Assembly: GCA_964106915.2 (NCBI GenBank)
Contig: OZ066927.1
DNA length: 64,000 bases
Reading direction: 5' to 3' (one strand)
DNA from: Podarcis gaigeae
Lineage: Eukaryota
Shown here: positions 1 to 64,000 of the stretch, in pieces
Position numbering within the stretch: position 1 is the stretch's first letter
How the letters are laid out: every line of letters starts with the position of its first letter
Notes under the pieces: generated by a model
Seen by the model: the letters and a program-made list of their open reading frames with translations, nothing else
Databases searched by the model: none
What the model was told of the DNA's origin: nothing
Translations under genes and position numbers: made by a program

Positions 1-24
1 CCCTGTCCGTTCACGCCCTCTCCA
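1..24 (+). CDS. Possible 3' end of an upstream exon of the modular gene
   Basis: Consensus donor CCA|GTAAGT at 25. Phase-0 reading PCPFTPSP would join exon A1. Only 24 nt visible. Confidence 0.35.
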
Positions 25-517
25 GTAAGTATAATAATAATTTTTATTAGGCTACCCGAAGATACCCAGAGTCTCAGAAACCGAGACTCAGAGTCAGACG
101 GTCTTTGACTCAGGTAAGGTCTTTTGCATCATGGAGCAAACCCCATCTTAGGCAAGCAGATGGGATGGAATGGCATTTTAATTAATAGCTTCTAGAGCAA
201 CTGTTTTTTGGTGTGTGTGTGTGTGTGTGTTTTGCAAGGTCTTCTAGCAAATAGAACCTTATTGACCTGGTGGCTGGTGTCTTGGTGGCCAAGGGAATAG
301 TGGTCTGGTTTGATATACTTAACAGGCACCACGAGCTACACTAGGATAGGCCAATGTGATGCCCTCCAGATTTTGCTGGGTCACAACTTCTACCAGCCCA
401 AGCTATCACAGGGAACAGTGAGGAATCCTGGGAGTTCCTGGGCACATCTGAGGGGCACTGTGTTGGCTAACCCTGTGCAAAAGTTGTGCACGCTTTGGTG
501 AGTGCCACACTGTAGAG

Positions 518-655
518 CAGTGGTTCTCAATCTGTGGGTCCCCAGATGTTGTTGGACTATAACTCCCATCATCCCTGAGCTCTGGCCTTGCTAGCTAGGG
601 GTGGTGGGAGTTGTAGTTCAACAACATCTGGGGACCCACAGGTTGAGAAAGACCA
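518..655. mobile_element. Palindromic hAT-type MITE (ggactacaactcccatc family)
   Basis: Long internal inverted repeat flanked by CTGTAGAG on both sides. Further copies near 15190, 18060, 18450, 20010, 22540, 24500, 27550, 34860, 47590, 53530, 58610. Confidence 0.75.
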
Positions 656-1453
656 CTGTAGAGGAATTCGAAACACCTCATGCAAATTGGTTTGGCTGTA
701 ATGGCTTCCTCCAAAGGTCCCCTGGGAATGATCAATGAGCCATTGACCAGTTCCAGCAGGTTCATCTTATGCTCTTACTAGGGGCCGCACCCCTAGCTTT
801 CACCTTTAACCCCAGGTCTCTGCCTTCTCCCCCTCCTCTGGTGCAACTCTCTTGCACATAAACTACCCCACCATCGTCTGCTATTGCTTAAAATAGCCAT
901 TTCCCTCTGTGTCCCTCCCTGCTTTATTTAAACTTCTGCTGTTGTTTTAAACTGCCTCTTGTTGGTATTCCCTCTCTTCTCCTTCCTCTGCTATGGCCAG
1001 TGTTGTTGTGCAACCTGCCTTCACTTTTGCTTCCCTACCCCAGCTAGAATTCATGCAAATTGTGATGTGGCACTGCAAATCCTCTAATTTGAGCTGCATG
1101 ATGACAACCTTACATCTCTCTTTATATAGGGAGATCTCTAGGAAGGATGAGGAAAAAATCCTGAGTGCTACTGGAATTCAGTGTAGACAAAACTGAGCCA
1201 GTGGTCTGGCTTGATAAAAGGCAGCTTCATAGGTTCACTTAAGGGAAGGGGTGGAGCATGATTTTAAAAAGTACCCACCTTGCATGTGAAAGGTATTCAG
1301 TAGGTGCCAAAAAGACAACAGGGAGGTGCCTGTCTGGTATTCAAGGAAGGACCCCGAAATTTAAAGCAGTAACAAGACCTTCCCTGATCTCCGGCCCTCT
1401 TCTCTCAAAATCTTCCTGCCAAAGTTTGTAATCATCTTTCATTCCCATTTTAG

Positions 1454-1668
1454 CCCAGTTCTGTCAGCGTGTTCAATATCTCAATGGATGTGAAAATGGC
1501 CATGCTCACCCTGACGATGGAGCGCTTGAGCGTGGCGTTCTCAACCTTCACCAATGCTGATTTTCGGGTCTGGTTTGAGGATAGACTGGTGGTCGCCCTG
1601 TCCAGTGTGAATGCAGAGTTTCTTGGGAAAATCCCCAAAAGTATATCCTGCGAGGCATACAAGTCTGT
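1454..1668 (+). CDS. Modular gene exon A1
   Basis: tttag|CCC..GT|gtgagt; PSSVSVFNIS..WFEDRL..IPKSISCEAYKS; 215 nt, phase 0-2. Confidence 0.85.
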
Positions 1669-4600
1669 GTGAGTGTTGACCTGTTCTTTATTTTGGGGGG
1701 AGGTCCCCTCCAAACATATTTATTTATCCATGTTTTATACTGCTTACTGTGCTATAAGAAAACACCTCTGAGGGATTTACATAAAATCTGGACAGAGACA
1801 GCCTAACCTCTGTCATCTATGCTCTGGTAATCTCTAGGTTAGATTACTTCAACGTGTTAAATGTAGGTCTGCCTCTGGAGATGGTTCAGAAACTTCAGCT
1901 GGTGCAGGATTCAGCAGCGAGCTTGTTACTGGGGCAAGACAGTTTGAGCATATAACATGAATCCTGGTCCGACTGTACTGGCTGCCAAGTGCTTTTTTGG
2001 CTCAATTCAAAGTGCTAGTTTTCATCTATAAAGCCTTAAACAACTCAGGACTGCAGTACCTCAAGGACTGGTTTGCCCCATATGAACCAACCTGGACCCT
2101 GTGAATCATCATCTGAAGCCCTTCTTCATGTGCCTCTTCCACCAGAGGTCTGGAGGGTGGCAACACAAGAACTGGCCTTTTCTGCAGTGGCTGCTTGCTT
2201 CTGGAATGTTCTTTCCAGGAAGGCTCGCCTGGCACCTCAGTTACATATCTTGAGGCAGAAACATTCCTCTTTTCCCAGGCCTTTGTCTAATTAAACAACC
2301 TATGCCCTTTTAAAATGTGTGTGTGGAGGGGTATTGTTTTTGTTTGTTATTATGATATGTATTTATGTGTTTTTATATTGTAAACTTCCCTGAGATCTTT
2401 GGATGAAGGGCAGAATAGAAATTTAAACAACAACAACACAGCAGCAGTCAATGTGATTTCCTAAAAAAACCAGATTAAAACTTAGAGTTGTGTCCCACGT
2501 TAGGCCTATACTCACTAAAATTAATGCACGTTACTAAATTAGCAGCTAGGGTGGGGAACTTGGCTGCAAAGTCAATCCCTGTAGAAGGGTTCCCAGCATA
2601 GCTGTCAATGTTTCCCCTTTTTAAAGGAAAATTCCCTTATTCCGAATAGGATTCCTCGCAAGAAAAGGGAAAAGTTGACAGCTATGGTTCCCAGTCACAC
2701 TTGGTCCCACCAGGATTGAGGCGATGGAGATCTAGCTTGTCCCTAGACTAGCCAATGGAGAACTCCCAACATGCTCATCACTCTTCCCAGAATGAACTGG
2801 GGCAATGAAACTGGTTTAAAAGTGTATATTCTAACGGTGCCTTTTCCTTCTTATCCCAGGATTACTGGGATCAGCAGAGGCTTCTCTGAAATTCCACAGG
2901 AAAGGAAGAAGGATTGTGTCAACTACATTGTTTCTTTCCTAACCCAGAAGTCTCAGACCATTGGTAAAGAACTGGGTTTTAGGGCAGATCTGTCAGGAGG
3001 AAAATAGGAGGAGTGAACAAACAGTGGTTCTCAAACTTTTTTTATCTGGGCCACCCTTTCCAAATAAAAATTTGCTCGTGCCACACCAGAAATTGTTATT
3101 GATAATAACTACATTGGAAAACAAAAAGAAACGACTCCTAGCAGTGCTTGATTTATAACAATTACCTTATAACATGATCATAGGACATCCAGAAAGTATA
3201 AAACAATGCAGCTACATAAGATGAATCATTCCCAAAGTATAATTTTAAATGAGCCTCTTACATGTGTACACGAAGTATGTCTACAAACTCAGTAAGAGGT
3301 GTGAGCTTCCTTTTGCCAGGTAATTTGTGTTAGATCTAATCTGAGATAAACAAACTCTCTAGTCTCATCTCCTCATCAACACAAAGAAGCCTTTTTCTCT
3401 TCTGTTCTTTCGTATTTGTCAGAGTTGAAAATCCCTGTTCACAACATGGGGAACTGTAGAATAGCCAATGTTTGCACAGTGATTCTGGATGACAGCTAAG
3501 ATTGTCCTCAGTATCACTTGCTGCTCTTGCTCTCATTTTGAAAGGTTATCTATCCATATTCTGCAAATAAAACACTGTTTTTTTGATGCTGTACTACACT
3601 ACACTACACTGAAATGTTTAAATGTTTCCTGGATTGACTGTGAATCTTCATGCTGCTCTTCCGATCCTCTTGTGCCACACCAGTGTGGTGCGCCACGCTT
3701 TTTGAGAACCACTGAGCTAAAACAAAGGGGGTTACAGTGGTACCTCAGGTTACAAACACCACGAGTTACAAACACTTCGGGTTACAGACTCTGCTAACCC
3801 GGAAGTAGTACCTCAGGATGAGGAGAGAAATTGTGCCGTGGCAGCAGCAGGAGGCCCCATTAGCTAAAGTGGTACCTCAGGTTAAGAACAATTTCAGGTT
3901 AAGAACGAACCTCCGGAATGAACTAGTTACGTAACCAGAGGTACCACTGTATTTGGAATGCACAGGCCTTAGCTTTTCATTTATTCATTTCTATACTGCA
4001 AATGCATGTGTAAATATATTTATGCAGCATATAAAATCTAAAGTTAAAAATGAGAATTCAATTAAAGTCAAATACATAAAATGTTCAGGCTAACTTGCCA
4101 GAATTTAGTCCTGGAACCTATTTTTGATGCCAGTTATGTGGGCCTTTTGAATCCTGGAGAGGGGAATTACTGCTCTCTCTCCATCAGCAAAATGTCTCAG
4201 GCCGGCCCTGACATTCTCACACTGGGCAGATAAGTCATGACTTTTGCTTCCGTCTCTTCCTTCCAGGTCCTGCCTGCTTTGGCCAAACCACACCCAGAAA
4301 TTGGCTACTCACCTACTTTGGGCAATTCTATACAGAAGTACCATACGTTCAGCTGGTTTCATACTATCGCCAAACATTTGATGCTGTAAGTTAGTGCTTG
4401 CAAACCAGTGGGCATGTTTGAAATTTTGAGAAAGTGATGTGGGTGCTAGTCACAAAATGGCTGCCAAGTGGCATTGTGTGATGGGTGCAACATCTAAAAT
4501 CTGAAAATGCTCTCCCCCTTTTGGTGGAGGTGAGGGAAAGCACCTTTGTGAACCGGAGCTGTGCTAGCATTCACAGAAAGAAGCGCTTTGAACCTCTCTA

Positions 4601-7600
4601 CTTTTGGGAACAGATAGGAGGGAGAATGTCCAGTCCTGGCATTCAGCGACATGGGAGTATGTTCAAGGGGTGTATTCACTGTGGGAGATGCTGAGCCAGT
4701 GCAAGCAGGAAGTGAGCAGAAAGAGCAAACAGTCCCTTCTGACATTCTGACATTCTTATTTCCAGTACGCAGTATTGGATCTTTTAACTCCGATCCAGAT
4801 TGGAGACATGATTGTACATTCAAACACCCTGACCAGCATGGATTTGGCATTGCGCCTTGTCAACTTCTTCCAAGAAAGCAGTGTTGACTTTGTCCAGATG
4901 ATTCTGAAGCAATTCACCAGGGCTGCAATTCAGGTATTTCCCTTGAAACTCTTGTAGAATATTTGGAAGGGGTCCAAGGGTCATCGAGTCCAACCCCTTG
5001 CAAAGCAGGGAATGACAGCTGAAGTTATTGTGATTAATGTTAAATCTCTGTCCCACCATTCCTTCCAATGAATCCCAAGGCAGTAAACAGCAATGCTGTG
5101 GAGGGATTTGCAAGCGAGTGAGTGAGGTGTAGAGGGAGGGGGGGGGGTCAGGGGTGGCGGCCAGGCAAACAGGTAGCCAGGGTTGGCAAGGGGAATGAGC
5201 AGAAGCGATAGCCCCTAGTACTATAAAATTGCCAAGTGATGCTGTTGCCTTGGGTTCTGACCGTTAACTCACTAACTCTAGCAAAACAATCAACTCTTAA
5301 AAACACATGGGAACATAGTTATACAGTTAAGTTTAAATTAGGTATCCTGTCTACAATTAGGGACATTGGAAAAATATATACAGTGGTACCTTGGTTCTCA
5401 AATGCCTTGGTACTCAAACAACTTGGAACCCAAACACTGCAAACTCGGAAGTAAGTGTTCCAGTTTGCGAACTTTTTTTGGAAGCTGAACATGCTCCGTT
5501 TTGAGTGCGACACTTTCGTTTTGAGTGTTGCGCTGAGGTCTTTTTTTGTTATTTATTTTGCGTTTTTGTGGCTCTTTTTTTCTGTGACTGTGTAGAACCC
5601 ATTTCAGCTACTGATTGATTGATTGTGTGTGTGACTGCAGTACATTGTTCATTTCTTTCATTTTATAGATCAGTGGTCTCGTTAGATAGTAAAATTCATG
5701 TTAAAATTGTTGATTTAGGGACTGTTTTTAAAAGTCTGGAACGGGTTATTCCGTTTTGCATTACTTTCTATGGGAAAGCGTGTCTTGGTTTTGGAATGCT
5801 TTTGGTTTTGGAACGGACTTCCGGAATGGTTTAAGTCTGAGAACTAAGGTACCACTGTATAGAGGATTCTGTGCTTTTCATTTAGAAACTGATTCCTTGG
5901 AGGTGTCTTTGTTTAATCTTTCTGCAGCACAAGATGACGGTTCTCCCAAACACCGAAGTTGCGCAGTTGCTCTTGACAAATTACCTGACCCTCGCGTCTT
6001 CTCAAATGGAAACCTACACAGCAGCAGACTGGAACGCCACTTTTCAGGGGGAACTGCGCTTCCTCTGCTCTGTGGTCAACTCAACAACCCTTGCTTACTT
6101 CGCCCCCCAAAACTACAACTCCTTTACCGCCATGTAAGTCTCGACATGGGTTCACTGGGCGCTAGAGGATGAGGGAGGGATTTTGTTTGGTCCATTTCTC
6201 GCTGTGGGCTGAGCCATTTCCAATGCTCATAGAATCTCATAGAAGAATCTTATAGAATATCCTAGAACTCTAGAGCTGGAATCCTGCCCACAGCCGTCAC
6301 GGGTTATCATTTATTATTCCTATGATCCCTGTTTATAAAGCCCAATAAAAAGTTATTGAAATAAAAATTAATTTAAAAAGGAAGGAAAGGAAGGTATTGC
6401 AGATGTGCCAGTGTTATCCACCATGGTTTAATGTTATTAAACCATGGTTTAATGTGATGAGCACAAAGTGGAATATAGCTTGGCAAGCGATAGGTTTGTG
6501 GACTCAGGCCTCCTCTTCCCCACGTGGCTAAGAGGAGGTGTTTGGAAATTTTTATTTGCAGTTTTGTTTAGTACAGCTTGTTTCATCCAAACTGACTAAC
6601 TGGTTAATAGCGATGGTTTATTTGAAGCAAGTTAACTTGAAGCCATGGTTGAAGTTCCCCTTGACTCCAGTGGGAACTTTCCCCCTAATTCAAAGAGCAG
6701 ATACAACCTGCAGATCAGAAGCATAGCAGGAATTTTGTCGCATTAGATAGCTCCTATCTCCTAGACGTGTGCGCAGATTGGAACATGACTCCCAGCGAAA
6801 AAAGAGGCACTTCTCTGGATTTTGCAATGTGGGAAAAATTGTGCATGGAAAAGCATGTGTTTTATGTGAATGATAGGTACAAAATGTACATTTTACTGGT
6901 GAATGCTTTCAAAAGCATTGAAATGTGTGTATATTATGAAAATGGCATGCATAAAAACATACAAAATGCATTTTAAAATGAAATGGGAAGAAATGGCTTA
7001 GAGGGGGCAGAACAGGATGACATCACACAGAAGGGGGATGGAATGAGATGGAACAGCTGGTCATACTCTTGAGGCATATACCATGTGCAACCGGATAAGT
7101 GTGCCCCAGAATCCCTTGCAACATTCCACAGGATGGCAAGCTCTTAGCAATTGTATATGTGTGCCTGTGTGTTGTTTCATCATCTTTGCTATTTGTGTCA
7201 TGACAGTGTTGCTGGGCTTAGTGGAGCACATTCCCAAATGGCAGAACCCTTCAGGAGAGCTGTCGTACTGTGGATCATCCAGAACCTCAAAGACCTAAAA
7301 GGTAACATGACCAAAGAAGCCATGGGGAACATGTAGAGCAATCCCAGAGCCCCAGCTACTTAAAATGTCCCCTGACAAATATCAGCGGCTTCTAGTATAA
7401 TGAAAGGCTCAAATATTTCCTGTGTGCTCTTATTACCCATTCAGAAAAGCCCAGTGAACCATTTTCTGAGTGGATCAAGTTTGCCTGGGGCTCGTTCTTC
7501 AAAGACGCCACCTTGGGAGAAGTGGAATCCATCAAGGAAGACTTCGATCCTGTAGGTTTGCTTTCTTGATGACCAGCAAATTTTGAAAAATGAAGTTGTT

Positions 7601-10600
7601 GCCAAGAAGGCAAGACTCAGGGGCATGTGGGTGCAGAGCAAAAAACTGAGCATTCAGACAGCGACCCCGGGGGCAAAGTTTCATGGAAGGGGCAGCCCCC
7701 TACTTGTAACAAAGCAATAAAACAGCTGTTCTTTGCAAGGAAGGGGGGAATGTGATGGTGCATAAAAATTAATACTATGTTGCATAGTATTAATGATGAA
7801 GATGACAATTCTTCTTTTCTTGTATATGTTCCTTATTGTATATGCTGCTTATCTGAGAGGTTTACAAAATAGAAAACAAATTTGTACCCCAAATTGTGTC
7901 CCAGTAGCCTGAGCTGTTCCCCCACCAAAATATATTACAAAACTAATATTAATTAAATAAATATAAATTAACCCCTTCCCTTTTTGACCAGTATTTTAGG
8001 ATTCAGATTATATTTGTCTAAAGCAAAATAAATTCTACAAACAGGATTATAAATCTTAAGTTTATATTTGATCTATTACTCCCTCTTTACAGCATTCATT
8101 GTTTTTATAGCCTATAATTAAAGCAACCCCCCCACCATCAATTAGTCCCACATTTAGTTTTTCTTAATTCATCTAACCCTTCTTCAATTGATCCTATTTT
8201 CCCTTGAAAAGACTGAACCATTTCATATGTCAATTTATCTGTATGGAAAGCTGATAGATATATTACATCAGATTGTTTGCCCATCTCGCTCAGTATTGTC
8301 TACTCTGATTGGCAGCAGCTCTCTAGGGTCTCAGATTGATGTCTTTCCCATCATTTCCTACTGAGTTTATTTTTAATGGGGGGATGCCGAGGATTGCACA
8401 AAAATTGGCCATCCCTTACTGATATATCAACATAAATTGTATGTTATCCCTATCTATTTTTGTAATTGAGTGAAAAACTATGATTGAGAAGTGTCTATGT
8501 TTTCTAGTTTGCTGTCTTGAACACCTTGAGCACTGAACAGCTGGTAGACGTCATTGCGACCTCGGACGCTCTGGTCAATGTGACAACCCTGAGGCAGGTT
8601 CTGTTGAGCCTAGAGACTGGCCGCTCTGAAATCCCACTTGCAAAGATGGATGTGTTCTTGACAAGGCTCAATTTCATCCTTGAACAGGTAAGTTCCAAAG
8701 AAACAATCAACTTCCAGCCCCTTCAGTGCAAAGCAAACATCCAGGAAGCTTCAGTGGAAACAAGAAGAATTTTTATCGGATCAACAACATTTCTTGGGGT
8801 GGTGTTGGTAATATTTTTGCTCTGCAGATGCCCTCCCATCTGGTGTGTAGATTTGCAATGGCCTAAATCACCCTTTTCCTTCAGAACCTTTCCTCCCCTT
8901 TTTGCAGAAGAACATCCCGGGTATCAGAAATGCCGAGGTGAGGTTGGAACTGCTCAGCACCGTTTTCAGAAACCTGGCCCGCTATTTCCGTAAATTCACT
9001 GCTTTGGACTACCAGAACTGGTTCACCAAGAAGCTGAAACTCCTTTTGCCCAGCATCAATGTGAACCTGCTCCAGATGATTCCTCTCGATGTCAGCTTTG
9101 CCTCCTTTCGCGCCATGTAGGTGTCACCTTTCATTACTTGTCCCATCAATTGCAAGTAGCCCCTTTTGATCAATCAGATTCAGATTTCGTTGGTCAATCT
9201 GCTTCTCACACAATGTTAGAATCTGAGTAGAGTCGAATAGTAGAAACTGGATGTTGGACGATTCAGGACAGACTAAAGAAAACAATTCTTAACACAGTGC
9301 ATACATAAACTATGGAACTCACTCCTGCAAGCAGGCCCAGATTAAGGTGGTTGCCAGAATACGACCCCCCCCAATTCTTCCCCAAAAGGAATGCATTAAA
9401 TAAGGTGCCAGAAAATATGTCACAAAGTCTAACAAATTATTGCATAAGACTAAAATAAAAAAATACTCTGAACACATGCAATTTCACAACTGTCAGAAAA
9501 GCACAAACAAACAAAAAAATTATTTCACCAGACTTAATAAACACACAAAAAGCATGTGCGTTTTCATATTTAAAACTCACTTCCCATTGCTTTTGCTCAC
9601 TTCCTAATGGGTCAGTGATCAACTCTTAGTCTAACTTACTTCACATGGTTGTTGAGAAGATATAGTGCCTTCTATTACCTATTTACGGCAGATAGCTTTA
9701 GCTCTTTAAACTCCAGCTGTCTAGTATTTACTTCTTTTCATTTCTCTCCTGTTCATTTGCAGATTTGGAGGTTTTGATCAGGTCTTCCCAGAGTTACCCG
9801 AGGAGGCATCCATCCAGATCTACAATTTGATGAAGAGAATAATGCAATTCCAAATCAATGCCTCAGGTAACTGCTTCATGGAATTTAGGGGTGGCAGTGC
9901 CTGCTGTGTCTTGGCTGGCTTGGGATGGGGTGAAAGGTAAATTGTTCATGCATGTTGAAGGTGTTGCTCTGGCAGATGAGTGGTCTGTTAAGTGTGGTTA
10001 AGACTATCTGTATAAAGGAATATTTCTGTGTTTTCATTTTGCAAATTTCTGATTTTTAGGGACAGTATTCCCTGGTGCTTACAGCAACAGCCAGAGCTTC
10101 CTGCAACTCCTCTTTTACAGATTTGTGCGTTTTGTGCCTTACGCTGAATTAGCCATCTTATATCCGAATTTTAACGGGGTAAGTGAATATTCAGGATGAA
10201 TTTGCATATTCCCAGAAATGAATTGCTGCTTGATGGTTAAATCAGATAGATAGGTTGTGTTCTAAAAACTCCATTTTCCTTCATTCTTAAAAATAGGTGT
10301 TTGTTTTTTTTTAAAAAATGGTTGATTGGTTTCACTTGACTTTCTTGTAGTTCATGACGATAGCGTTCATGGCACTAAGCTAGAATTAGGTTTCTTTATA
10401 AAAATGCCGACTGAAGAATATGCCTGTCCTTGCTCAACCAAAGCTAAATTTCTTGGATGTCTGCTGAATCTGTTTCTCCATGAATTTTCTCCCTGCCAGT
10501 TTGAAGCCCTCTCTGCCCTGACTCCAAAGCAAATGGGCGCCATGATGGTTTTTACAAACGCATTCAGAAATGAGCGCCTTGCTGTCCAGATCTTGGCAGA

Positions 10601-11142
10601 ATTAGAGAAGCGCCCCCCTGAGGAAATGAGGGACTTCACATCTGAGTTCAATGCTGCGGTAAACCAGGTAATTGTGCTGCGCTCTCACCTGGACAGGAAA
10701 GTATCATTTTCTAACTTGCATCAAATCTTTTCTCCTCTCCCTCCCCCAATCATTTTGCACAGTCAACACTGAACAATTGCACTTTCCACAAAATTCATTC
10801 TCCCTGCACTCTTGAACTTGAGGAAGGTTGTAGCTTTGTGGCAGAAGATATGTGCAATGAGTCATGCGGCCTTTCCCTGGCTGGGAACGGAGAAGATTGT
10901 GGGGTTATTGTGGCAAAATTTGGGGTTGTATACCAGCATACAGTTCTTTGCTGCCGTTTTCATGGGGGGAAACATAGTGGTACAGCAGCGAAAAAGCCAC
11001 ACTGTTCCATAACACAACAGTCACTGCAGTGTGAAGGAATGTTAGAAAGCAGGACAGAAGCAGTGACAAGTGTAATCAAGAAAACTAGAACATTTTCCCC
11101 ATGTTTGAATGCACTCTCAGCATAGACAAGATGGCCTAATGG

Positions 11143-11194
<52 letters not shown>

Positions 11195-14100
11195 ATTCAG
11201 TTTTAAGTTGTACAATTAAATTCAAACAACAGTCATAATCATCAACATTTAGGATTCATTGAATCCTTAGACTCCCTCCCCCTTCCATGGTTTCCATTGT
11301 CAAACTTCATCTACCGCATCATATAATTTCCCATATTTCTTAACTCAATCCATTTTTATCTTAGTTTTTAGTACATTACAAGTGTTCCTAAAATCCCGCC
11401 TAAGTTTTTAGTTGTTTACAGTAAATTTATAAATTTTCCCCATTCCTTATTAAATTCTCCTTCTTCCTGGTTTCTGATCTTCCTGGTCATTTTCGCCATT
11501 TCAGCGTAGTCTGCCATCTTTATCAACCATTCGTCTCTGGTCAGGACTTTATCTTCTTTCCAACTCTGACTCAGTGTCAGACTGCTTCCTGTGTTCCTCT
11601 GTCTCCCCTAAGCTTGTGCCCTTCAAAAGTTCTGGATGATGAATTTCCTCAGTCTTGGCCATCATTGGAGGGACCGGTTTGGGGGAGATCGCACTATGCT
11701 TAGAATTCATCCCATTGTATTTATCCATGAGCTCGTTTTACAGGCAGACAGTTTCATAAAGAGTTCCACTGCAAACTCTCACTGAAAACCTAGAATCTCC
11801 TCACATCTAGATTTGGATTTTGCTGGACAAACCATCACCTGCTAATCTTGCATGTGCCTGGAACACCACCTGTCCATTTCCCTTGCAGAGACAGCTGTTC
11901 GTCCTCCCAGACCTCCGGATCCGTAACTTGATCTTTGAGATGGTCTTCAAGACTCTCAAGTTCAGCACCTTTTCTGCAGATCAATACTCATTCTGGTTTG
12001 GCACTCAGCTCCAGTTCCTCCTGCCATCTCTCAAACCAAAGGACCTGCTGCTGATTCCCCTTGATATTGACTGCCAGTCTCACCAAAATTTGTAAGTCTG
12101 GGTAAACACCCTTGTCTTTTTAGCCTTATCACGGTAGGGACAGTGGAGAAATTGGATTCAGTTCTCATTTAAAGATATTTTAAATTTTCACTGTCTGAAA
12201 CAATGCAAAGCACAGCTGTCCTTTGAAATTTACACTTCTCTGAATTTTGTGGTGCCATTCTCTAGCTAGGTAATGTGTACAAAGAATGCCTATACTAGGG
12301 TAAAGTGTGCATTTCAGAATGCATGTATTAGTGAAGCCAGATGCAAAAATTCCTTTTATTTGGCATAACTGTTTTGCAAAAAATGTGTCTGTTGGGCAAA
12401 ACAGCATGCAGAAAATGTATGTTGGAGAAATTTGCACTAAAATACTGATGATTTTCACGAGGGCCTCTTTAAAAATAGAAAGAAATTGCAAATGATGTGG
12501 CAATGGAATTTAAGAATTGGAAAAAATGAGAAACGAAGAGTCATCGATCCCTACATCCAGATGGTGCTTGATAGCTTGGTCCACCTTAATGTCCCATCCT
12601 GTTTGTCTTTCCTTCCATCGTTCACCTCTGACCTGGTAATGCCTCTCTTTCTAAAAGGGCATGAACTACGCTGGAGTTTTGGGACCCCATTTGATACAAG
12701 CCCTTCACTATCTTTGTCTTCCTCAGGGTGCAAGCGATGGACAAGGTGTTCGATCGTTTCACGGAGGGGCAGAAGAAGGCCATTCATGCGAGGATATTCA
12801 GCTACCTGGAATCTTATCAGGCAGATCAAGGTATCAGAAGACGGGCTCTTTGTTTTTGGAACTTAAGAACATGACCCCAACCGAGCGGCTTACTGGATTA
12901 GACCAGTAGTTCCCAAACTTTTTTGGGCCACTGCCTCCTTGGTTCCATAATCTCATCCCCAGTGCCTTCTACCCTACCCTATAAAAGGCATTATTCAGAA
13001 TAGTAGTTTGCGTGACCCACTAAAGAAGATAATAACACAATGAAATTCAAAACACTAACAGTTAATTGCACAATTATTCGAATGAAAACTATTTAATTTA
13101 ATTCATTCAACAAAACAGATGAACTTGTGAACCCAGCTTTTCAAAGTCTGATACCCATTTACATCTCCAGCGCCCCCTGCTGTCTCCTTGCCTCTTAGCA
13201 CCCCACTAGGTAACCCCACCACCCCACAAGGGGCAGTACCACCCACTTGGTTAAACGCTGGATTAAACCAAAGCCTCATCTTGCTCTATGGAATTCAATA
13301 TAATACAGGAAATAAGAAACAAGAAGAAGCAATAAAAATATAATTAAAAACTGTACCGCATCTAGCACAGCACATTACTACTGATACTACAGGCAGAGAA
13401 ATAAAGAAGCAATCCATGGCAGAAAAAGTTGGGAGCCACTGTTCCAGCTCAAGAACTAAAATTCTTTGCAGGGTGCTGCCCCCACCCCAAACTGCATGCA
13501 GCTTCACTCAGAAGGTCCTCATTCCTCTGCTTTTCTAGGATAATTCAGGTTTGCTTGCCCAGTGATCAAAACTCTTTCTTCTCTTGCAGGGGTCACATGC
13601 TCTCCCAACACCAACAGCAGCCAATGGATCCTCAGCAACTATGGCCAGTTCAGTGCCTTTGCCAGCATCGCGGAGTTTTTGGCAGTGAATGTGAACTTCA
13701 ATGGGGTAAGGGAACCTTTGCCAGGAGGGGTTGTGCTGGGGGAAGAGGCAGATTGTAAGCCCTTGAAGTGGGGGCAAATTGGAGAGACCGGTCCTTGGAG
13801 AGCGGCGCAACTTGACCATAGCATGATGCCTAGGTTCTAAACTCCACTGTCAGAGGTAGCATGTCTCTGGGTTCTAGTCACTGGGAATCTCAGGTGGGGA
13901 GAGTGCTCAGGTCCTGCTTCCCATTGGGATGTTTAGTTGGCCATAGGGGATGCTGGTCTAGGCAGGCCTTTAGTCTGATCCAGAAGGCTCTTCTTATATG
14001 CTTATGATGTTGGGCTAGAGACCCAGCCTGGAGAGCCACAGATTCCCAGGTACACAACATTCTGTTGTGTACCAAGTCTTTTTTAAACATGGGTGGCGCT

Positions 14101-17100
14101 GTGGGTTAAACCACAGAGCCTAGGACTTACCAATCAGAAAGTCGGTGGTTCGAAGCCCTGAGACGGGGTGAGCTCCTGTTGTTCGGTCCCTGCTCCTGCC
14201 AACCTAGCAGTTTGAAAGCACATCAAAGTGCAAGTAGATAAATAGGTACCGCTCCGGCGGGAAGTTAAATGGCTTTCCCGTGTGCTGCTCTGGTTCACCA
14301 GAAGCGGCTTAGTCATGCTGGCCACATGACCCAGAAGCTGTACGCCGGCTCCCTCGGCCAATAAAGTGAGATGAGCGCCGCAACCCCAGAGACGGTCACA
14401 ACTGGACCTAGTGGTCAGGGGTCCCTTTACCTTTACCTTTACTATTGGTTGCAACTGTACATGAGCAGCAAAATGTGCACCTTTTCAGATTTCGGCAATG
14501 GCAGAGCTATCTGCAAACCAGCTGGCTGAGTTGGCGGTGGAATCGGGAGTGCTGGCTGATGGGAGTGGCATCATGGAGATCATGGGCAACCTGAAGACCG
14601 TGGAAGACCTTGCCATATTCTTGGGCAAGCTGAACACCATTGCCCCGGTATGTGGCTGCTCTCTGGGAGTTGGGGGGGGGGGCTATTTATTTATTTCATA
14701 AAATTCATATACTGCTTGATTGTGTTTTTTTAAAAAAATCCTGCATCAAAGTGTTTTACGGAAAGAATAATATAATAAAATTATCAGTTAAAAGCCATTA
14801 AGAACAGCCATTAGAAACCTTTGGAAAACAATTAAAATCAATGATAAGATGCAAACCAGATTAAAAATATATGTCAACATTCTGCATGTCTGGGTAGACT
14901 TGTCTAAACAATTTTTTTTAAGCAGGCACTGAAAAGAGTACTGTGAAGGTGCTTGCCATTTGTCAATAAGCAGAGAGTTTCCAAGTGTAGATGCTGCCAC
15001 ACTAAAAAATTGGTTTCTTACAAATGCAGAATGTGTTATGTGACACTTGTCACAGTGCGAGTTCCACAGATTGGGCATATATGGGGTAAGGGGATGTCAA
15101 AGATTATACACAGATTTGACTAGCTTATGACTGCACATAGCATGTTGCCTTGTGGTATAAGGTAAGCCTGATTTCTTACTAGAGCAGCTTTCCTCACCCT
15201 GGTGCCCTTTGTAGATGTTTTGGACTACAACTCCCATCAGCCCAAATCAGCAAGCATTGTGGTCATGGCAGGATGTAGCATTTGAATAAGTAGTAGAAGC
15301 ATACAGAATGACATAGCGACAGAAGACAGGTGCCTCCATCAAGGAGATCACCATGTAGACTAAATTTCAGTGGCAAGCTAAGGGTAGGGGAGGAAAGAGA
15401 CAGGCTAAGGGTTGCAACAGATCCATGTGAGGAAATGTTCCACAAATTTACGCTTCATTTCAGTTGGCAGTATGGACTAGGAGATTAAACCAAAGGATCT
15501 GGAGGAAGAGTAGGTTGCAAGAAGGGCCTTGAAGGAAATGACATGGAGGCCCCACCTCGCTTTGGGGGTGGGGTGGGGTTCCAGGAGCACCAGAGCATGT
15601 GCAGAGTTGTTTAATGAATACTGGGTGGCAATTTCTGTTCACAGATGGAATTGCAAAGCAGTTCGTATGCCGGTTCCATCTTGAGCATTGCCTTCCAAAG
15701 GATAGCGATCAACTTCCCGAAGTTCAAAGCCAGTGATTTCGCCTATTGGTTCCAAGTTATCTTCCAGAATGTTCTGCATGAGTTCAACGAGACCCTTGTG
15801 GTGGACATTCCACTCAAGATATCGTGTGACTCCTACCAGAAAATGTGAGTGTGTTGCGTGGCATGGAAATGAATGCTCACCTCAAACCTGCACCTGCTTA
15901 TCAGGCAAACAAAGGCAATAACAGACTGTTGACACAAAAATAAATAAATTGCTAGCCATGTCAGTTGCACCAAAAGAGAAATATTAGGGGTGATGGCGGG
16001 AAGGGAAGCCACCCAACACTTCAATAGGAAGTGAGCAAATGAGGATGACTCAGAAGGATGACCCAGACTAGCATCAGCAATTTTCTAGGGTCAGATGACA
16101 CTTAATTGTTGGTTCCCTTGTGTCAAGCATAGAAGCCACCTGGGCTGAAAGCTACCTCCTGACCAGGTGCAGTGCTGTTGTGCAGTGAGGTGACAGGGTG
16201 GCCCAGGAAACAACGTGGCCAAGTCCTTTAGCTGGTGTCACTCCTACAAGTCTACTTCAAAAAGACTGAGTGAGATGCTTACAGGGTACGATGAAATCTT
16301 ATCTGTAAAGCACATCTTTCCATCTGTGAGTGCAAAGACAGCACACTCTAAGGCCAAAATAGACAAGAAAAGAAAAGAAAAAAGCTTGTTCCATCGTGTG
16401 CACCCAGAATAACCTGGGGAGGAGTTCTGTGCCAGTGAAAAGCTTACCTAGTGGTTAGAGTATTGGCTGGGTTTGAGAAGACATCTAGTTCTGGCTAACA
16501 GTGACACTGTCTGCCCCTTTTGCTTCCCAGATTGAAAGGTTTCAACAATGTTTTCGCCAACATCCTGCCTGGAAAGGCTCTCAGTGTATTTGGATTCAGC
16601 AAAGCTTTTTTGACTACAAAAATCAAATCAGGTAACACAAGCCCTTAAAAAAAAATCTACCTACCTACCTATCTGAATAAATCAGGGCTCTCGCTTCATG
16701 AAATAGCTAACAATCATATTCAACTAATCATGGGATTTAATAGATCCATTCTTTAGTTAATCACATCTGAATGAATGTGCACATTACTGGAGTCATAGGG
16801 GAAGCATTTCCCCCATTCTTTTGAGATGGTGGGTCCATGTGTGGAAACCAGATGCCATTGCAGAAGAGGTTTTCTCCTGTGTAAGAGAGGTAGAGAAGGT
16901 TCCTGCCACTTGTGGGTTTGGAAGATGAGAGGAAGAGAACACAAGGAGAGTCCTGCAGGATCAGGCCAAAGGCACCTTGTCCTCACAGTGGCCAGGCAGA
17001 TTCCTCTTCTGGGAGGCCTCCTGAGTGCCACAGACACACTCCCTCCGGCAACTAGTACCCACATTCCCAGCAACTGGTACCCAGAAGGCATCCTGCCTCT

Positions 17101-20100
17101 CACAGTGAACATAGCCATTGTGACTAGTAGCCATTGATAACCTTCTCCTCCTTCGTGGATTTGCCCCATCCTCTTTTAAAGCCACGCAAGTTGGTGGCCA
17201 CCACTTTCTCCTATGGGAGTGAGTTCCATAGTTTAACTATGCACCGTGGAAAGCGATTCTTTCTTTTGTCAGTCCTGAATCTTCCAGTCCAGCTTCACTG
17301 ACAAATACAGGTGAAGCTGGAATGGTTAGGATTTTTATGAAAGCCTTTCTCTGTAACTGCACCCAGACTGCAGAACTCCCTTCCTTCATGAGGTCTGCAT
17401 GGTCCTCTTCTGCCACTAAGCTGAAACCTTTTAAGAATTTCTATTTTATTTAGATTTTTGCCAATTTAGTATTCTTAATAGCTGATTCTACTGTTGTTGT
17501 TGTTTTTACTTTGTTGGGAAGATGCTGCCATGTATTGCGTCAGACCATTTGTCCATCTAGCTCAGTATTGTCTACATTGGCCGGCAGCTGCTTTCCGGGG
17601 TTTCAGGCAAGGGACTCTTTCCTTGCCCTACCTGGAGATGCCAGAGATACAAAGCATATATCCTACCACTGAGCTGTGACACTTCCTAGTTCTCATTCCA
17701 ATTATGTAATTTGCTTTATGATATATTGTTGTTTCAAAGTGTGAAAGGTGCCTTGCATGTGGTTTTCAGGGCAGGATGTAAATTTCCTAAAATCAAAAGA
17801 CAAATAAATATGTGCTCTAATCATGATTGACAGGGTGCTGTTGGGTTTTTTTTATTTTTAAGTCTGCTGCACAAAAGCTCTTTAATCAATTAGTTCACTG
17901 GCCAAGCATTGTAGCTCTGAGAGTTGTTTATGTAAGGCTCTAGGTGAGGTTGGGAATGCAAAGAGCCTTTGTCTTTTTGCCATGCTTGGCTTAGCAGCGT
18001 AAAGTAAAACCAAGCCCTTGTTTTGTACACTTTTCTTTAGGGAAGGGCCCTGAAGATGTCCTTGGACTCCAGCTCTCATCAGCCCCAGCCAGTGTGGCCA
18101 GTGGGTGACGGGCGATGGGAGTTGGAGTCCAGCAACATCTGGAGGGATTTTGGTTCCCCCTCACAGCTTTTCTGCTTGCCTACAATTAATACAATTACAT
18201 CTTGGGGCAGATTCACACTGAAGGCGCATGACTTCCCCCAAGAAGCCTGGAAACTGTAGTTTATTAAGAATACTGGAAACTGTAGCTCTGTCCAGAGTCC
18301 CCAGGGTTCTTTGGGGCAAGCTATGTGCTTGGGTGTGCTTTTAAAGTGTGGTGTGGATCTGCCCCTGGTTGACTGGTTGGGAATGGGGGCTGAGTTTCCT
18401 TCTGTACTTGAGTTTTGCACCACTGGCCAAAGTCATCATGCTCAATTGCAGCCTTAGCTGACCTGGCACCCTCCGGGTGTTTTGGACTACAACTCCCATC
18501 AGCCCCAGCTGGCATGCTGTATGATATTGGGGCTGATGGGAGTTGTAGTTCATCTAGAGGTAGGAACTAGGGAAAAATACTGTTGGTTCTGTTCGCATTT
18601 TAATGAGAAACTGCCTACTTTACACTTACTAAACCAATATTATTATTTATTAAATTTGTTACTCTGTCTTGCCCAAGGGAATGCAAAGAGACTTACAATA
18701 TGCCATCTGAAACACAGCTATTCTTCAAAATTTGTGCTTCTCCAGACTTTTGATGTAGTTCTCCAACCAAACAGGGTGTACAAAATTGCATCTATAACAC
18801 ATCCATAAAATGCATATATTAGTGAAAATAACATTGCTTTAAATATGTGTATATTAGCCAAGACCACATACAAAAAAATGTGCCCATCAGGAGAAATTTG
18901 TACCAAAATGTTGATCAATTTTCATGACAGGTTTTGTTTTTTAAAAAATTACAAATGTCTTGGGAAATATGTGGGACTGACTTTAAGATCTGATAAACGA
19001 GAAATTTGTTCCTCCCTCACTGAGTGGCATCAGGTTTGTAAAGGCTGCTGCAAATGGTTCATGGGAATGAACAGCTTCTCGCTCCTTCCAGGCATTGCAT
19101 GTGGAAGGCCCACTCAGAGTGTTCAGGAGTGGCTGGAAATCAATCTTGGGAACTTCAGCCGATACGCCCAATACCAGGACCTGCTCAGCTGGAATTTGCA
19201 TTTTGATGGAGTGAGTATTTTATATCCAGTATCTGTTGGCATGGGACCTATCAGGCTTTTTCACAGTAACATTTCTTGCAAACAAGTGAAGTAATTTATG
19301 GCCAAAGTAACTTAGCAGATGATTAGAGATTAGCCAGTTTGGGATCCCCCGCTTAGCCTTTTGTGGTTAGGAGAAAGAAGCTTCTAGCCACGCATGTAGA
19401 TGTCTTCATGTGGTTGTTTCCCGCGATAGAGATGAAATCCCCTCAGAAATGTACTTGCTATTTTAGCAAGTCCAATCGTTCCCAGACAGTAATGGTGGAA
19501 GTGTCATTTTTCAACCTGAGGAAATTTTCGTGGTAAACCTTCTGAGGGCTGCATGCCACTGGTGGTTGGGGCCAGAGGCAAAAACCTTGTGGACTGATGG
19601 ACATGGCTCTTACTTCTGTGCAGCCAATCAAAAGCCAGAGAGTTCTATACCCTGCCTTTCCACCTTCCATCACGGCACGTAAGAGGCGGGATTGCAATTC
19701 AAGGATACATTCCAGCCAAGCAAACACACATAGTCTAGGGAGGAAGTGTGGCTTAGCAAGAGTCCCGAGGGCCATACAGGGAAGCTTGAAGGGCCACATT
19801 TCCCCCTCTTGGGCCTTAAATTGTCCACCCAAGATCTAAATCAGGACTTTCTAAACTTGGATCTCCAGCTGCTTTTGGACTATAATTCCCATCATCCCTG
19901 ACCACTGGTCCTGCTAGCTAGAGATGATGGGAGTTGTAGTCCAACAAAAGCTGGAGCCCCAAATTTGGGAAACCCTGATCTAAATAGTCTAGGCAGTCCA
20001 TTGTATCAGGGATAGGGAGTGTGAGGCCCTCTAGGGACTACAACTTCCATCATCCATGACCATTGGCCATACTGGCAGGGGTTGATGGGAGATGGTGTCT

Positions 20101-23100
20101 GACAACATCTGTAGGGAGATAAATGTTCCCCATCCTTGCATTATATGGACTGACCTTTGGGCAGAAAGATGGTGCTTATTTATTTATTACCCACCCTTCA
20201 CCCTAAGGTCCCAGGGCAGGTGACAACATTAAAACACATAGTTAAAGAGCAGTTTAAAACAGCTTGCAGTCACAAAAATAAGGTGGGTACTAAAAATGTG
20301 TACCTCGAGTGTCAAATGGCAGGGTAAAGCATCCCAAGGACCATACAGGGAAAGATTTATAGGGAAAGGTTTCTTAATTTCCCTGAAGCTTCCCCGCAAC
20401 AACACAGTATGCTAGTACCCAAATACAGTTATACCTTGAATTGAATGTGCTTTGGGTTGAGCGCGTTCGAGTTGTGCTCCGCGGCAACCCAGAAGTAACA
20501 GAGCACGTTACTTCCAGGTTTCACAGCTCGTGCATGCGCAGACGCTCAAAATGACCTCACGCACATGTGCAGATGCTCAAAATGACGTCAAGCACATGCG
20601 CAGAAGCGGCGGAACGTGACCTTTGCACACACAGACGTGCCATTGCGTCTTGCGTTCCGTTCGGGATGCGAACGCGGCTCCGGAACAGATCCTGTTCGCA
20701 TCCCAAGGTACCACTGTATGCTGATTCTCCAGAATAAATGGGCTGGTACAATCCCAATTAATTTCATTTGGGCTCCTTGCTCCCTCAATTCCCCAACCAC
20801 ACTCCCTGTCCATAACTCTCACCTCTGCTCCTTGATGACACATGAGCAAAATCCTGACCTTCCCTAACAATGTTTGTACACATTCTATAGCTGACAATTT
20901 CCTGCTTGAGCAGTAATTTTTCTGATGTTCTCTAGTCTCTCCTGCGTTTTTTTTTAAAAATTTGGGTGCCAACTCTAAACCAGAAACATAAGGAGTGCCT
21001 ATGTAGGCATTGCAACTTATTACAGACTGCTTGAAAAATTCGCCATCACTTGCTTAATGCTCCCCTGCAGATGGCTGTTCTGCAATCTTTGTCTCCACTG
21101 CAACTTGCATCCCTCACCCTGAAGTCTGATGCCATCAATGAAGAGGAGAAGATGTGCCAGATTCTTGCAAGACTGCAGAACAAACCACTGGAAGAGATCT
21201 ACCAGTATTTGGACCAATTCAACACAGATGCCAATAAGGTACGGCCTTCAAATATTTACTAAAGAAAAGCAAAACTCCAAATCAAGTTAGGTCTTTTTGC
21301 CACCCAAACTGACTTTTCCGTTCCCTCACAGAACCCACATTGCTTGTATGCATTCTATTGCTGACAGTTTTCACCTGATAAGTTAGAATGTTAATGAACC
21401 TTGCATGTATCCCTGCAGGTCAGCCGGGGGAAGATAAGTAGCAAATCACAGTCAGTGGGACAGCCTCTCATTGCCCGTTATAGACAACAAAGTTAAGATA
21501 AATCCAAATAGTTAAGCAAAAGAGTTTGCTATTTTTTTCCTTCTCTCTTTAAATTGCAGCTTGGAATAACGTCTCTCAAAGAGGAAGGCATAAGGCAAAG
21601 GGTGCTCTCTCATTTTGTGGAGGCGATTGGATCTGAACTCTCAACCTTCAGCCCTGCAAACTGGACTCATTTGCTGTCCACAAGGCTGCTGCTTTTCCTG
21701 CCAAGTGTCAGCGCAAAGGAATCCAAAGAGATGCTGTCTTATGTTTCCGGTTGTGATGCCTTCCAAGCTGTGTGAGTATAAACCGCCGTCGTTCTCACTG
21801 TTACAAGTTTTCAGAGGAGTGTGCCAACGTGTAAGTAACCAAACTGTGGATCCCATGTGCAAGAGGAGCATATCAGCAAATTTGGGGGAAGCACAGGATT
21901 CGTGGAAGTACAACAACATATAGGTTGCAGAGGGCGGGGTGGACTAAATGAGGAAAAACCCTAAAGCAGCCCAATGAAGAATCAGCAAGGTTGGTCCATG
22001 AGGATATGCAGAGTACTGCCTCACCAACCACAATCTGCCCCCAGCCACCGTCTTCTTACTTACAACCTGTTAGGAAGGCAACACTGCCTATTAACTTCCT
22101 CCTCCTTAGTCTCAGTGTTGTCCTTGTAGAGAACTCAATAGAGAAGAGGATGGGGACAGAACCAGAATGAGCTGTCTCTGCCTGTCCTTGGCTCTGTCGC
22201 CACCTACTGTTGGGCTCCCTGCCTTCCACCCCAGCAGTCCTCATCAGCACCAGCCACCACTGTTGAGCACGCTCAGTGGGATTCTGTCTGAGTGTGTAGT
22301 GGGGGAAACCCCTGCAAACCAGGGGGACTGGAATGGAGTATTGTGGAGGAGGGCTTGGCTGGCTTATTAAAACAAGGAGGAACAGTCCACGCTGCCAAAT
22401 GATCTCCTTTCTGGTGCACAGGCCAAATTCACTCCTGGAAGCTTCTATCCAATGACGTGGGAAACTGAATTAAAGGAGCAGGAAGGAGATTCATGTCTGG
22501 GAACCATGTCTGGAGAGAAAGAAGCAACCTATGGTTCAGCCTCCCCTGACCTGGTGCCCTTCAGATGGTTTGGACTACAACTCCTACCAGCCTGAATCAG
22601 CATAGCCAATGGTTGAGGACGACCATCATCCTTGACCACTGAGAACTAGTGATGCTGATGGGAGTTGTGCTTTCCAGATTCTTTGGATTACAAGGTTGGG
22701 GAAAGCTAGACCATAGTTTTTATGAGTGTTGAAGATGTTGTGATAGATACATTGTGGCTGGTGGTGGACATATTAACTATGAGCACTGCAGGAAGTCATC
22801 ACTTGATGTTGCACTCATTAGGTCAGGGGTAGGCAGCCTAAGGCCCATGGACCACAAGAGGCCCACAGGAGTCGTTTAACCGGCCTGATCCAGACGGCTG
22901 TTCTCCTCTTATGCAGACCTTTCTGACACAACCTTTTATCTTCAGGGTGTCCTCGCTGAGCCAAATTTACTCTGCAATACTACCAACCAACCAACTAGGC
23001 ATCTACAGGACCTTGTTTTCCTACCTTGACAACCAGCACAAGACCACAGGTAACTTGGTAGCACCATTTTAAGTTTGCAGTTCAGGAGCCATGGATTGGA

Positions 23101-26100
23101 AGTAGGGAGAAAGCTGATCCAGTTGATTTCCATTACAAGGCATATCTTCCTAATTTAGTGCCTTCATTGCATATCTTTAAGAACCAGACAAAATGTTCCT
23201 CTTCAACAGGCCTTTGGGTGATTATATTGTAAACCACCTTGTGATATTCAGATGAAGGGTGGTATAGAAATTTAATTATTATTAATAGTAATTCACACTT
23301 TCTGAAACAAAATGAGAATGAAAATACTGCAGTCCTTTGAACATTACAATTCTCTGAATTTTGCAATATAGTGCTCCAACCAAATCATGTAGGGAAAAAA
23401 TGCAGATGCCGGAGTAAAGTATGTATAAAAATGCATGTTTTCATGGAAAATAGCATGCAAAAATGCATTATATTTGGGAACATTGCTTTGCAAAAAAAGG
23501 TGTATATTAGGCAGAATTACATGCAAGCATGTATATAGGGAAAACTATTCTCCCATATATTGGATTTTTTTTAAAAAAATTGCAAACTGAAATGGAAATA
23601 TGGAGAACTGAACTAAAGATTGGGAAAATGAAAAACTGAGGGAGACTGAAATCAACAGATTCCTCCATCCCTAGCCATGGGCAGTGTGTGACGTCAGGAT
23701 GGTGGGGTCTAGGTACTTTAGAGAGCCGGTGGGGAACAGAGGTAGAGGCACGAGCCCCTGGGCATGGGGCCTGAGAGGGATCCAGCAGGGAGATGGGCAC
23801 CTAGGGGAGAATTCATTCCTCTTGAGTAGGAATAGAGAGATCAAACCCACCCAGTTTTGAATTCTTGGCCAAATGAGTTGCCACCTGCAACTATGCCAAT
23901 GAATCCCACATGGAGCTCTGTTCAGAAAGGCTTGTTTGTTTACCAACACTGCAGGATCGGCGTGTACCTCCAACACTGGGGATTCTGAGGCATGGCTGCA
24001 AGATAACCTGGGGGCCTTCGCAGCCCTAGCTCCTTATGGCGATTTCACCATGCTGATGGCCACATTCAATGGGGTACGTTGCAGAGGTTGCCTTGTGTTG
24101 ATGCATAATGCCCACCCTGTGCTCCAGAGCCCCACCCCCACCAAATGATTAGGAAGTCTGTTTTGCATTAGACTCCTCCTGAAAAGGGGAAGAGGGCAGA
24201 GCAGTTGCTTTGCATACAGAAGGTCCCTAGCGCCTTCAAAGAGTGGCAGGGTGAGACTCTTGCCAGAGAAACCCTGGAGTGCTGCTGCCAGTCAGTGTAG
24301 ACAATCCCGAATGAGCTGGGTCAGTGAGAGGTCAGTTCTGCGAGTTTTCCGCATTCCATACTTGCAAAAAGAATAATTCTTCATTTCAGGAGGGGTGGAA
24401 GTGAATATTCTGCACAACAGCCCAATTGAGAAGCTTCATCCCACACATGGGAGAAGGAAAGGGCTGCCTACCTTTCTCCCTCCCCAAATCTTCTAAAGCA
24501 GTCTTCCCCGATTGGGTACCCTCCAGGTGTCTTGGACTACAATTCCCATCAGCCCCAGCAAGCATGCTGGCTGGGGCTGATGGGAGTCGTAGTCCAAAAC
24601 ATCTGGAGGACACCAGATCGGGGAAGGGTTGAAGAAGTCTCTAAGTATGTCCTCGAATGTGTGTTTTTACAGTTTGATGTCCGGGGCAACCTCACTGCCA
24701 CCCAACTGGCTCATGTCTTTTTTGCCTCTGGAGCTCTGGATGATCCTGATAAAGTCAGCGCCCTTCTGGAACCTTTGGAGAACAAGCCTGTTGATGACGT
24801 CCTTGCTTTTATGACAGAGTTTGCAGCCTTGGCTGCTCAGGTGAGTTGTCTTTTGTTAGCTTTGGTTTATATCCATTCAATAAGATCCCTTTAATTTCTT
24901 GAGCTCTCCTGGTGCTGCATCCTTCGCTGCTTCTCTGAGGCCCAGTGTGGCGTGGTGGTAAGAGTGTCGGACTAGGACCTGGGAGACCGGGGTTCAAACC
25001 CCCGCTTGGCCACGAAGCTCTGTCTCTCTGCCATTCTTCTCTCCAGCACAATCACATTCCTCTGTGCTACTCTGGCCATTTTGAAGGCTGGGGCCATGAC
25101 CTGTTCCTTCTGTGTTTCTGGTTGGCAGAGCGGCGTGACGTTCCTGCCAAACACGGAGGTGAGGGACAAGATATTTGACGCCATCTTCAGCGAATTACAG
25201 AGCCTGCTAACCTCCCAGTACAAGGACTTGTTCCAGAAAACATTGACCCTCGTGCTTCCCAGCATCAACGCCACAGCCCTGGCAGCCATTCCACAGAGCA
25301 TCCCCTGCAGCACTTTCAAAGCCATGTGAGTCTTCAACCGTCTGCAGGTTTGCCAGGAGGGGGCAAAGGAACCAGTTTCCAGGCCCAATTTAAAGTGCTG
25401 GTTTTGACTGATAAAGCCTTGTGTGGTTCAGGATCCCAGTACGTCAAAGACAGCCTCTCCCCATATGAACCCAGACCCTGTGGTCGCCATCTGAAGCCCT
25501 TCTTCATGTGCCCCCTCCGGGAGAGGGGCAATTTGAGAAGGGGCCTTCTCAGTGGTGGCTCCCTTCTTGCAGAAGGCTCTCCCCAGGAAGGCTCACCTGG
25601 CATCATCCTTACATATCTTTAGGCACCAGGCAAAAACATTTGTTTTCTGCCAGACCATTGGCTTTTAATCATCTGTGGCCTTCTTGAGTGGGTGGGGCTG
25701 TTTTAATCCTGCCTTTAAAAAATAAAAATGAGTTTTAGATTTTTCTGTTTTGTTCAACACTGGTTTGAATGTACATGTTCTTATCGTAAGTTACTTTTGT
25801 AAGAAAAAAAAATCTAGTAAGTTTAAATCATTGTCACCATCATTATTAGCAAATAAGAGGTTAATTGGTATAAAGACTTTAATACGTTTCCCCTCCTGTT
25901 CCTTCCTCTCCCACCCAGAATGGCTGGTTTGGATGGCAGCTTTCGACACATGTCATCAGACAGTCGCCAAGATGTCTACAACTTTGCCAAAGGCTACCTG
26001 ATGACCAAGGCGTCTCAAGGAGGTAGGTGGCAAAACTAGAAGGTGTTTGCTAGGTGGGTGGAATTGCTGTGCTTGCTTCCCAGCTGGCAGGGGGCGCTGT

Positions 26101-29100
26101 TGTTACTGGAAGCAAAGATGGACCATTGGTCCAGTTCAGTATAATGCTGTTTCCTCTGCTCCTTCGCCACTCATAGCAGCTGTACCATGCCCCCAGTGCA
26201 AATGGAATATAGTGTGATAGCATATTGCAAGAAGTCACTTTTTCAGGGAAATGGGTCCTGGATGCACGATTCTCCAAGAGTGATTTTTTCTTTTTTCCAT
26301 TCCAGGAGATCCCTGTACTGAGAATACTCGGGGCAGCTTGGGCTGGTTAACAGCCAACTTTGGGTCCTTCAGCTCATTAGCCAGTTATAAAGACTTGGTT
26401 GCCATTAATGGAGATTTCCACCCGGTAAGTGACCTTGCTGGACCAGGGGCAGGGGGCAGAGGCTTATCCATGACTTAGCCAAAAGTATTGGGTGGGGGGC
26501 TGAATTCATTTCACATTGAAAGGTTAGCCTAGTTAATTTGCCCTTTTCCAAAACAATACAAGAACCAAAATGTAGCTGCCCTTTGAAATTTGAACCCTTC
26601 AAATGTTGCAGTGCTCTCTTCCAGCCAACCAGTGGTTCCGAAAACACTCTTCCAACCAACCAGCGTTTACCAGAATTCATATTTAAGGGGGAATTGTGCA
26701 TTAAAATGAATATATTAGAGAAAATAACATACAAAAATAATTGTGTTAGGGGAAATTGCTTGGCAAACACGCACATTCATCAAAACTGTTGGATGAAATT
26801 TGTACTAAGAATTTTTTAAAAATGCAGAGAATTGAATTGAAGATGGTAAAAATGAGGAACTGACGGAAACAAAATTGACAAAATTGTCCCTGCTCCGCTG
26901 ACAGTTTCCTTTGCTAAGAACCAGCTTTGTTCATTCTTTAGATGGATGCAGTTGCGAGACTCACACCATCTCAACTGGCTGAGTACACACTGGCGAGTGA
27001 CACCCTGCGCGACAGTGAGAAAGCTGGGAAGGTCTTTGGCTCTCTTGATTCACACAACATTGGAGAATTCATGGATGCTTTCAATGTGGCTGCCCAACAG
27101 GTTTGCAAGACTCCCCTCTTCCTCCCCTCTGCCTTGTTCAAAGTGCAGCAGCAGGGCTCATTCAGTTTGTTACTTAATTCTACTAGTGTTAACGTCAACC
27201 AGCCAACAGAGAATGCCAGAGGTATTACTAAGCAGCCAGGTAGAGTGGTATGATATTCAGTGAGACAGCATGTGATCTGATTGCCTGTGTAGTTCTGGGT
27301 GAGTTTTTCCCTCTTTATGTTTGGCTGAATGTCTCTCTGCCCTGTACAAGGCCTTAACTGAAAGACAAACACTCTCTGTCGTTTCTTTTCAAATTATACA
27401 TAGTTTTGGTTCACTTTGCTCAGTAAAGTGTTATCATGACTTTTATCTCTGGACTCTGTTGGCATTAATCAAGTGACTTTGCTAACACATCTCCCTATTG
27501 AAGGTTGCTCCATTAGAGTGATGGGGTATTGCCCAACAGCCTTACTTCAGCCTCCCCAACCTGGTGCCCTTCAGATGTTTCCGACTTCAGCTCCCATCAA
27601 CCCCTGCCAGCACTGGAGAGCTTGCCAATGGCAGCCATAGATCATGCCAGCTGGGGCTGATAGGACTTGCAGTCCCAAACTTCCAGAGAGTACCAGGTTG
27701 GGAAAAACAGGCTAAGCAGGTTGCTACTAAACAGAGGGCCTTCTCTGCGTTGGCACCTCAGCTCAAGAACTTCCTCCCCAAGCCCATTTGCTTGGCGCTG
27801 CCTTTGGTAAGCCTATCTTGTTGAATTAACCTCTTACAGCAATGACTATTGGCCTGCCTTTAGCTGTTGTCTACTGATTTATTTGCAGATTTGTTTTATG
27901 CTGTGCCATTTCATTTGTGTGCCTTTTCCTTAAGTGTGTTTATTGCTGGTCATTTACCCCAAGGGTATCTAATATGGTCTCCTCCAGATATTTTGGACTA
28001 CAGCTCCCATTGACTGATGGTGGGAACTAAGGTCCATCACATCTAGAGGGCACCTGGTAAATGATACACTTTGACATTAGGATGTTAGTTAGCTAGGTAC
28101 ACCTGTCCTACTAACACTGTGCCTTCTGTGCTTTTTACTTTCTTCTTAAAGCACCAGCTCACTCAGCTGCCCAACTTGGAGACCAAACGGTTCATCCTTG
28201 GCGAGATCTTCTGCCACTTGAGTGGCGTGCTGAAGCTCTTCACCACAGAGGACTATGCTGTGTGGTTTGGGCAAAGGCTCCCTCTCTTCCTGAGCAGCCT
28301 TGATGCCCAGAACCTCGGCTTCCTGCCCAGTGACATGTCCTGTGATTCTCTGGCAGCCATGTAGGTACCAACTCTATGCCTATCCCAAGGTGGGGGTGAT
28401 GGCGGAGTCATTTGGCGTGGCCCAGCAAAGGGTGAGGAGAGCAGTCACAGAAACTCAAAAACTGCATTGCTCCCAGTCAGGCGGTTGGTCCATCTAACTC
28501 AGTATTGTCTACACTGACTGGCAGCTGTTCCCCAGGGTTTCAGGTGGGAATCTCCCCTAGCCCTACCTGGAGATTGAACTTGAGACCTTCTGCATACAAA
28601 GCAGATGTTCTGCCTACTGAGTTCTGCCCATTATCATAGGAAAGGGCCTTATACTGAGTCAGACCATTGGTTCATCTGGCTCAGTATTGCCAACAAAGGC
28701 TGGCAGCAGCTCTCCAGTATTTCAGACAGAGAGTCGTTCCAAGCACTGCCTGCAGATGTTGCAGATTGAGACCTTCTGCATGCAGAGCAGGTGCCCAGTC
28801 ACTGGGCAATGGGTCTCCTCCCCAGTTGTCAGTGGAAGATGCTTTGCTGATCCAAAATGCCTCCCCCTAACTTCACTCCTCCCTTCTTTTGAATCTCCAA
28901 ACTGAGTATTATTACTTCAGTTACAACCTCCTTCCTAATCTTGCAGAGTGGAGGGTTTAAATGATCACCATGCCAACAGCACATTTGAAAATCCAGAGGA
29001 TATATTCTCCTTCATAAAAAGGATTCTTGAATTCCAGCAACAAAATTCAGGTAAACAAAGGAAGCACATCTCCTCCCCACCCACCCCAAGGAACACTTTA

Positions 29101-32100
29101 CCTTCTACCCACCCCTGATGAAGACCCTCTTCAGAATTTTAAACCTCAGAAATGTGCGTCTGCATTTCTAATTCTCTTTATGATTTTGTCACAGGTTCTG
29201 CCTGCACTCAGGGGGGCTCCACGGACCAAGAGTGGCTGAGCAAATTCTTTGGACCCTTTTCTGCCTATGGCTCCTACTCAGATTTCACTGCACTGAAAAG
29301 CGACTTCCGTGGGGTGAGAGCGGCACAGACTTTGGAGTTTAACGTTTGTGGTGTTCTTGACTCTGGGCTGGTTCGGGCATAACACTAACTCATGGGTCAC
29401 CAATGTATTGCCCTTGAGGCCTTTCCTTGGTGCCCACAAAGCCTCTAAGGGCCCCTCCCCCATCATTGCTCCCCTTGGGCAGTTTAGCTTTAATAAGATC
29501 ACTCAAGGAAGAGTTTGGAAACTTTCACTTCCTTTTTTTAAAACCACAGTTTCCTGTGTCATCCAAACCTTGGTAAACTGTGGTTTAATCTGCACCTTAC
29601 TGACTCAGTGACGATTGGAAGCTTGGGGTGTTTGAAGATTTCTGGATTCTGAGCTTTAGCCTGGTTTCCATCCAACTCCAGCTCTGTGTTTCCAAATGCA
29701 GGTGGATTCCTTGGACCTCTTCTCCGCCACTGCCTTGGCTCAGTTGTCCACTGAAGGTCACACCATTTACAGCAGCTCAGCCATGGTGCTCATCTTCCAA
29801 GCCATCCAGAGAAAGAAGGAGCCAGAGCAATTCCTCAGCACGTACCTGGATGAGTTCAACACCCTGGTGCTGAAGGTAAACAGAAGCTTGTTGACAGACT
29901 TTTCCTCCGGGGCTGGAAACAGACTGATTTTCTGCAGTGTAACTGGAGCACTGGTGGTCAACTCCAATGGGAATGCATGGTCTGTGACCTTTGGGGTAGC
30001 TGGGAATTACTCCAGAGCAGTGGATTTCAAGCTATGTAGCACAACCTTCACCAGGATGGGGCCCTCCTGATGTTTGGGACTCGAGATCACCCTTTCCAAT
30101 TTCCTACAAACTTTCAAAACTCATGTAATTGTCAAGGGTTCTCATTGCTAGCCCATTGCTCTCCATTGTGTGAAACGTTGTCAGCTGATTTCGTTGATCC
30201 TTTTGGGTGTAGTTCCAAATCAGAAGTGCAGGGTCCCTTCATGATACCCACAGTCACACCCCCTTCTAAGATTGTACAACAATCTTATAATATTAAACAA
30301 TTAGAGTTGCATTATAACAATCAATGCAGATCTCCATTGCCCTTCAGCTACATTTACTATTTTCTGTGCGCTTACTTGGGCAAATGGTTTGGAGTGCTCC
30401 AATATCTTCATTTGGAGTGACTTAGATTGTGTTTTCCTTGAAGCTCCATTGTACGTTACAGAACTTACACACCATTCTCTTGAAACTGGAGCACCTAGTG
30501 TTGTCAGTGTTCCTAAATGCTCAGCTTTGGAGCATATGGAACAACTCGTTGGTCTTCTTCCTGTGTGCCTTCTCCAGAGTGACCCTAGGAGCCAATCCTC
30601 AGTGGCTCATTCACCTCCTTTCATTCTGATTGGCTGCAATCGGCACCAGGGGTGAGAAGATTTATTCTCAATGACTTCAAAGCTCCCCTGTTTGGGTAGC
30701 TGTAGGATGCTGGAGACCTTGCTGCAGAAATAGTAACATGTCTTCAACACTTCTGCTTCCACCTAGAACCTGATCTTCAATGAAGTCACACTTATTGCCT
30801 GGCTTTTCCTCTTGCTTCTTCCTCCAGAACCGCGGCTTGTTGAGCAATCCCAAAGTGCGGGACACCATGCTGATGCTGTCGGCAGAGATCATTTTCCCAC
30901 AGATTGCCACCAGTTCCCTGGAAGACACAAACACTTGGTTCCAGAAACTCAACCTCCTCCTCCCGGGTATCAATGGAACAATTCTTGAGCTGCTACCCCT
31001 GGGTATGCCCTGCCCATATTACCAAACCATGTAAGTAGCTGGCATACATTTACCTCAGTAGTTTTGAGGTCCCTTCACATAGTTTAATAACAGACAGAGG
31101 TTACCTCTTGTACACATTGGTGGCTACCACACAATCTGCGTCCTGAGCATCCATCCTGATTTGTTGTGGGGACACCAGATTCTGCTGCCTCGAGCAAGTG
31201 TTATTCCAACACTTTCCAGTGCATTTTACTATAATCTGGGGAAGCGGGTTTATTGTGCAAGATCTTTGACTCAACTTCATTTGAGTACAGTGGTGCCCCG
31301 CAAGACGGAAAACCCGCTAGACGAAAGGGTTTTCCGTTTTGGAGGCGCTTCGCTAAACGAATTTCTCTATGGGGTTGCTTCGCAAGACGAAAAAATCTTG
31401 CGAGTTCCCGCGGGTTTTTTTCGCTCACCCCCCTTTCCTAAGTCGCTAAGCCGCTTACCAGCTGTTCCGCTGATAAGCCGCTTCTCAGCTGATCGCTAAA
31501 AGCCGCTAGACCGCTAATAGCGCTAATCCGCTAAGCTGTCAATGGGCTTGCTTCGCAAGACGAAAAAAACGCTAGACGAAGAGAATCGCAGAATGGATTC
31601 TTTTCATCTTGTGAGGCACCACTGTAACCTTAATTTGAATACCAGTTGCTAGAAACCACAGGAGAGCAGACCGCTCTTGTGGTCGGGTCCTGCTTGCAGG
31701 TTTCCCACAGGTATCTGGGTGGTCACTTTGAGAACAGGCTGCTGGACTAGGTGGGCCACTGGCCTGATCCAGCAGAGCTCTTCTTATGTTCTTATCTTCT
31801 TAATCCCCACCCCCACAGTCTGGAAGCAGCTACACCCAGCTGAGGACACAAAGGCTGGTTTCATCAGACCACCTAGTTCAGCACTCTGGGTTGCATCCAA
31901 TGCTAGTCCTACTCAGAGGAGACTCATTGAAAGTGATGGTCATTTGGAGAACTGTTATACAAGTGATATAATGAAATTCAGTTAGAGGGGATTTGAGAAA
32001 GTCAGTTAACAATGTTATAAAAATTAGGTATTTGAAGAAGTAATTGTTTTTTGTGTTTAGTTTTTTTGTATTGAAATGTGTCTTTATTTTGTGTGTGTTT

Positions 32101-34048
32101 TGTGATGTCATTTTTGTTATAAATGTGGAAAATTAACCAAAAAAGATTGAAGAAAAAAGAAAGAAAAGAAATTGATGGCTGTGACTATCTGAGGTTCATT
32201 CATCTCATTGGGTCTATTCTGAGTAAAACTTAGTGGAACACAACCCTCTATTTCCAAAAAGATTCCAGAGCCAGTTGCAAGCTATAGCCCTCCCAAACTA
32301 TTGTTTGTTCTCTGCACCTTGAGCTCTGAGGTTCTCTGCCTCTGAATATGAGTGCTCCATTTCATTTCCATGGTTCCATAAGGCCTATACTGGAGGAAGG
32401 GCAGGTTGGATGCTAGTAAATGAATATGGTGAATAGGTGGAAAACAAGTGTGACTCAAGCCAATGTGTGGAATTGCTTGTGTTTCTTCCTCAGTGTGAAA
32501 GCGATGGATGGTCTCTACTCAACATTATCAGCCAGGAAGAGGCAAGATGTATATGACTTCCAGAAGACTTATTTAGCTTATCAGTTTGCTGATTCAGGTA
32601 AGGAGCCAAAGGGGCAGGTCTTAGGAATTTCGCCCTGAAACAGGAGTGGGGAATGGACCAAATCCTTATCTCTCCTGCCCCCTGTGGCCAAGCTTGACAT
32701 GGGAGCGTGGTGGTTCACCTGCTCATCATGTGATGCCACAGGTGACCCATTTTGTCACCATAGCTTGAAGTTCAGTCACATGGGCCAAAGTGCTGTGCTG
32801 TGAAAGCCGCAACAACCAGCTGATAGGCAGTACCTGCAAAGCCCTTTTGACAACTGGCTGATATGTGATGTCAGGTGTCGGGCAGGTGGTGGAGTCTTGG
32901 CCAAAACAGTTTCACTGGCCTGGTGGACCTAATTATTGAGCCTTCCCCCAACCTCAACCACTAGTTGCAGAGTGTTTATGAACAGTCTATCTGCTCAGAA
33001 GTTTATCTCTTCGGTGCTTGGGGCAAACTGTTTTGCTGGTTGGAAGAAGGGCAGGGAAGGAGGAGGAGGGTGTCATACACTTCCAACATTATTTCTGCAC
33101 AAATTCATCATTTGTAAGGAACCCAGCTGTGGATTTTTGTCCGTCTTCGCTTGACACATTCTCTTGCCTCCACAGGGTCAGCGTGCGATGGTGGGACTAC
33201 AGGAATCCGAGACTGGCTGACAAAGAATTTGGGGGAGTTTTGCACAGTGGCTAAGCTGAGCGAACTTCAAGCTTTTTACCCAGAACTTGATGGAGTAAGT
33301 TTTTCTCGGCACTGTGCTCCAGAGGGGGCTGCCCCACCTCTTTCCTCTGCAGGGAACAGTAGCAGCCCTGCGCAACAATGAAACTATCTTCATCCAGCCT
33401 AAAATCGCCAAAGGGAGCTGACATATCTTTAAAGGAAAGGATTGATGTTCTCTGCAGTCTCTTTATATTCCACTCTTTCTTCTCTTCTTGAGTTTTCAAA
33501 CTACTGCTTGCTTTAGAAAGTAAATACTTCAGAAATCAACCTGATTGGCATCCAAATTGTCTTTCTAAGTCCGGTGTTTCGTTTAATCAGTAGCAATCTG
33601 GGGAGCAAATTTCTCCCGTAATGGTTCAGTTTTCGATGCTTGAGTATCATCATTAAGCTGAGAAGCAGCAAAACGAAGCTGTGCGTTTTCTTCTAAAGCA
33701 AACACAGATTTTTAACACAGGCTGTGTAATGTTTTCAAGGACAGTACGGACATGGAAAATCACCCATGAATTCTGTCAAAATTTATGCAAGAAGGGTTTT
33801 TTCTGGGTGGGTATCTTCCTTACATATTTTAAAAAGAACACTGTATTTAACCATGTAACAACTATTCTAAATCAAACATGATTTATCTGTGTTTTGGAAA
33901 TGGTTGCTGATATCCAGAGCGCCGTCTCTCTACCCGCTCTTTATTCTGTGGTTGTGCTGATCTGCTCAATTAATAAAATAATAATAACGTTGAAAACAGC
34001 TGAATTGGTATGTTTCATGGTGGTGTTTTCTTTAAGAACAGACAGACA

Positions 34049-34089
<41 letters not shown>

Positions 34090-35658
34090 AATGTGGTCCT
34101 TTTAACCCCACAACCATGCCCCCAAAAGGTGGGATCAGACAAGGGATGGAGTAGAAATTCAGTTCAATTCACATTTCACTTGCAGTTTCTGCAACAATAT
34201 ATTAACAGAAACCCAGTGGTATCCTTTGAACTTTGCACTGCTCCAGATTTTGCAATGCAGTGCTCCACCCAAGCAATATACCGTATTTTTCACTCTATAA
34301 GACACACCAGACCATAAGACGCACCTAGTTTTTGGAGGAGGAAAAGAAGGAAAAAATATTCTGAATCCCAGAAGCCAGAACAGCAAGAGGGATCGGTGTG
34401 CAGCAATCTCTCTTGCTGTTCTGGCTTCTGGGATAGCTGTGCAGCCTGCATTCGCTCCATAAGAGGCACACACATTTCCCCTTACTTTTTAGGAGGGAAA
34501 AAGTGCGTCTTATAGAGTGAAAAATACGGTATACAAAAGATGGGGCAACACAGGCCTAAAAATGAATATAGGAGTAAAGGATAGCATGCAAAAACGCGTT
34601 ATACTAGGGGGAATTGCTTATCAAGGAAAACTGCATTAAAAAAGTGTATGTTAGGAGAAATATACACTAAAATGTTTCTGAATTTTAATGAAGGCTTAAC
34701 CAAAATTAAAACAAACAAACAAACAAACACAAAATGATTGGAAAAATGAGAAACGGGGAAGAATTGAAACTGATTAGGCCAGCCCTACGTGGGGATACTG
34801 AGTGTTTCGACCAACTGATTGCTACTGATTGAACTAAACTTAAAAGCATCTTTTGCCAACCTGTGGCCCTTCAGACTCTTTTTGGACTACAACTCCCATC
34901 AGCCACAGTCTTGCTGGGGGGTTGGAGGAGGTGTGGGCAGTATCTACAGCAGGAATGAATAAATGGATTTATACTCCATAAATAGGTATGTAACAGTGAA
35001 GTATCTTTATTGGTTGCATGAAAATAAATTTTACTTGGATTAGACCCATTGGAATTAATGGATTCAGGCTCATCATCTCCATTACTTTCAATGGGTCTAT
35101 TCTGACAGTAGATGCAGCCCCACGTTTCTTAGGCTGCAACCTGGGAGTATGCTCCACTTAGCTCAGTGGGGTTTATTTCTGAGTAGACCTGCACAGAATA
35201 TGCTCTGTTAACAATATTAGGCTGCAATCCAAACATGGAGGTGTGGCGAAGTTCATTTATAGCTGTGCTAGTTATGACCAATAGCACCTAGGGAAGCCAT
35301 GCCTAATTGCAGACCTGGAGCTGTGGCCAAGGCTGGATGTGCAGACAGAAGAGTGACCTGTTCTGGTCACATCCACACCACACTTTTAAAGCACTCTTAT
35401 GCCACTTTAACAGTCATGGCTTCCTGCAAAGAATCCTAGGAACTATAGTTTTCCCAAGGTGCTGAGAATTGTATATCTATGAGGTACAACTCTCAAATCC
35501 AATCACAGCTCAGTTGGAGGGAAAGTGTAGGCAAACTTTTGCTGCTTTCTCAGTCTCAATTGCCCATCTGTAAAATGGGACCAAGGCAGGAACAACCTCA
35601 CAGGGTTAAGGGGGAAAGGAAGCAAGGGTCTTCATACAAAAACAACATAGGTCCAGAC

Positions 35659-35705
<47 letters not shown>

Positions 35706-38700
35706 TTATTTTTACCCTGCCAATCTGGCTGAGTTTCCCCAGGCACTCTGTGTGGCTCCCAACAGAATTAAAAGCACAATAAAACACCAAACATTAAAAA
35801 CATCCCTAAACAGGGCTACCTTCGGATGTCTTCTAAATGTCAGGTAGTTGTTTATCTCTTTGACTCCACAGGGAGGGCGCCACTACCGAAAAGGCCCTCT
35901 GCCTGGTTCCCTGTAGCTTCACTTCTCGCATGGAGGGAGCTGCCAGAAGGCCCTCAGAGCTGGATGATGCGGAGTGGAGACGCTCCTTCTGGTATACTGG
36001 GCCGAGGCTGTTTAGGGCTTTAAAGGTCAGCACCAACACTTTGAATTATGCTCGGAAACGTACTGACCTATCCGATACAGTGCTTTGAAGCTGGCACCAG
36101 ACTCTGGAAGCATGAATTTTTAAACTGTCTATAAAGGCTCTCACTGATGGGTCGCCAAAAATGGTGAGGGTGCTTCCAGATTTTCCTTGATATCTGATCG
36201 TTTAGTCCAAGACCACCTGATTTTTAGAAAGTGGGTGTTTTTACAGAACGGGGCCACTAGCTAAGAATCTGAACTTTTGTACACACTCAAGGGCAGCCTG
36301 ATTACTAGGAAAAGGTCTAGTTTGTGCGGGTGACAGGAGTGAGCCAGCAATAAATCACACCGAGCAAGTTGGAGTAATTCTTTATTAGCAAAAACAGCAT
36401 CTGCACAGGATTGTCAGGCCTAACGAGCACAGCAGCTCATCTCCAGTAGGTCCCATGCTCCCATGAAGCAGTCACTGAGTCTGAAGGTCCCCACCTCCCC
36501 ACAGCTGCTTAAGTCCCTTCCTCACCAGGGTTTTCCCCAAGCAATTGGAGAGTGTACCTGCATAAAGCTAACTTCTCATGGTCCTTTTAATGCTTCTTCT
36601 TGTTCTGGGAGACCAAGAGGCAGGGGAGCTCATTGCAGCAGGAGGGGGAGACATACATGCCAGACTCTTCTCTGCCTCTTGGCCTCCCTCCTCTCCAGCC
36701 TCCACTTCTGCCTCCACTTCTGGACTCCTCTGCCACAGACTTACTAAACCCTGTTACCTCTTCAGCTTTCAACAGCTCCTCCTTCCAGTCTTCTTCTTCT
36801 CCTCCCTGTGTCCACTTATCATCGTCTCACTAGCAATCCCTGGGTTCTGAGCCTCAGCTGGTTCCTTCCACCATTCTTCTGTGTCCAACCAGTCCATGAC
36901 ATCAGGCAGTAGGGAGAGGAGCACACCTCAGCTGCAGAGCACCTGCTTGGCATGCCAAAGGGCCCAGGTTGGATCACCAGCATCTCCAGGTAGGACTGAG
37001 AAAGAGTCCTATTTAAAATCCTGAGAGTCTCTGCCAGTCATTGTTGATTGTACTGAACCAGATGGACCATTGCCCTGAGTAATGGGCAGCTCTGTATGTA
37101 ACCTGGAATTTGATACAGACACCCCCCCCCATTACTTATATAATAATTATCTTAAATGGCCCATCCCCATCTCTCATGCCTGGTGTGTTCCACGGCACCA
37201 TTACCACTGGGAATAGTGGAAGCCTTCAGGTAAGACAAAGCAAAGCCTGGCACAAAACTTGATAAATGGCATTTGACCGGGTGAATAGACACAAGTGAAA
37301 ACGGATTGCATAGGAAATGATGCAGACTAGGGGTGCACATCCACTTTGGATAAAGTCCAGATATGAAGCTGAAGTATTAGAGGTAGCCAGACCTCCTCTG
37401 GAAATGAAATGGGTCTTGCCATAAGCGGTCCCAAGCAAAGCAGTCTAGTTCCAAAGCTTCCAGTCTTCCTACAGTAATTCCTTATAATTAATCCGCAGAT
37501 GGAGAACCCTTCTGCCCTCAGACCAGCCCAAGCAGCAGACCTAACGGTCATTGCCCAGATGTTGCACAACTCCACCCTGGCCAGCCTGGCTCTTGGGGTC
37601 GTGAAGAACTTTAAAAACTATGGCTCGCTCCATGAATATTTGTCCAGGCTCAAAGGCCCTCCCTGCAAGGTAAGGTTGGGGGGACGGTTCCCATGCCATT
37701 TTGTGATGTGCTAAAATCTATTTCCTTGGCCACAGTCTCACTTGATCTATGTGTTCCAACTTTCTGATACCTCTCCTTGATAAGACAGTGTTCCGTTTTG
37801 TGCCTGTTTTGGATGACTTCTACACAATTTTCTGGTTCATGTTAATGAAGAGCATCTCATAGCCAAACACAGGACAGATCCACACCGTGCATTAAAACAT
37901 ATTTAATGCATATTTAAAGCATGTGTCTTTCCCCAAAGAATCCTGGGAACTGTAGTTGGTAGGGTGCTGGGAATTGTAGCTCTATGAGGTGGGACTACAG
38001 TTCCCAGGATTCTTGACGGGGGGGGGGGGAGTGAGGTACTTTAGATGCAGCCACAGGAGGGGAGAGTGTTCATGTGCTCAGATCCTGTTATGGGTTTCCA
38101 ACGGGCACCTGGTTTGTCACTGTGAGAACAGCATGCTAGACTAGATGGGCCATTGGCCTGATCCAGTAAGCTGTTCTTGTTTTCTTCAATGTATGTCCAA
38201 TATGTGTCCAATGTATGGTGTGGATCTGCCGATAGGCTCTATTTTGTGCTTTCCATCAATGTGTAATCTAGTGGAACGGGCTTGTGAAAGCCAGCTCCCT
38301 CCCTGCATTCATATCTCTTGATATGTTTTGTGACCAAGTCTGTTGAGCCTAAGCATACCACTGGCACACCCTACAGAAATCCTGAAAGCTCTTTCTTTCT
38401 CTGGACTGTTGTGAAACCCACTTCTTTCATCCCTGTGTCTTCCACGCAGAGCTACAAGCCCACAGAAATCTTGTCTATGTGTCAAGGACCTTCCCCACTG
38501 GCTGCTCTCACCCCTGAAAGCCAGCAAGAGCTTTTGGACAATGTATTTCTCTTCTTCAAGAAAGGAGGAGGTTCAATGGACTCCTCTCAGTGGAACGAAG
38601 TCTACCACCTTTTGCTCTCCAACTTCCTACCGACTCTGGGGACACCCCGCCACCCCCAATCATCCTCCAAGGCAGCATGTGAACTCTTCCAATCCACGTA

Positions 38701-41700
38701 AGTCAGAGGTGGCGTAATATGGGTGGGGGGAAAGTGTGCAAAAAAAGAAAAGGCATCTATTACTGAAAATAACGTTCAGAAATGCAGAAGAAAGGGTGGC
38801 TTGTAAAAATGTGCATATTGGGCAAGACTGAGTACAAAAACTAGGAGACATATGTACTAAAACACTTAACAATTTTCATGAGGACTTTTAAAAACAAATA
38901 AAAAAATATTGCAGACTGATGGGGTGGAATTTAAGACTAGGAAAAAATGAGAAATTGAGAGAAACCAACATTGACAGATTCATCCACCCCTATATCATAT
39001 AACCTTGAATTTTGTTGGAAATGATAGGACAGAGAGGGAGAGAGAGAGAGAGAGAGAGAGAAAGAAAGAAAGGGTAAATAGATAAATTTCTGAACAGAGC
39101 CTCCTAGAATCTTATGTTGCTCAAAAGTTCCACTCTAAAAAAATACCTCACCTGCTGCTTCAAAACTTATTTTTTAATCGCAGAATGAAGGAGATTGTCG
39201 CACTTCACCCCAGCCTTACTAAATGGCAGGAAGAACTTGCAGAGGTCAAAAGCCTTTGCCTCCTGGGTGATCAACAACCCAAACCCACAGGTAACCTTTC
39301 ATTACTAAGGGGGAGGGTCTTCCTTCAGTCTGAGGGTGACATTCCCTTCTTAGAGATCCAGTGTGGTGTAGTGGTTAACAGCGGTAGACTCGTAATCTGG
39401 GGAACCGGGTTTGCGTCTCTGCTCCTCCACATGCAGCTGCTGGGTGACCATGGGCTAGTCACACTACTTTGAAGTCTCTCAGCCCCACTCACCTCACAGA
39501 GTGTTTTTTGGTGGGGGAGGAAGGGAAAGGAGAATGTTAGCCGCTTTGAGACTCCTTTGAGTAGTGATAAAGCGGGATACCAAATCCAAACTCCTCCTCC
39601 TCCTCCTCCTCTTCTTCTTCTTCTTCTTCACCAAAACAAAGAAGAAAAGTGAGCAGAACGTAGGAAGTCAGATTGTTGGTCCTCTTAGCTGACATGTTCC
39701 CAAACTGATACTTCCTCTCTTTCCATTTGCAGCAGCAACACAAATCCCTGAAAGAACGGCAAATCACCCCCCTGGAGGTGCCAAAACTCAGAACGTTGCA
39801 AATGTCACAGGTGATGCCCCTGGGCAATCTGCGTCTCACAGTCCTGGAGATGCCACCACTCTTCCAACCGAGGTCCCTGCAGCTGCCACAGGGGCCATCC
39901 AGGGAGGTGCTTCAACCCTCTTCCCTGGGAGAGAGGCTGGAGGCATCTCTGGCAGTGCCCGAACTCTCCACCCAGGAGGCAACACAGGACGGACAACTGG
40001 ATGGTCTGCATCTTGCACTTCAAGGCAGACTACCACTCCCACCCTTGGAAGTGCCATAGGCAATACCCCTGATGTCACAAGAGGCACCACAAGCAGCGTC
40101 CCTGCTGCTCCTACAACACACAGCCCTGAGAGTGCCACGGGCCACATCCCTGGAAATTCTACAGGCACCATCCCTGGTGGTGGTACAACTCACATCCCTG
40201 GAGGCACAACCAGCAATGTTACTAGAGGAGCCTCAACTCAAATCCCTGGTGGAGCAACAAGCAACATCCCTGGTGGTTCTGCAACCAACATCCACGGTGG
40301 AGCAACAAGGAAAATCCCTGATGCTGCTGCAACTCACATCTCTGTAGGAGCAACAGGCAACACCATTGGTGGAGGTGCTGCAATTGTCCTCCCTGGTGGA
40401 GCAACAAGCAACATCCCTGGTGGTTCTGTAACTCACATCCCGGGAGCTACTGAAACTTCAGTTCATGGAAGTTCAAACAGCAACATTCCTGGAAGAACTA
40501 CAGCTCCCATTCCTGGAAGGGATACAGCATACAGTCAGGGTATCCCGGGAGCAACTTCTGTCGCTGCTGGCAATACAACTCACAACCCTGGAAATGTCTC
40601 TGGAGGTGCCCCTGCATATGCATGGACTCACCCAGTCCTATTTTTCACCTGCCTTCTCCTCCCTTGCTTTATTGTAACCATTTCCCCATAGTGCACCTCT
40701 GTTTCACAACCCACCTGCAAATTTGCCTAAATAAGAGACACTCTTTGGAATCAGGCTACAGTGTTGTGTATCAGTGTCTTTCCAGATAAGTGGTAGCAGT
40801 TTTCTAGCATCCTGCTACTCTGGAATCTTGAATCTGTTGTGTTTGATTACACAGAATATATTTATCATGCAATAAATCATCCGTCCAGCCAATGGTGCAC
40901 ATCAAAGTATTCTGGTATCCTTCTAGCTTCACATTACCGTGAAATTTGTACAAAATGGGATTGCCATATTTCAAACAGTGAAGATCTGGACAGAAAAGTT
41001 GTTGAGCTTTTTTTTTTGGGGGGGGGGACAAAATCTTTTGGAAAATCGGCAAAAGTGACACTGCCAACATGGGCTGCCATAGATCTGGATTTTCCCGGAC
41101 ATTCCCACGATTTTCGTCCAGACACTGCTGCCAACTGCAATATTCCGTGCATGTCCGGGAAATTCTGGCCTTATGGCAACCCCAAATAAAGATGTAGGTT
41201 GTTGTGTGAAAAGAGGACCATGTGTGGCTTCTGTAGAAAGCATTTCCCCTTCTTTTCTTCATAAATCTTATTTTCCTTAGTAGCAGTAGAAAGAAAGGTT
41301 TGGTGGAAGCTCTATCATCTAATATTTAATATTTATTGCTGAACATTCCTTATTTCAGAACATCTCAGTTTGGAAAAGCAGCTGGACATTGCTGGGTGCC
41401 CCCCCCCCACCATTCTGTTCCTCTCCCCTGACCCCTAACAGAGTTTAGCCCACATAGCGAGTTAAAGTTAGGCAGTTCAGTGGGACTTATTAGGCATAGG
41501 GACACACAGTTATACCAAGTCAGATCATTGGTCCATCTAACTCAGTATTGTCTCCAATGACTGGCAGAGGCTCTCCAGGGTTTCAGGCAGGGAGTCTCTC
41601 CCCACCCTATCTGGATGTGAAGCAGGGGCAGTGATGGGTGTGGCCTAAAGAGAGCGGGTGTGTCTGGGAAGAGGGTGTGGTGTAGGAGAGTCCTGAGGGC

Positions 41701-44700
41701 CACATAAAGAGGTTTGGAGGGCCAGATGTTTACAATAATACATTAGAGGGAGGGAGGGAGGAGAGTTATGGACCTCTAGAAGGAAAAAGGCACCCAGATC
41801 AAAAGGAAGGGCCAAAGAAAGGCTGGGTTTCAGGGAAGGCGGATAAAGAAGTGATGCAAGGTAGGTATGAATAATAGAGTGAAGTTCTTAAGAAGAAGAA
41901 AAGTGAGCAGAACATAGGAACACAGGAAGCAGCCTTGCACCAAGTTGGATTGTTGGTCCACTTGGCTCAGAAGTTTCCAAACTGATTATTTTCTCTCTTT
42001 TTTTCATGTTCATTTTCAGCAACGCAAATCCCTGAACAAGCCCCATATGACATCCCTGGAGACTCCCCAGGCAATATCCTTGGAGCTGCTGAAACTCAAA
42101 ATGTTACAAGTGTTCTAGCCAATTCCCCTGAAACAACCAAAGGGGGCACTTTTGAAGAAGCTGCAATTCATGGTCCTGGAGATGCCACCACTGTTGCAAC
42201 TGATGCCTCTGCTGCTGCCACAGGGGACACGCAGCAGAGGGCTGTGACCTTCATCCCTGGCAGGCAGAAAGGAGGCACCACTGGCAGTGCGGCAACTCTC
42301 CACCCTGCAGGAAGCACAGGAGGGATGCCAGGAGGGACTGCATCCTACATCTCGAGACAGACCACTACTCTCATCCTTGGAAGTGGAGGCATCTCAATAA
42401 ACTTCCTTGATGGTGCTGCAACTCACATTCCTGGAGCAGCAACTGGCGACATTCTTGGGGGTGCTGTAATTAATGTCCCAGGCAATATTGTTGGTGGCAC
42501 TGCAACTCACATTCCTATTGGGGTAACAGGCAACATCTATGGTGGTACTGTAACTGACATTGCTGGAGGTGCCACGGGCAGGATCCTTGGTGATACAGAG
42601 CCTCCCATCACTGGAGGTGCAACAGGCTACATTCCAGGTAGTGCTACAAGGCCCATCCCTGGAGAAACAGGAGGCAACCTCACTGGTGGTTTTGCAACTG
42701 ACAACCCAGGTAAGGCAACAGGCAACATAACTTCAGGTTCTGCAACTAACATCCCTGGCGGAGCAACAGGCAACATCTTTAATGGTTCTGTAACTCAGAT
42801 CCCTGGTGACACAACAAACAACATCACTGGTGGTTCTGCAACTCACATCTCTGTAGGCACAGGAGTCAATGCAGCTGGTGGTTCTGCAACTGATATCACA
42901 GGTGATGTAACAGGCAACATTCCTGGTGGTGCTACAACGCACATTCCTGGTGAAACAGGAGGCAACTTGGCTGGTGGTTCTGAAACTGGCATCCTTGTTG
43001 GTGCAACAAGCAACTTCCCTGGAGGTTCTGTAGCTCACAACTCTGTAGCCACTGCAGGCAAGACTGATGGTGGTTCTGCAACTCAGATAACCCATGGTGC
43101 AACAGGCAACGTTCCTGATGGTGCTGTAACTGACAAACCTGGAGGTGTAACAGGTGGCATAACTGGTGGTTTCCCTACTCAAATCTCTGTAGGCACAACT
43201 GGCAACATTCCTGGTGGTTTGACAGTACATATCCCTGGCCAAACAGGAGGCAATCTCTATAGTGGCTCTGCAACTGGCATCACTGGTGCAGCAACAGGCA
43301 ACATCTCTGGTAGTTCTGCAACTGACAAGCCTGATGGTGCAACAGGCAATGCTGCTGCAACTAACATTCCTGGTGGTACCATAAACAACATCCTTGGTTC
43401 TGCAACTCATGTATCTATAGACACAAGGAGCAACACTGCTGGTGGTTCTGCAACTGACATCCCTGGTGAAATGGGAGAAAACACTGCTGGTCATTCTGCA
43501 ACTGGCATCCCTGGTGGTGCAACAGGAGATGTCTCTGAAGGTTCTGCAACTCACAACTCTGTGGGCACAGCAGGCAACATTGATGGGGGTTCTATAAATG
43601 ACATTGCTAGTACAGCAACGGGCAACATTCCTGATGGTGCTGCAACAGACATCTTTGGTGGAGGAACAGGGAACAGCTCTGATGGTTCTACAACTGATAT
43701 CCTTGGAGAGGCAACAAGCAGCGTTGCTGGTGGTTCTGACACTCACATCTCTGTAGGCACAACAAGAAGCAACACTGCTGGTGCAATGGACATCCCTGTT
43801 AGAGCCATAGGCAACATCCTTGGTGGTTCTGCAACTCATATCTCTGTAGGCACAACAGGCAACCTTGATGGTGGTTCTGAAGCTGACACTGCTGGTGCAG
43901 CAACAGACAACATTCCTGATGGTGCTGCAACCGACATCCTTCATGGCATCACAGGCAACATGCTTGGTAGTGCTGCAACTCACATCTCTGTAGGCACAAG
44001 AGACAACATTGCTGGCAGGTTTGCAACTAACATACAAGGTGCAGCAACAGGCAACATCCCTGAAGCTGCTACAGCTGACATTGCTGGTGCAGCAACAGGC
44101 AACATTCCTAATGGTCCTACAACACGTGTCCCTGGTGAAACAGGAGACAACCTCACTGGTGGTTCTGTAACTGACATTGCTGGTGCAGCAACAGACAACA
44201 CCCCTGCAACTAACATCCTTGGTGGTTCTGCAACTCACATCTCTGTGGGTACAACAGGCAACAGTGCTGATGGTTCTGCAGCTGCTATTATTAATGGTGC
44301 AACACGAAACATTCCTGGTGGATTCACAACTGGCATCCTTGGAGAGGCAACAGGCAGCAGCACTGGTGGTTCTTTAACTCCTGTCTCTATAGGCACAAGA
44401 AGCAATGCTGCTGGTGGTTCAACAGAAATTGGGGGTTCAGCAGCTTACAACTCTGTAGGAACAGCAGGCAACATTGATGGTGGTTCTGCAAATGACATCA
44501 CTGTTGGTGCTACAGGTCACATCCCTGATGGTGCTGCAACGGACACTGGAATCGCAGCAACAGGAAACATACCACATGCTGCTCCAACGTTCATCCCAGG
44601 TGGCACAACAAACGATATCCTTGATGGTTCTGCAAGTGGCATTACTGTTGGTGCAACAAGCAACATTCCTGGTGGCTCTGCAACTGTCATCCTTGCAAAG

Positions 44701-45819
44701 GAAACAGACAGCATCGCTGGTGGTTCTGAAACTTACGTCTCTGTAGGCAAAACAACAAGGAGCTACACTGTTGGTGGCTCTGCAATTGGCACTGTTGGTG
44801 GTGCAACAGGCAACATTCCTGGTGGTCCTACAACACACATCCCTGGAGAAATAGGAGGCAACTTCACTGGTGGTTCTGCAACTGACACCCCCAGGGATGC
44901 AACAGGCAATATCTCTGGAGGTTCTGCAAATCACAACTCTGTAGACATGGGAGGCAACACTGATGATGGTTTTGCAACAGAGATACCTCATGGCGTAACA
45001 GGAAACACTGCTGGTGCTTCTGCACATGGCATCACCAGTGATGCAACAGGCAACATCCATGGTCCAGCAACAAGCAACATCTCTCATGGTGCTCCATCAA
45101 TCTTTGGTGGAGCAACAGGCAACATCACTGGTGGTTTCGCAACCAACATAACTGGTGGTGCCACAAGCAACATCCCTGGTAGTTCTGCAACTCAAATTCC
45201 TCATCACACAACAGGCACCATCAGTGGTGGTGATGCAACTCAGATCCCTGTTACAGCAATGGGCAACATGCGTGGTGCTGCTGCATCTGACATCCCTAGT
45301 GGCACTACAGGCAACATCCCCAATGGCTCTGCAATTGACCTCCCTGGTGGTGCAACTCCAGACATCAGTGGTGGGGATGTCACCCAAATCCCTGGTAGCA
45401 CAACAGAGGATGTATCTGGTGGTGATTTGACTCATATTCCCGGGGATGCAGCAACTCAAATTCTTGGTAGTGCAACAGGCAAAATTCCTCCTGTCTCTGA
45501 ATTTGATATTCCTGGTGGTGCAACAGGTAGTCTCACAGGTGGTTCTGTAACTCACACCCCAAGAGCAGCAACAGGCTACATTCCTGCTGGTTCTGCAACC
45601 GACATCACCGGTGGCACAACAGGCAACGGCAATGGTGGTTCTGCAATTCCCATTCCTACTGGTGCAACAGGTAACCACACTGGTGGTGCTGCAACTCACA
45701 TCCTTGGAAACACTACAGGGGACATCTATGGAGGTGCCCCTTCATATGCATGGACCCATCCAATCCTGTTTTCCACCTCCCTTGTCCTCCCTTACTTTCT
45801 TACAACTGTTTTCCTATAA
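1454..45819 (+). CDS. Giant modular GPI-anchored protein gene, tentatively mesothelin/otoancorin/stereocilin-like; 5' end lies upstream of the window; 38 internal exons plus 2 alternative terminal exons
   Basis: All 38 exons have AG/GT borders and join without stops (5704 nt = 1901 codons + 1). Four exon types recur in order A-B-C-D about ten times. Many N-glycosylation sequons and GPI-type C-termini. Family assignment is inference from the alpha-helical Leu-rich repeats, the GPI anchor and position next to CIAO3 (MSLN/MSLNL neighbour CIAO3 in human). Confidence 0.85.
1810..2430 (+). mobile_element. L2-like LINE 3' fragment
   Basis: Degenerate SRLDY..VGLPLEMVQKLQLVQDSAA coding remnant followed by 3' UTR and A-rich tail. 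Related fragments at ~25370-25690 (+), 35705-36065 (-), 55530-55850 (-). Confidence 0.7.
2597..2686. mobile_element. 90-bp hAT-type MITE
   Basis: TIR CATAGCTGTCAA..TTGACAGCTATG; perfect 8-bp TSD GTTCCCAG. Confidence 0.85.
2860..2963 (+). CDS. Modular gene exon B1
   Basis: cccag|G..G|gtaaag; ITGISRGFSEIPQERKKDCVNYIVSFLTQKSQTI; 104 nt, phase 2-1. Confidence 0.85.
3022..3714 (-). mobile_element. Internally deleted hAT (Charlie/Buster-like) DNA transposon
   Basis: TIR CAGTGGTTCTCAAA..TTTGAGAACCACTG. Minus-strand remnant CEQGFSTLTNTKEQKRKRLLCVDEEMRL resembles the hAT C-terminal dimerisation region. Confidence 0.75.
3735..3949. mobile_element. Tc1/mariner-pogo-type MITE
   Basis: TA|CAGTGGTACCTC..GAGGTACCACTG|TA. 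Confidence 0.85.
4267..4385 (+). CDS. Modular gene exon C1
   Basis: ttccag|GT..GCT|gtaagt; GPACFGQTTPRNWLLTYFGQF..FDA; 119 nt, phase 1-0. Confidence 0.85.
4766..4933 (+). CDS. Modular gene exon D1
   Basis: tccag|TAC..CAG|gtattt; YAVLDLLTPIQIG..FTRAAIQ; 168 nt, phase 0-0. Confidence 0.85.
5381..5857. mobile_element. Tc1/mariner-pogo-type MITE
   Basis: TA|CAGTGGTACCTTGGTTCTCA..TGAGAACTAAGGTACCACTG|TA. Confidence 0.85.
5928..6133 (+). CDS. Modular gene exon A2
   Basis: ctgcag|CAC..AT|gtaagt; HKMTVLPNTEV..PQNYNSFTA; 206 nt. Confidence 0.85.
7207..7301 (+). CDS. Modular gene exon B2
   Basis: gacag|T..G|gtaaca; VAGLSGAHSQMAEPFRRAVVLWIIQNLKDLK; 95 nt. Confidence 0.8.
7445..7551 (+). CDS. Modular gene exon C2
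   Basis: ttcag|AA..CCT|gtaggt; EKPSEPFSEWIKFAWGSFFKDATLGEVESIKEDFDP; 107 nt. Confidence 0.8.
8508..8687 (+). CDS. Modular gene exon D2
   Basis: tctag|TTT..CAG|gtaagt; FAVLNTLSTEQLV..LNFILEQ; 180 nt. Confidence 0.85.
8908..9116 (+). CDS. Modular gene exon A3
   Basis: ttgcag|AAG..AT|gtaggt; KNIPGIRNAEV..WFTKKL..IPLDVSFASFRA; 209 nt. Confidence 0.85.
9763..9866 (+). CDS. Modular gene exon B3
   Basis: ttgcag|A..G|gtaact; FGGFDQVFPELPEEASIQIYNLMKRIMQFQINAS; 104 nt. Confidence 0.85.
10060..10178 (+). CDS. Modular gene exon C3
   Basis: ttttag|GG..GGG|gtaagt; GTVFPGAYSNSQSFLQLLFYRF..YPNFNG; 119 nt. Confidence 0.85.
10500..10667 (+). CDS. Modular gene exon D3
   Basis: gccag|TTT..CAG|gtaatt; FEALSALTPKQMG..FNAAVNQ; 168 nt. 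Confidence 0.85.
11147..11190. repeat. (CT)n microsatellite
   Basis: Direct reading. Confidence 0.95.
11190..11565 (-). mobile_element. L1-like LINE 3' fragment
   Basis: Minus strand reads WKEDKVLTRDEWLIKMADYAEMAKMTRKIRNQEEGEFNKEW (resembles an ORF2 C-terminus), then UTR ending at the (GA)n tract. Confidence 0.65.
11889..12091 (+). CDS. Modular gene exon A4
   Basis: ttgcag|AGA..TT|gtaagt; RQLFVLPDLR..WFGTQL..IPLDIDCQSHQN; 203 nt. Confidence 0.85.
12136..12552. mobile_element. AT-rich non-autonomous DNA element, TAGGGA..TCCCTA termini
   Basis: Related degenerate copies at ~6760-7070, 18570-19010, 23290-23675, 26490-26890, 34140-34790, 38720-38990. Confidence 0.55.
12727..12830 (+). CDS. Modular gene exon B4
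   Basis: ctcag|G..G|gtatca; VQAMDKVFDRFTEGQKKAIHARIFSYLESYQADQ; 104 nt. Confidence 0.85.
12904..13260. mobile_element. hAT-type non-autonomous element
   Basis: CAGTAGTTCCCAAA..GGTTAAACGCTG termini; 8-bp TSD GATTAGAC/GATTAAAC. Confidence 0.7.
13590..13705 (+). CDS. Modular gene exon C4
   Basis: ttgcag|GG..GGG|gtaagg; GVTCSPNTNSSQWILSNYGQF..NFNG; 116 nt. Confidence 0.85.
14090..14442 (+). mobile_element. Sauria SINE (near full length)
   Basis: tRNA-like head GGGTGGCGCTGTGGGTTAAACC..GGTTCGAA and the characteristic (ACCTTT)n tail. Confidence 0.88.
14489..14647 (+). CDS. Modular gene exon D4
   Basis: ttcag|ATT..CCG|gtatgt; ISAMAELSANQLA..LNTIAP; 159 nt. Confidence 0.85.
15645..15844 (+). CDS. 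Modular gene exon A5
   Basis: cacag|ATG..AT|gtgagt; MELQSS..WFQVIF..IPLKISCDSYQK; 200 nt. Confidence 0.85.
16531..16631 (+). CDS. Modular gene exon B5
   Basis: cccag|A..G|gtaaca; LKGFNNVFANILPGKALSVFGFSKAFLTTKIKS; 101 nt. Confidence 0.85.
19092..19210 (+). CDS. Modular gene exon C5
   Basis: tccag|GC..GGA|gtgagt; GIACGRPTQSVQEWLEINLGNFSRYAQYQDL..FDG; 119 nt. Confidence 0.88.
19842..19977. mobile_element. Palindromic hAT-type MITE
   Basis: Inverted-repeat body; perfect 8-bp TSD ATCTAAAT. Confidence 0.85.
20426..20716. mobile_element. Tc1/mariner-pogo-type MITE
   Basis: TA|CAGTTATACCTTG..CAAGGTACCACTG|TA; internal CATGCGCAGA-like repeats. Confidence 0.75.
21071..21238 (+). CDS. Modular gene exon D5
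   Basis: ctgcag|ATG..AAG|gtacgg; MAVLQSLSPLQLA..FNTDANK; 168 nt. Confidence 0.85.
21560..21771 (+). CDS. Modular gene exon A6
   Basis: ttgcag|CTT..GT|gtgagt; LGITSLKEEG..VSGCDAFQA; 212 nt. Confidence 0.85.
22946..23049 (+). CDS. Modular gene exon B6
   Basis: ttcag|G..G|gtaact; VSSLSQIYSAILPTNQLGIYRTLFSYLDNQHKTT; 104 nt. Confidence 0.85.
23955..24073 (+). CDS. Modular gene exon C6
   Basis: ctgcag|GA..GGG|gtacgt; GSACTSNTGDSEAWLQDNLGAF..FNG; 119 nt. Confidence 0.88.
24673..24840 (+). CDS. Modular gene exon D6
   Basis: tacag|TTT..CAG|gtgagt; FDVRGNLTATQLA..FAALAAQ; 168 nt. Confidence 0.85.
25129..25325 (+). CDS. Modular gene exon A7
   Basis: ggcag|AGC..AT|gtgagt; SGVTFLPNTEV..PSINAT..IPCSTFKA; 197 nt. 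Confidence 0.85.
25919..26022 (+). CDS. Modular gene exon B7
   Basis: cccag|A..G|gtaggt; MAGLDGSFRHMSSDSRQDVYNFAKGYLMTKASQG; 104 nt. Confidence 0.85.
26306..26424 (+). CDS. Modular gene exon C7
   Basis: tccag|GA..CCG|gtaagt; GDPCTENTRGSLGWLTANFGSFSSLASYKDL..FHP; 119 nt. Confidence 0.88.
26942..27100 (+). CDS. Modular gene exon D7
   Basis: tttag|ATG..CAG|gtttgc; MDAVARLTPSQLA..FNVAAQQ; 159 nt. Confidence 0.85.
28152..28360 (+). CDS. Modular gene exon A8
   Basis: taaag|CAC..AT|gtaggt (in-frame alternative acceptor 6 nt downstream); HQLTQLPNLE..WFGQRL..DMSCDSLAA; 209 nt. Confidence 0.82.
28947..29050 (+). CDS. Modular gene exon B8
   Basis: ttgcag|A..G|gtaaac; VEGLNDHHANSTFENPEDIFSFIKRILEFQQQNS; 104 nt. 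Confidence 0.85.
29195..29313 (+). CDS. Modular gene exon C8
   Basis: cacag|GT..GGG|gtgaga; GSACTQGGSTDQEWLSKFFGPFSAYGSYSDF..FRG; 119 nt. Confidence 0.88.
29702..29875 (+). CDS. Modular gene exon D8
   Basis: atgcag|GTG..AAG|gtaaac; VDSLDLFSATALA..FNTLVLK; 174 nt. Confidence 0.85.
30828..31030 (+). CDS. Modular gene exon A9
   Basis: tccag|AAC..AT|gtaagt; NRGLLSNPKV..WFQKL..GMPCPYYQT; 203 nt. Confidence 0.85.
31288..31624. mobile_element. Tc1/mariner-pogo-type MITE (CpG-rich, probably young)
   Basis: TA|CAGTGGTGCCCCGCAAGACG..CATCTTGTGAGGCACCACTG|TA. Confidence 0.85.
32494..32597 (+). CDS. Modular gene exon B9
   Basis: ctcag|T..G|gtaagg; VKAMDGLYSTLSARKRQDVYDFQKTYLAYQFADS; 104 nt. Confidence 0.85.
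33176..33294 (+). CDS. Modular gene exon C9 (frame stays open past the donor to TGA at 33381)
   Basis: cacag|GG..GGA|gtaagt; GSACDGGTTGIRDWLTKNLGEFCTVA..LDG; 119 nt. Confidence 0.88.
33972..33977 (+). terminator. Candidate intronic poly(A) signal after exon C9 read-through
   Basis: AATAAA followed about 30-55 nt later by GT-rich sequence (ttggtatgtttcatggtggtgttttc). Confidence 0.4.
34049..34087. repeat. (AC)n microsatellite
   Basis: Direct reading. Confidence 0.95.
34281..34529. mobile_element. Mariner-type MITE nested in an older AT-rich element
   Basis: TA|CCGTATTTTTCACTCTATAAGAC..GTCTTATAGAGTGAAAAATACGG|TA. Confidence 0.88.
35659..35703. repeat. (TAA)n microsatellite, tail of the minus-strand L2-like fragment
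   Basis: Direct reading. Confidence 0.95.
36329..36901 (-). mobile_element. Probable solo LTR
   Basis: Minus strand begins TGTCATGGACTGG, has a purine-rich body and AATAAA ~50 nt before a ..TGTCAC end. No clean TSD seen. Confidence 0.5.
37499..37669 (+). CDS. Modular gene exon D9 (divergent)
   Basis: cgcag|ATG..AAG|gtaagg; MENPSALRPAQAADL..YLSRLKGPPCK; 171 nt. Confidence 0.8.
38450..38697 (+). CDS. Modular gene exon A10 (divergent, longer)
   Basis: cgcag|AGC..AC|gtaagt; SYKPTEILSMCQG..QWNEVY..AACELFQS; 248 nt, phase 0-2. Confidence 0.8.
39184..39290 (+). CDS. Modular gene exon B10 (last common exon)
   Basis: cgcag|A..G|gtaacc; MKEIVALHPSLTKWQEELAEVKSLCLLGDQQPKPT; 107 nt, phase 2-1. Confidence 0.8.
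39351..39630 (+). mobile_element. tRNA-derived SINE with L2-like tail and (TCC/TTC)n end
   Basis: A-box TGGTGTAGTGG, degenerate B-box, core GGGTGACC-TGGGC-AGTCAC, simple-repeat tail. Related pieces at ~24940-25015 and 48550-48760 (-). Confidence 0.75.
39733..40691 (+). CDS. Alternative terminal exon T1: ~319-aa G/T/A/P-rich stalk plus GPI signal
   Basis: Polypyrimidine tract and NAGNAG acceptor (ttgcag|CAG). Phase-1 open frame AATQIPERT..PGNVSGGAPAYAWTHPVLFFTCLLLPCFIVTISP-TAG (40689-40691). Absent from the ORF track, consistent with no in-frame start codon. Confidence 0.8.
40871..40876 (+). terminator. Candidate poly(A) signal for the T1 isoform (second AATAAA at 41185-41190)
   Basis: AATAAA 180 nt after the T1 stop. 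The second hexamer is followed by gtaggttgttgtgtg. Confidence 0.45.
40956..41183. mobile_element. MITE in the T1 3' flank
   Basis: Inverted termini GGGATTGCCATA..TATGGCAACCC. Confidence 0.6.
42020..45819 (+). CDS. Alternative terminal exon T2: ~1266-aa G/T/A/I repeat stalk plus GPI signal
   Basis: ttttcag|CA; phase-1 frame ATQIPEQAP.. continuous with ORF 42244-45819; ends GDIYGGAPSYAWTHPILFSTSLVLPYFLTTVFL-TAA. Confidence 0.85.
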
Positions 45820-46668
45820 TCCAACCTTGCTATCCACAATGTTTTGCAAAATATTTAATATTTCTTAGTAAACATTCCTTATTTCTGTACACCTGAGTTT
45901 GGAAAAGCAGCTGGATGTTTCTTGGTGCCCCACCAACTATTGTGTTTTTCCACCCTCCAAATTCTGCCTCCACCCCTTAAAGAATTCAGTCCACTTGCAA
46001 ACTTTGTGCAGGTTATAAAAAGCTAGGTCCCTTGTGCTTTTGAGAACAATACATGGTGATTTAATGTGGATATTCAATGGCCAATTGCAGAACCTTATTA
46101 GGCTCTGACACAATTGATGTGAAACAGGAACTGAGTCAGAGCATTGGTGAGCTAGCTTAGTACTGCCAGCATTGATTGGCAGCAGTTCTCCAGAGCTTCA
46201 GGCAGGGAGCATTTCCCACTCTTCCCAGGAAATACCAGAGATTGAACTTGAGACCTTCTGCATGTAAAGTGAGCCATGTTCCTTCCACAAATTCCTTCCA
46301 CAATTAGGTGGTTATCTAATGAAGGATTTTCAGCGCTCTCGCTTGCTGGTGTCTTGGGGAATGCACTCACCTTTCATTCTCTAAACGATTTTCTAAATGA
46401 TTCTTAGCTTGGATCCTTGGTATACTTGTGTGTGAATTTATCATACCCTCCAACATTTCTCTGATGAAAATAGGAACATCTTATTCCATCATCATCATCA
46501 TCATGATAAAATGAAATTTATTATTTTTTTAATTTGTACCCTACCCCAGCTACTCTGGGAGGCTACCAACATATATAAAACATATATAAAATCATAATAA
46601 AACATTAAACATTACAAAAACTTCCCTGTACAGGGCTGCTTTCAGGGGACTCGGGGGTTGCATAACTC

Positions 46669-46922
46669 CATACCCTCCAACATTCCTCCAATGAAAATAG
46701 GGATGTCCTAAGGAAAAGTGTTTGACCAAACTGCGGGAGGCAGTGGAGGACAGAGGTGCCTGGTGTTCTCTGGTCCATGGGGTCACGAAGAGTCGGACAC
46801 GACTAAACGACTAAACAACAACAACAAGGAAAAGTGGGACATTCTAGGATCAGATCAGAAACCAGGATGGCTTCTGCAAATCCGGGACTGTCTCTGGAAA
46901 ATAGGGACACTTGGAGGGTCTG
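46669..46922. mobile_element. MITE interrupted by a Bov-B fragment
   Basis: Termini CATACCCTCCAA..TTGGAGGGTCTG; second copy of the head at ~46442. Confidence 0.65.
46721..46825 (+). mobile_element. Bov-B (RTE) LINE 3'-terminal fragment
   Basis: GTCCATGGGGTCACGAAGAGTCGGACACGACTAAACGACTAAAC(AAC)n; 11-bp TSD AAGGAAAAGTG at 46710-46720 and 46826-46836. Confidence 0.88.
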
Positions 46923-49099
46923 ATATATTCAATGTTCATGAATATTCAGAGGTAGTGTGCTAAGCAGGTTAATATCCTCACTCCAACCTCTGTTTCTCTT
47001 TCGCCCAGAGTCAGGGCTCAGCCACACACACCTTTTTCCTTGCACTTTCTAGGCTGAGCCCTGCACTTTCCCAGTCCATGCCCCAGAGCTCCCCCTGCCC
47101 CACCACTTCACCCAGGAAAATCCACTCTTTAGCACTGAATCGGAACAAATGGCAGTTTGGTTTTTCCCTGGATTGCCATTTCCTCCGATTCAGTGGTAAA
47201 GAGCATGTTTTCATGGAGAAATCAGTGAGAGGGAAAGAAAAGTGCTCAGATGTGGACCTAGAAATCCCAGACTGCACCTAGTTATACGGAGCAAAGGAAA
47301 GTGTGGAAGAGACCTCAAACTCCACAAGGAAAATAACATCTTATGCTGTGTAACACTTTTTAAAGGAAATAAAGCTTTTAACTTTTATTTTTGGTCTGGT
47401 TATTTGTTTATTCCCTTGCAAAGGAAGACCTCAATTTATGACCTGGTTGTTTATCCTGCTATTCCCATTGCAAAGAAAATACTTGGGGCTGGCTGTGTGT
47501 CTCGAGCCTGATCACTTTGACACACACAGCAAAGCTGTTGTTTAAAATTCTCTATCTAGTTCCGCCCCAAAACTGGATCATAGTATGAGCAGCCAGCACA
47601 GCCAATGGCCAGGGATGATGGGAGTTGTAGTCCAGCAACTTCTGGATGGTCACAGATGATCCCCAACCTTGCTTTAGGCACTAACAGAAACCACTTGTGT
47701 TATGCTCAGGGAAAAGCACTTTGAATATGCTCAGAAACATACTCGAGGGACAAGCCAGAGGTTTTGAAAACACAATGTGGCAGCTGTACATCATGTTCCT
47801 ATTAACTGCAGCCTATTTAATAAAAAGGGTACTTTTGCTGGATTTGGCATCATCCAGAGTAATTTTATTGCATTTTCTGCACTCTCCTTAAGCTTCAAGC
47901 TGCTATTAGAGCTGCCCAAACACTGGGATTCTTTTTAGGCCCAAACATTCACTTTCCAAGATTCCAAGTCCTGTAGGCTTTGAGTGGGTATTATTATTAT
48001 TTCAGTTTATGAGTTATGACTTGAAGCAGTTTGTCCACATGCAAATATCTGTCCCCAAGGGGCTCATAATGTAAGCCAGGAATGAAAGTTCTCAATGCCT
48101 GTTTGGAGCACCAGCTCCGAGATGCTCAGATGATTCTGCAATAATTTGCGTGAGGACCCCAGAGCTGGTTCGCAGGCACCCCCCCCCCCCGGACGACAAC
48201 AACAACAAGGTTGAGAGTTTATGAGCTTCTTATGCACTAGGTAACCGAAGCAGACATAACCCAGTTTTTGATGCACATGATTACAGATGTTTTTTTTAAC
48301 AAAGCTCATAGTTTTATCCCAAAAGTCACTATGGGAGCCATGAAGCGAGGAGGAAAGGATAGGATGTATGTTAGTTATTTGTTTGTGACATCCAGAGCTT
48401 TATGCATCAAGTCAGTGGGGTCCATCTAGTCCGGCATCCACAATGGCCATCCAGCTGCCCAGTGGGGAATTTGCAAGCAGGACCTGAGCTCAAGCGCACT
48501 CTCCCCTCCTGTGGTTTCCAGCAACCACCATCCAGAACTCAGAAGGATTATTATTTCATTTATATTCCACCTTTCCTCCAAGGAGCTCAAGGTGGCATCC
48601 TATGAAGTTCTCCTCCTTATTTTATCCTCAACACAACCCTGTGAGGTAGGCTAGGCTGAGAGATAGTGATTGATTGAACCAAGGTCACCCTCCTGAGGTT
48701 CATTGTGGCTGGGTAGGGAATAGAACCCTGGCCGTCCAGGTCCTTCACTCTAACCTCTGCGCGACAGGCTCGTCCCTTCATTGCAGGTTCTTCTTCGCGC
48801 CTAATTTGGTTTAAGCTTTCTGGTGGATTAGTTTACTGGTTTTTGCCCCGCTGCCATCGGGAACCTGAAGTGATGGTTACTTTGAGCACTCTACCTCTAA
48901 CTCTTTGGAAGTTCTCTTTTCTTCCTTTATAGACTTAGTATAGATTGACATATAGGGCTCAACTCCCGGGTTTCTCTCCACCTCCCTCCCCGAGTGAATA
49001 AGTATGAAATGGCCATAGAAATCAATAGGCAGGTTGCTAAAAACCACGTCTAGGTTAAATCGGTTGGTTTCTCCGTCTATTTCTGCGGGCAAAAAACCT

Positions 49100-49600
49100 A
49101 GAAAACACGGACGCCCAGGTCACATCGGGAGCCCTCATTAAGGAGGTGAGGGGGCTACTCTACATTATTTATCTCCGCGTTCCTCTCTCTCCTTCGTCGG
49201 TTTGCGGCAGTGTGGCGGAAATAGCTTATCACACAGTGTTGTACGAGCATATACTTCCTCGGCGAAGCTTTACGGCAGTGTGGCGGAGAAGGGAGATGCG
49301 AAGATGGCTACGGCTGTGTCGCCCTTCAGCGGAGTCCTGCAGTTGACGGACCTGGACGACTATATCGGGCCGTCGCAAGTGAGTGGGGCGGGGGAGGAGG
49401 AAGAGAGAAAGGGGAGGCAGGAGAACGAGAAGGATACAGGCATTTGGGGCCGGTCCCGTGTCGTATTCTTTGCAAACCTTACAACAACCATGTGAGGTAG
49501 GCCCGCAGTAGCAGCACACGCATGCGCGCCCATTGCTGAGGCTCAGAGTGAGCGGCCCCAATATGCGGGGCCAGGGTGGTGTCATGATTAGAGGGTCAGG
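49100..49600 (+). promoter_or_regulatory. CIAO3: CpG-rich promoter / first-exon region of CIAO3
   Basis: Visibly elevated CpG density. ETS-like ACTTCC at 49253, YY1-like AAGATGGC over the start codon, NRF1-like CGCATGCGC at ~49519. Confidence 0.75.
49304..49378 (+). CDS. CIAO3: CIAO3 exon 1
   Basis: aagATGg; [25 protein letters not shown]|gtgagt. Confidence 0.95.
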
Positions 49601-49870
49601 TTAGGGAAACCTGGGTTCAAATCCCTTCTCAGCCATCGGAGACTCATTGGGTGGCCTTGGTCTGGTCAGGGTTGTCAAGGGAAGGAAGGAAGGAAGGAAG
49701 GAAGGAAGGAAGGAAGGAATCAAAAGGTTCTGGCCTCAGCAAATTGAAGACGGGACTGGTTTTAAATGTAATGAAAAATGTAAAGTGTCCAAAGTAAGGT
49801 GCATCCATTCTTTCTCCTGGCAAACCTCACAGTGATACCTGTAAGGGGTAAGTTGCTTTATCCTAACCAT

Positions 49871-49915
<45 letters not shown>

Positions 49916-52900
49916 GTGAGTGACGGGGTGGGGAATAAACTTGGCATTACCAACCAGATTATCAATGCCTGATGCAGGAATTTCTGAACTGTCCAGTGGG
50001 AGTCTAGGAGGAAACACTGCTGCTTCTTCCTGAAGTATGGATTGCGGTGTGTGTGTGTGTGTTTTGGTGTTTATTTTCAGTAGTTCAATTTCCTTTCAGG
50101 ATTGCATAAAACCCATCAAAGTTGAGAAGAAGCATGGGAAAGCAGCAGCAAAGATCCACATTGAAGATGATGGGACTTACATTCAGGTTGACAAGGTAAA
50201 GTTTCCCCTCCTCAGTTTGATCACTGAGATGGAGCGGGGAAGCTTTTTTTAAGTTGTGTGTTTTTGCATTCCACCATCAAGCTTCTGGGGGCCACGTGGC
50301 AGTGGTGGGCAGGGCCAGAGGTGAAAGCGGGTGATGCCATTGCTGTGCCTTTTATACTTGTATAAGAGTTACAAAATAGGTTTGGGGATCAGCGGTTACA
50401 GCTCTGCAGCCCCAGCTAGGAGTTCAGAAGCCTCTTGGAAAGGAAGTTGGGTAGCAGCCCTCCAGGAAGGAGGACCTTTTCAGTTGTAGTCAAGAAAATT
50501 GTCCTGGTTAATGGATGCTCTCAAAAGAGCAATTACTCCCCTCTTCTCTTTGGACTGCGAATCTCTCATATTTGGCCCTACAGTCCAGAGCCAAAACTTG
50601 TTACAGTCCTTGGGCCCCTCTGTGATGCTTTTATTTATAAAATCTCCAACATCATCATCAGATGGTGGGGAGGTAACCCCTGAATGACTGCTATGAAAGC
50701 TGGAAGTACTTTTCAGGAACGCTTGGAAGCCGATCTCCATCCCCTCTGACCAACTCTCCCTTTCAGGACGGAGGGTCGCAAAAGCTTGAGAAGGCCAAAA
50801 TCACCCTCAATGACTGCTTGGCATGTAGCGGCTGCATCACGTCTGCGGAGAGTGTCTTAATCACACAGCAGAGCCACGAGGAACTCCTCAGGGTCTTAAA
50901 TACTAATAAAGTAAGTTGTTGATGCTGTCAGCATGTGAGTCATAGGGCCTGAGGACCTGGAAGATGAACTCTTTCTTGCCCACTTGTGCAGGAGAAGGCA
51001 GCTATAGGGGTCTGGTCTAGGGACATAAAGGTAGGAAGTTGCTTTATACAGGAAGCCAGACCATTGGTCCATCTACACTGACTGGCAGTGGCTCTCCAGT
51101 GTTCCCAGCAAGGGAATTTCTAAGCCTTACCTGGAGATGCTGCTTGGGACCTTCTGCATGCAAGGCAGTTGCTCTGCCCTTGAGTTACAGCCCTTTCCCA
51201 CTGAGTAGGCTGGATTTTCTTCCACTGCCAGGAGCAATGTTAGCAAGCTGTTTGCATTCTGGTTGGCTTCAGAGCAAATTATCTAGACCTATTATAAAGC
51301 TGCTGGTAGTTTTGCGTTTGTCTTCCACTTCTCATTGCATTAGGGACTAGATTCTCAACATATATATATTTTTAAAAGGAATCCAGCCATTTCATGCTAG
51401 CTACAGAAAGGCTCAGGGCACCTCAAGATAGAAAAGGTAAATACTCCAGCAAATACGAATTTCATGTTGATGATTGTTTGTTTTTTTAAGACGTCAGGTT
51501 CTGCTTCCCAGAAGCTGGTGGTGGTGTCCGTATCTCCCCAGTCCCGAGCTTCGATGGCGGCAAAGTTTTCACTGACTCCTTTAGACACAGCCAAGAAACT
51601 GGTGTCTTTCTTTAAAAGTTTAGGTGAGCAGCAATGTCTCTTCTGAAGTATGTAGCTTGATGATTTAGTAATTAAACACACTTGGGATCAAACGGATTCC
51701 TGTGTTCCTGAGCATCACATTTCTGTGACGAAGCTGGTAGGATAAAACTACTTGGGGGCTGAAGATCTTGCTGCCTTTTCGCCCTTTTAACAAATAGCTT
51801 TTAAACATCATTCTCATTTAGATGTCTGCTTGAACGGATTGCCCATATTAATTAAGTTGGGACTTATTGTCAACTGATGATCTTTCTTTCTTTCCCCTCT
51901 GTTACATTTACAAAAATATATTTAAAAAAAATTGCAGGGGGAAGATAAAAAAACTGACCAAACTTCCTATCACTTGGATGGTTTTGTTCACCCTTGTTGC
52001 AGAGGGTGTTGAGTTGACACAGTTTAGGAACAGCTCACCAATCCAGCTGGCTCAGTATTGTCTACACTGGCTGGCAGCAGCTCTTCAAGGTTCCAGACAA
52101 GGGTCTTTCTCAGCCCTACCTAGAGATGCTGAGGATTGAACCTGGGACCTTCTGCATGCAAAGCAGGCCCTCTTCCATTGAGCTGTAGCCCTTTGCTTAA
52201 CAAAGGAACAAAGGAAGCTGCCTTGCACAGAGTCGGATCATTGGTCCAATGACACCTGTATAGAAAGCTTCTGGAAGCCCCCACCACTCCACAAATGTGC
52301 ACCTAACCTCTCCCCCTTCCCTGTCTCAGGGGTGCATTATGTCTTTGACACGACTTTCTCAAGGAACTTCAGCCTGCTGGAGAGCCAGCGAGAGTTTGTG
52401 CAGCGCTTCCGGAGGGAAAAGGAAGACAAGAAGGCTTTGCCTATGTTGGCTGCTGCCTGCCCAGGTGAGGCTGTTGTGGGGGGAGAGAGTGGGGTGCGGG
52501 CCCTGCAACTGGTGCTACCCATCATCCAGGAACCTCAGATTTTAAGACAGTGATGGGTGGGGCCAGAAGGAAAAGAGGGTGGAGCAATGAATGTGAATTT
52601 TTCCTTTAAGCCGTAGGCTTCCTCTCCGCTTCTACTCACATACCCTTCTCTAGCCTTTTCAGGCAAGCAGGAGTCACTATCAGAGTACAAGGGCACATCC
52701 CAGCCAAGCAGAAACATTCAGAGAGGGTGCAAAGCTTAGCTGGTGAAGCGGGTAGCCTGGGGAAAATCCCAAGGGCCAAATAGAGAGGTCTGGAGGGCCA
52801 CATTTGGCCTCCGGGCCTGAGGCTCCCTGCTCCTGCTGTGGACTATAAATGGGACATTCCAATATTTCTTTACAGCTGGTTGCATGCTGTTGCAATTCCG

Positions 52901-55900
52901 TTCCCTTTTTGGGTTTGTAGTCCTTTTTCTAGTCCAGCTCTATCCCTGGCAACACAAACATTGTTGAGCAGCTTTTCCTTTTAATCCCTTGGCCTTTCTT
53001 CCAATAGGCCAGCAAGAGGAGAGTGGGATGGGGGTGGATGCTGCCTTTGGAGCCTGGAGGCAGATTTGTGACTTAAGGATGTTGGTTCTTCTTCCTCTTT
53101 CAGGCTGGATCTGTTATGCCGAAAAAACCCACGGGAGTTTCATCATCCCTCACGTCAGCACGGCCAAGTCTCCCCAGCAAGTGATGGGCTCCCTCGTCAA
53201 GAGGCACTTTGCCAAACAGCAAGTGTGTGTTCTGTGGCAGGCACTTTTCGCAGGGGAACTGGTGTCCTAGAAAGTCTGGGAGCAGCAGCTGGGCTTCAGT
53301 TTGTGACCTCCCCATCAGATCGCCTCTGCAGAGAGCCAGAAAAGGGGTTACCCTCTCACCCAACCAACCTTCTGCAGAAAGGGGAGCTCAGACCCTTTCC
53401 ATGCCAGGGCAGTGCTGTTGCTGCTGCTGCTGCTGCTGCTTTCTTCTTAGGGGCAACCATCTCAAGCCACCCAGAATTGTTATTACCCTATGGAATGACC
53501 TACTCTCACTTCTTTGGGTTTAGAGCAGCCTTTGCCCGATCCTGGATCCCTCCAGATGTTTTGGACTACAACTTCCGTCATCCACTGCCAGTGCCATTGT
53601 GGCTGATGGGAGTTGTAGTCCTGAACACCTGGAAGGCACTAAATGGTTGGCAAAGGCTGGTTTGGACAAATTTGCAAAGGGTGCTACTAGTTAATGGTTG
53701 CTAGATGGAGGTTTTACACCTCTGAAATGCCACCTACCAGGGACAAAACCCAAACAAACTGGAAGTGGTTATTGCCTTCATTCTTTGCTTGTGTGTCTTT
53801 TGCGGTGCCCTACTGGTGCCACTGTCAGAAACATGAAATCAGGACTAGTTTTTGCTGAAGAGATATCCCAATCTCTTCCCCATTTATAGCACTTGACACC
53901 TGACCAGATCTACCACGTGACAGTGATGCCTTGTTACGACAAGAAGTTAGAAGCTTCCAGACCTGACTTCTTCATCCAAGAGCACCAGACCCGTGAGGTT
54001 GACTGTGTGATTACTACAGGTAGAGCGGAGCCAGGAACTGTGATGCAGTCAATGTTTGAGTTAGAAACACCCAGAGGATTCCTGGCTTGAGATGCAACTG
54101 CCCGTTCACTAGCTACTACTTCCACCCTGCCCCATTTGAATTAATGGAGCCCAGCCCTCAACCTGCCAGAGGTTTCTACACATACAACCTCCTGCATCAC
54201 TGCATCCTGGCGAGCCAGAGGGATTATGCCATTTCAAGGACATATTCCAGCCAAGCAAAAGTTCTTGAGTAGGGGCGCTGATTGGAGCTGGTTTGGGGAG
54301 TGTCCTGGGGGCCGAATGGAGAAGCTTGGAGGGCCGCACTCAGTCCCTAGGCTTGAGGTTCCCCATCCCTGAACTCAAGAGAGGATTAATTCATTGCCTG
54401 GTAACTCCTCTCTGCTTCCTGCCTCCGTTCCATACAGAATGCAAACTCCCTTGCATTTGTTCTGTATTTCAGGAGAAGTTGTGAAGTTGCTCGACCAGGA
54501 GAAGGTAACCCTATCAGAAGTGAATCCTTCCCCTTTGGATACCATGTAAGATCCGAAGTCGCTTAACTTTGCTACGCTTACATCCGGCTTGCTTCTTTCA
54601 CATGTGCTCGATTTGCAGAACTTTAATCAGGATTTGGCCTTTATCGGCATGCAGTCGGGCATTTCGAGTTTTGCATGGTGCCTGACACTGTTTCTTTTCT
54701 CCCTTCCATAGGTTTAGTGGTGTGTCTGAAGAGGAGCAGTTGCTCGGGCACTCTGGAGGCGGTTCTGGGGGCTACCTGGAGCACATCTATAAGTATGCCG
54801 CAAGGGAGCTCTTTGGTATTCAAGTGGAAGAAGTTCGCTATAAGGCACTGAAGTAAGGATATTGCATTACCGCCTGGAGCTCTTACCAAGGATCCTCTCC
54901 CAGCCCATTTTCCCCAGCCTGCACTCTCTTCCAGTTGCTGCTGCCTATCCCTTGCTCCATCCTCTCTCGCCGGCTAAAGAGCCATCAGCCCATTGCAAGC
55001 AACCGTGGAAGGTGCAAGAGAGCCATGGTCTGGGAGGAAGCATTCGTTTTCCAACCAGGCTGACTTCCCCACCAAAGTTGTACTGTTCGTCCATGTTCCG
55101 TTGCTGCCAGTTTCTGCTCTGAGCAGATGGAATAGTGGCTTGGGAGCGTGTCTGAAGAGACCATGTTTTGCAGTAGCAAATCTCTGGTTCCTCCCTGACC
55201 CCTTTTAATTCTTCCCCAGAAACAAGGACTTACAGGAAGTGACGCTGGAGAAGGATGGCAAAACCCTCTTGCATTTTGCCCTGGCATACGGATTTCGGAA
55301 CATCCAGAACTTGGTGCAGAAACTGAAGCGGGGGAAGCTGCCGTATCACTACATCGAGGTGATGGCTTGTCCTTCAGGTGAGGCCACCTGCAGGTTGGAA
55401 ACGGCAGGGGGGATAAGAAAAGCCTGCATGTCGCTTGGAGCTCTCTGGCAACATCCTAAGAATTCTCCCTTTCACTCCTACCAGTTAATAACAACAACAA
55501 CAACAACAACAATACTATAAATAAATAAATTATTTATACCCCGCCCATCTGGCTGAGTTTCCCCAGCCACTCTGGGCCCGGCTTCCAACAAAATATTAAA
55601 AATACAATAAAACATCAAACATTAAAAACTTTCCTAAACAGGGCTGTCTTCAGATGTCTTCTAAAAGTCAGATAGTTGTCTGATGGGACATCTGATGGGA
55701 GGGCGTTCCACAGGGCGGGCGCCGCCACCGAGAAGACCCTCTGCCTGGTTCCCTGTAACCTCACTTCTCGCAGTGAGGGAACCACCAGAAGGCCCTTGGA
55801 GCTGGACCTCGGTGTCTGGGCAGAACGATGGGGGTGGAGACTCTCCTTCAGTTAAAAAGAAGCAGGTTGCTGTTTTGTTTGTTACAAAGTTATGTATTTT

Positions 55901-56838
55901 TATGTTTTTATATTGTAAACAGCCCTGTGATCCTTAGATAAAGGGTGGTATAGAAATATAATGTATAAAGAAATAATCTGAAATGCCACCTCCTTCCTCA
56001 CAGACCCTCTCAGGCGTTGATATCGGCAGAGGGCGCCCTCATGGTTGCTCCATCTCCCTCAGACATTTGAGAGGGGAGTGACCTGTAAGAGGGCCTTCTC
56101 TGCGGCAGCCCCTAGGCTGTGGAATTCCCCTACCTGCAGAGGTGTGCCTGTCTTCTTCACTGGTTTCAGTGAATGCTGAAGACACACTTCTTTACCCCAG
56201 CCTTTGACACTTGAGATGTGCCTTTCCAGGGACTCCGCTGTTCTTCCTATGACCGTCATGTGTTTTTAGTCTTTCATTGCTGTATCCTGCCCTGGGTCTT
56301 GCTGGTGAAAGGCAAGCAATACATTTGGTGATGATGATAATATTGAAGCTCTAGCTTAGCTAACTCAGGTACTTCCTTCGACCTGCTTCCCTCCAGATTT
56401 GAGCTCCCAGCAGGCACCAGCCTACAAAGATCATTTTGAACTTGCGGCCTTGTGTGCCTGGGGCTGATGGGAGTTCTAGTTCAAAGCATTTAGAGGGTGC
56501 CAGCTTGGGGAATGCAGGTTTAGCTTAAAAACTCACCTATATTCTTCTTGCCTCTTCTGCTGGGATCCACTTTCTTCCCACCCCCTTGTTTCTTTCCAGG
56601 CTGCTTAAATGGAGGGGGCCAAATTAAAGCCGAAGGGGAGCCCAGCAAGGATCTTCTCCAGAGGGTGGAGAGGCTGTACGAATCGGTCCAGCCTGAAAAC
56701 CCGGAGCTGAATGGAGCCGTGCAGGCACTCTACAAGGAGTGGCTGGGTGGCCCTGCTTCGGAACAGACTCGAGACATCCTGCACACGGGGTATCACGCAG
56801 TGGAGAAGTCAAGCGCCACCTTGAATATCAAGTGGTGA
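49304..56838 (+). CDS. CIAO3: Cytosolic iron-sulfur assembly component 3 (NARFL/IOP1), 11 exons, 480 aa
   Basis: join(49304-49378,50100-50195,50767-50910,51491-51623,52330-52464,53104-53222,53890-54019,54473-54545,54712-54852,55220-55377,56600-56838) = 1443 nt. Motifs [60 protein letters not shown] and C-terminal IKW. Confidence 0.97.
49680..49719. repeat. (GGAA)n microsatellite
   Basis: Direct reading. Confidence 0.95.
49872..49910. repeat. (GT)n microsatellite
   Basis: Direct reading. Confidence 0.95.
50100..50195 (+). CDS. CIAO3: CIAO3 exon 2
   Basis: [16 protein letters not shown]. Confidence 0.95.
50767..50910 (+). CDS. CIAO3: CIAO3 exon 3
   Basis: [32 protein letters not shown]. Confidence 0.95.
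51491..51623 (+). CDS. CIAO3: CIAO3 exon 4
   Basis: [26 protein letters not shown]. Confidence 0.93.
52330..52464 (+). CDS. CIAO3: CIAO3 exon 5
   Basis: [22 protein letters not shown]. Confidence 0.95.
53104..53222 (+). CDS. CIAO3: CIAO3 exon 6
   Basis: [25 protein letters not shown]. Confidence 0.95.
53890..54019 (+). CDS. CIAO3: CIAO3 exon 7
   Basis: [31 protein letters not shown]. Confidence 0.95.
54473..54545 (+). CDS. CIAO3: CIAO3 exon 8
   Basis: [24 protein letters not shown]. Confidence 0.93.
54712..54852 (+). CDS. CIAO3: CIAO3 exon 9
   Basis: [32 protein letters not shown]. Confidence 0.95.
55220..55377 (+). CDS. CIAO3: CIAO3 exon 10
   Basis: [32 protein letters not shown]. Confidence 0.95.
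56600..56838 (+). CDS. CIAO3: CIAO3 exon 11 (terminal)
   Basis: [26 protein letters not shown]. Confidence 0.95.
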
Positions 56839-56983
56839 AGAGGGCTGGGAGTGCTGTGGGCACAGGTGTCACAATCATGCCCTCTTGATTTCCTTTCCCT
56901 CTCCGAAGTGGTTGCTGGAAGGACAGAGACTGTTCATAGGTGGCAAAATATGTAGCAAATCCACCTTTGGTACCAAAGACTGG

Positions 56984-56989
56984 AATAAA
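56984..56989 (+). terminator. Candidate CIAO3 poly(A) signal (others at 57913 and 58417)
   Basis: AATAAA about 145 nt after the stop. Confidence 0.45.
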
Positions 56990-58467
56990 AATGATTACGG
57001 ACAGAGGGTTTGGCTTTAAGGAGAGCTGTGTTCATCTGTATACCCTTGCCTTCCCTCTAGCTTCTGACAGCCATGACTGTTGGCCATCCTGGCAGCATCT
57101 GGAGTCCAGTGATATCTGGGGGGCATGTTACATGTTGCTACCATAAACAATTGTCCTAGATCAAGATCTCTCTCTCCATAATCCACAATGCAAAGGAAAA
57201 CACAATACTAACAGATGCTACTTGAGGGATTGTCACAGGAGCCAGGCAGTCAGCCTCTTGCAGAGTTTCAGTTGGAAACAGCCCGTTTTGTGGCTTGCTG
57301 CAGGTTGGGGGCTCTTGGATGTCTGCCCAAAAGGGGGCTGGAACACGTTCTTGGGGTTCAAAGTATGTATACCTGCCTTAGCTCAGAGTGTGTTTCCAGA
57401 GCTCTCTGTGCTTTTGGTCTCATTCCTGCCACTTGCCTACAATGAATTCCCTTAGTAACAAAAAAACAGCAGCTGTTATAAATCTACAGGATAAAGAGTT
57501 AAGAACTTCAGAAAGAGCCTCCTGGATCAGGCCAGTGTCCATACACTCCTACATCATCTTCTCAAGAGTCCCAAATCAATCTCTGCCCTACCTTTTTCAT
57601 GCAGAGATTGGAAGTTCATGCCCCATCCTGGACGGGAGCAAAATGTCACCTACAACACTGAAGTGTGGCCTTTAAAAGAACTGTAGCCAGAAACTTGAAA
57701 TGTTTCAGGCCTGCTTTATTATTTCCTTATTCTCTGCACCCACAAAGCCAAGAAGCTTTTTCTCCAGGAGTGATGGGATTACCTAAGGAGACTCTTTAAG
57801 AGGCAAGGGGGATCTAGAGGTATAAATGACTTTCAGACTTTGAAAAGCTGGTGTCACTCGATCAAGTTCACCAGTTTTGTTGAATTAATTAAATAGTTTT
57901 AATTGGATTTTGAATAAATGCAGTTAATTGTTACTGTTTTGAATTTTATTGTGTTATTATCTTCCTTGGTGGGTCATGCAAACTGCTAGTCTGAGTAACA
58001 CTTTTTATAGAGTAGGGGGCACTGGGACCAACGGTGGAGATGGCCTGAAAAAGTTTGGGAACCATTGCGATAGACTGTGAAGAAGCAGTTTAAGGGTGCA
58101 GCTAAATTGGAAGCAGAAACTCCGTGATTAGGTCCTCATGGAGTTTCTCATTTAAAACTGAAAATCACAGGGATAAATTAACACTCATCCAGATCCAGTT
58201 CTGAAAGGTTCAGGATACTGAACTTCATTGTTTCATTTGATGTCCACAAGTTCTAGTGCTATGATAGAGGGGGAAATTGTGTTTGCTTCCTAACACTTGC
58301 AATCAGCCTGTCTTTGCTGGTGGCGAAAGTCTCGGCTCCAAGAATTAAGAGGCAGAACCACAGCTTAGCGCAAGAGATGTTTATTGTCAGAGCAGAACAC
58401 CATTGTCAATATTTGGAATAAAAGGCTCCCACACAACTTACACCTGAGGCAGCTGCACACCTCCACA

Positions 58468-58481
58468 CCACTAGATGGCAG
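58468..58481 (+). promoter_or_regulatory. CTCF-like motif between the convergent CIAO3 and HAGH genes
   Basis: CCACTAGATGGCAG matches consensus CCASYAGRKGGCRS at all positions. Confidence 0.55.
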
Positions 58482-60792
58482 TATTCTTTTTCATGCTTCC
58501 TGGGCAAAGAAGAGCAACATGTCTACGTAGTTTCTCTTGCTGTGGCAGCGCCAATCAGCCACTCATGGCTGGTGGGCACACACAGTCACAGCAGTAGCTA
58601 AAGCAGACTGTTTGGTGCCTTCCAGATATTTTGGACCACAACTCTCATCAGTTGTCACCTGGGACCAATAGGAGTTGTGGTCCAAAACATATGGAGGGTA
58701 CCAGATTGGGGAGCCACTATACAGTGGCTTTTAGAAAGGGGCAGGCAAGACCCCCTCACCTCTAAATTATCCCCAGTTCCATAGTTCCTGGTGTGTGTGT
58801 GTGTGTGGGGGATACACTCTTTTCTTCAACTGTTTTTTTACAACATTCCTGGCTTCTTAGAATCTCAATACTGCACTGAGGGAGCCCCACTGCTTTCACG
58901 AGACCCCAATTCCATGGGTTCTGGGAGGGGTCTCGGAAGCTGCAACAGCTTTAAAATGAGTTGGTCTGTTACTGGTGACACCTCTTAACTCTGATCCTAG
59001 TAGTTCATCTCTTTTATAGCAATATATTAGTTTTCTGTATATACACATATGTCGGTATGTACACGAGTCAGCTGAATCAACAAGGAACACGGGGTGCGGT
59101 TTGAGGGGTGCTGGCAAGCGGGTTGTCCATCTGGAGGGGTTTCTTGGCCCCAATGTGAGCCGTAAAAAGGTATACAGTGCTCTCAAAGGCGTTTTAACTG
59201 TCACTGGTTCCTCCTGCAAAGAACTCTGGGAGCTGTAGTACACTGTGTAGAAGTGTCCCCTGCTTCCTCAAACTAACTTCCAGTTCCCACAGTTTCTTGG
59301 CTGGGAGACACACCCATTAAAAAGGTCTGGGGATTTTGTTTTGTTTAAAGTGCAGTGTAGACACACTCAAAAGAAAACGATACCACTGTCAAAAAACACA
59401 GCTTTCTTTTAGAAAAGAGAGATGGGGGAGAGGGGGGTGGTCAGACCTCTTGACTCTGTAATCTGTTGATCCTGGTTTTCATTAGAGTTGGATAGGGATG
59501 CCAGATTCAAAAGAACAATGCAGCCCAAAAAGATGTGTTCAGATTAGTTATTTGCCCCAATGGCAATTTTCCGCCGTGCTCCATGCTGATGTTTTGCTGC
59601 TGTGCTGTCTGCACTGGGTGGCTCAGCACACAGCTAATCTTCAGCGTGGACAACATGCACGTACCATGGCTGTTTCAAAAGCAGGGGCACAATCTTGCTG
59701 TACTCTCAGCTGGCTAGCTAGAGGCATGTCCGCACAGGGGTTTCTCCATGGACACTCAAGCGTGCTCATTCAGCATCCCTTCTACATCTCATCTGCCCCA
59801 AGTGGCAGAACTGCGGCATTACAAGATGGAAGGGTCCACAAAACTGCAGCCAACACTACATTCCTCTCCCCCACCCAGATTTTCGGTTGTGCCCTAAGCT
59901 GTTCCCATGCTGACATGGCCTAGGATGGGGAACCAGTGGTCCCCCAGAAGTTACTGGACTCCAAGCAGGGCCAACGACTCAGGATGATGGGGGAAGGGAA
60001 ATGGATACTGTTATGCTGCCAATGTGGGGATCCATACCACATTTTTAAACCATACCTTTTCCACTTTAACAGCCATGGCTTCCCCCAAATAATCTTGGGA
60101 ACTATTGTTAGTTAAGGATGCTGCGAGGGGTCTCCTAATAACCCTGGGCAGCCTTAACCAACTACAGTTCCTAGGATTCTTTGAGGGAAGCCATGAGGGA
60201 TAAGGGAGCTTTAAATGGATGCTGGGAATGTGAGTGAAATCAAGAAGGTTCACTCCAAGCCTCACAAAGCCAGCTGGATTTTTCACAAAATGGGTTTTCA
60301 AAGCAACTGATGCATGGATAAAATTAAAAAAACAAAAAAACAATTAGAACAGATCCACTTTTCAATCTGAGGCAGAGGGTGCAAACATTTCCCCAGAAGT
60401 CAAAACAAGCGAGGGCAAAAAGTTGATCTGAATTTTGTCCTGATAACCTATGAAACAACCAGGTCGCTCCTCTCCCAAGTTCCATGCACCCCTCAAAAAA
60501 TAAAAAAACAAACAAACAAACAAACAAACAAACTTACTGTTACACAGTGGTTCAAATCCAGGAATACAAGAAAAATTAAAATTTAAACATCTTTTAAATA
60601 GCTTATAGGACATTTCCTATAAGAGCAAAGTGCTTTGTTTACACCTCCTTTTAAGACAAAAACAAAAAAGATCCTTAGACATGAATTATTTTTAACATAA
60701 CAGAGCAATGAGAAACTTCATCTTCCTTAACTAAATCAACTTTGGAAAAGGAAAAAAAAAGGGGGGTGGAGAGCAGGAAAGCGGCTGGGATT

Positions 60793-60892
60793 TCACTCTT
60801 TTGGCACTTTGAAGTTGTCCTTCTCTTTCCGGATGGCACCCATTGTCCGGATGGGGTCTCCTTCCCTGGCATGTTGCTGCACTGTCGGCTCC
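60793..60892 (-). CDS. HAGH: HAGH terminal coding exon
   Basis: ggcag|G GAG CCG..GAG TGA; 100 nt. Confidence 0.93.
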
Positions 60893-63243
60893 CTGCCAAA
60901 AGAAGGAAAATGTCGCATGTAGGTGACAGGAGATAACAGGCTATTTGGTTTGTTGAAAATGGAATATCTACGGCACCATCTGCTCCATTCTTTTACAGAA
61001 CTGTGATCCACTTTAAGCAATCATGGCTTCAACGGTAGTTTGTTCAGGGTGCTGGGAACTGTAGCTCTGTGAGGAGTTTCCTAACAACTTTCCAATCCAG
61101 TCACAGCTCAGTTGGAGGAGAGGCATGCTGGCTGACAGACAAGCCATGCTGCTCAACAAACAGCTGCTCCCAGGATTCTTTGGGGGAAGCCATGACTGTT
61201 TGAAGTGGCCCTTTAAATGTATGGTGTGAATATGGTCCAAGTTATTTTGTTCAGAGAATTCCACAAGCACCTCTACCTGGGAGTAAAAAATACAATGGGT
61301 ATTCTACTCAGAAAGTTCTTCCACTGAAAGAAATGGACCTAGGTTAGCCATGTCCATTAATTTCAATGGTTCTACTCCGAGTATCCATACAGTTTTGGAA
61401 AACTAATATTACCTAGAGACTGTTGCATGTGATTATGGACACGCCCAGTGTTGCATATGCACAACACTGTTGTAAGCCACAACCAGACAACAAGCACAAT
61501 GAAGGAAGATGGAGGGTCCAGGACACTCATTCTGACTTTATGGATGCAACTACCACCAGGTTGTGAAAAACTGCCTGTTTAGCTGGCTCATAAGAAGCAA
61601 CTCAACACATGTATGTATGGCAATCTTTTCTTTTGGCCTGGGGGCCGCATTGACCCTTGGCTAACCACCTAAGGGCCACATGCACACACACAGCCCCTCT
61701 GCAACAGCTGGAGGAGCTTCCTGCCCTTCTGTGCTCCTCAAATGATCAAAGTGATGACTGGGATGGGGCTGTTTTGCATACTCATTAAGGCGCTGGACTT
61801 CAACTCCCCCATCCCAGTGCTGTGCCTGCTTAAAAATAATGTATAATTTTCAAAAATAGACAAATATAGTTCTTAGATGCAGGACATCAGCAAATTAAGA
61901 TTTTTTCCCATCTCACGAAACCAGTTCCACTCAAGCCATGGACCCACAGCCGCAGTTCCTCAGAATGCAGGATACCCTTCCCCACACCTTCTCCTTCCCA
62001 ATGCGTCATCCTCAAACACAAATTACCTGACTCTCATGAACGGGTTGTAGGTGAATTCTTCGCCAATGGTCGACGGGATGGTCGGCTCCCCACCATCGTA
62101 TTTTGCCTAGGGGAATCATAAATTGCAGAGTTGGAAGGGATCCAAAGGTTTATCGAGTCCAACCCCACTGCAAGGAGACATCCAAAAGTGCTTTGGGATA
62201 TGCCTACACCTACTGATCCTGAATGTTCAGTTTTCATCCACTAGAAATTTTGGAAACTACTCTATCTGTTCAAGATGCATTTGGATATTTAAGGTATCCA
62301 ACCAAATGTTGCATGATGGTGCCTGAGATCAAAGAGCAGGTGCTCATAGAATCATAGAATTGCTAATGCTCTGCAATGCAGGAATCATAGCTAAAGAATC
62401 CCTGACAGATGGCTAATTAAGCTCTTTTTAAAAACCTCCAGTGAAGGAGCATCACCACCTTCCAATATTCCTCCAAGTTTGGATACAACTGAATGTCATT
62501 TTGAAACAAGATGACAGACTTGAACCTTTTAAAACTAGTTTTTACCTAAGTTTTTGATTATGATTCCTGAGATCAATGTGCAGTTTTTTGTCTACATTTG
62601 GATACAACTGGACGCTATTTTGAATCAAGATGGTGAAATGCATTTTTCAAAAGTGTCGTCTTTAACATAGTGATTTCATCAAAATGATCTTTTGGTTTCT
62701 TGGGATTCCCAAGCTAGCCTGGGTACAAGGCTGCTGGTGAAAAATAGCATTATAAACCCCTGACCCTTTTTCTAAGGGAGGTGAAAGAAATGGAAAAACA
62801 GCTCCCGCCTTCCAGAGATCTAGCCAATGACAGCAAAGGCACTCAGACAGCCGTCACTTTTGGAAAAAACAGTATTCCATTTGACGAAGGCTCTGTTGAC
62901 ATTAGAACTTGCATTGTTTGCTCAATGTTCAGTTACCTGCCATGCCCACCCACCTATAATGAGTCATTAGCCCTCACCCTCCCAACCCCTGCAAAACCCA
63001 CCCCTGCCCATTTTGGCTACAGGTCTGGACTAGATAAAGGAATCAAACTGGAACTGCCTATCCCAATGGCATGGAGTGCAGAAGGGAACAGAGGCTGCCC
63101 ACTGACTGCTCTCCTCTCCAGGAATGAGAAGCCCATCTTGCCTTTGCCCAGGAAAGTTTTCGCTGGATCGCGCTGTTGTTGGGCTCAACATGCCGGGCAA
63201 ACTTTAAGTTGTTGATGGTGTATTCGTGACCACAGTAGACTTT
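60793..63243 (-). CDS. HAGH: Hydroxyacylglutathione hydrolase (glyoxalase II), last three coding exons; 5' part lies beyond the window
   Basis: complement join(63142-63243,62027-62106,60793-60892): [34 protein letters not shown] / [26 protein letters not shown] / [36 protein letters not shown]. Resembles the HAGH C-terminus as I recall it, not HAGHL. Confidence 0.93.
62027..62106 (-). CDS. HAGH: HAGH penultimate exon
   Basis: cctag|GCA..AG|gtaatt; 80 nt. Confidence 0.93.
63142..63243 (-). CDS. HAGH: HAGH exon (antepenultimate), GC donor
   Basis: ttccag|AAA..AAG|gcaaga; 102 nt. Confidence 0.92.
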
Positions 63244-63467
63244 CTGGAAAGGAAGGAAGAAGAGGAGGAAGGCAGTTAAAAGTCACTGAAGGCCATAAGG
63301 GCAGTAGCTCAGTGGTAGAGCATCTGCTCTGCAGGCAGAAGGTCCCCAGTTCAATCCTCAATAGGACTGGGAAAGTAGAAGGACTCAGTAGAATGCAGCT
63401 TCCTATTTAAAGCAGCCATTTGTTCAGAGCCATGGGGGCTGGAACTTTTCTGTATTTTTAGGGAAAA

Positions 63468-63640
63468 GAACATAGCTCAGGGGTAGAGCTTTGCATGCAG
63501 AAGGTCTCAGGCTCAAACCCAGACATCTCCAGGGTTGGGAATGTCCCCTGCCTGAAATCCTGGAGGGCTGCTGCCAGTCAGTGTCAACAGTACTGAGCTG
63601 TATGGACCACTGGTTCTGTCTCAGTGTAAGGCAGCTTCCC
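63468..63640 (+). mobile_element. Abundant tRNA-derived SINE
   Basis: TAGCTCAG-GGTAGAGC head and GCTGCTGCCAGTCAGTGT body. Copies near 8280, 17510, 24190, 28480, 28650, 36920, 41500, 46130, 51035, 52040, 63295. Confidence 0.75.
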
Positions 63641-64000
63641 ACACCCCTAAGTTGCAAGACAACCGCTTTTTGTGCCTAATTCTGAGGTTTTCAGCAGACC
63701 GTCATGCTGAAAGAAAAAGATGATCCTGGTCAGGCACCTTGCTGCTTTGCTTGATGCTCACATAACTTTACTCTCAACTCTGTCCCTTTGCTAGCCAGTT
63801 GATGGAGGGGCGCCCACCCATTTTTCCTCTGGTGCCAAGCCACTTCCTTTGTTCCCTTAATGGTCTATTACCCAGGCTATCAGGAAGTTAGCCTGGCTAT
63901 TCCAGGAATTAGAGGGGTCTCAGCATGCAGCCCACTCCCCCCCCCATCTCACAACAATATATACCTGATGGTTCTGAGGTGAGCAGCTTCTCCAGCCAGC

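What the first reader, a model, noticed from the sequence alone, without database searches (positions are those of the whole stretch)
1454..39290. Giant protein built from ~10 tandem copies of a four-exon, ~200-aa module
Seen: 38 exons fall into four classes in strict order. A is 197-215 nt (248 in A10), with WF..L..L.SIN...L..IP..ISC. B is mostly 104 nt. C is mostly 119 nt, with GxAC..WL..NFG.F..YxDL..F.G. D is 159-180 nt, with LT..QLA..F..FN. Junction phases 0-2-1-0 are invariant and the 1901-codon frame has no stop. Modules are highly diverged in sequence and I see no homology between their introns, so the expansion is old and maintained. Many B and C exons are invisible in the ORF track. 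Knowledge: human mesothelin is only ~620-630 aa and, with otoancorin and stereocilin, forms a GPI-linked alpha-solenoid family; MSLN/MSLNL lie beside CIAO3 in human. Inference: this is a much longer, probably poorly annotated non-mammalian member, or a separate family, forming a long alpha-helical rod.
Basis: partly seen in the sequence, partly recalled or inferred. Interest (0 to 1): 0.8.

Follow-up and report, generated by a model that had tools for sequence, protein, structure and literature searches.

The report
Giant mesothelin-lineage repeat protein of lizards
This lizard gene encodes a very large extracellular protein made of twelve copies of an undescribed helical domain, apparently as one secreted and two membrane-anchored forms, and its relatives indicate that the cancer antigen mesothelin is only the tail end of a much bigger ancestral vertebrate protein.

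Summary
Confirmed: 38 exons, phases 0-2-1-0, 1,899 codons, no stop. The genome is a Podarcis-like wall lizard. Modules 1-9 are positions 4-12 of a twelve-module array whose order is shared by lungfish, amphibians, turtles, birds and marsupials. (1) Reading through the C9 donor gives a conserved Cys-capped stop (33381), a secreted ~2,450-aa form. (2) Splicing on through D9-A10-B10 reaches two duplicated last exons (T1, T2), each a Gly/Thr-rich stalk plus GPI-type signal; A10-B10-T1 splicing is seen in RNA of a related species. In turtles and marsupials the same gene continues into a true mesothelin domain; squamates and an ibis lost it here. So this is the mesothelin gene lineage, but the module is not a mesothelin domain: no Pfam, PDB-sequence, profile or fold match, although AlphaFold models it confidently as all-helical (pLDDT 97). 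The C9-D9 junction rests on homology and public gene models, not on RNA seen here. Function is inferred: a matrix- or mucus-binding scaffold, secreted or tethered.

The parts
1454..4933 (+). Module at ortholog position 4: A1 1454-1668, B1 2860-2963, C1 4267-4385, D1 4766-4933
5928..8687 (+). Position 5 (most divergent): A2 5928-6133, B2 7207-7301, C2 7445-7551, D2 8508-8687
8908..10667 (+). Position 6: A3 8908-9116, B3 9763-9866, C3 10060-10178, D3 10500-10667
11889..14647 (+). Position 7: A4 11889-12091, B4 12727-12830, C4 13590-13705, D4 14489-14647
15645..21238 (+). Position 8: A5 15645-15844, B5 16531-16631, C5 19092-19210, D5 21071-21238
21560..24840 (+). Position 9: A6 21560-21771, B6 22946-23049, C6 23955-24073, D6 24673-24840
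25129..27100 (+). Position 10: A7 25129-25325, B7 25919-26022, C7 26306-26424, D7 26942-27100
28158..29875 (+). Position 11: A8 28158-28360, B8 28947-29050, C8 29195-29313, D8 29702-29875
30828..33294 (+). Position 12, last module of the conserved array: A9 30828-31030, B9 32494-32597, C9 33176-33294 (carries a Cys found only in this module)
33295..33381 (+). Read-through of the C9 donor (GTAAGT): VSFSRHC... then stop; C-terminus of the secreted form
33382..34016 (+). Putative 3' UTR of the secreted form; non-coding block conserved with Pogona including AATAAA at 33972
37499..39290 (+). Membrane-form exons D9 37499-37669, A10 38450-38697, B10 39184-39290 (degenerate module, extra cysteines)
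39733..40691 (+). Alternative last exon T1: 319 aa Gly/Thr/Ala/Pro/Ser stalk, 8/16-residue period, hydrophobic GPI-type end; AATAAA at 40871 and 41185
   Evidence: (spliced to B10 in run X1)
42020..45819 (+). Alternative last exon T2, paralog of T1: 1,266 aa stalk plus hydrophobic end; AATAAA at 46596
   Evidence: (DNA in three organisms; no RNA depth in X1)
49304..56839 (+). Neighbour gene CIAO3/NARFL (synteny marker, not part of the gene)
   Evidence: same neighbour

Best explanation
One gene, the squamate ortholog of the long vertebrate mesothelin-lineage gene beside CIAO3. A signal peptide and Cys-rich cap (upstream of the window, shown in orthologs) lead into twelve ~200-aa, twelve-helix modules, each probably closed by one disulfide, packing into a continuous alpha-solenoid. 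3' end choice sets the fate. Polyadenylation after exon C9 gives a secreted ~2,450-aa protein capped by an extra Cys pair. Splicing from the same donor gives GPI-anchored forms of ~2,920 aa (T1) or ~3,860 aa (T2) that hold the array off the membrane on a short or long, probably O-glycosylated stalk. In turtles and marsupials the membrane form ends in a mesothelin domain; squamates deleted it and expanded the ancestral GPI-signal exon into the stalk. Shown: exons, orthology, conserved secreted end, A10-B10-T1 splicing, fold confidence. Inferred: C9-D9 splicing, T2 use, GPI addition, disulfides, rod shape. Most likely role (about 0.5): a multivalent scaffold that binds mucins or other gel glycoproteins at an epithelial or gland surface, secreted into the gel and tethering it to the cell, as proposed for otoancorin, stereocilin and mesothelin.
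For: Position-specific clades for all 12 modules from lungfish to lizard. 25 fetched proteins end VS[FY]..C and all have a Cys in the last C exon, a column with under 3% Cys in other modules; the P. raffonei RefSeq model (96% identical) ends there; UTR and AATAAA conserved with Pogona. Donor is GTAAGT in all seven species read. The first module-type exon after it is a phase-0 D exon in turtles, ibis, gecko, Pogona and Podarcis, with no signal-peptide/cap exon found in between. Joined public models in bilby, Tasmanian devil, two turtles, two geckos and a rattlesnake. Spliced RNA contig A10-B10-T1. Turtle and ibis last exons share phase, opening motif and ending with T1. AlphaFold two-module model pLDDT 97, pTM 0.91.
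Against: No RNA seen across C9-D9 (outside my one read-laying run); P. raffonei annotation splits D9-T1 off as a 461-aa gene. T2 has no RNA depth in the one RNA run. T1 match to the turtle last exon is modest (4-35 of 2,000 shuffles as good) and T2's is not significant alone. No ligand, tissue or localisation data; bird MSLNL expression reports were not shown to concern this gene. Public gene models are not independent proof of splicing.
Confidence: 0.72

Rival explanations
1. Two genes: a secreted twelve-module gene ending at 33381 and a separate small GPI-anchored mucin-like gene (D9-A10-B10-T), the remnant of a downstream mesothelin-like gene with its own first exon.
For: P. raffonei and Pogona annotations stop at the read-through end; P. 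raffonei has a separate 461-aa model starting at the ATG that opens D9. D9-A10 resembles amphibian downstream modules (56-76 bits) far more than modules of the twelve-array (under 13 bits). C9-D9 is the longest intron, 4,204 nt.
Against: No signal peptide at D9 and no cap exon found in six loci by an HMM that finds them upstream in turtle; the downstream part always starts with a D exon in the right phase; invariant donor; joined models in seven species.
Confidence: 0.15
2. The module is a very remote homolog of the mesothelin/otoancorin/stereocilin helical repeats, so the whole protein is one continuous mesothelin-superfamily solenoid.
For: Language-model neighbours include stereocilin and otoancorin clusters at 0.84-0.86 (lead level only). 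Best profile match to the tail has probability 9.8%, pairwise E 0.003. Both are helical solenoids in one polypeptide.
Against: No Pfam hit in 120 two-module segments, no PDB sequence hit although the tail profile finds mesothelin at E 5e-71; mesothelin chains are absent from the listed top rows of three fold searches. Module helices reach about 20 residues, mesothelin has 24 short helices (PMC10035497).
Confidence: 0.25
3. The protein works mainly in mucosal defence or cell spacing (microbe binding, anti-adhesive coat) and not in anchoring a host gel.
For: Copy number after module 12 varies widely (3 to 31 modules in relatives), stalks were gained independently in squamates and a danio, and neighbouring modules share only about 23% identity, which fits many different ligands.
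Against: The twelve-module array has kept number and order for over 400 million years, more like a structural ruler than an arms-race receptor. No direct data either way.
Confidence: 0.25

Closest known systems
Mesothelin / MSLNL (Pfam PF06060)
   Same: Same gene lineage: orthologs in turtles and marsupials end in PF06060 plus a GPI-type tail and lie just upstream of CIAO3; a loach protein named mslnb carries 11 modules; elephant shark and lamprey proteins have modules plus the domain.
   Different: The lizard protein lacks the mesothelin domain, is 4-6 times longer, consists of a different repeat, and has a conserved secreted isoform.
Otoancorin and stereocilin
   Same: Large GPI-anchored helical proteins of the same superfamily, proposed to tie acellular gels to epithelia (PMC2628672); a lamprey relative has a weak Stereocilin hit in its tail, below cut-off.
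   Different: No hit of the module to the Stereocilin Pfam model; full-length otoancorin and stereocilin were not retrieved or compared directly.
GPI-anchored or tethered mucins
   Same: T1/T2 are single-exon low-complexity stalks, 24-26% Ser+Thr, hydrophobic end.
   Different: Gly-rich with an 8/16-residue Ile/Asn period, derived from the gene's own last exon; two alternative lengths.
Immunoglobulin mu secreted/membrane switch (own knowledge)
   Same: Same logic: a donor inside a composite exon is either read through to a short secreted tail with a cysteine, or spliced to membrane exons.
   Different: Analogy of mechanism only; no sequence relation; regulation untested.
Uncharacterized RefSeq/GenBank proteins (e.g. 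Podarcis raffonei LOC128401859, Xenopus tropicalis LOC101733326, bilby LOC141495590)
   Same: Direct orthologs, already predicted in databases.
   Different: Unnamed, often split or fused; no paper on them found.

Membership tests
Mesothelin family (protein domain level) | PF06060 mesothelin domain in the protein | tested here: not met
   Tail HMM finds 17 exons in turtle but none in the window, Pogona, gecko or P. raffonei loci; no Pfam hit in squamate orthologs
Mesothelin family (protein domain level) | Module fold matches the solved mesothelin solenoid | tested here: inconclusive
   Not in top rows of Foldseek or VIA searches, best Z 7.8 to unrelated solenoids; no direct pairwise superposition possible
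Mesothelin family (protein domain level) | Profile similarity of module to mesothelin tail | tested here: not met
   hhalign probability 0.6% whole, 9.8% best window
Mesothelin gene lineage (orthology) | Orthologs carry the mesothelin domain in the same gene model | tested here: met
   Bilby, devil, Pelodiscus, Mauremys models; 63 of 202 module-bearing proteins have the tail
Mesothelin gene lineage (orthology) | Position next to CIAO3 | tested here: met
   Window, Pogona, turtle, ibis; not in the gecko Sphaerodactylus
Mesothelin gene lineage (orthology) | Orthology to human MSLN versus MSLNL | not tested
   No human sequence fetched; from memory MSLNL shares CIAO3's strand, as this gene does
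Mesothelin superfamily | N-terminal signal peptide | tested here: inconclusive
   Outside the window; present in turtle, gecko, frog, lungfish and marsupial orthologs
Mesothelin superfamily | C-terminal GPI signal | tested here: inconclusive
   Hydrophobic ends without cytoplasmic tail on T1 and T2; no GPI predictor available; absent from the secreted form
Mesothelin superfamily | Binding to mucin or gel glycoprotein | not testable with these tools
   needs binding assays
Stereocilin / otoancorin | Stereocilin Pfam domain (PF21058) | tested here: not met
   Otoancorin_N (PF28491) was not among the hits and may be newer than the library copy
Beta-solenoid repeat (stalk) | Confident beta-helical model of the 8/16-residue repeat | tested here: inconclusive
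   pLDDT 36, pTM 0.22 on an 11-row alignment

The most novel reading that the evidence does not exclude
The ~200-aa module is an undescribed extracellular alpha-solenoid domain family, at least as old as lampreys. The ancestral mesothelin gene was a giant array gene with a secreted/GPI switch conserved for over 400 million years; the array, not the mesothelin domain, is the part that squamates and some birds kept, while placental mammals kept only the tail. Mesothelin would then be a remnant spacer-and-anchor unit, which could explain its weak knockout phenotype.
Probability: 0.5. Interest if true: 0.82.

Novelty: new variant of a known kind. Interest (0 to 1): 0.68.

Why it matters
The normal function of mesothelin, a major cancer-therapy target, is unknown and knockout mice show no phenotype (PMC2628672). 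This locus suggests that function should be sought in the full-length ancestral protein, which survives in frogs, turtles and marsupials and can be studied in Xenopus, axolotl or zebrafish. It adds a new, confidently modelled extracellular repeat domain with more than 200 unannotated carriers, a deeply conserved secreted/membrane switch that explains why databases split or fuse these genes, and a clear case of an anchor exon expanding into a mucin-like stalk and then duplicating.

Tried and rejected
Pfam on single exons and on 120 two-module segments: nothing credible. Word search with the A-exon alignment: blank because of the length window, so the one large search was used. PDB sequence and fold searches: only generic solenoids. 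Extra or hidden modules in the long introns B5-C5 and C9-D9: none. Signal-peptide or cap exons before D9: none. The idea that the repeat is really D-A-B-C with a D-like cap or tail start: scores too weak, although 51 of 65 arrays end at C before the mesothelin tail. Beta-solenoid stalk: not supported by AlphaFold. Search for a squamate mesothelin domain elsewhere: nine hits, turtles and marsupials only among those named, but it also missed placental mesothelin, so the blank means little. Gene contexts for frog, bilby, devil and rattlesnake were not on record. Literature searches found no description of the array. The careful tree did not finish; the quick tree is reported.
Full report
OBSERVATION. 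I rebuilt the model from the window. All 38 exons have AG/GT ends; classes run A-B-C-D with phases 0-2-1-0; the frame is 1,899 codons without a stop. Modules M1-M9 score 84-172 bits against an HMM built from the others, at 22.6% mean identity; M10 is degenerate. A six-frame scan finds no further modules. The 38 exons were searched exon by exon, by reference. The joined protein was not sent to any database search or folding tool; it was built only inside scripts for comparison with proteins already fetched, and structure prediction used the turtle ortholog instead. No human sequence was fetched, and the window has no N runs.

RELATIVES. Word and family scans left the protein open, so an HMM of nine A exons was run against the large library: 235 proteins at E up to 0.001, with up to 30 matched stretches each. 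Named ones come from lamprey, elephant shark, sharks, bichir, teleosts, lungfish, frogs, salamanders, turtles, snakes and lizards; a second search added an ibis, a plover and marsupials. No placental protein was among the named hits. The closest is Podarcis raffonei LOC128401859, 96% identical, so the window is a wall lizard or near kin. Window M1-M9 match positions 4-12 of a twelve-module, ~2,440-aa protein. In a quick maximum-likelihood tree each position forms its own group across lizard, turtle, ibis, bilby, frog, axolotl and lungfish (the ibis numbering is shifted by one because its model lacks module 1), so number and order predate the lungfish-tetrapod split. About 700 residues, including the signal peptide seen in orthologs, lie upstream of the window.

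SECRETED END. Most twelve-module orthologs stop just after the last C exon. In the window this is read-through of the C9 donor: VSFSRHC and a stop at 33381. Twenty-five fetched proteins (some are isoform pairs) end this way, and all carry a cysteine about 25 residues earlier, at a column that is under 3% Cys in other modules; I infer a capping disulfide. The next ~600 non-coding bases are conserved with Pogona (66% over 447 columns) including AATAAA at 33972. There is no hydrophobic tail, so this form is predicted to be secreted.

MEMBRANE ENDS. The donor is nevertheless GTAAGT in all seven species read. In turtles the next recognisable exon is a D exon, followed in register by more modules, 17 exons of a mesothelin-containing tail, a GPI-type last exon and CIAO3. 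An HMM of signal peptide plus cap finds those exons upstream of the array but not between C12 and D. Public models join the two parts in bilby, Tasmanian devil, Mauremys and Pelodiscus (with PF06060), and in two geckos and a rattlesnake (without it). A 4,419-aa toad protein begins at a D exon, so such amphibian giants may be 3' halves of still larger proteins. In the window B10 (phase 1) joins in frame to two paralogous last exons, T1 (319 aa) and T2 (1,266 aa), which share acceptor region, repeats, ending and some UTR. Run X1, from a related organism, has a 380-nt contig with A10 to its last base, then room for exactly the 107 nt of B10, then T1; T1 is covered into its UTR and T2 has no depth. 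T2 is present as DNA in three organisms and open for at least 470 codons in P. raffonei. The C9-D9 junction lay outside my single read-laying run and is not shown by RNA.

ORIGIN OF THE STALK. The turtle last exon is phase 1 and reads A(P/T)HIP(G/R)RATTYAKDH then a hydrophobic stretch; the ibis exon is alike. T1 and T2 open with ATQIPE, their repeat consensus is TT(H/N)IPGG(A/T), and they close with YAWTH and a hydrophobic stretch. The T1 end beats shuffled turtle ends in all but 4-35 of 2,000 trials; T2 alone is not significant. I infer that the stalk is the ancestral GPI-signal exon with its opening octapeptide amplified: 73 aa in a gecko, about 246 in Pogona, about 1,130 in the rattlesnake, duplicated in Podarcis. 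The ibis kept D-A-B-C, one scrap of a mesothelin exon and the last exon, an independent loss. A danio protein has modules plus a Pro/Thr stalk and no mesothelin domain. AlphaFold gave no confident fold for the stalk (pLDDT 36).

THE MODULE. Two turtle modules with a 120-row alignment model at pLDDT 97, pTM 0.91, all helical, twelve helices per module; the high pTM suggests fixed packing between modules. Two cysteines, at the end of A and the start of C, are 96% and 91% conserved. There is no Pfam family and no PDB sequence relative, whereas the tail profile finds mesothelin structures at E 5e-71. Fold searches return only generic ARM/HEAT/PPR solenoids, best Z 7.8, with no mesothelin chain listed; the best Atlas match is an unnamed chordate 'threonine-rich GPI-anchored' cluster (TM 0.62; also top by features). 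Profile comparison with the tail peaks at 9.8% probability. The module is best treated as an undescribed domain; remote kinship to the superfamily is not excluded.

HOW IT WORKS. Shown: architecture, orthology, the conserved secreted end, one spliced membrane end. Inferred: alternative polyadenylation against splicing at C9 selects secreted or GPI-anchored product, and last-exon choice sets stalk length. For function I commit to a multivalent scaffold binding gel or mucus glycoproteins at an epithelial or gland surface (about 0.5), by analogy with mesothelin-MUC16 and the proposed role of otoancorin and stereocilin (PMC2628672). Weak leads: genes called MSLNL are enriched in chicken oesophagus (PMC12665336), found in chicken tracheal vesicles (PMC8780788) and quail seminal foam (PMC12853081), and high in mouse olfactory neurons (PMC4295871); I did not show that the bird gene is this one.

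VERDICT. A real and more interesting gene than reported: mesothelin lineage by orthology, not by domain. The proteins already sit in databases as uncharacterized predictions, but I found no paper describing the domain, the fixed twelve-module array, the switch or the losses. New variant of a known kind; interest 0.68.

Noticed in passing
window 49304-56839 (+): CIAO3/NARFL gene, apparently complete, with AATAAA near 56985.
   Followed up: partly
window 60796-60892 (-): Last coding exon of a HAGH/HAGHL-like gene, tail to tail with CIAO3 (weak HAGH_C hit, E 0.0027).
   Followed up: partly
L001 28492-35121: In the gecko Sphaerodactylus the downstream neighbour is a phosphoribosyl pyrophosphate synthetase gene on the opposite strand, not CIAO3: synteny broken there.
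   Followed up: no
L006 11809-17654: Olive ridley turtle has a retroelement with gag-like and pol-like ORFs in the intron after the B7 ortholog; absent from the flatback turtle locus by intron length. Observed only.
   Followed up: no
L008 45038-48020: Ibis keeps one extra module, one remnant mesothelin exon and the GPI-type last exon before CIAO3.
   Followed up: yes
proteins P0001, P0002, P0011, P0019: Proteins with 19-31 modules, several with a recent ~410-aa two-module period (P0002, P0011 and P0019 are amphibian; P0001 has no named species); if joined to the twelve-module part they would reach 7,000-9,500 aa.
   Followed up: partly
proteins P0193, P0194, P0195, P0196, P0168: Shark, chimaera and medaka models with two module-plus-mesothelin units in tandem, suggesting tandem gene duplicates fused by annotation.
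   Followed up: no
protein P0164: A Pogona ortholog is labelled 'ATP-binding cassette sub-family A member 13' in UniRef, which looks like a misannotation.
   Followed up: no
L002 20075-20218: Pogona D9 ortholog has an in-frame deletion of about 14 codons but keeps its acceptor and frame.
   Followed up: partly
window 39358-39600 and many introns: Very high-copy interspersed repeats (depth spikes) account for the intron-intron matches.
   Followed up: no

Follow-up and report, generated by a model that had tools for sequence, protein, structure and literature searches.

Tandemly duplicated last exons likely offer short and long GPI-type stalks in a mesothelin-like gene of lacertid lizards

Splicing controls stalk length in several surface proteins, among them CD45, CD44 and guinea-pig CD55. 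It also alters the Ser/Thr-rich spacer between ectodomain and membrane in the STP region of CD46, with a functional effect (PMC2947992), and C-terminal substitutions derived from tandem exon duplication comprise 77 human events, e.g., GNAO1 and NECTIN2 (PMC8373072). The superfamily of mesothelin, MSLNL, otoancorin and stereocilin consists of GPI-anchored, helical proteins (PMC2628672). We analyzed a 64,000-nucleotide stretch of Podarcis gaigeae contig OZ066927.1 (hereafter the window; zero N), in which a mesothelin-like gene carries two terminal exons, T1 and T2, that would attach a short or a long repeat stalk with a GPI-type tail to one ectodomain. Alternative last exons that arose by duplication and stalk lengths set by splicing are both established classes; the combination and size proposed here were not found in the literature searched, which yielded no pair of stalk-plus-GPI last exons, duplicated and ~950 aa apart in length, no paper on these loci and none on duplicated stalk exons in reptiles.

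Sequence identity of the window is 92-94% with Podarcis and ~90% with Lacerta and Zootoca; in a tree built from the duplicated blocks it clusters with P. raffonei, whose LOC128401859 is the ortholog of the gene (upstream exons mostly 88-100% per exon in the exon comparison). On the 3' side lie CIAO3, on the same strand, and then a HAGH-family gene; HAGHL is also named as a locus neighbor. In P. muralis, a ~6.4 kb insertion separates T2 from CIAO3 relative to the window (2410-8800 of its locus sequence), and in Sphaerodactylus a PRPS-family gene on the opposite strand follows the ortholog in place of CIAO3 (28492-35121), a local rearrangement. Purifying selection on the ectodomain repeats is clear (dN/dS = 0.17 vs P. 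raffonei), and AlphaFold models them as all-helical (pLDDT 93.6). Fold searches returned generic solenoids only (Z ≤ 8.6), with mesothelin (8cx3) at rank 45 (E 0.078), a sequence search of the PDB gave zero matches, and the best Atlas match was a chordate cluster without a name; sequence searches of the spliced model were run one exon at a time. The P. lilfordi ortholog has a putative signal peptide, and the N-terminus of the lacertid orthologs, a region outside the window, is hydrophobic as judged by eye. By the numbering of the P. lilfordi model, in which the first window exon falls at residue ~717 and B10 ends at 2621, full lengths are estimated at ~2940 aa (T1 form) and ~3890 aa (T2 form); the in-window lengths of 2220 and 3167 aa given in the original prediction were recomputed as ~2224 and ~3171 aa.

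Table 1 Features of the gene within the window
Feature	Position	Strand	Description	Remark
Ectodomain	1454-33294	+	Tandem four-exon repeats (~104/119/165/205 nt; ~195 aa per unit), all-alpha solenoid	Gene start upstream of window
Composite exon	33176-33977	+	Donor 33295 (splice to B8) or read-through to stop 33379-33381, 3' UTR, AATAAA 33972-33977	Conserved UTR
Exon B8	37499-37669	+	c-type repeat exon, phase 0-0	
Exon B9	38450-38697	+	Phase 0-2	
Exon B10	39184-39290	+	Phase 2-1; donor common to T1 and T2 (GT at 39291, phase 1)	Homologs before single stalk exon in snakes, Pogona, Varanus, gecko
Copy 1 duplicated intron end	39637-39732	+	Branch-point-like CTGAT (39705-39709), pyrimidine tract, NAGNAG acceptor (AG before 39733, second AG before 39736)	
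T1 coding part	39733-40691	+	319 aa; unique head, ~150 aa of 8/16-residue repeats, GPI-type tail, stop 40689-40691	
T1 3' UTR	40692-40906	+	Invariant AATAAA at 40871-40876	
Copy 1 3' flank	41321-41453	+	Paralogous to 45850-45994	
Copy 2 duplicated intron end	41893-42019	+	CTGAT (41982-41986), pyrimidine tract, acceptor AG before 42020	4.7% variable columns
T2 coding part	42020-45819	+	1266 aa; unique head, ~1085 aa of 8/16-residue repeats, GPI-type tail, stop 45817-45819	
T2 3' UTR	45820-46019	+	Poly(A) signal at 46014-46019	TATAAA in window

As the original prediction stated, B10 ends in phase 1 and both last exons start in phase 1 (Table 1), with the added detail that T1 read from its first AG begins A-ATQIP; this match of the two acceptors to the B10 donor is kept in 4 species. 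The acceptors score 9.3 and 7.5, similar to or above those of the gene's other exons, and the branch-point-like CTGAT lies ~25-35 nt upstream of each. The blocks said to be shared and the GGAP(A/S)YAWTHP tails are present in both exons, and the flanks proposed as paralogous were recovered by self-blastn, which gave blocks of 77-85%, with 39665-39752 aligning to 41942-42036 (77%), 39841-40053 to 42173-42385 (77%, E 1e-37), 40597-40690 to 45725-45818 (82%), and 41321-41405 to 45850-45934 (85%). Paralogy that spans intron end, head, tail and a 3' flank block supports the view that the terminal cassette was duplicated whole and in tandem. The T2 poly(A) hexamer lies ~195 nt past the stop, a distance matching that of T1, and reads AATAAA in Lacerta, Zootoca and P. 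muralis, AATGAA in P. raffonei and TATAAA in the P. gaigeae window. Within the B10-T1 intron, a SINE-like insertion with a CCT/CTT tail (39354-39629) adjoins the start of the duplicated unit and is absent from P. raffonei, Lacerta and Zootoca. An assembly or haplotype artefact was rejected: Logan contigs (genomic) of the source species cover both exons with zero differences, and the tandem pair recurs in three other lacertid assemblies, the copies being 20-30% apart.

Phylogenetically, the T1 copies and the T2 copies fall into two clades (support 100/100). Paralogs are separated by a K2P distance of 0.35 and orthologs by 0.062, and the duplication is therefore estimated to be ~5-6 times older than the Podarcis/Lacerta/Zootoca split, with ~0.17 substitutions per site on each copy since then. 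Recent duplication or gene conversion is ruled out by the separate clades, and there was no sign of homogenisation. In the outgroups, a single stalk exon follows B10, encoding 75 aa in Sphaerodactylus, ~235 in Pogona, ~750 in Varanus, and ~1135 in Naja and Pantherophis (full interval to CIAO3 covered in Pogona and Varanus, 3-10 kb in the others); stalk length is therefore highly labile among species. A squamate-wide duplication was rejected, no second copy being seen at 5 outgroup loci, and Rhineura, the closest outgroup tried, gave nothing within 10 kb of CIAO3 and is uninformative for the spread of the duplication. Among the squamates sampled, the duplication appears to be restricted to lacertids, which hold a short and a long stalk version together, while each outgroup has one of species-specific length.

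We further compared the region 5' of CIAO3 in P. raffonei, Lacerta agilis, Zootoca vivipara, and P. muralis, the locus sequence of the last extending only to T2's tail. Both exons are open in P. raffonei, L. agilis and Z. vivipara (T1 = 285, 320 and 315 aa; T2 = 1251, 1260 and 1155 aa, respectively), and P. lilfordi protein models include both T1 and T2 sequence. The claim that both frames are intact thus extends to related lacertids, except for a single T1 frameshift, a +2 shift in the Zootoca tail (~1230-1265 of its locus sequence) that shortens the hydrophobic end from 18 to 14 residues and adds no charge. Amino-acid constraint is weak, with dN/dS near 1 (T1, 0.66-0.86; T2, 0.77-1.04), which made the reading frame the informative test. 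Across the alignment of four species, all 23 T2 indels and three of the four in T1 were in frame, vs 4 of 18 in the 1.3-kb spacer between the exons (T2 vs spacer, Fisher p = 9e-8). With indels < 24 nt only, the small T2 indels (3-21 nt) were in frame in 18 of 18 cases (p = 2e-6). Under neutral expectation, the probability of zero frameshifts in T2 is ≤ 2e-9 and that of at most one in T1 is 0.04 or less. A conservative test, in which the non-coding frameshift rate was halved to discount homopolymers, predicted ~20 T2 frameshifts (observed 0) and ~5 T1 frameshifts (observed 1, P = 0.04), and simulated neutral substitution left T2 stop-free in 1.4% of runs (P = 0.014) and T1 in 13% (0.13). In the rows listed for contigs from two further organisms, coding indels measured 3, 3, 6, 6, 9 and 15 nt and non-coding ones 1 and 2 nt. 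In the T1 3' UTR up to AATAAA, 5% of columns vary, compared with 13% after it (Fisher p = 6e-4); in T2, 3% of columns vary in the tail, and the acceptor region is also conserved (Table 1). From this conservation of frame, stop, UTR and acceptor, T2 is almost certainly, and T1 very probably, translated. These results support reading-frame selection on both exons, strongly for T2 and moderately for T1, and the retention of both copies by selection agrees with the indel frame and with the conserved T1 UTR and AATAAA.

Alternatively, only one copy might be a working last exon, the other, more likely T1, being a relic left open by chance and by repeat-unit indels. The 24-bp repeats do mechanically favor in-frame indels, but those of 3-21 nt in T2, all in frame, go beyond 24/48-nt slippage; dN/dS is close to 1 in T1 and T2 and a T1 free of stops has a neutral probability of 0.13, yet frame, acceptor and stop position are intact after the ~0.17 substitutions per site accrued by each copy. 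Although the Zootoca T1 tail is frameshifted and no annotation examined shows both isoforms, the T1 UTR, AATAAA, acceptor and tail are conserved, and T1, were it a relic, would block T2 through its strong proximal acceptor and poly(A) site. We consider such a relic quite unlikely.

Mutual exclusivity of T1 and T2, as originally claimed, stood as a choice between alternative last exons and poly(A) sites, but the gene has a third possible 3' end, at 33295-33977, which had been missed. The sequence past 33295 is conserved and UTR-like (blocks of 66-81% with Pogona, Varanus, snake and gecko), and the read-through tail is short, contains Cys and is likewise conserved. Ortholog models ending by read-through occur in amphibians, turtles, birds, snakes, Pogona and P. 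raffonei, and the Crotalus tigris RefSeq set combines a read-through isoform (X3) with stalk-bearing ones (X1, X2). This end is likely to yield a secreted isoform common to tetrapods. Because the read-through UTR and AATAAA are conserved and Crotalus has isoforms of both types, the lacertid gene probably has the capacity for secreted, short-tether and long-tether forms.

Some of the same models could instead mean that B8-B10 and T1/T2 form a separate small transcription unit, the ectodomain being secreted only and the stalks bearing a 175-aa head. The read-through, with its conserved UTR and AATAAA, is where RefSeq models of P. raffonei, Pogona, Naja and many amphibians terminate, whereas models of Crotalus (RefSeq X1/X2), Pantherophis, Sphaerodactylus and P. 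lilfordi splice across 33295, where the donor is GTAAGT in five squamates, and turtles join the same donor to further repeats. An ATG begins B8 in lacertids and Varanus, but B8 lacks a signal peptide, belongs to the repeat-type exons and matches the 33295 donor in phase; a separate unit is in our assessment very improbable.

Public annotations represent the gene in fragments. P. raffonei RefSeq has only B8-B10-T1 (461 aa), as a separate gene, the Lacerta annotation has only a 1238-aa T2 model, and nothing is annotated in Zootoca; RefSeq in other lacertids splits the gene into 3-4 LOCs, and the P. lilfordi and Chelonia models fuse it to CIAO3, dropping the GPI tails. The pair of T1 and T2 isoforms is in none of the public annotations examined, and current lacertid annotations wrongly split or fuse the gene.

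T2 might also be reached via a donor inside or after T1 (phase-1 GT at 39811, or 41861), which would make T1 partly an internal exon and the two exons less than strict alternatives. The 39811 phase-1 donor scores 3.2 vs 3.5 for that of B10. The donor at 41861 is invariant, with a score of 6.2, and serves in the P. lilfordi and Lacerta models, but these look ab initio (GPI tails dropped, fused to CIAO3), no acceptor upstream of it scores > 1.6, and P. raffonei has lost the in-frame ATG before it. A long-stalk isoform would result by this route too, and we hold such a route to be very unlikely. The 41861 donor (AAG/GTAGGT) sits within a fairly conserved purine-rich stretch (41800-41890) that could influence T2 selection. 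No alternative upstream gene for T2 lies between B10 and T2, and T2 as a gene of its own, starting from the ATG before 41861, was rejected on the loss of that ATG in P. raffonei and the absence of a signal peptide.

The stalks consist of Gly/Thr-rich, also Gly/Ile-rich, 8/16-residue repeats with periods of 8/16/32/48 and columns of Ile (81 of 134 rows), Asn/Asp and Thr; the 8/16 register is present but weaker in Varanus and snakes. Mucin PTS domains are defined by Ser+Thr above ~40% over 100 residues, and the maxima per 100 residues here (37% in T1, 32% in T2) lie below that threshold. AlphaFold gave the stalk a pLDDT of 40 with scattered strands, the Atlas search with it returned zero matches, and Pfam on T1/T2 gave a sub-threshold cornifin match only. 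A protein search with T2 recovered three snake orthologs only, the lacertid models being hidden in a cluster chained by fused models. In a rule-based check (n = 8), the tails showed small-residue omega candidates, a spacer, an uncharged hydrophobic end of 14-18 aa and no cytoplasmic part; those of T1 and T2 are putative GPI-attachment signals by this pattern. Turtle orthologs end after the mesothelin domain with ~40 aa that hold 1-2 copies of a HIPG-type motif and a similar hydrophobic tail, and the T1 tail aligns with the Mauremys C-terminus (p = 0.004; T2, p = 0.06; partition-preserving shuffles). We infer that the last exon of squamates represents the ancestral GPI exon after expansion of the HIPG-type motif. 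The "roughly 4-fold different distance" from the membrane originally proposed holds as a ratio of residues, but as a distance it depends on stalk conformation, T2/T1 reach being estimated at ~2.3-fold for a random coil, ~4-fold if extended and ~7-fold over the repeat part if a beta-solenoid (range 2-7 fold); the ~2450-aa head adds its own length to either stalk.

Together, these observations suggest one gene with three 3' ends. Its ~2450-aa alpha-solenoid ectodomain would either be released as a secreted protein, via read-through and polyadenylation at the composite exon, or be spliced through B8-B10 to a last exon encoding both a Gly/Thr-rich stalk and a GPI signal. In lacertids, this last exon would have been duplicated in tandem with its acceptor and 3' flank well before the Podarcis, Lacerta and Zootoca lines separated, T1 and T2 afterwards diverging in repeat number. 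Use of the proximal acceptor and the T1 poly(A) site would give ~2940 aa with a short stalk, and skipping of T1 ~3890 aa with a long one. Selection has preserved the reading frame, the acceptor, the tail and the poly(A) signal while hardly constraining the stalk's amino acids, the pattern expected if length and character are what counts in a spacer. The model presumes that both junctions are spliced, that both tails are GPI-modified, and that a tissue-regulated choice changes the height of the ectodomain above the membrane. Alternative last-exon use of T1 vs T2 is likely in our judgment, and a ruler function of the stalk-length choice is plausible. We regard as doubtful the fuller version, a splice-switched ruler with three regulated heights (secreted, short and long) and a rigid beta-solenoid of 16 residues per turn built from the motif of an ancestral mesothelin-type GPI exon. 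If true, it would be a real splice-switched molecular ruler in a vertebrate, in a gene whose stalk length has a 17-fold range across squamates. With one head on no stalk, a 300-aa or a 1250-aa stalk, the role of membrane height may be testable in one gene, an uncharacterised one kept from fish and amphibians to marsupials. The locus may also offer a natural case of a spacer-length switch made by whole-anchor-exon duplication and, in squamates, of a mesothelin-like gene exchanging its mesothelin domain for a repeat stalk.

Compared with the mesothelin superfamily, the gene shares the plan of a helical-repeat surface protein and a locus adjoining CIAO3 and HAGHL. Its N-terminal repeats are orthologous to those of the turtle mesothelin-like giant Mauremys LOC120373936 (50-75% per exon), and its membership of the mesothelin family, as first claimed, is borne out by orthology and synteny but not by domain content: PF06060 is present in Mauremys but absent from the P. 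raffonei, Crotalus and gecko proteins and from the window exons, and the repeats show no alignment to it. The mesothelin domain follows in turtle and marsupial orthologs; in squamates the repeat stalk takes its place. The snake ('mucin-4-like', 'sraP'), Varanus, Pogona and Sphaerodactylus orthologs have the same B8-B10, phase-1 last exon, stalk and hydrophobic tail, and an 8-residue period can be detected in their stalks. Four relatives of 4400-7100 aa carry the same repeats and mesothelin-like GPI tails, and B8/B9-type repeats recur in one of them. The GNAO1/NECTIN2 class is similar in its duplicated 3' coding exon, homologous C-termini and alternative poly(A) use; here, however, the whole stalk and GPI signal are duplicated, the anchor is unchanged, and the copies differ in length by ~950 aa of repeat. 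In proteins of the CD46 type, it is internal cassette exons that are included or left out (about 30 aa in CD46), whereas here two complete terminal exons would be exchanged, and the lizard stalk is Gly/Ile-rich with strict 8/16 periodicity and 24-26% Ser+Thr.
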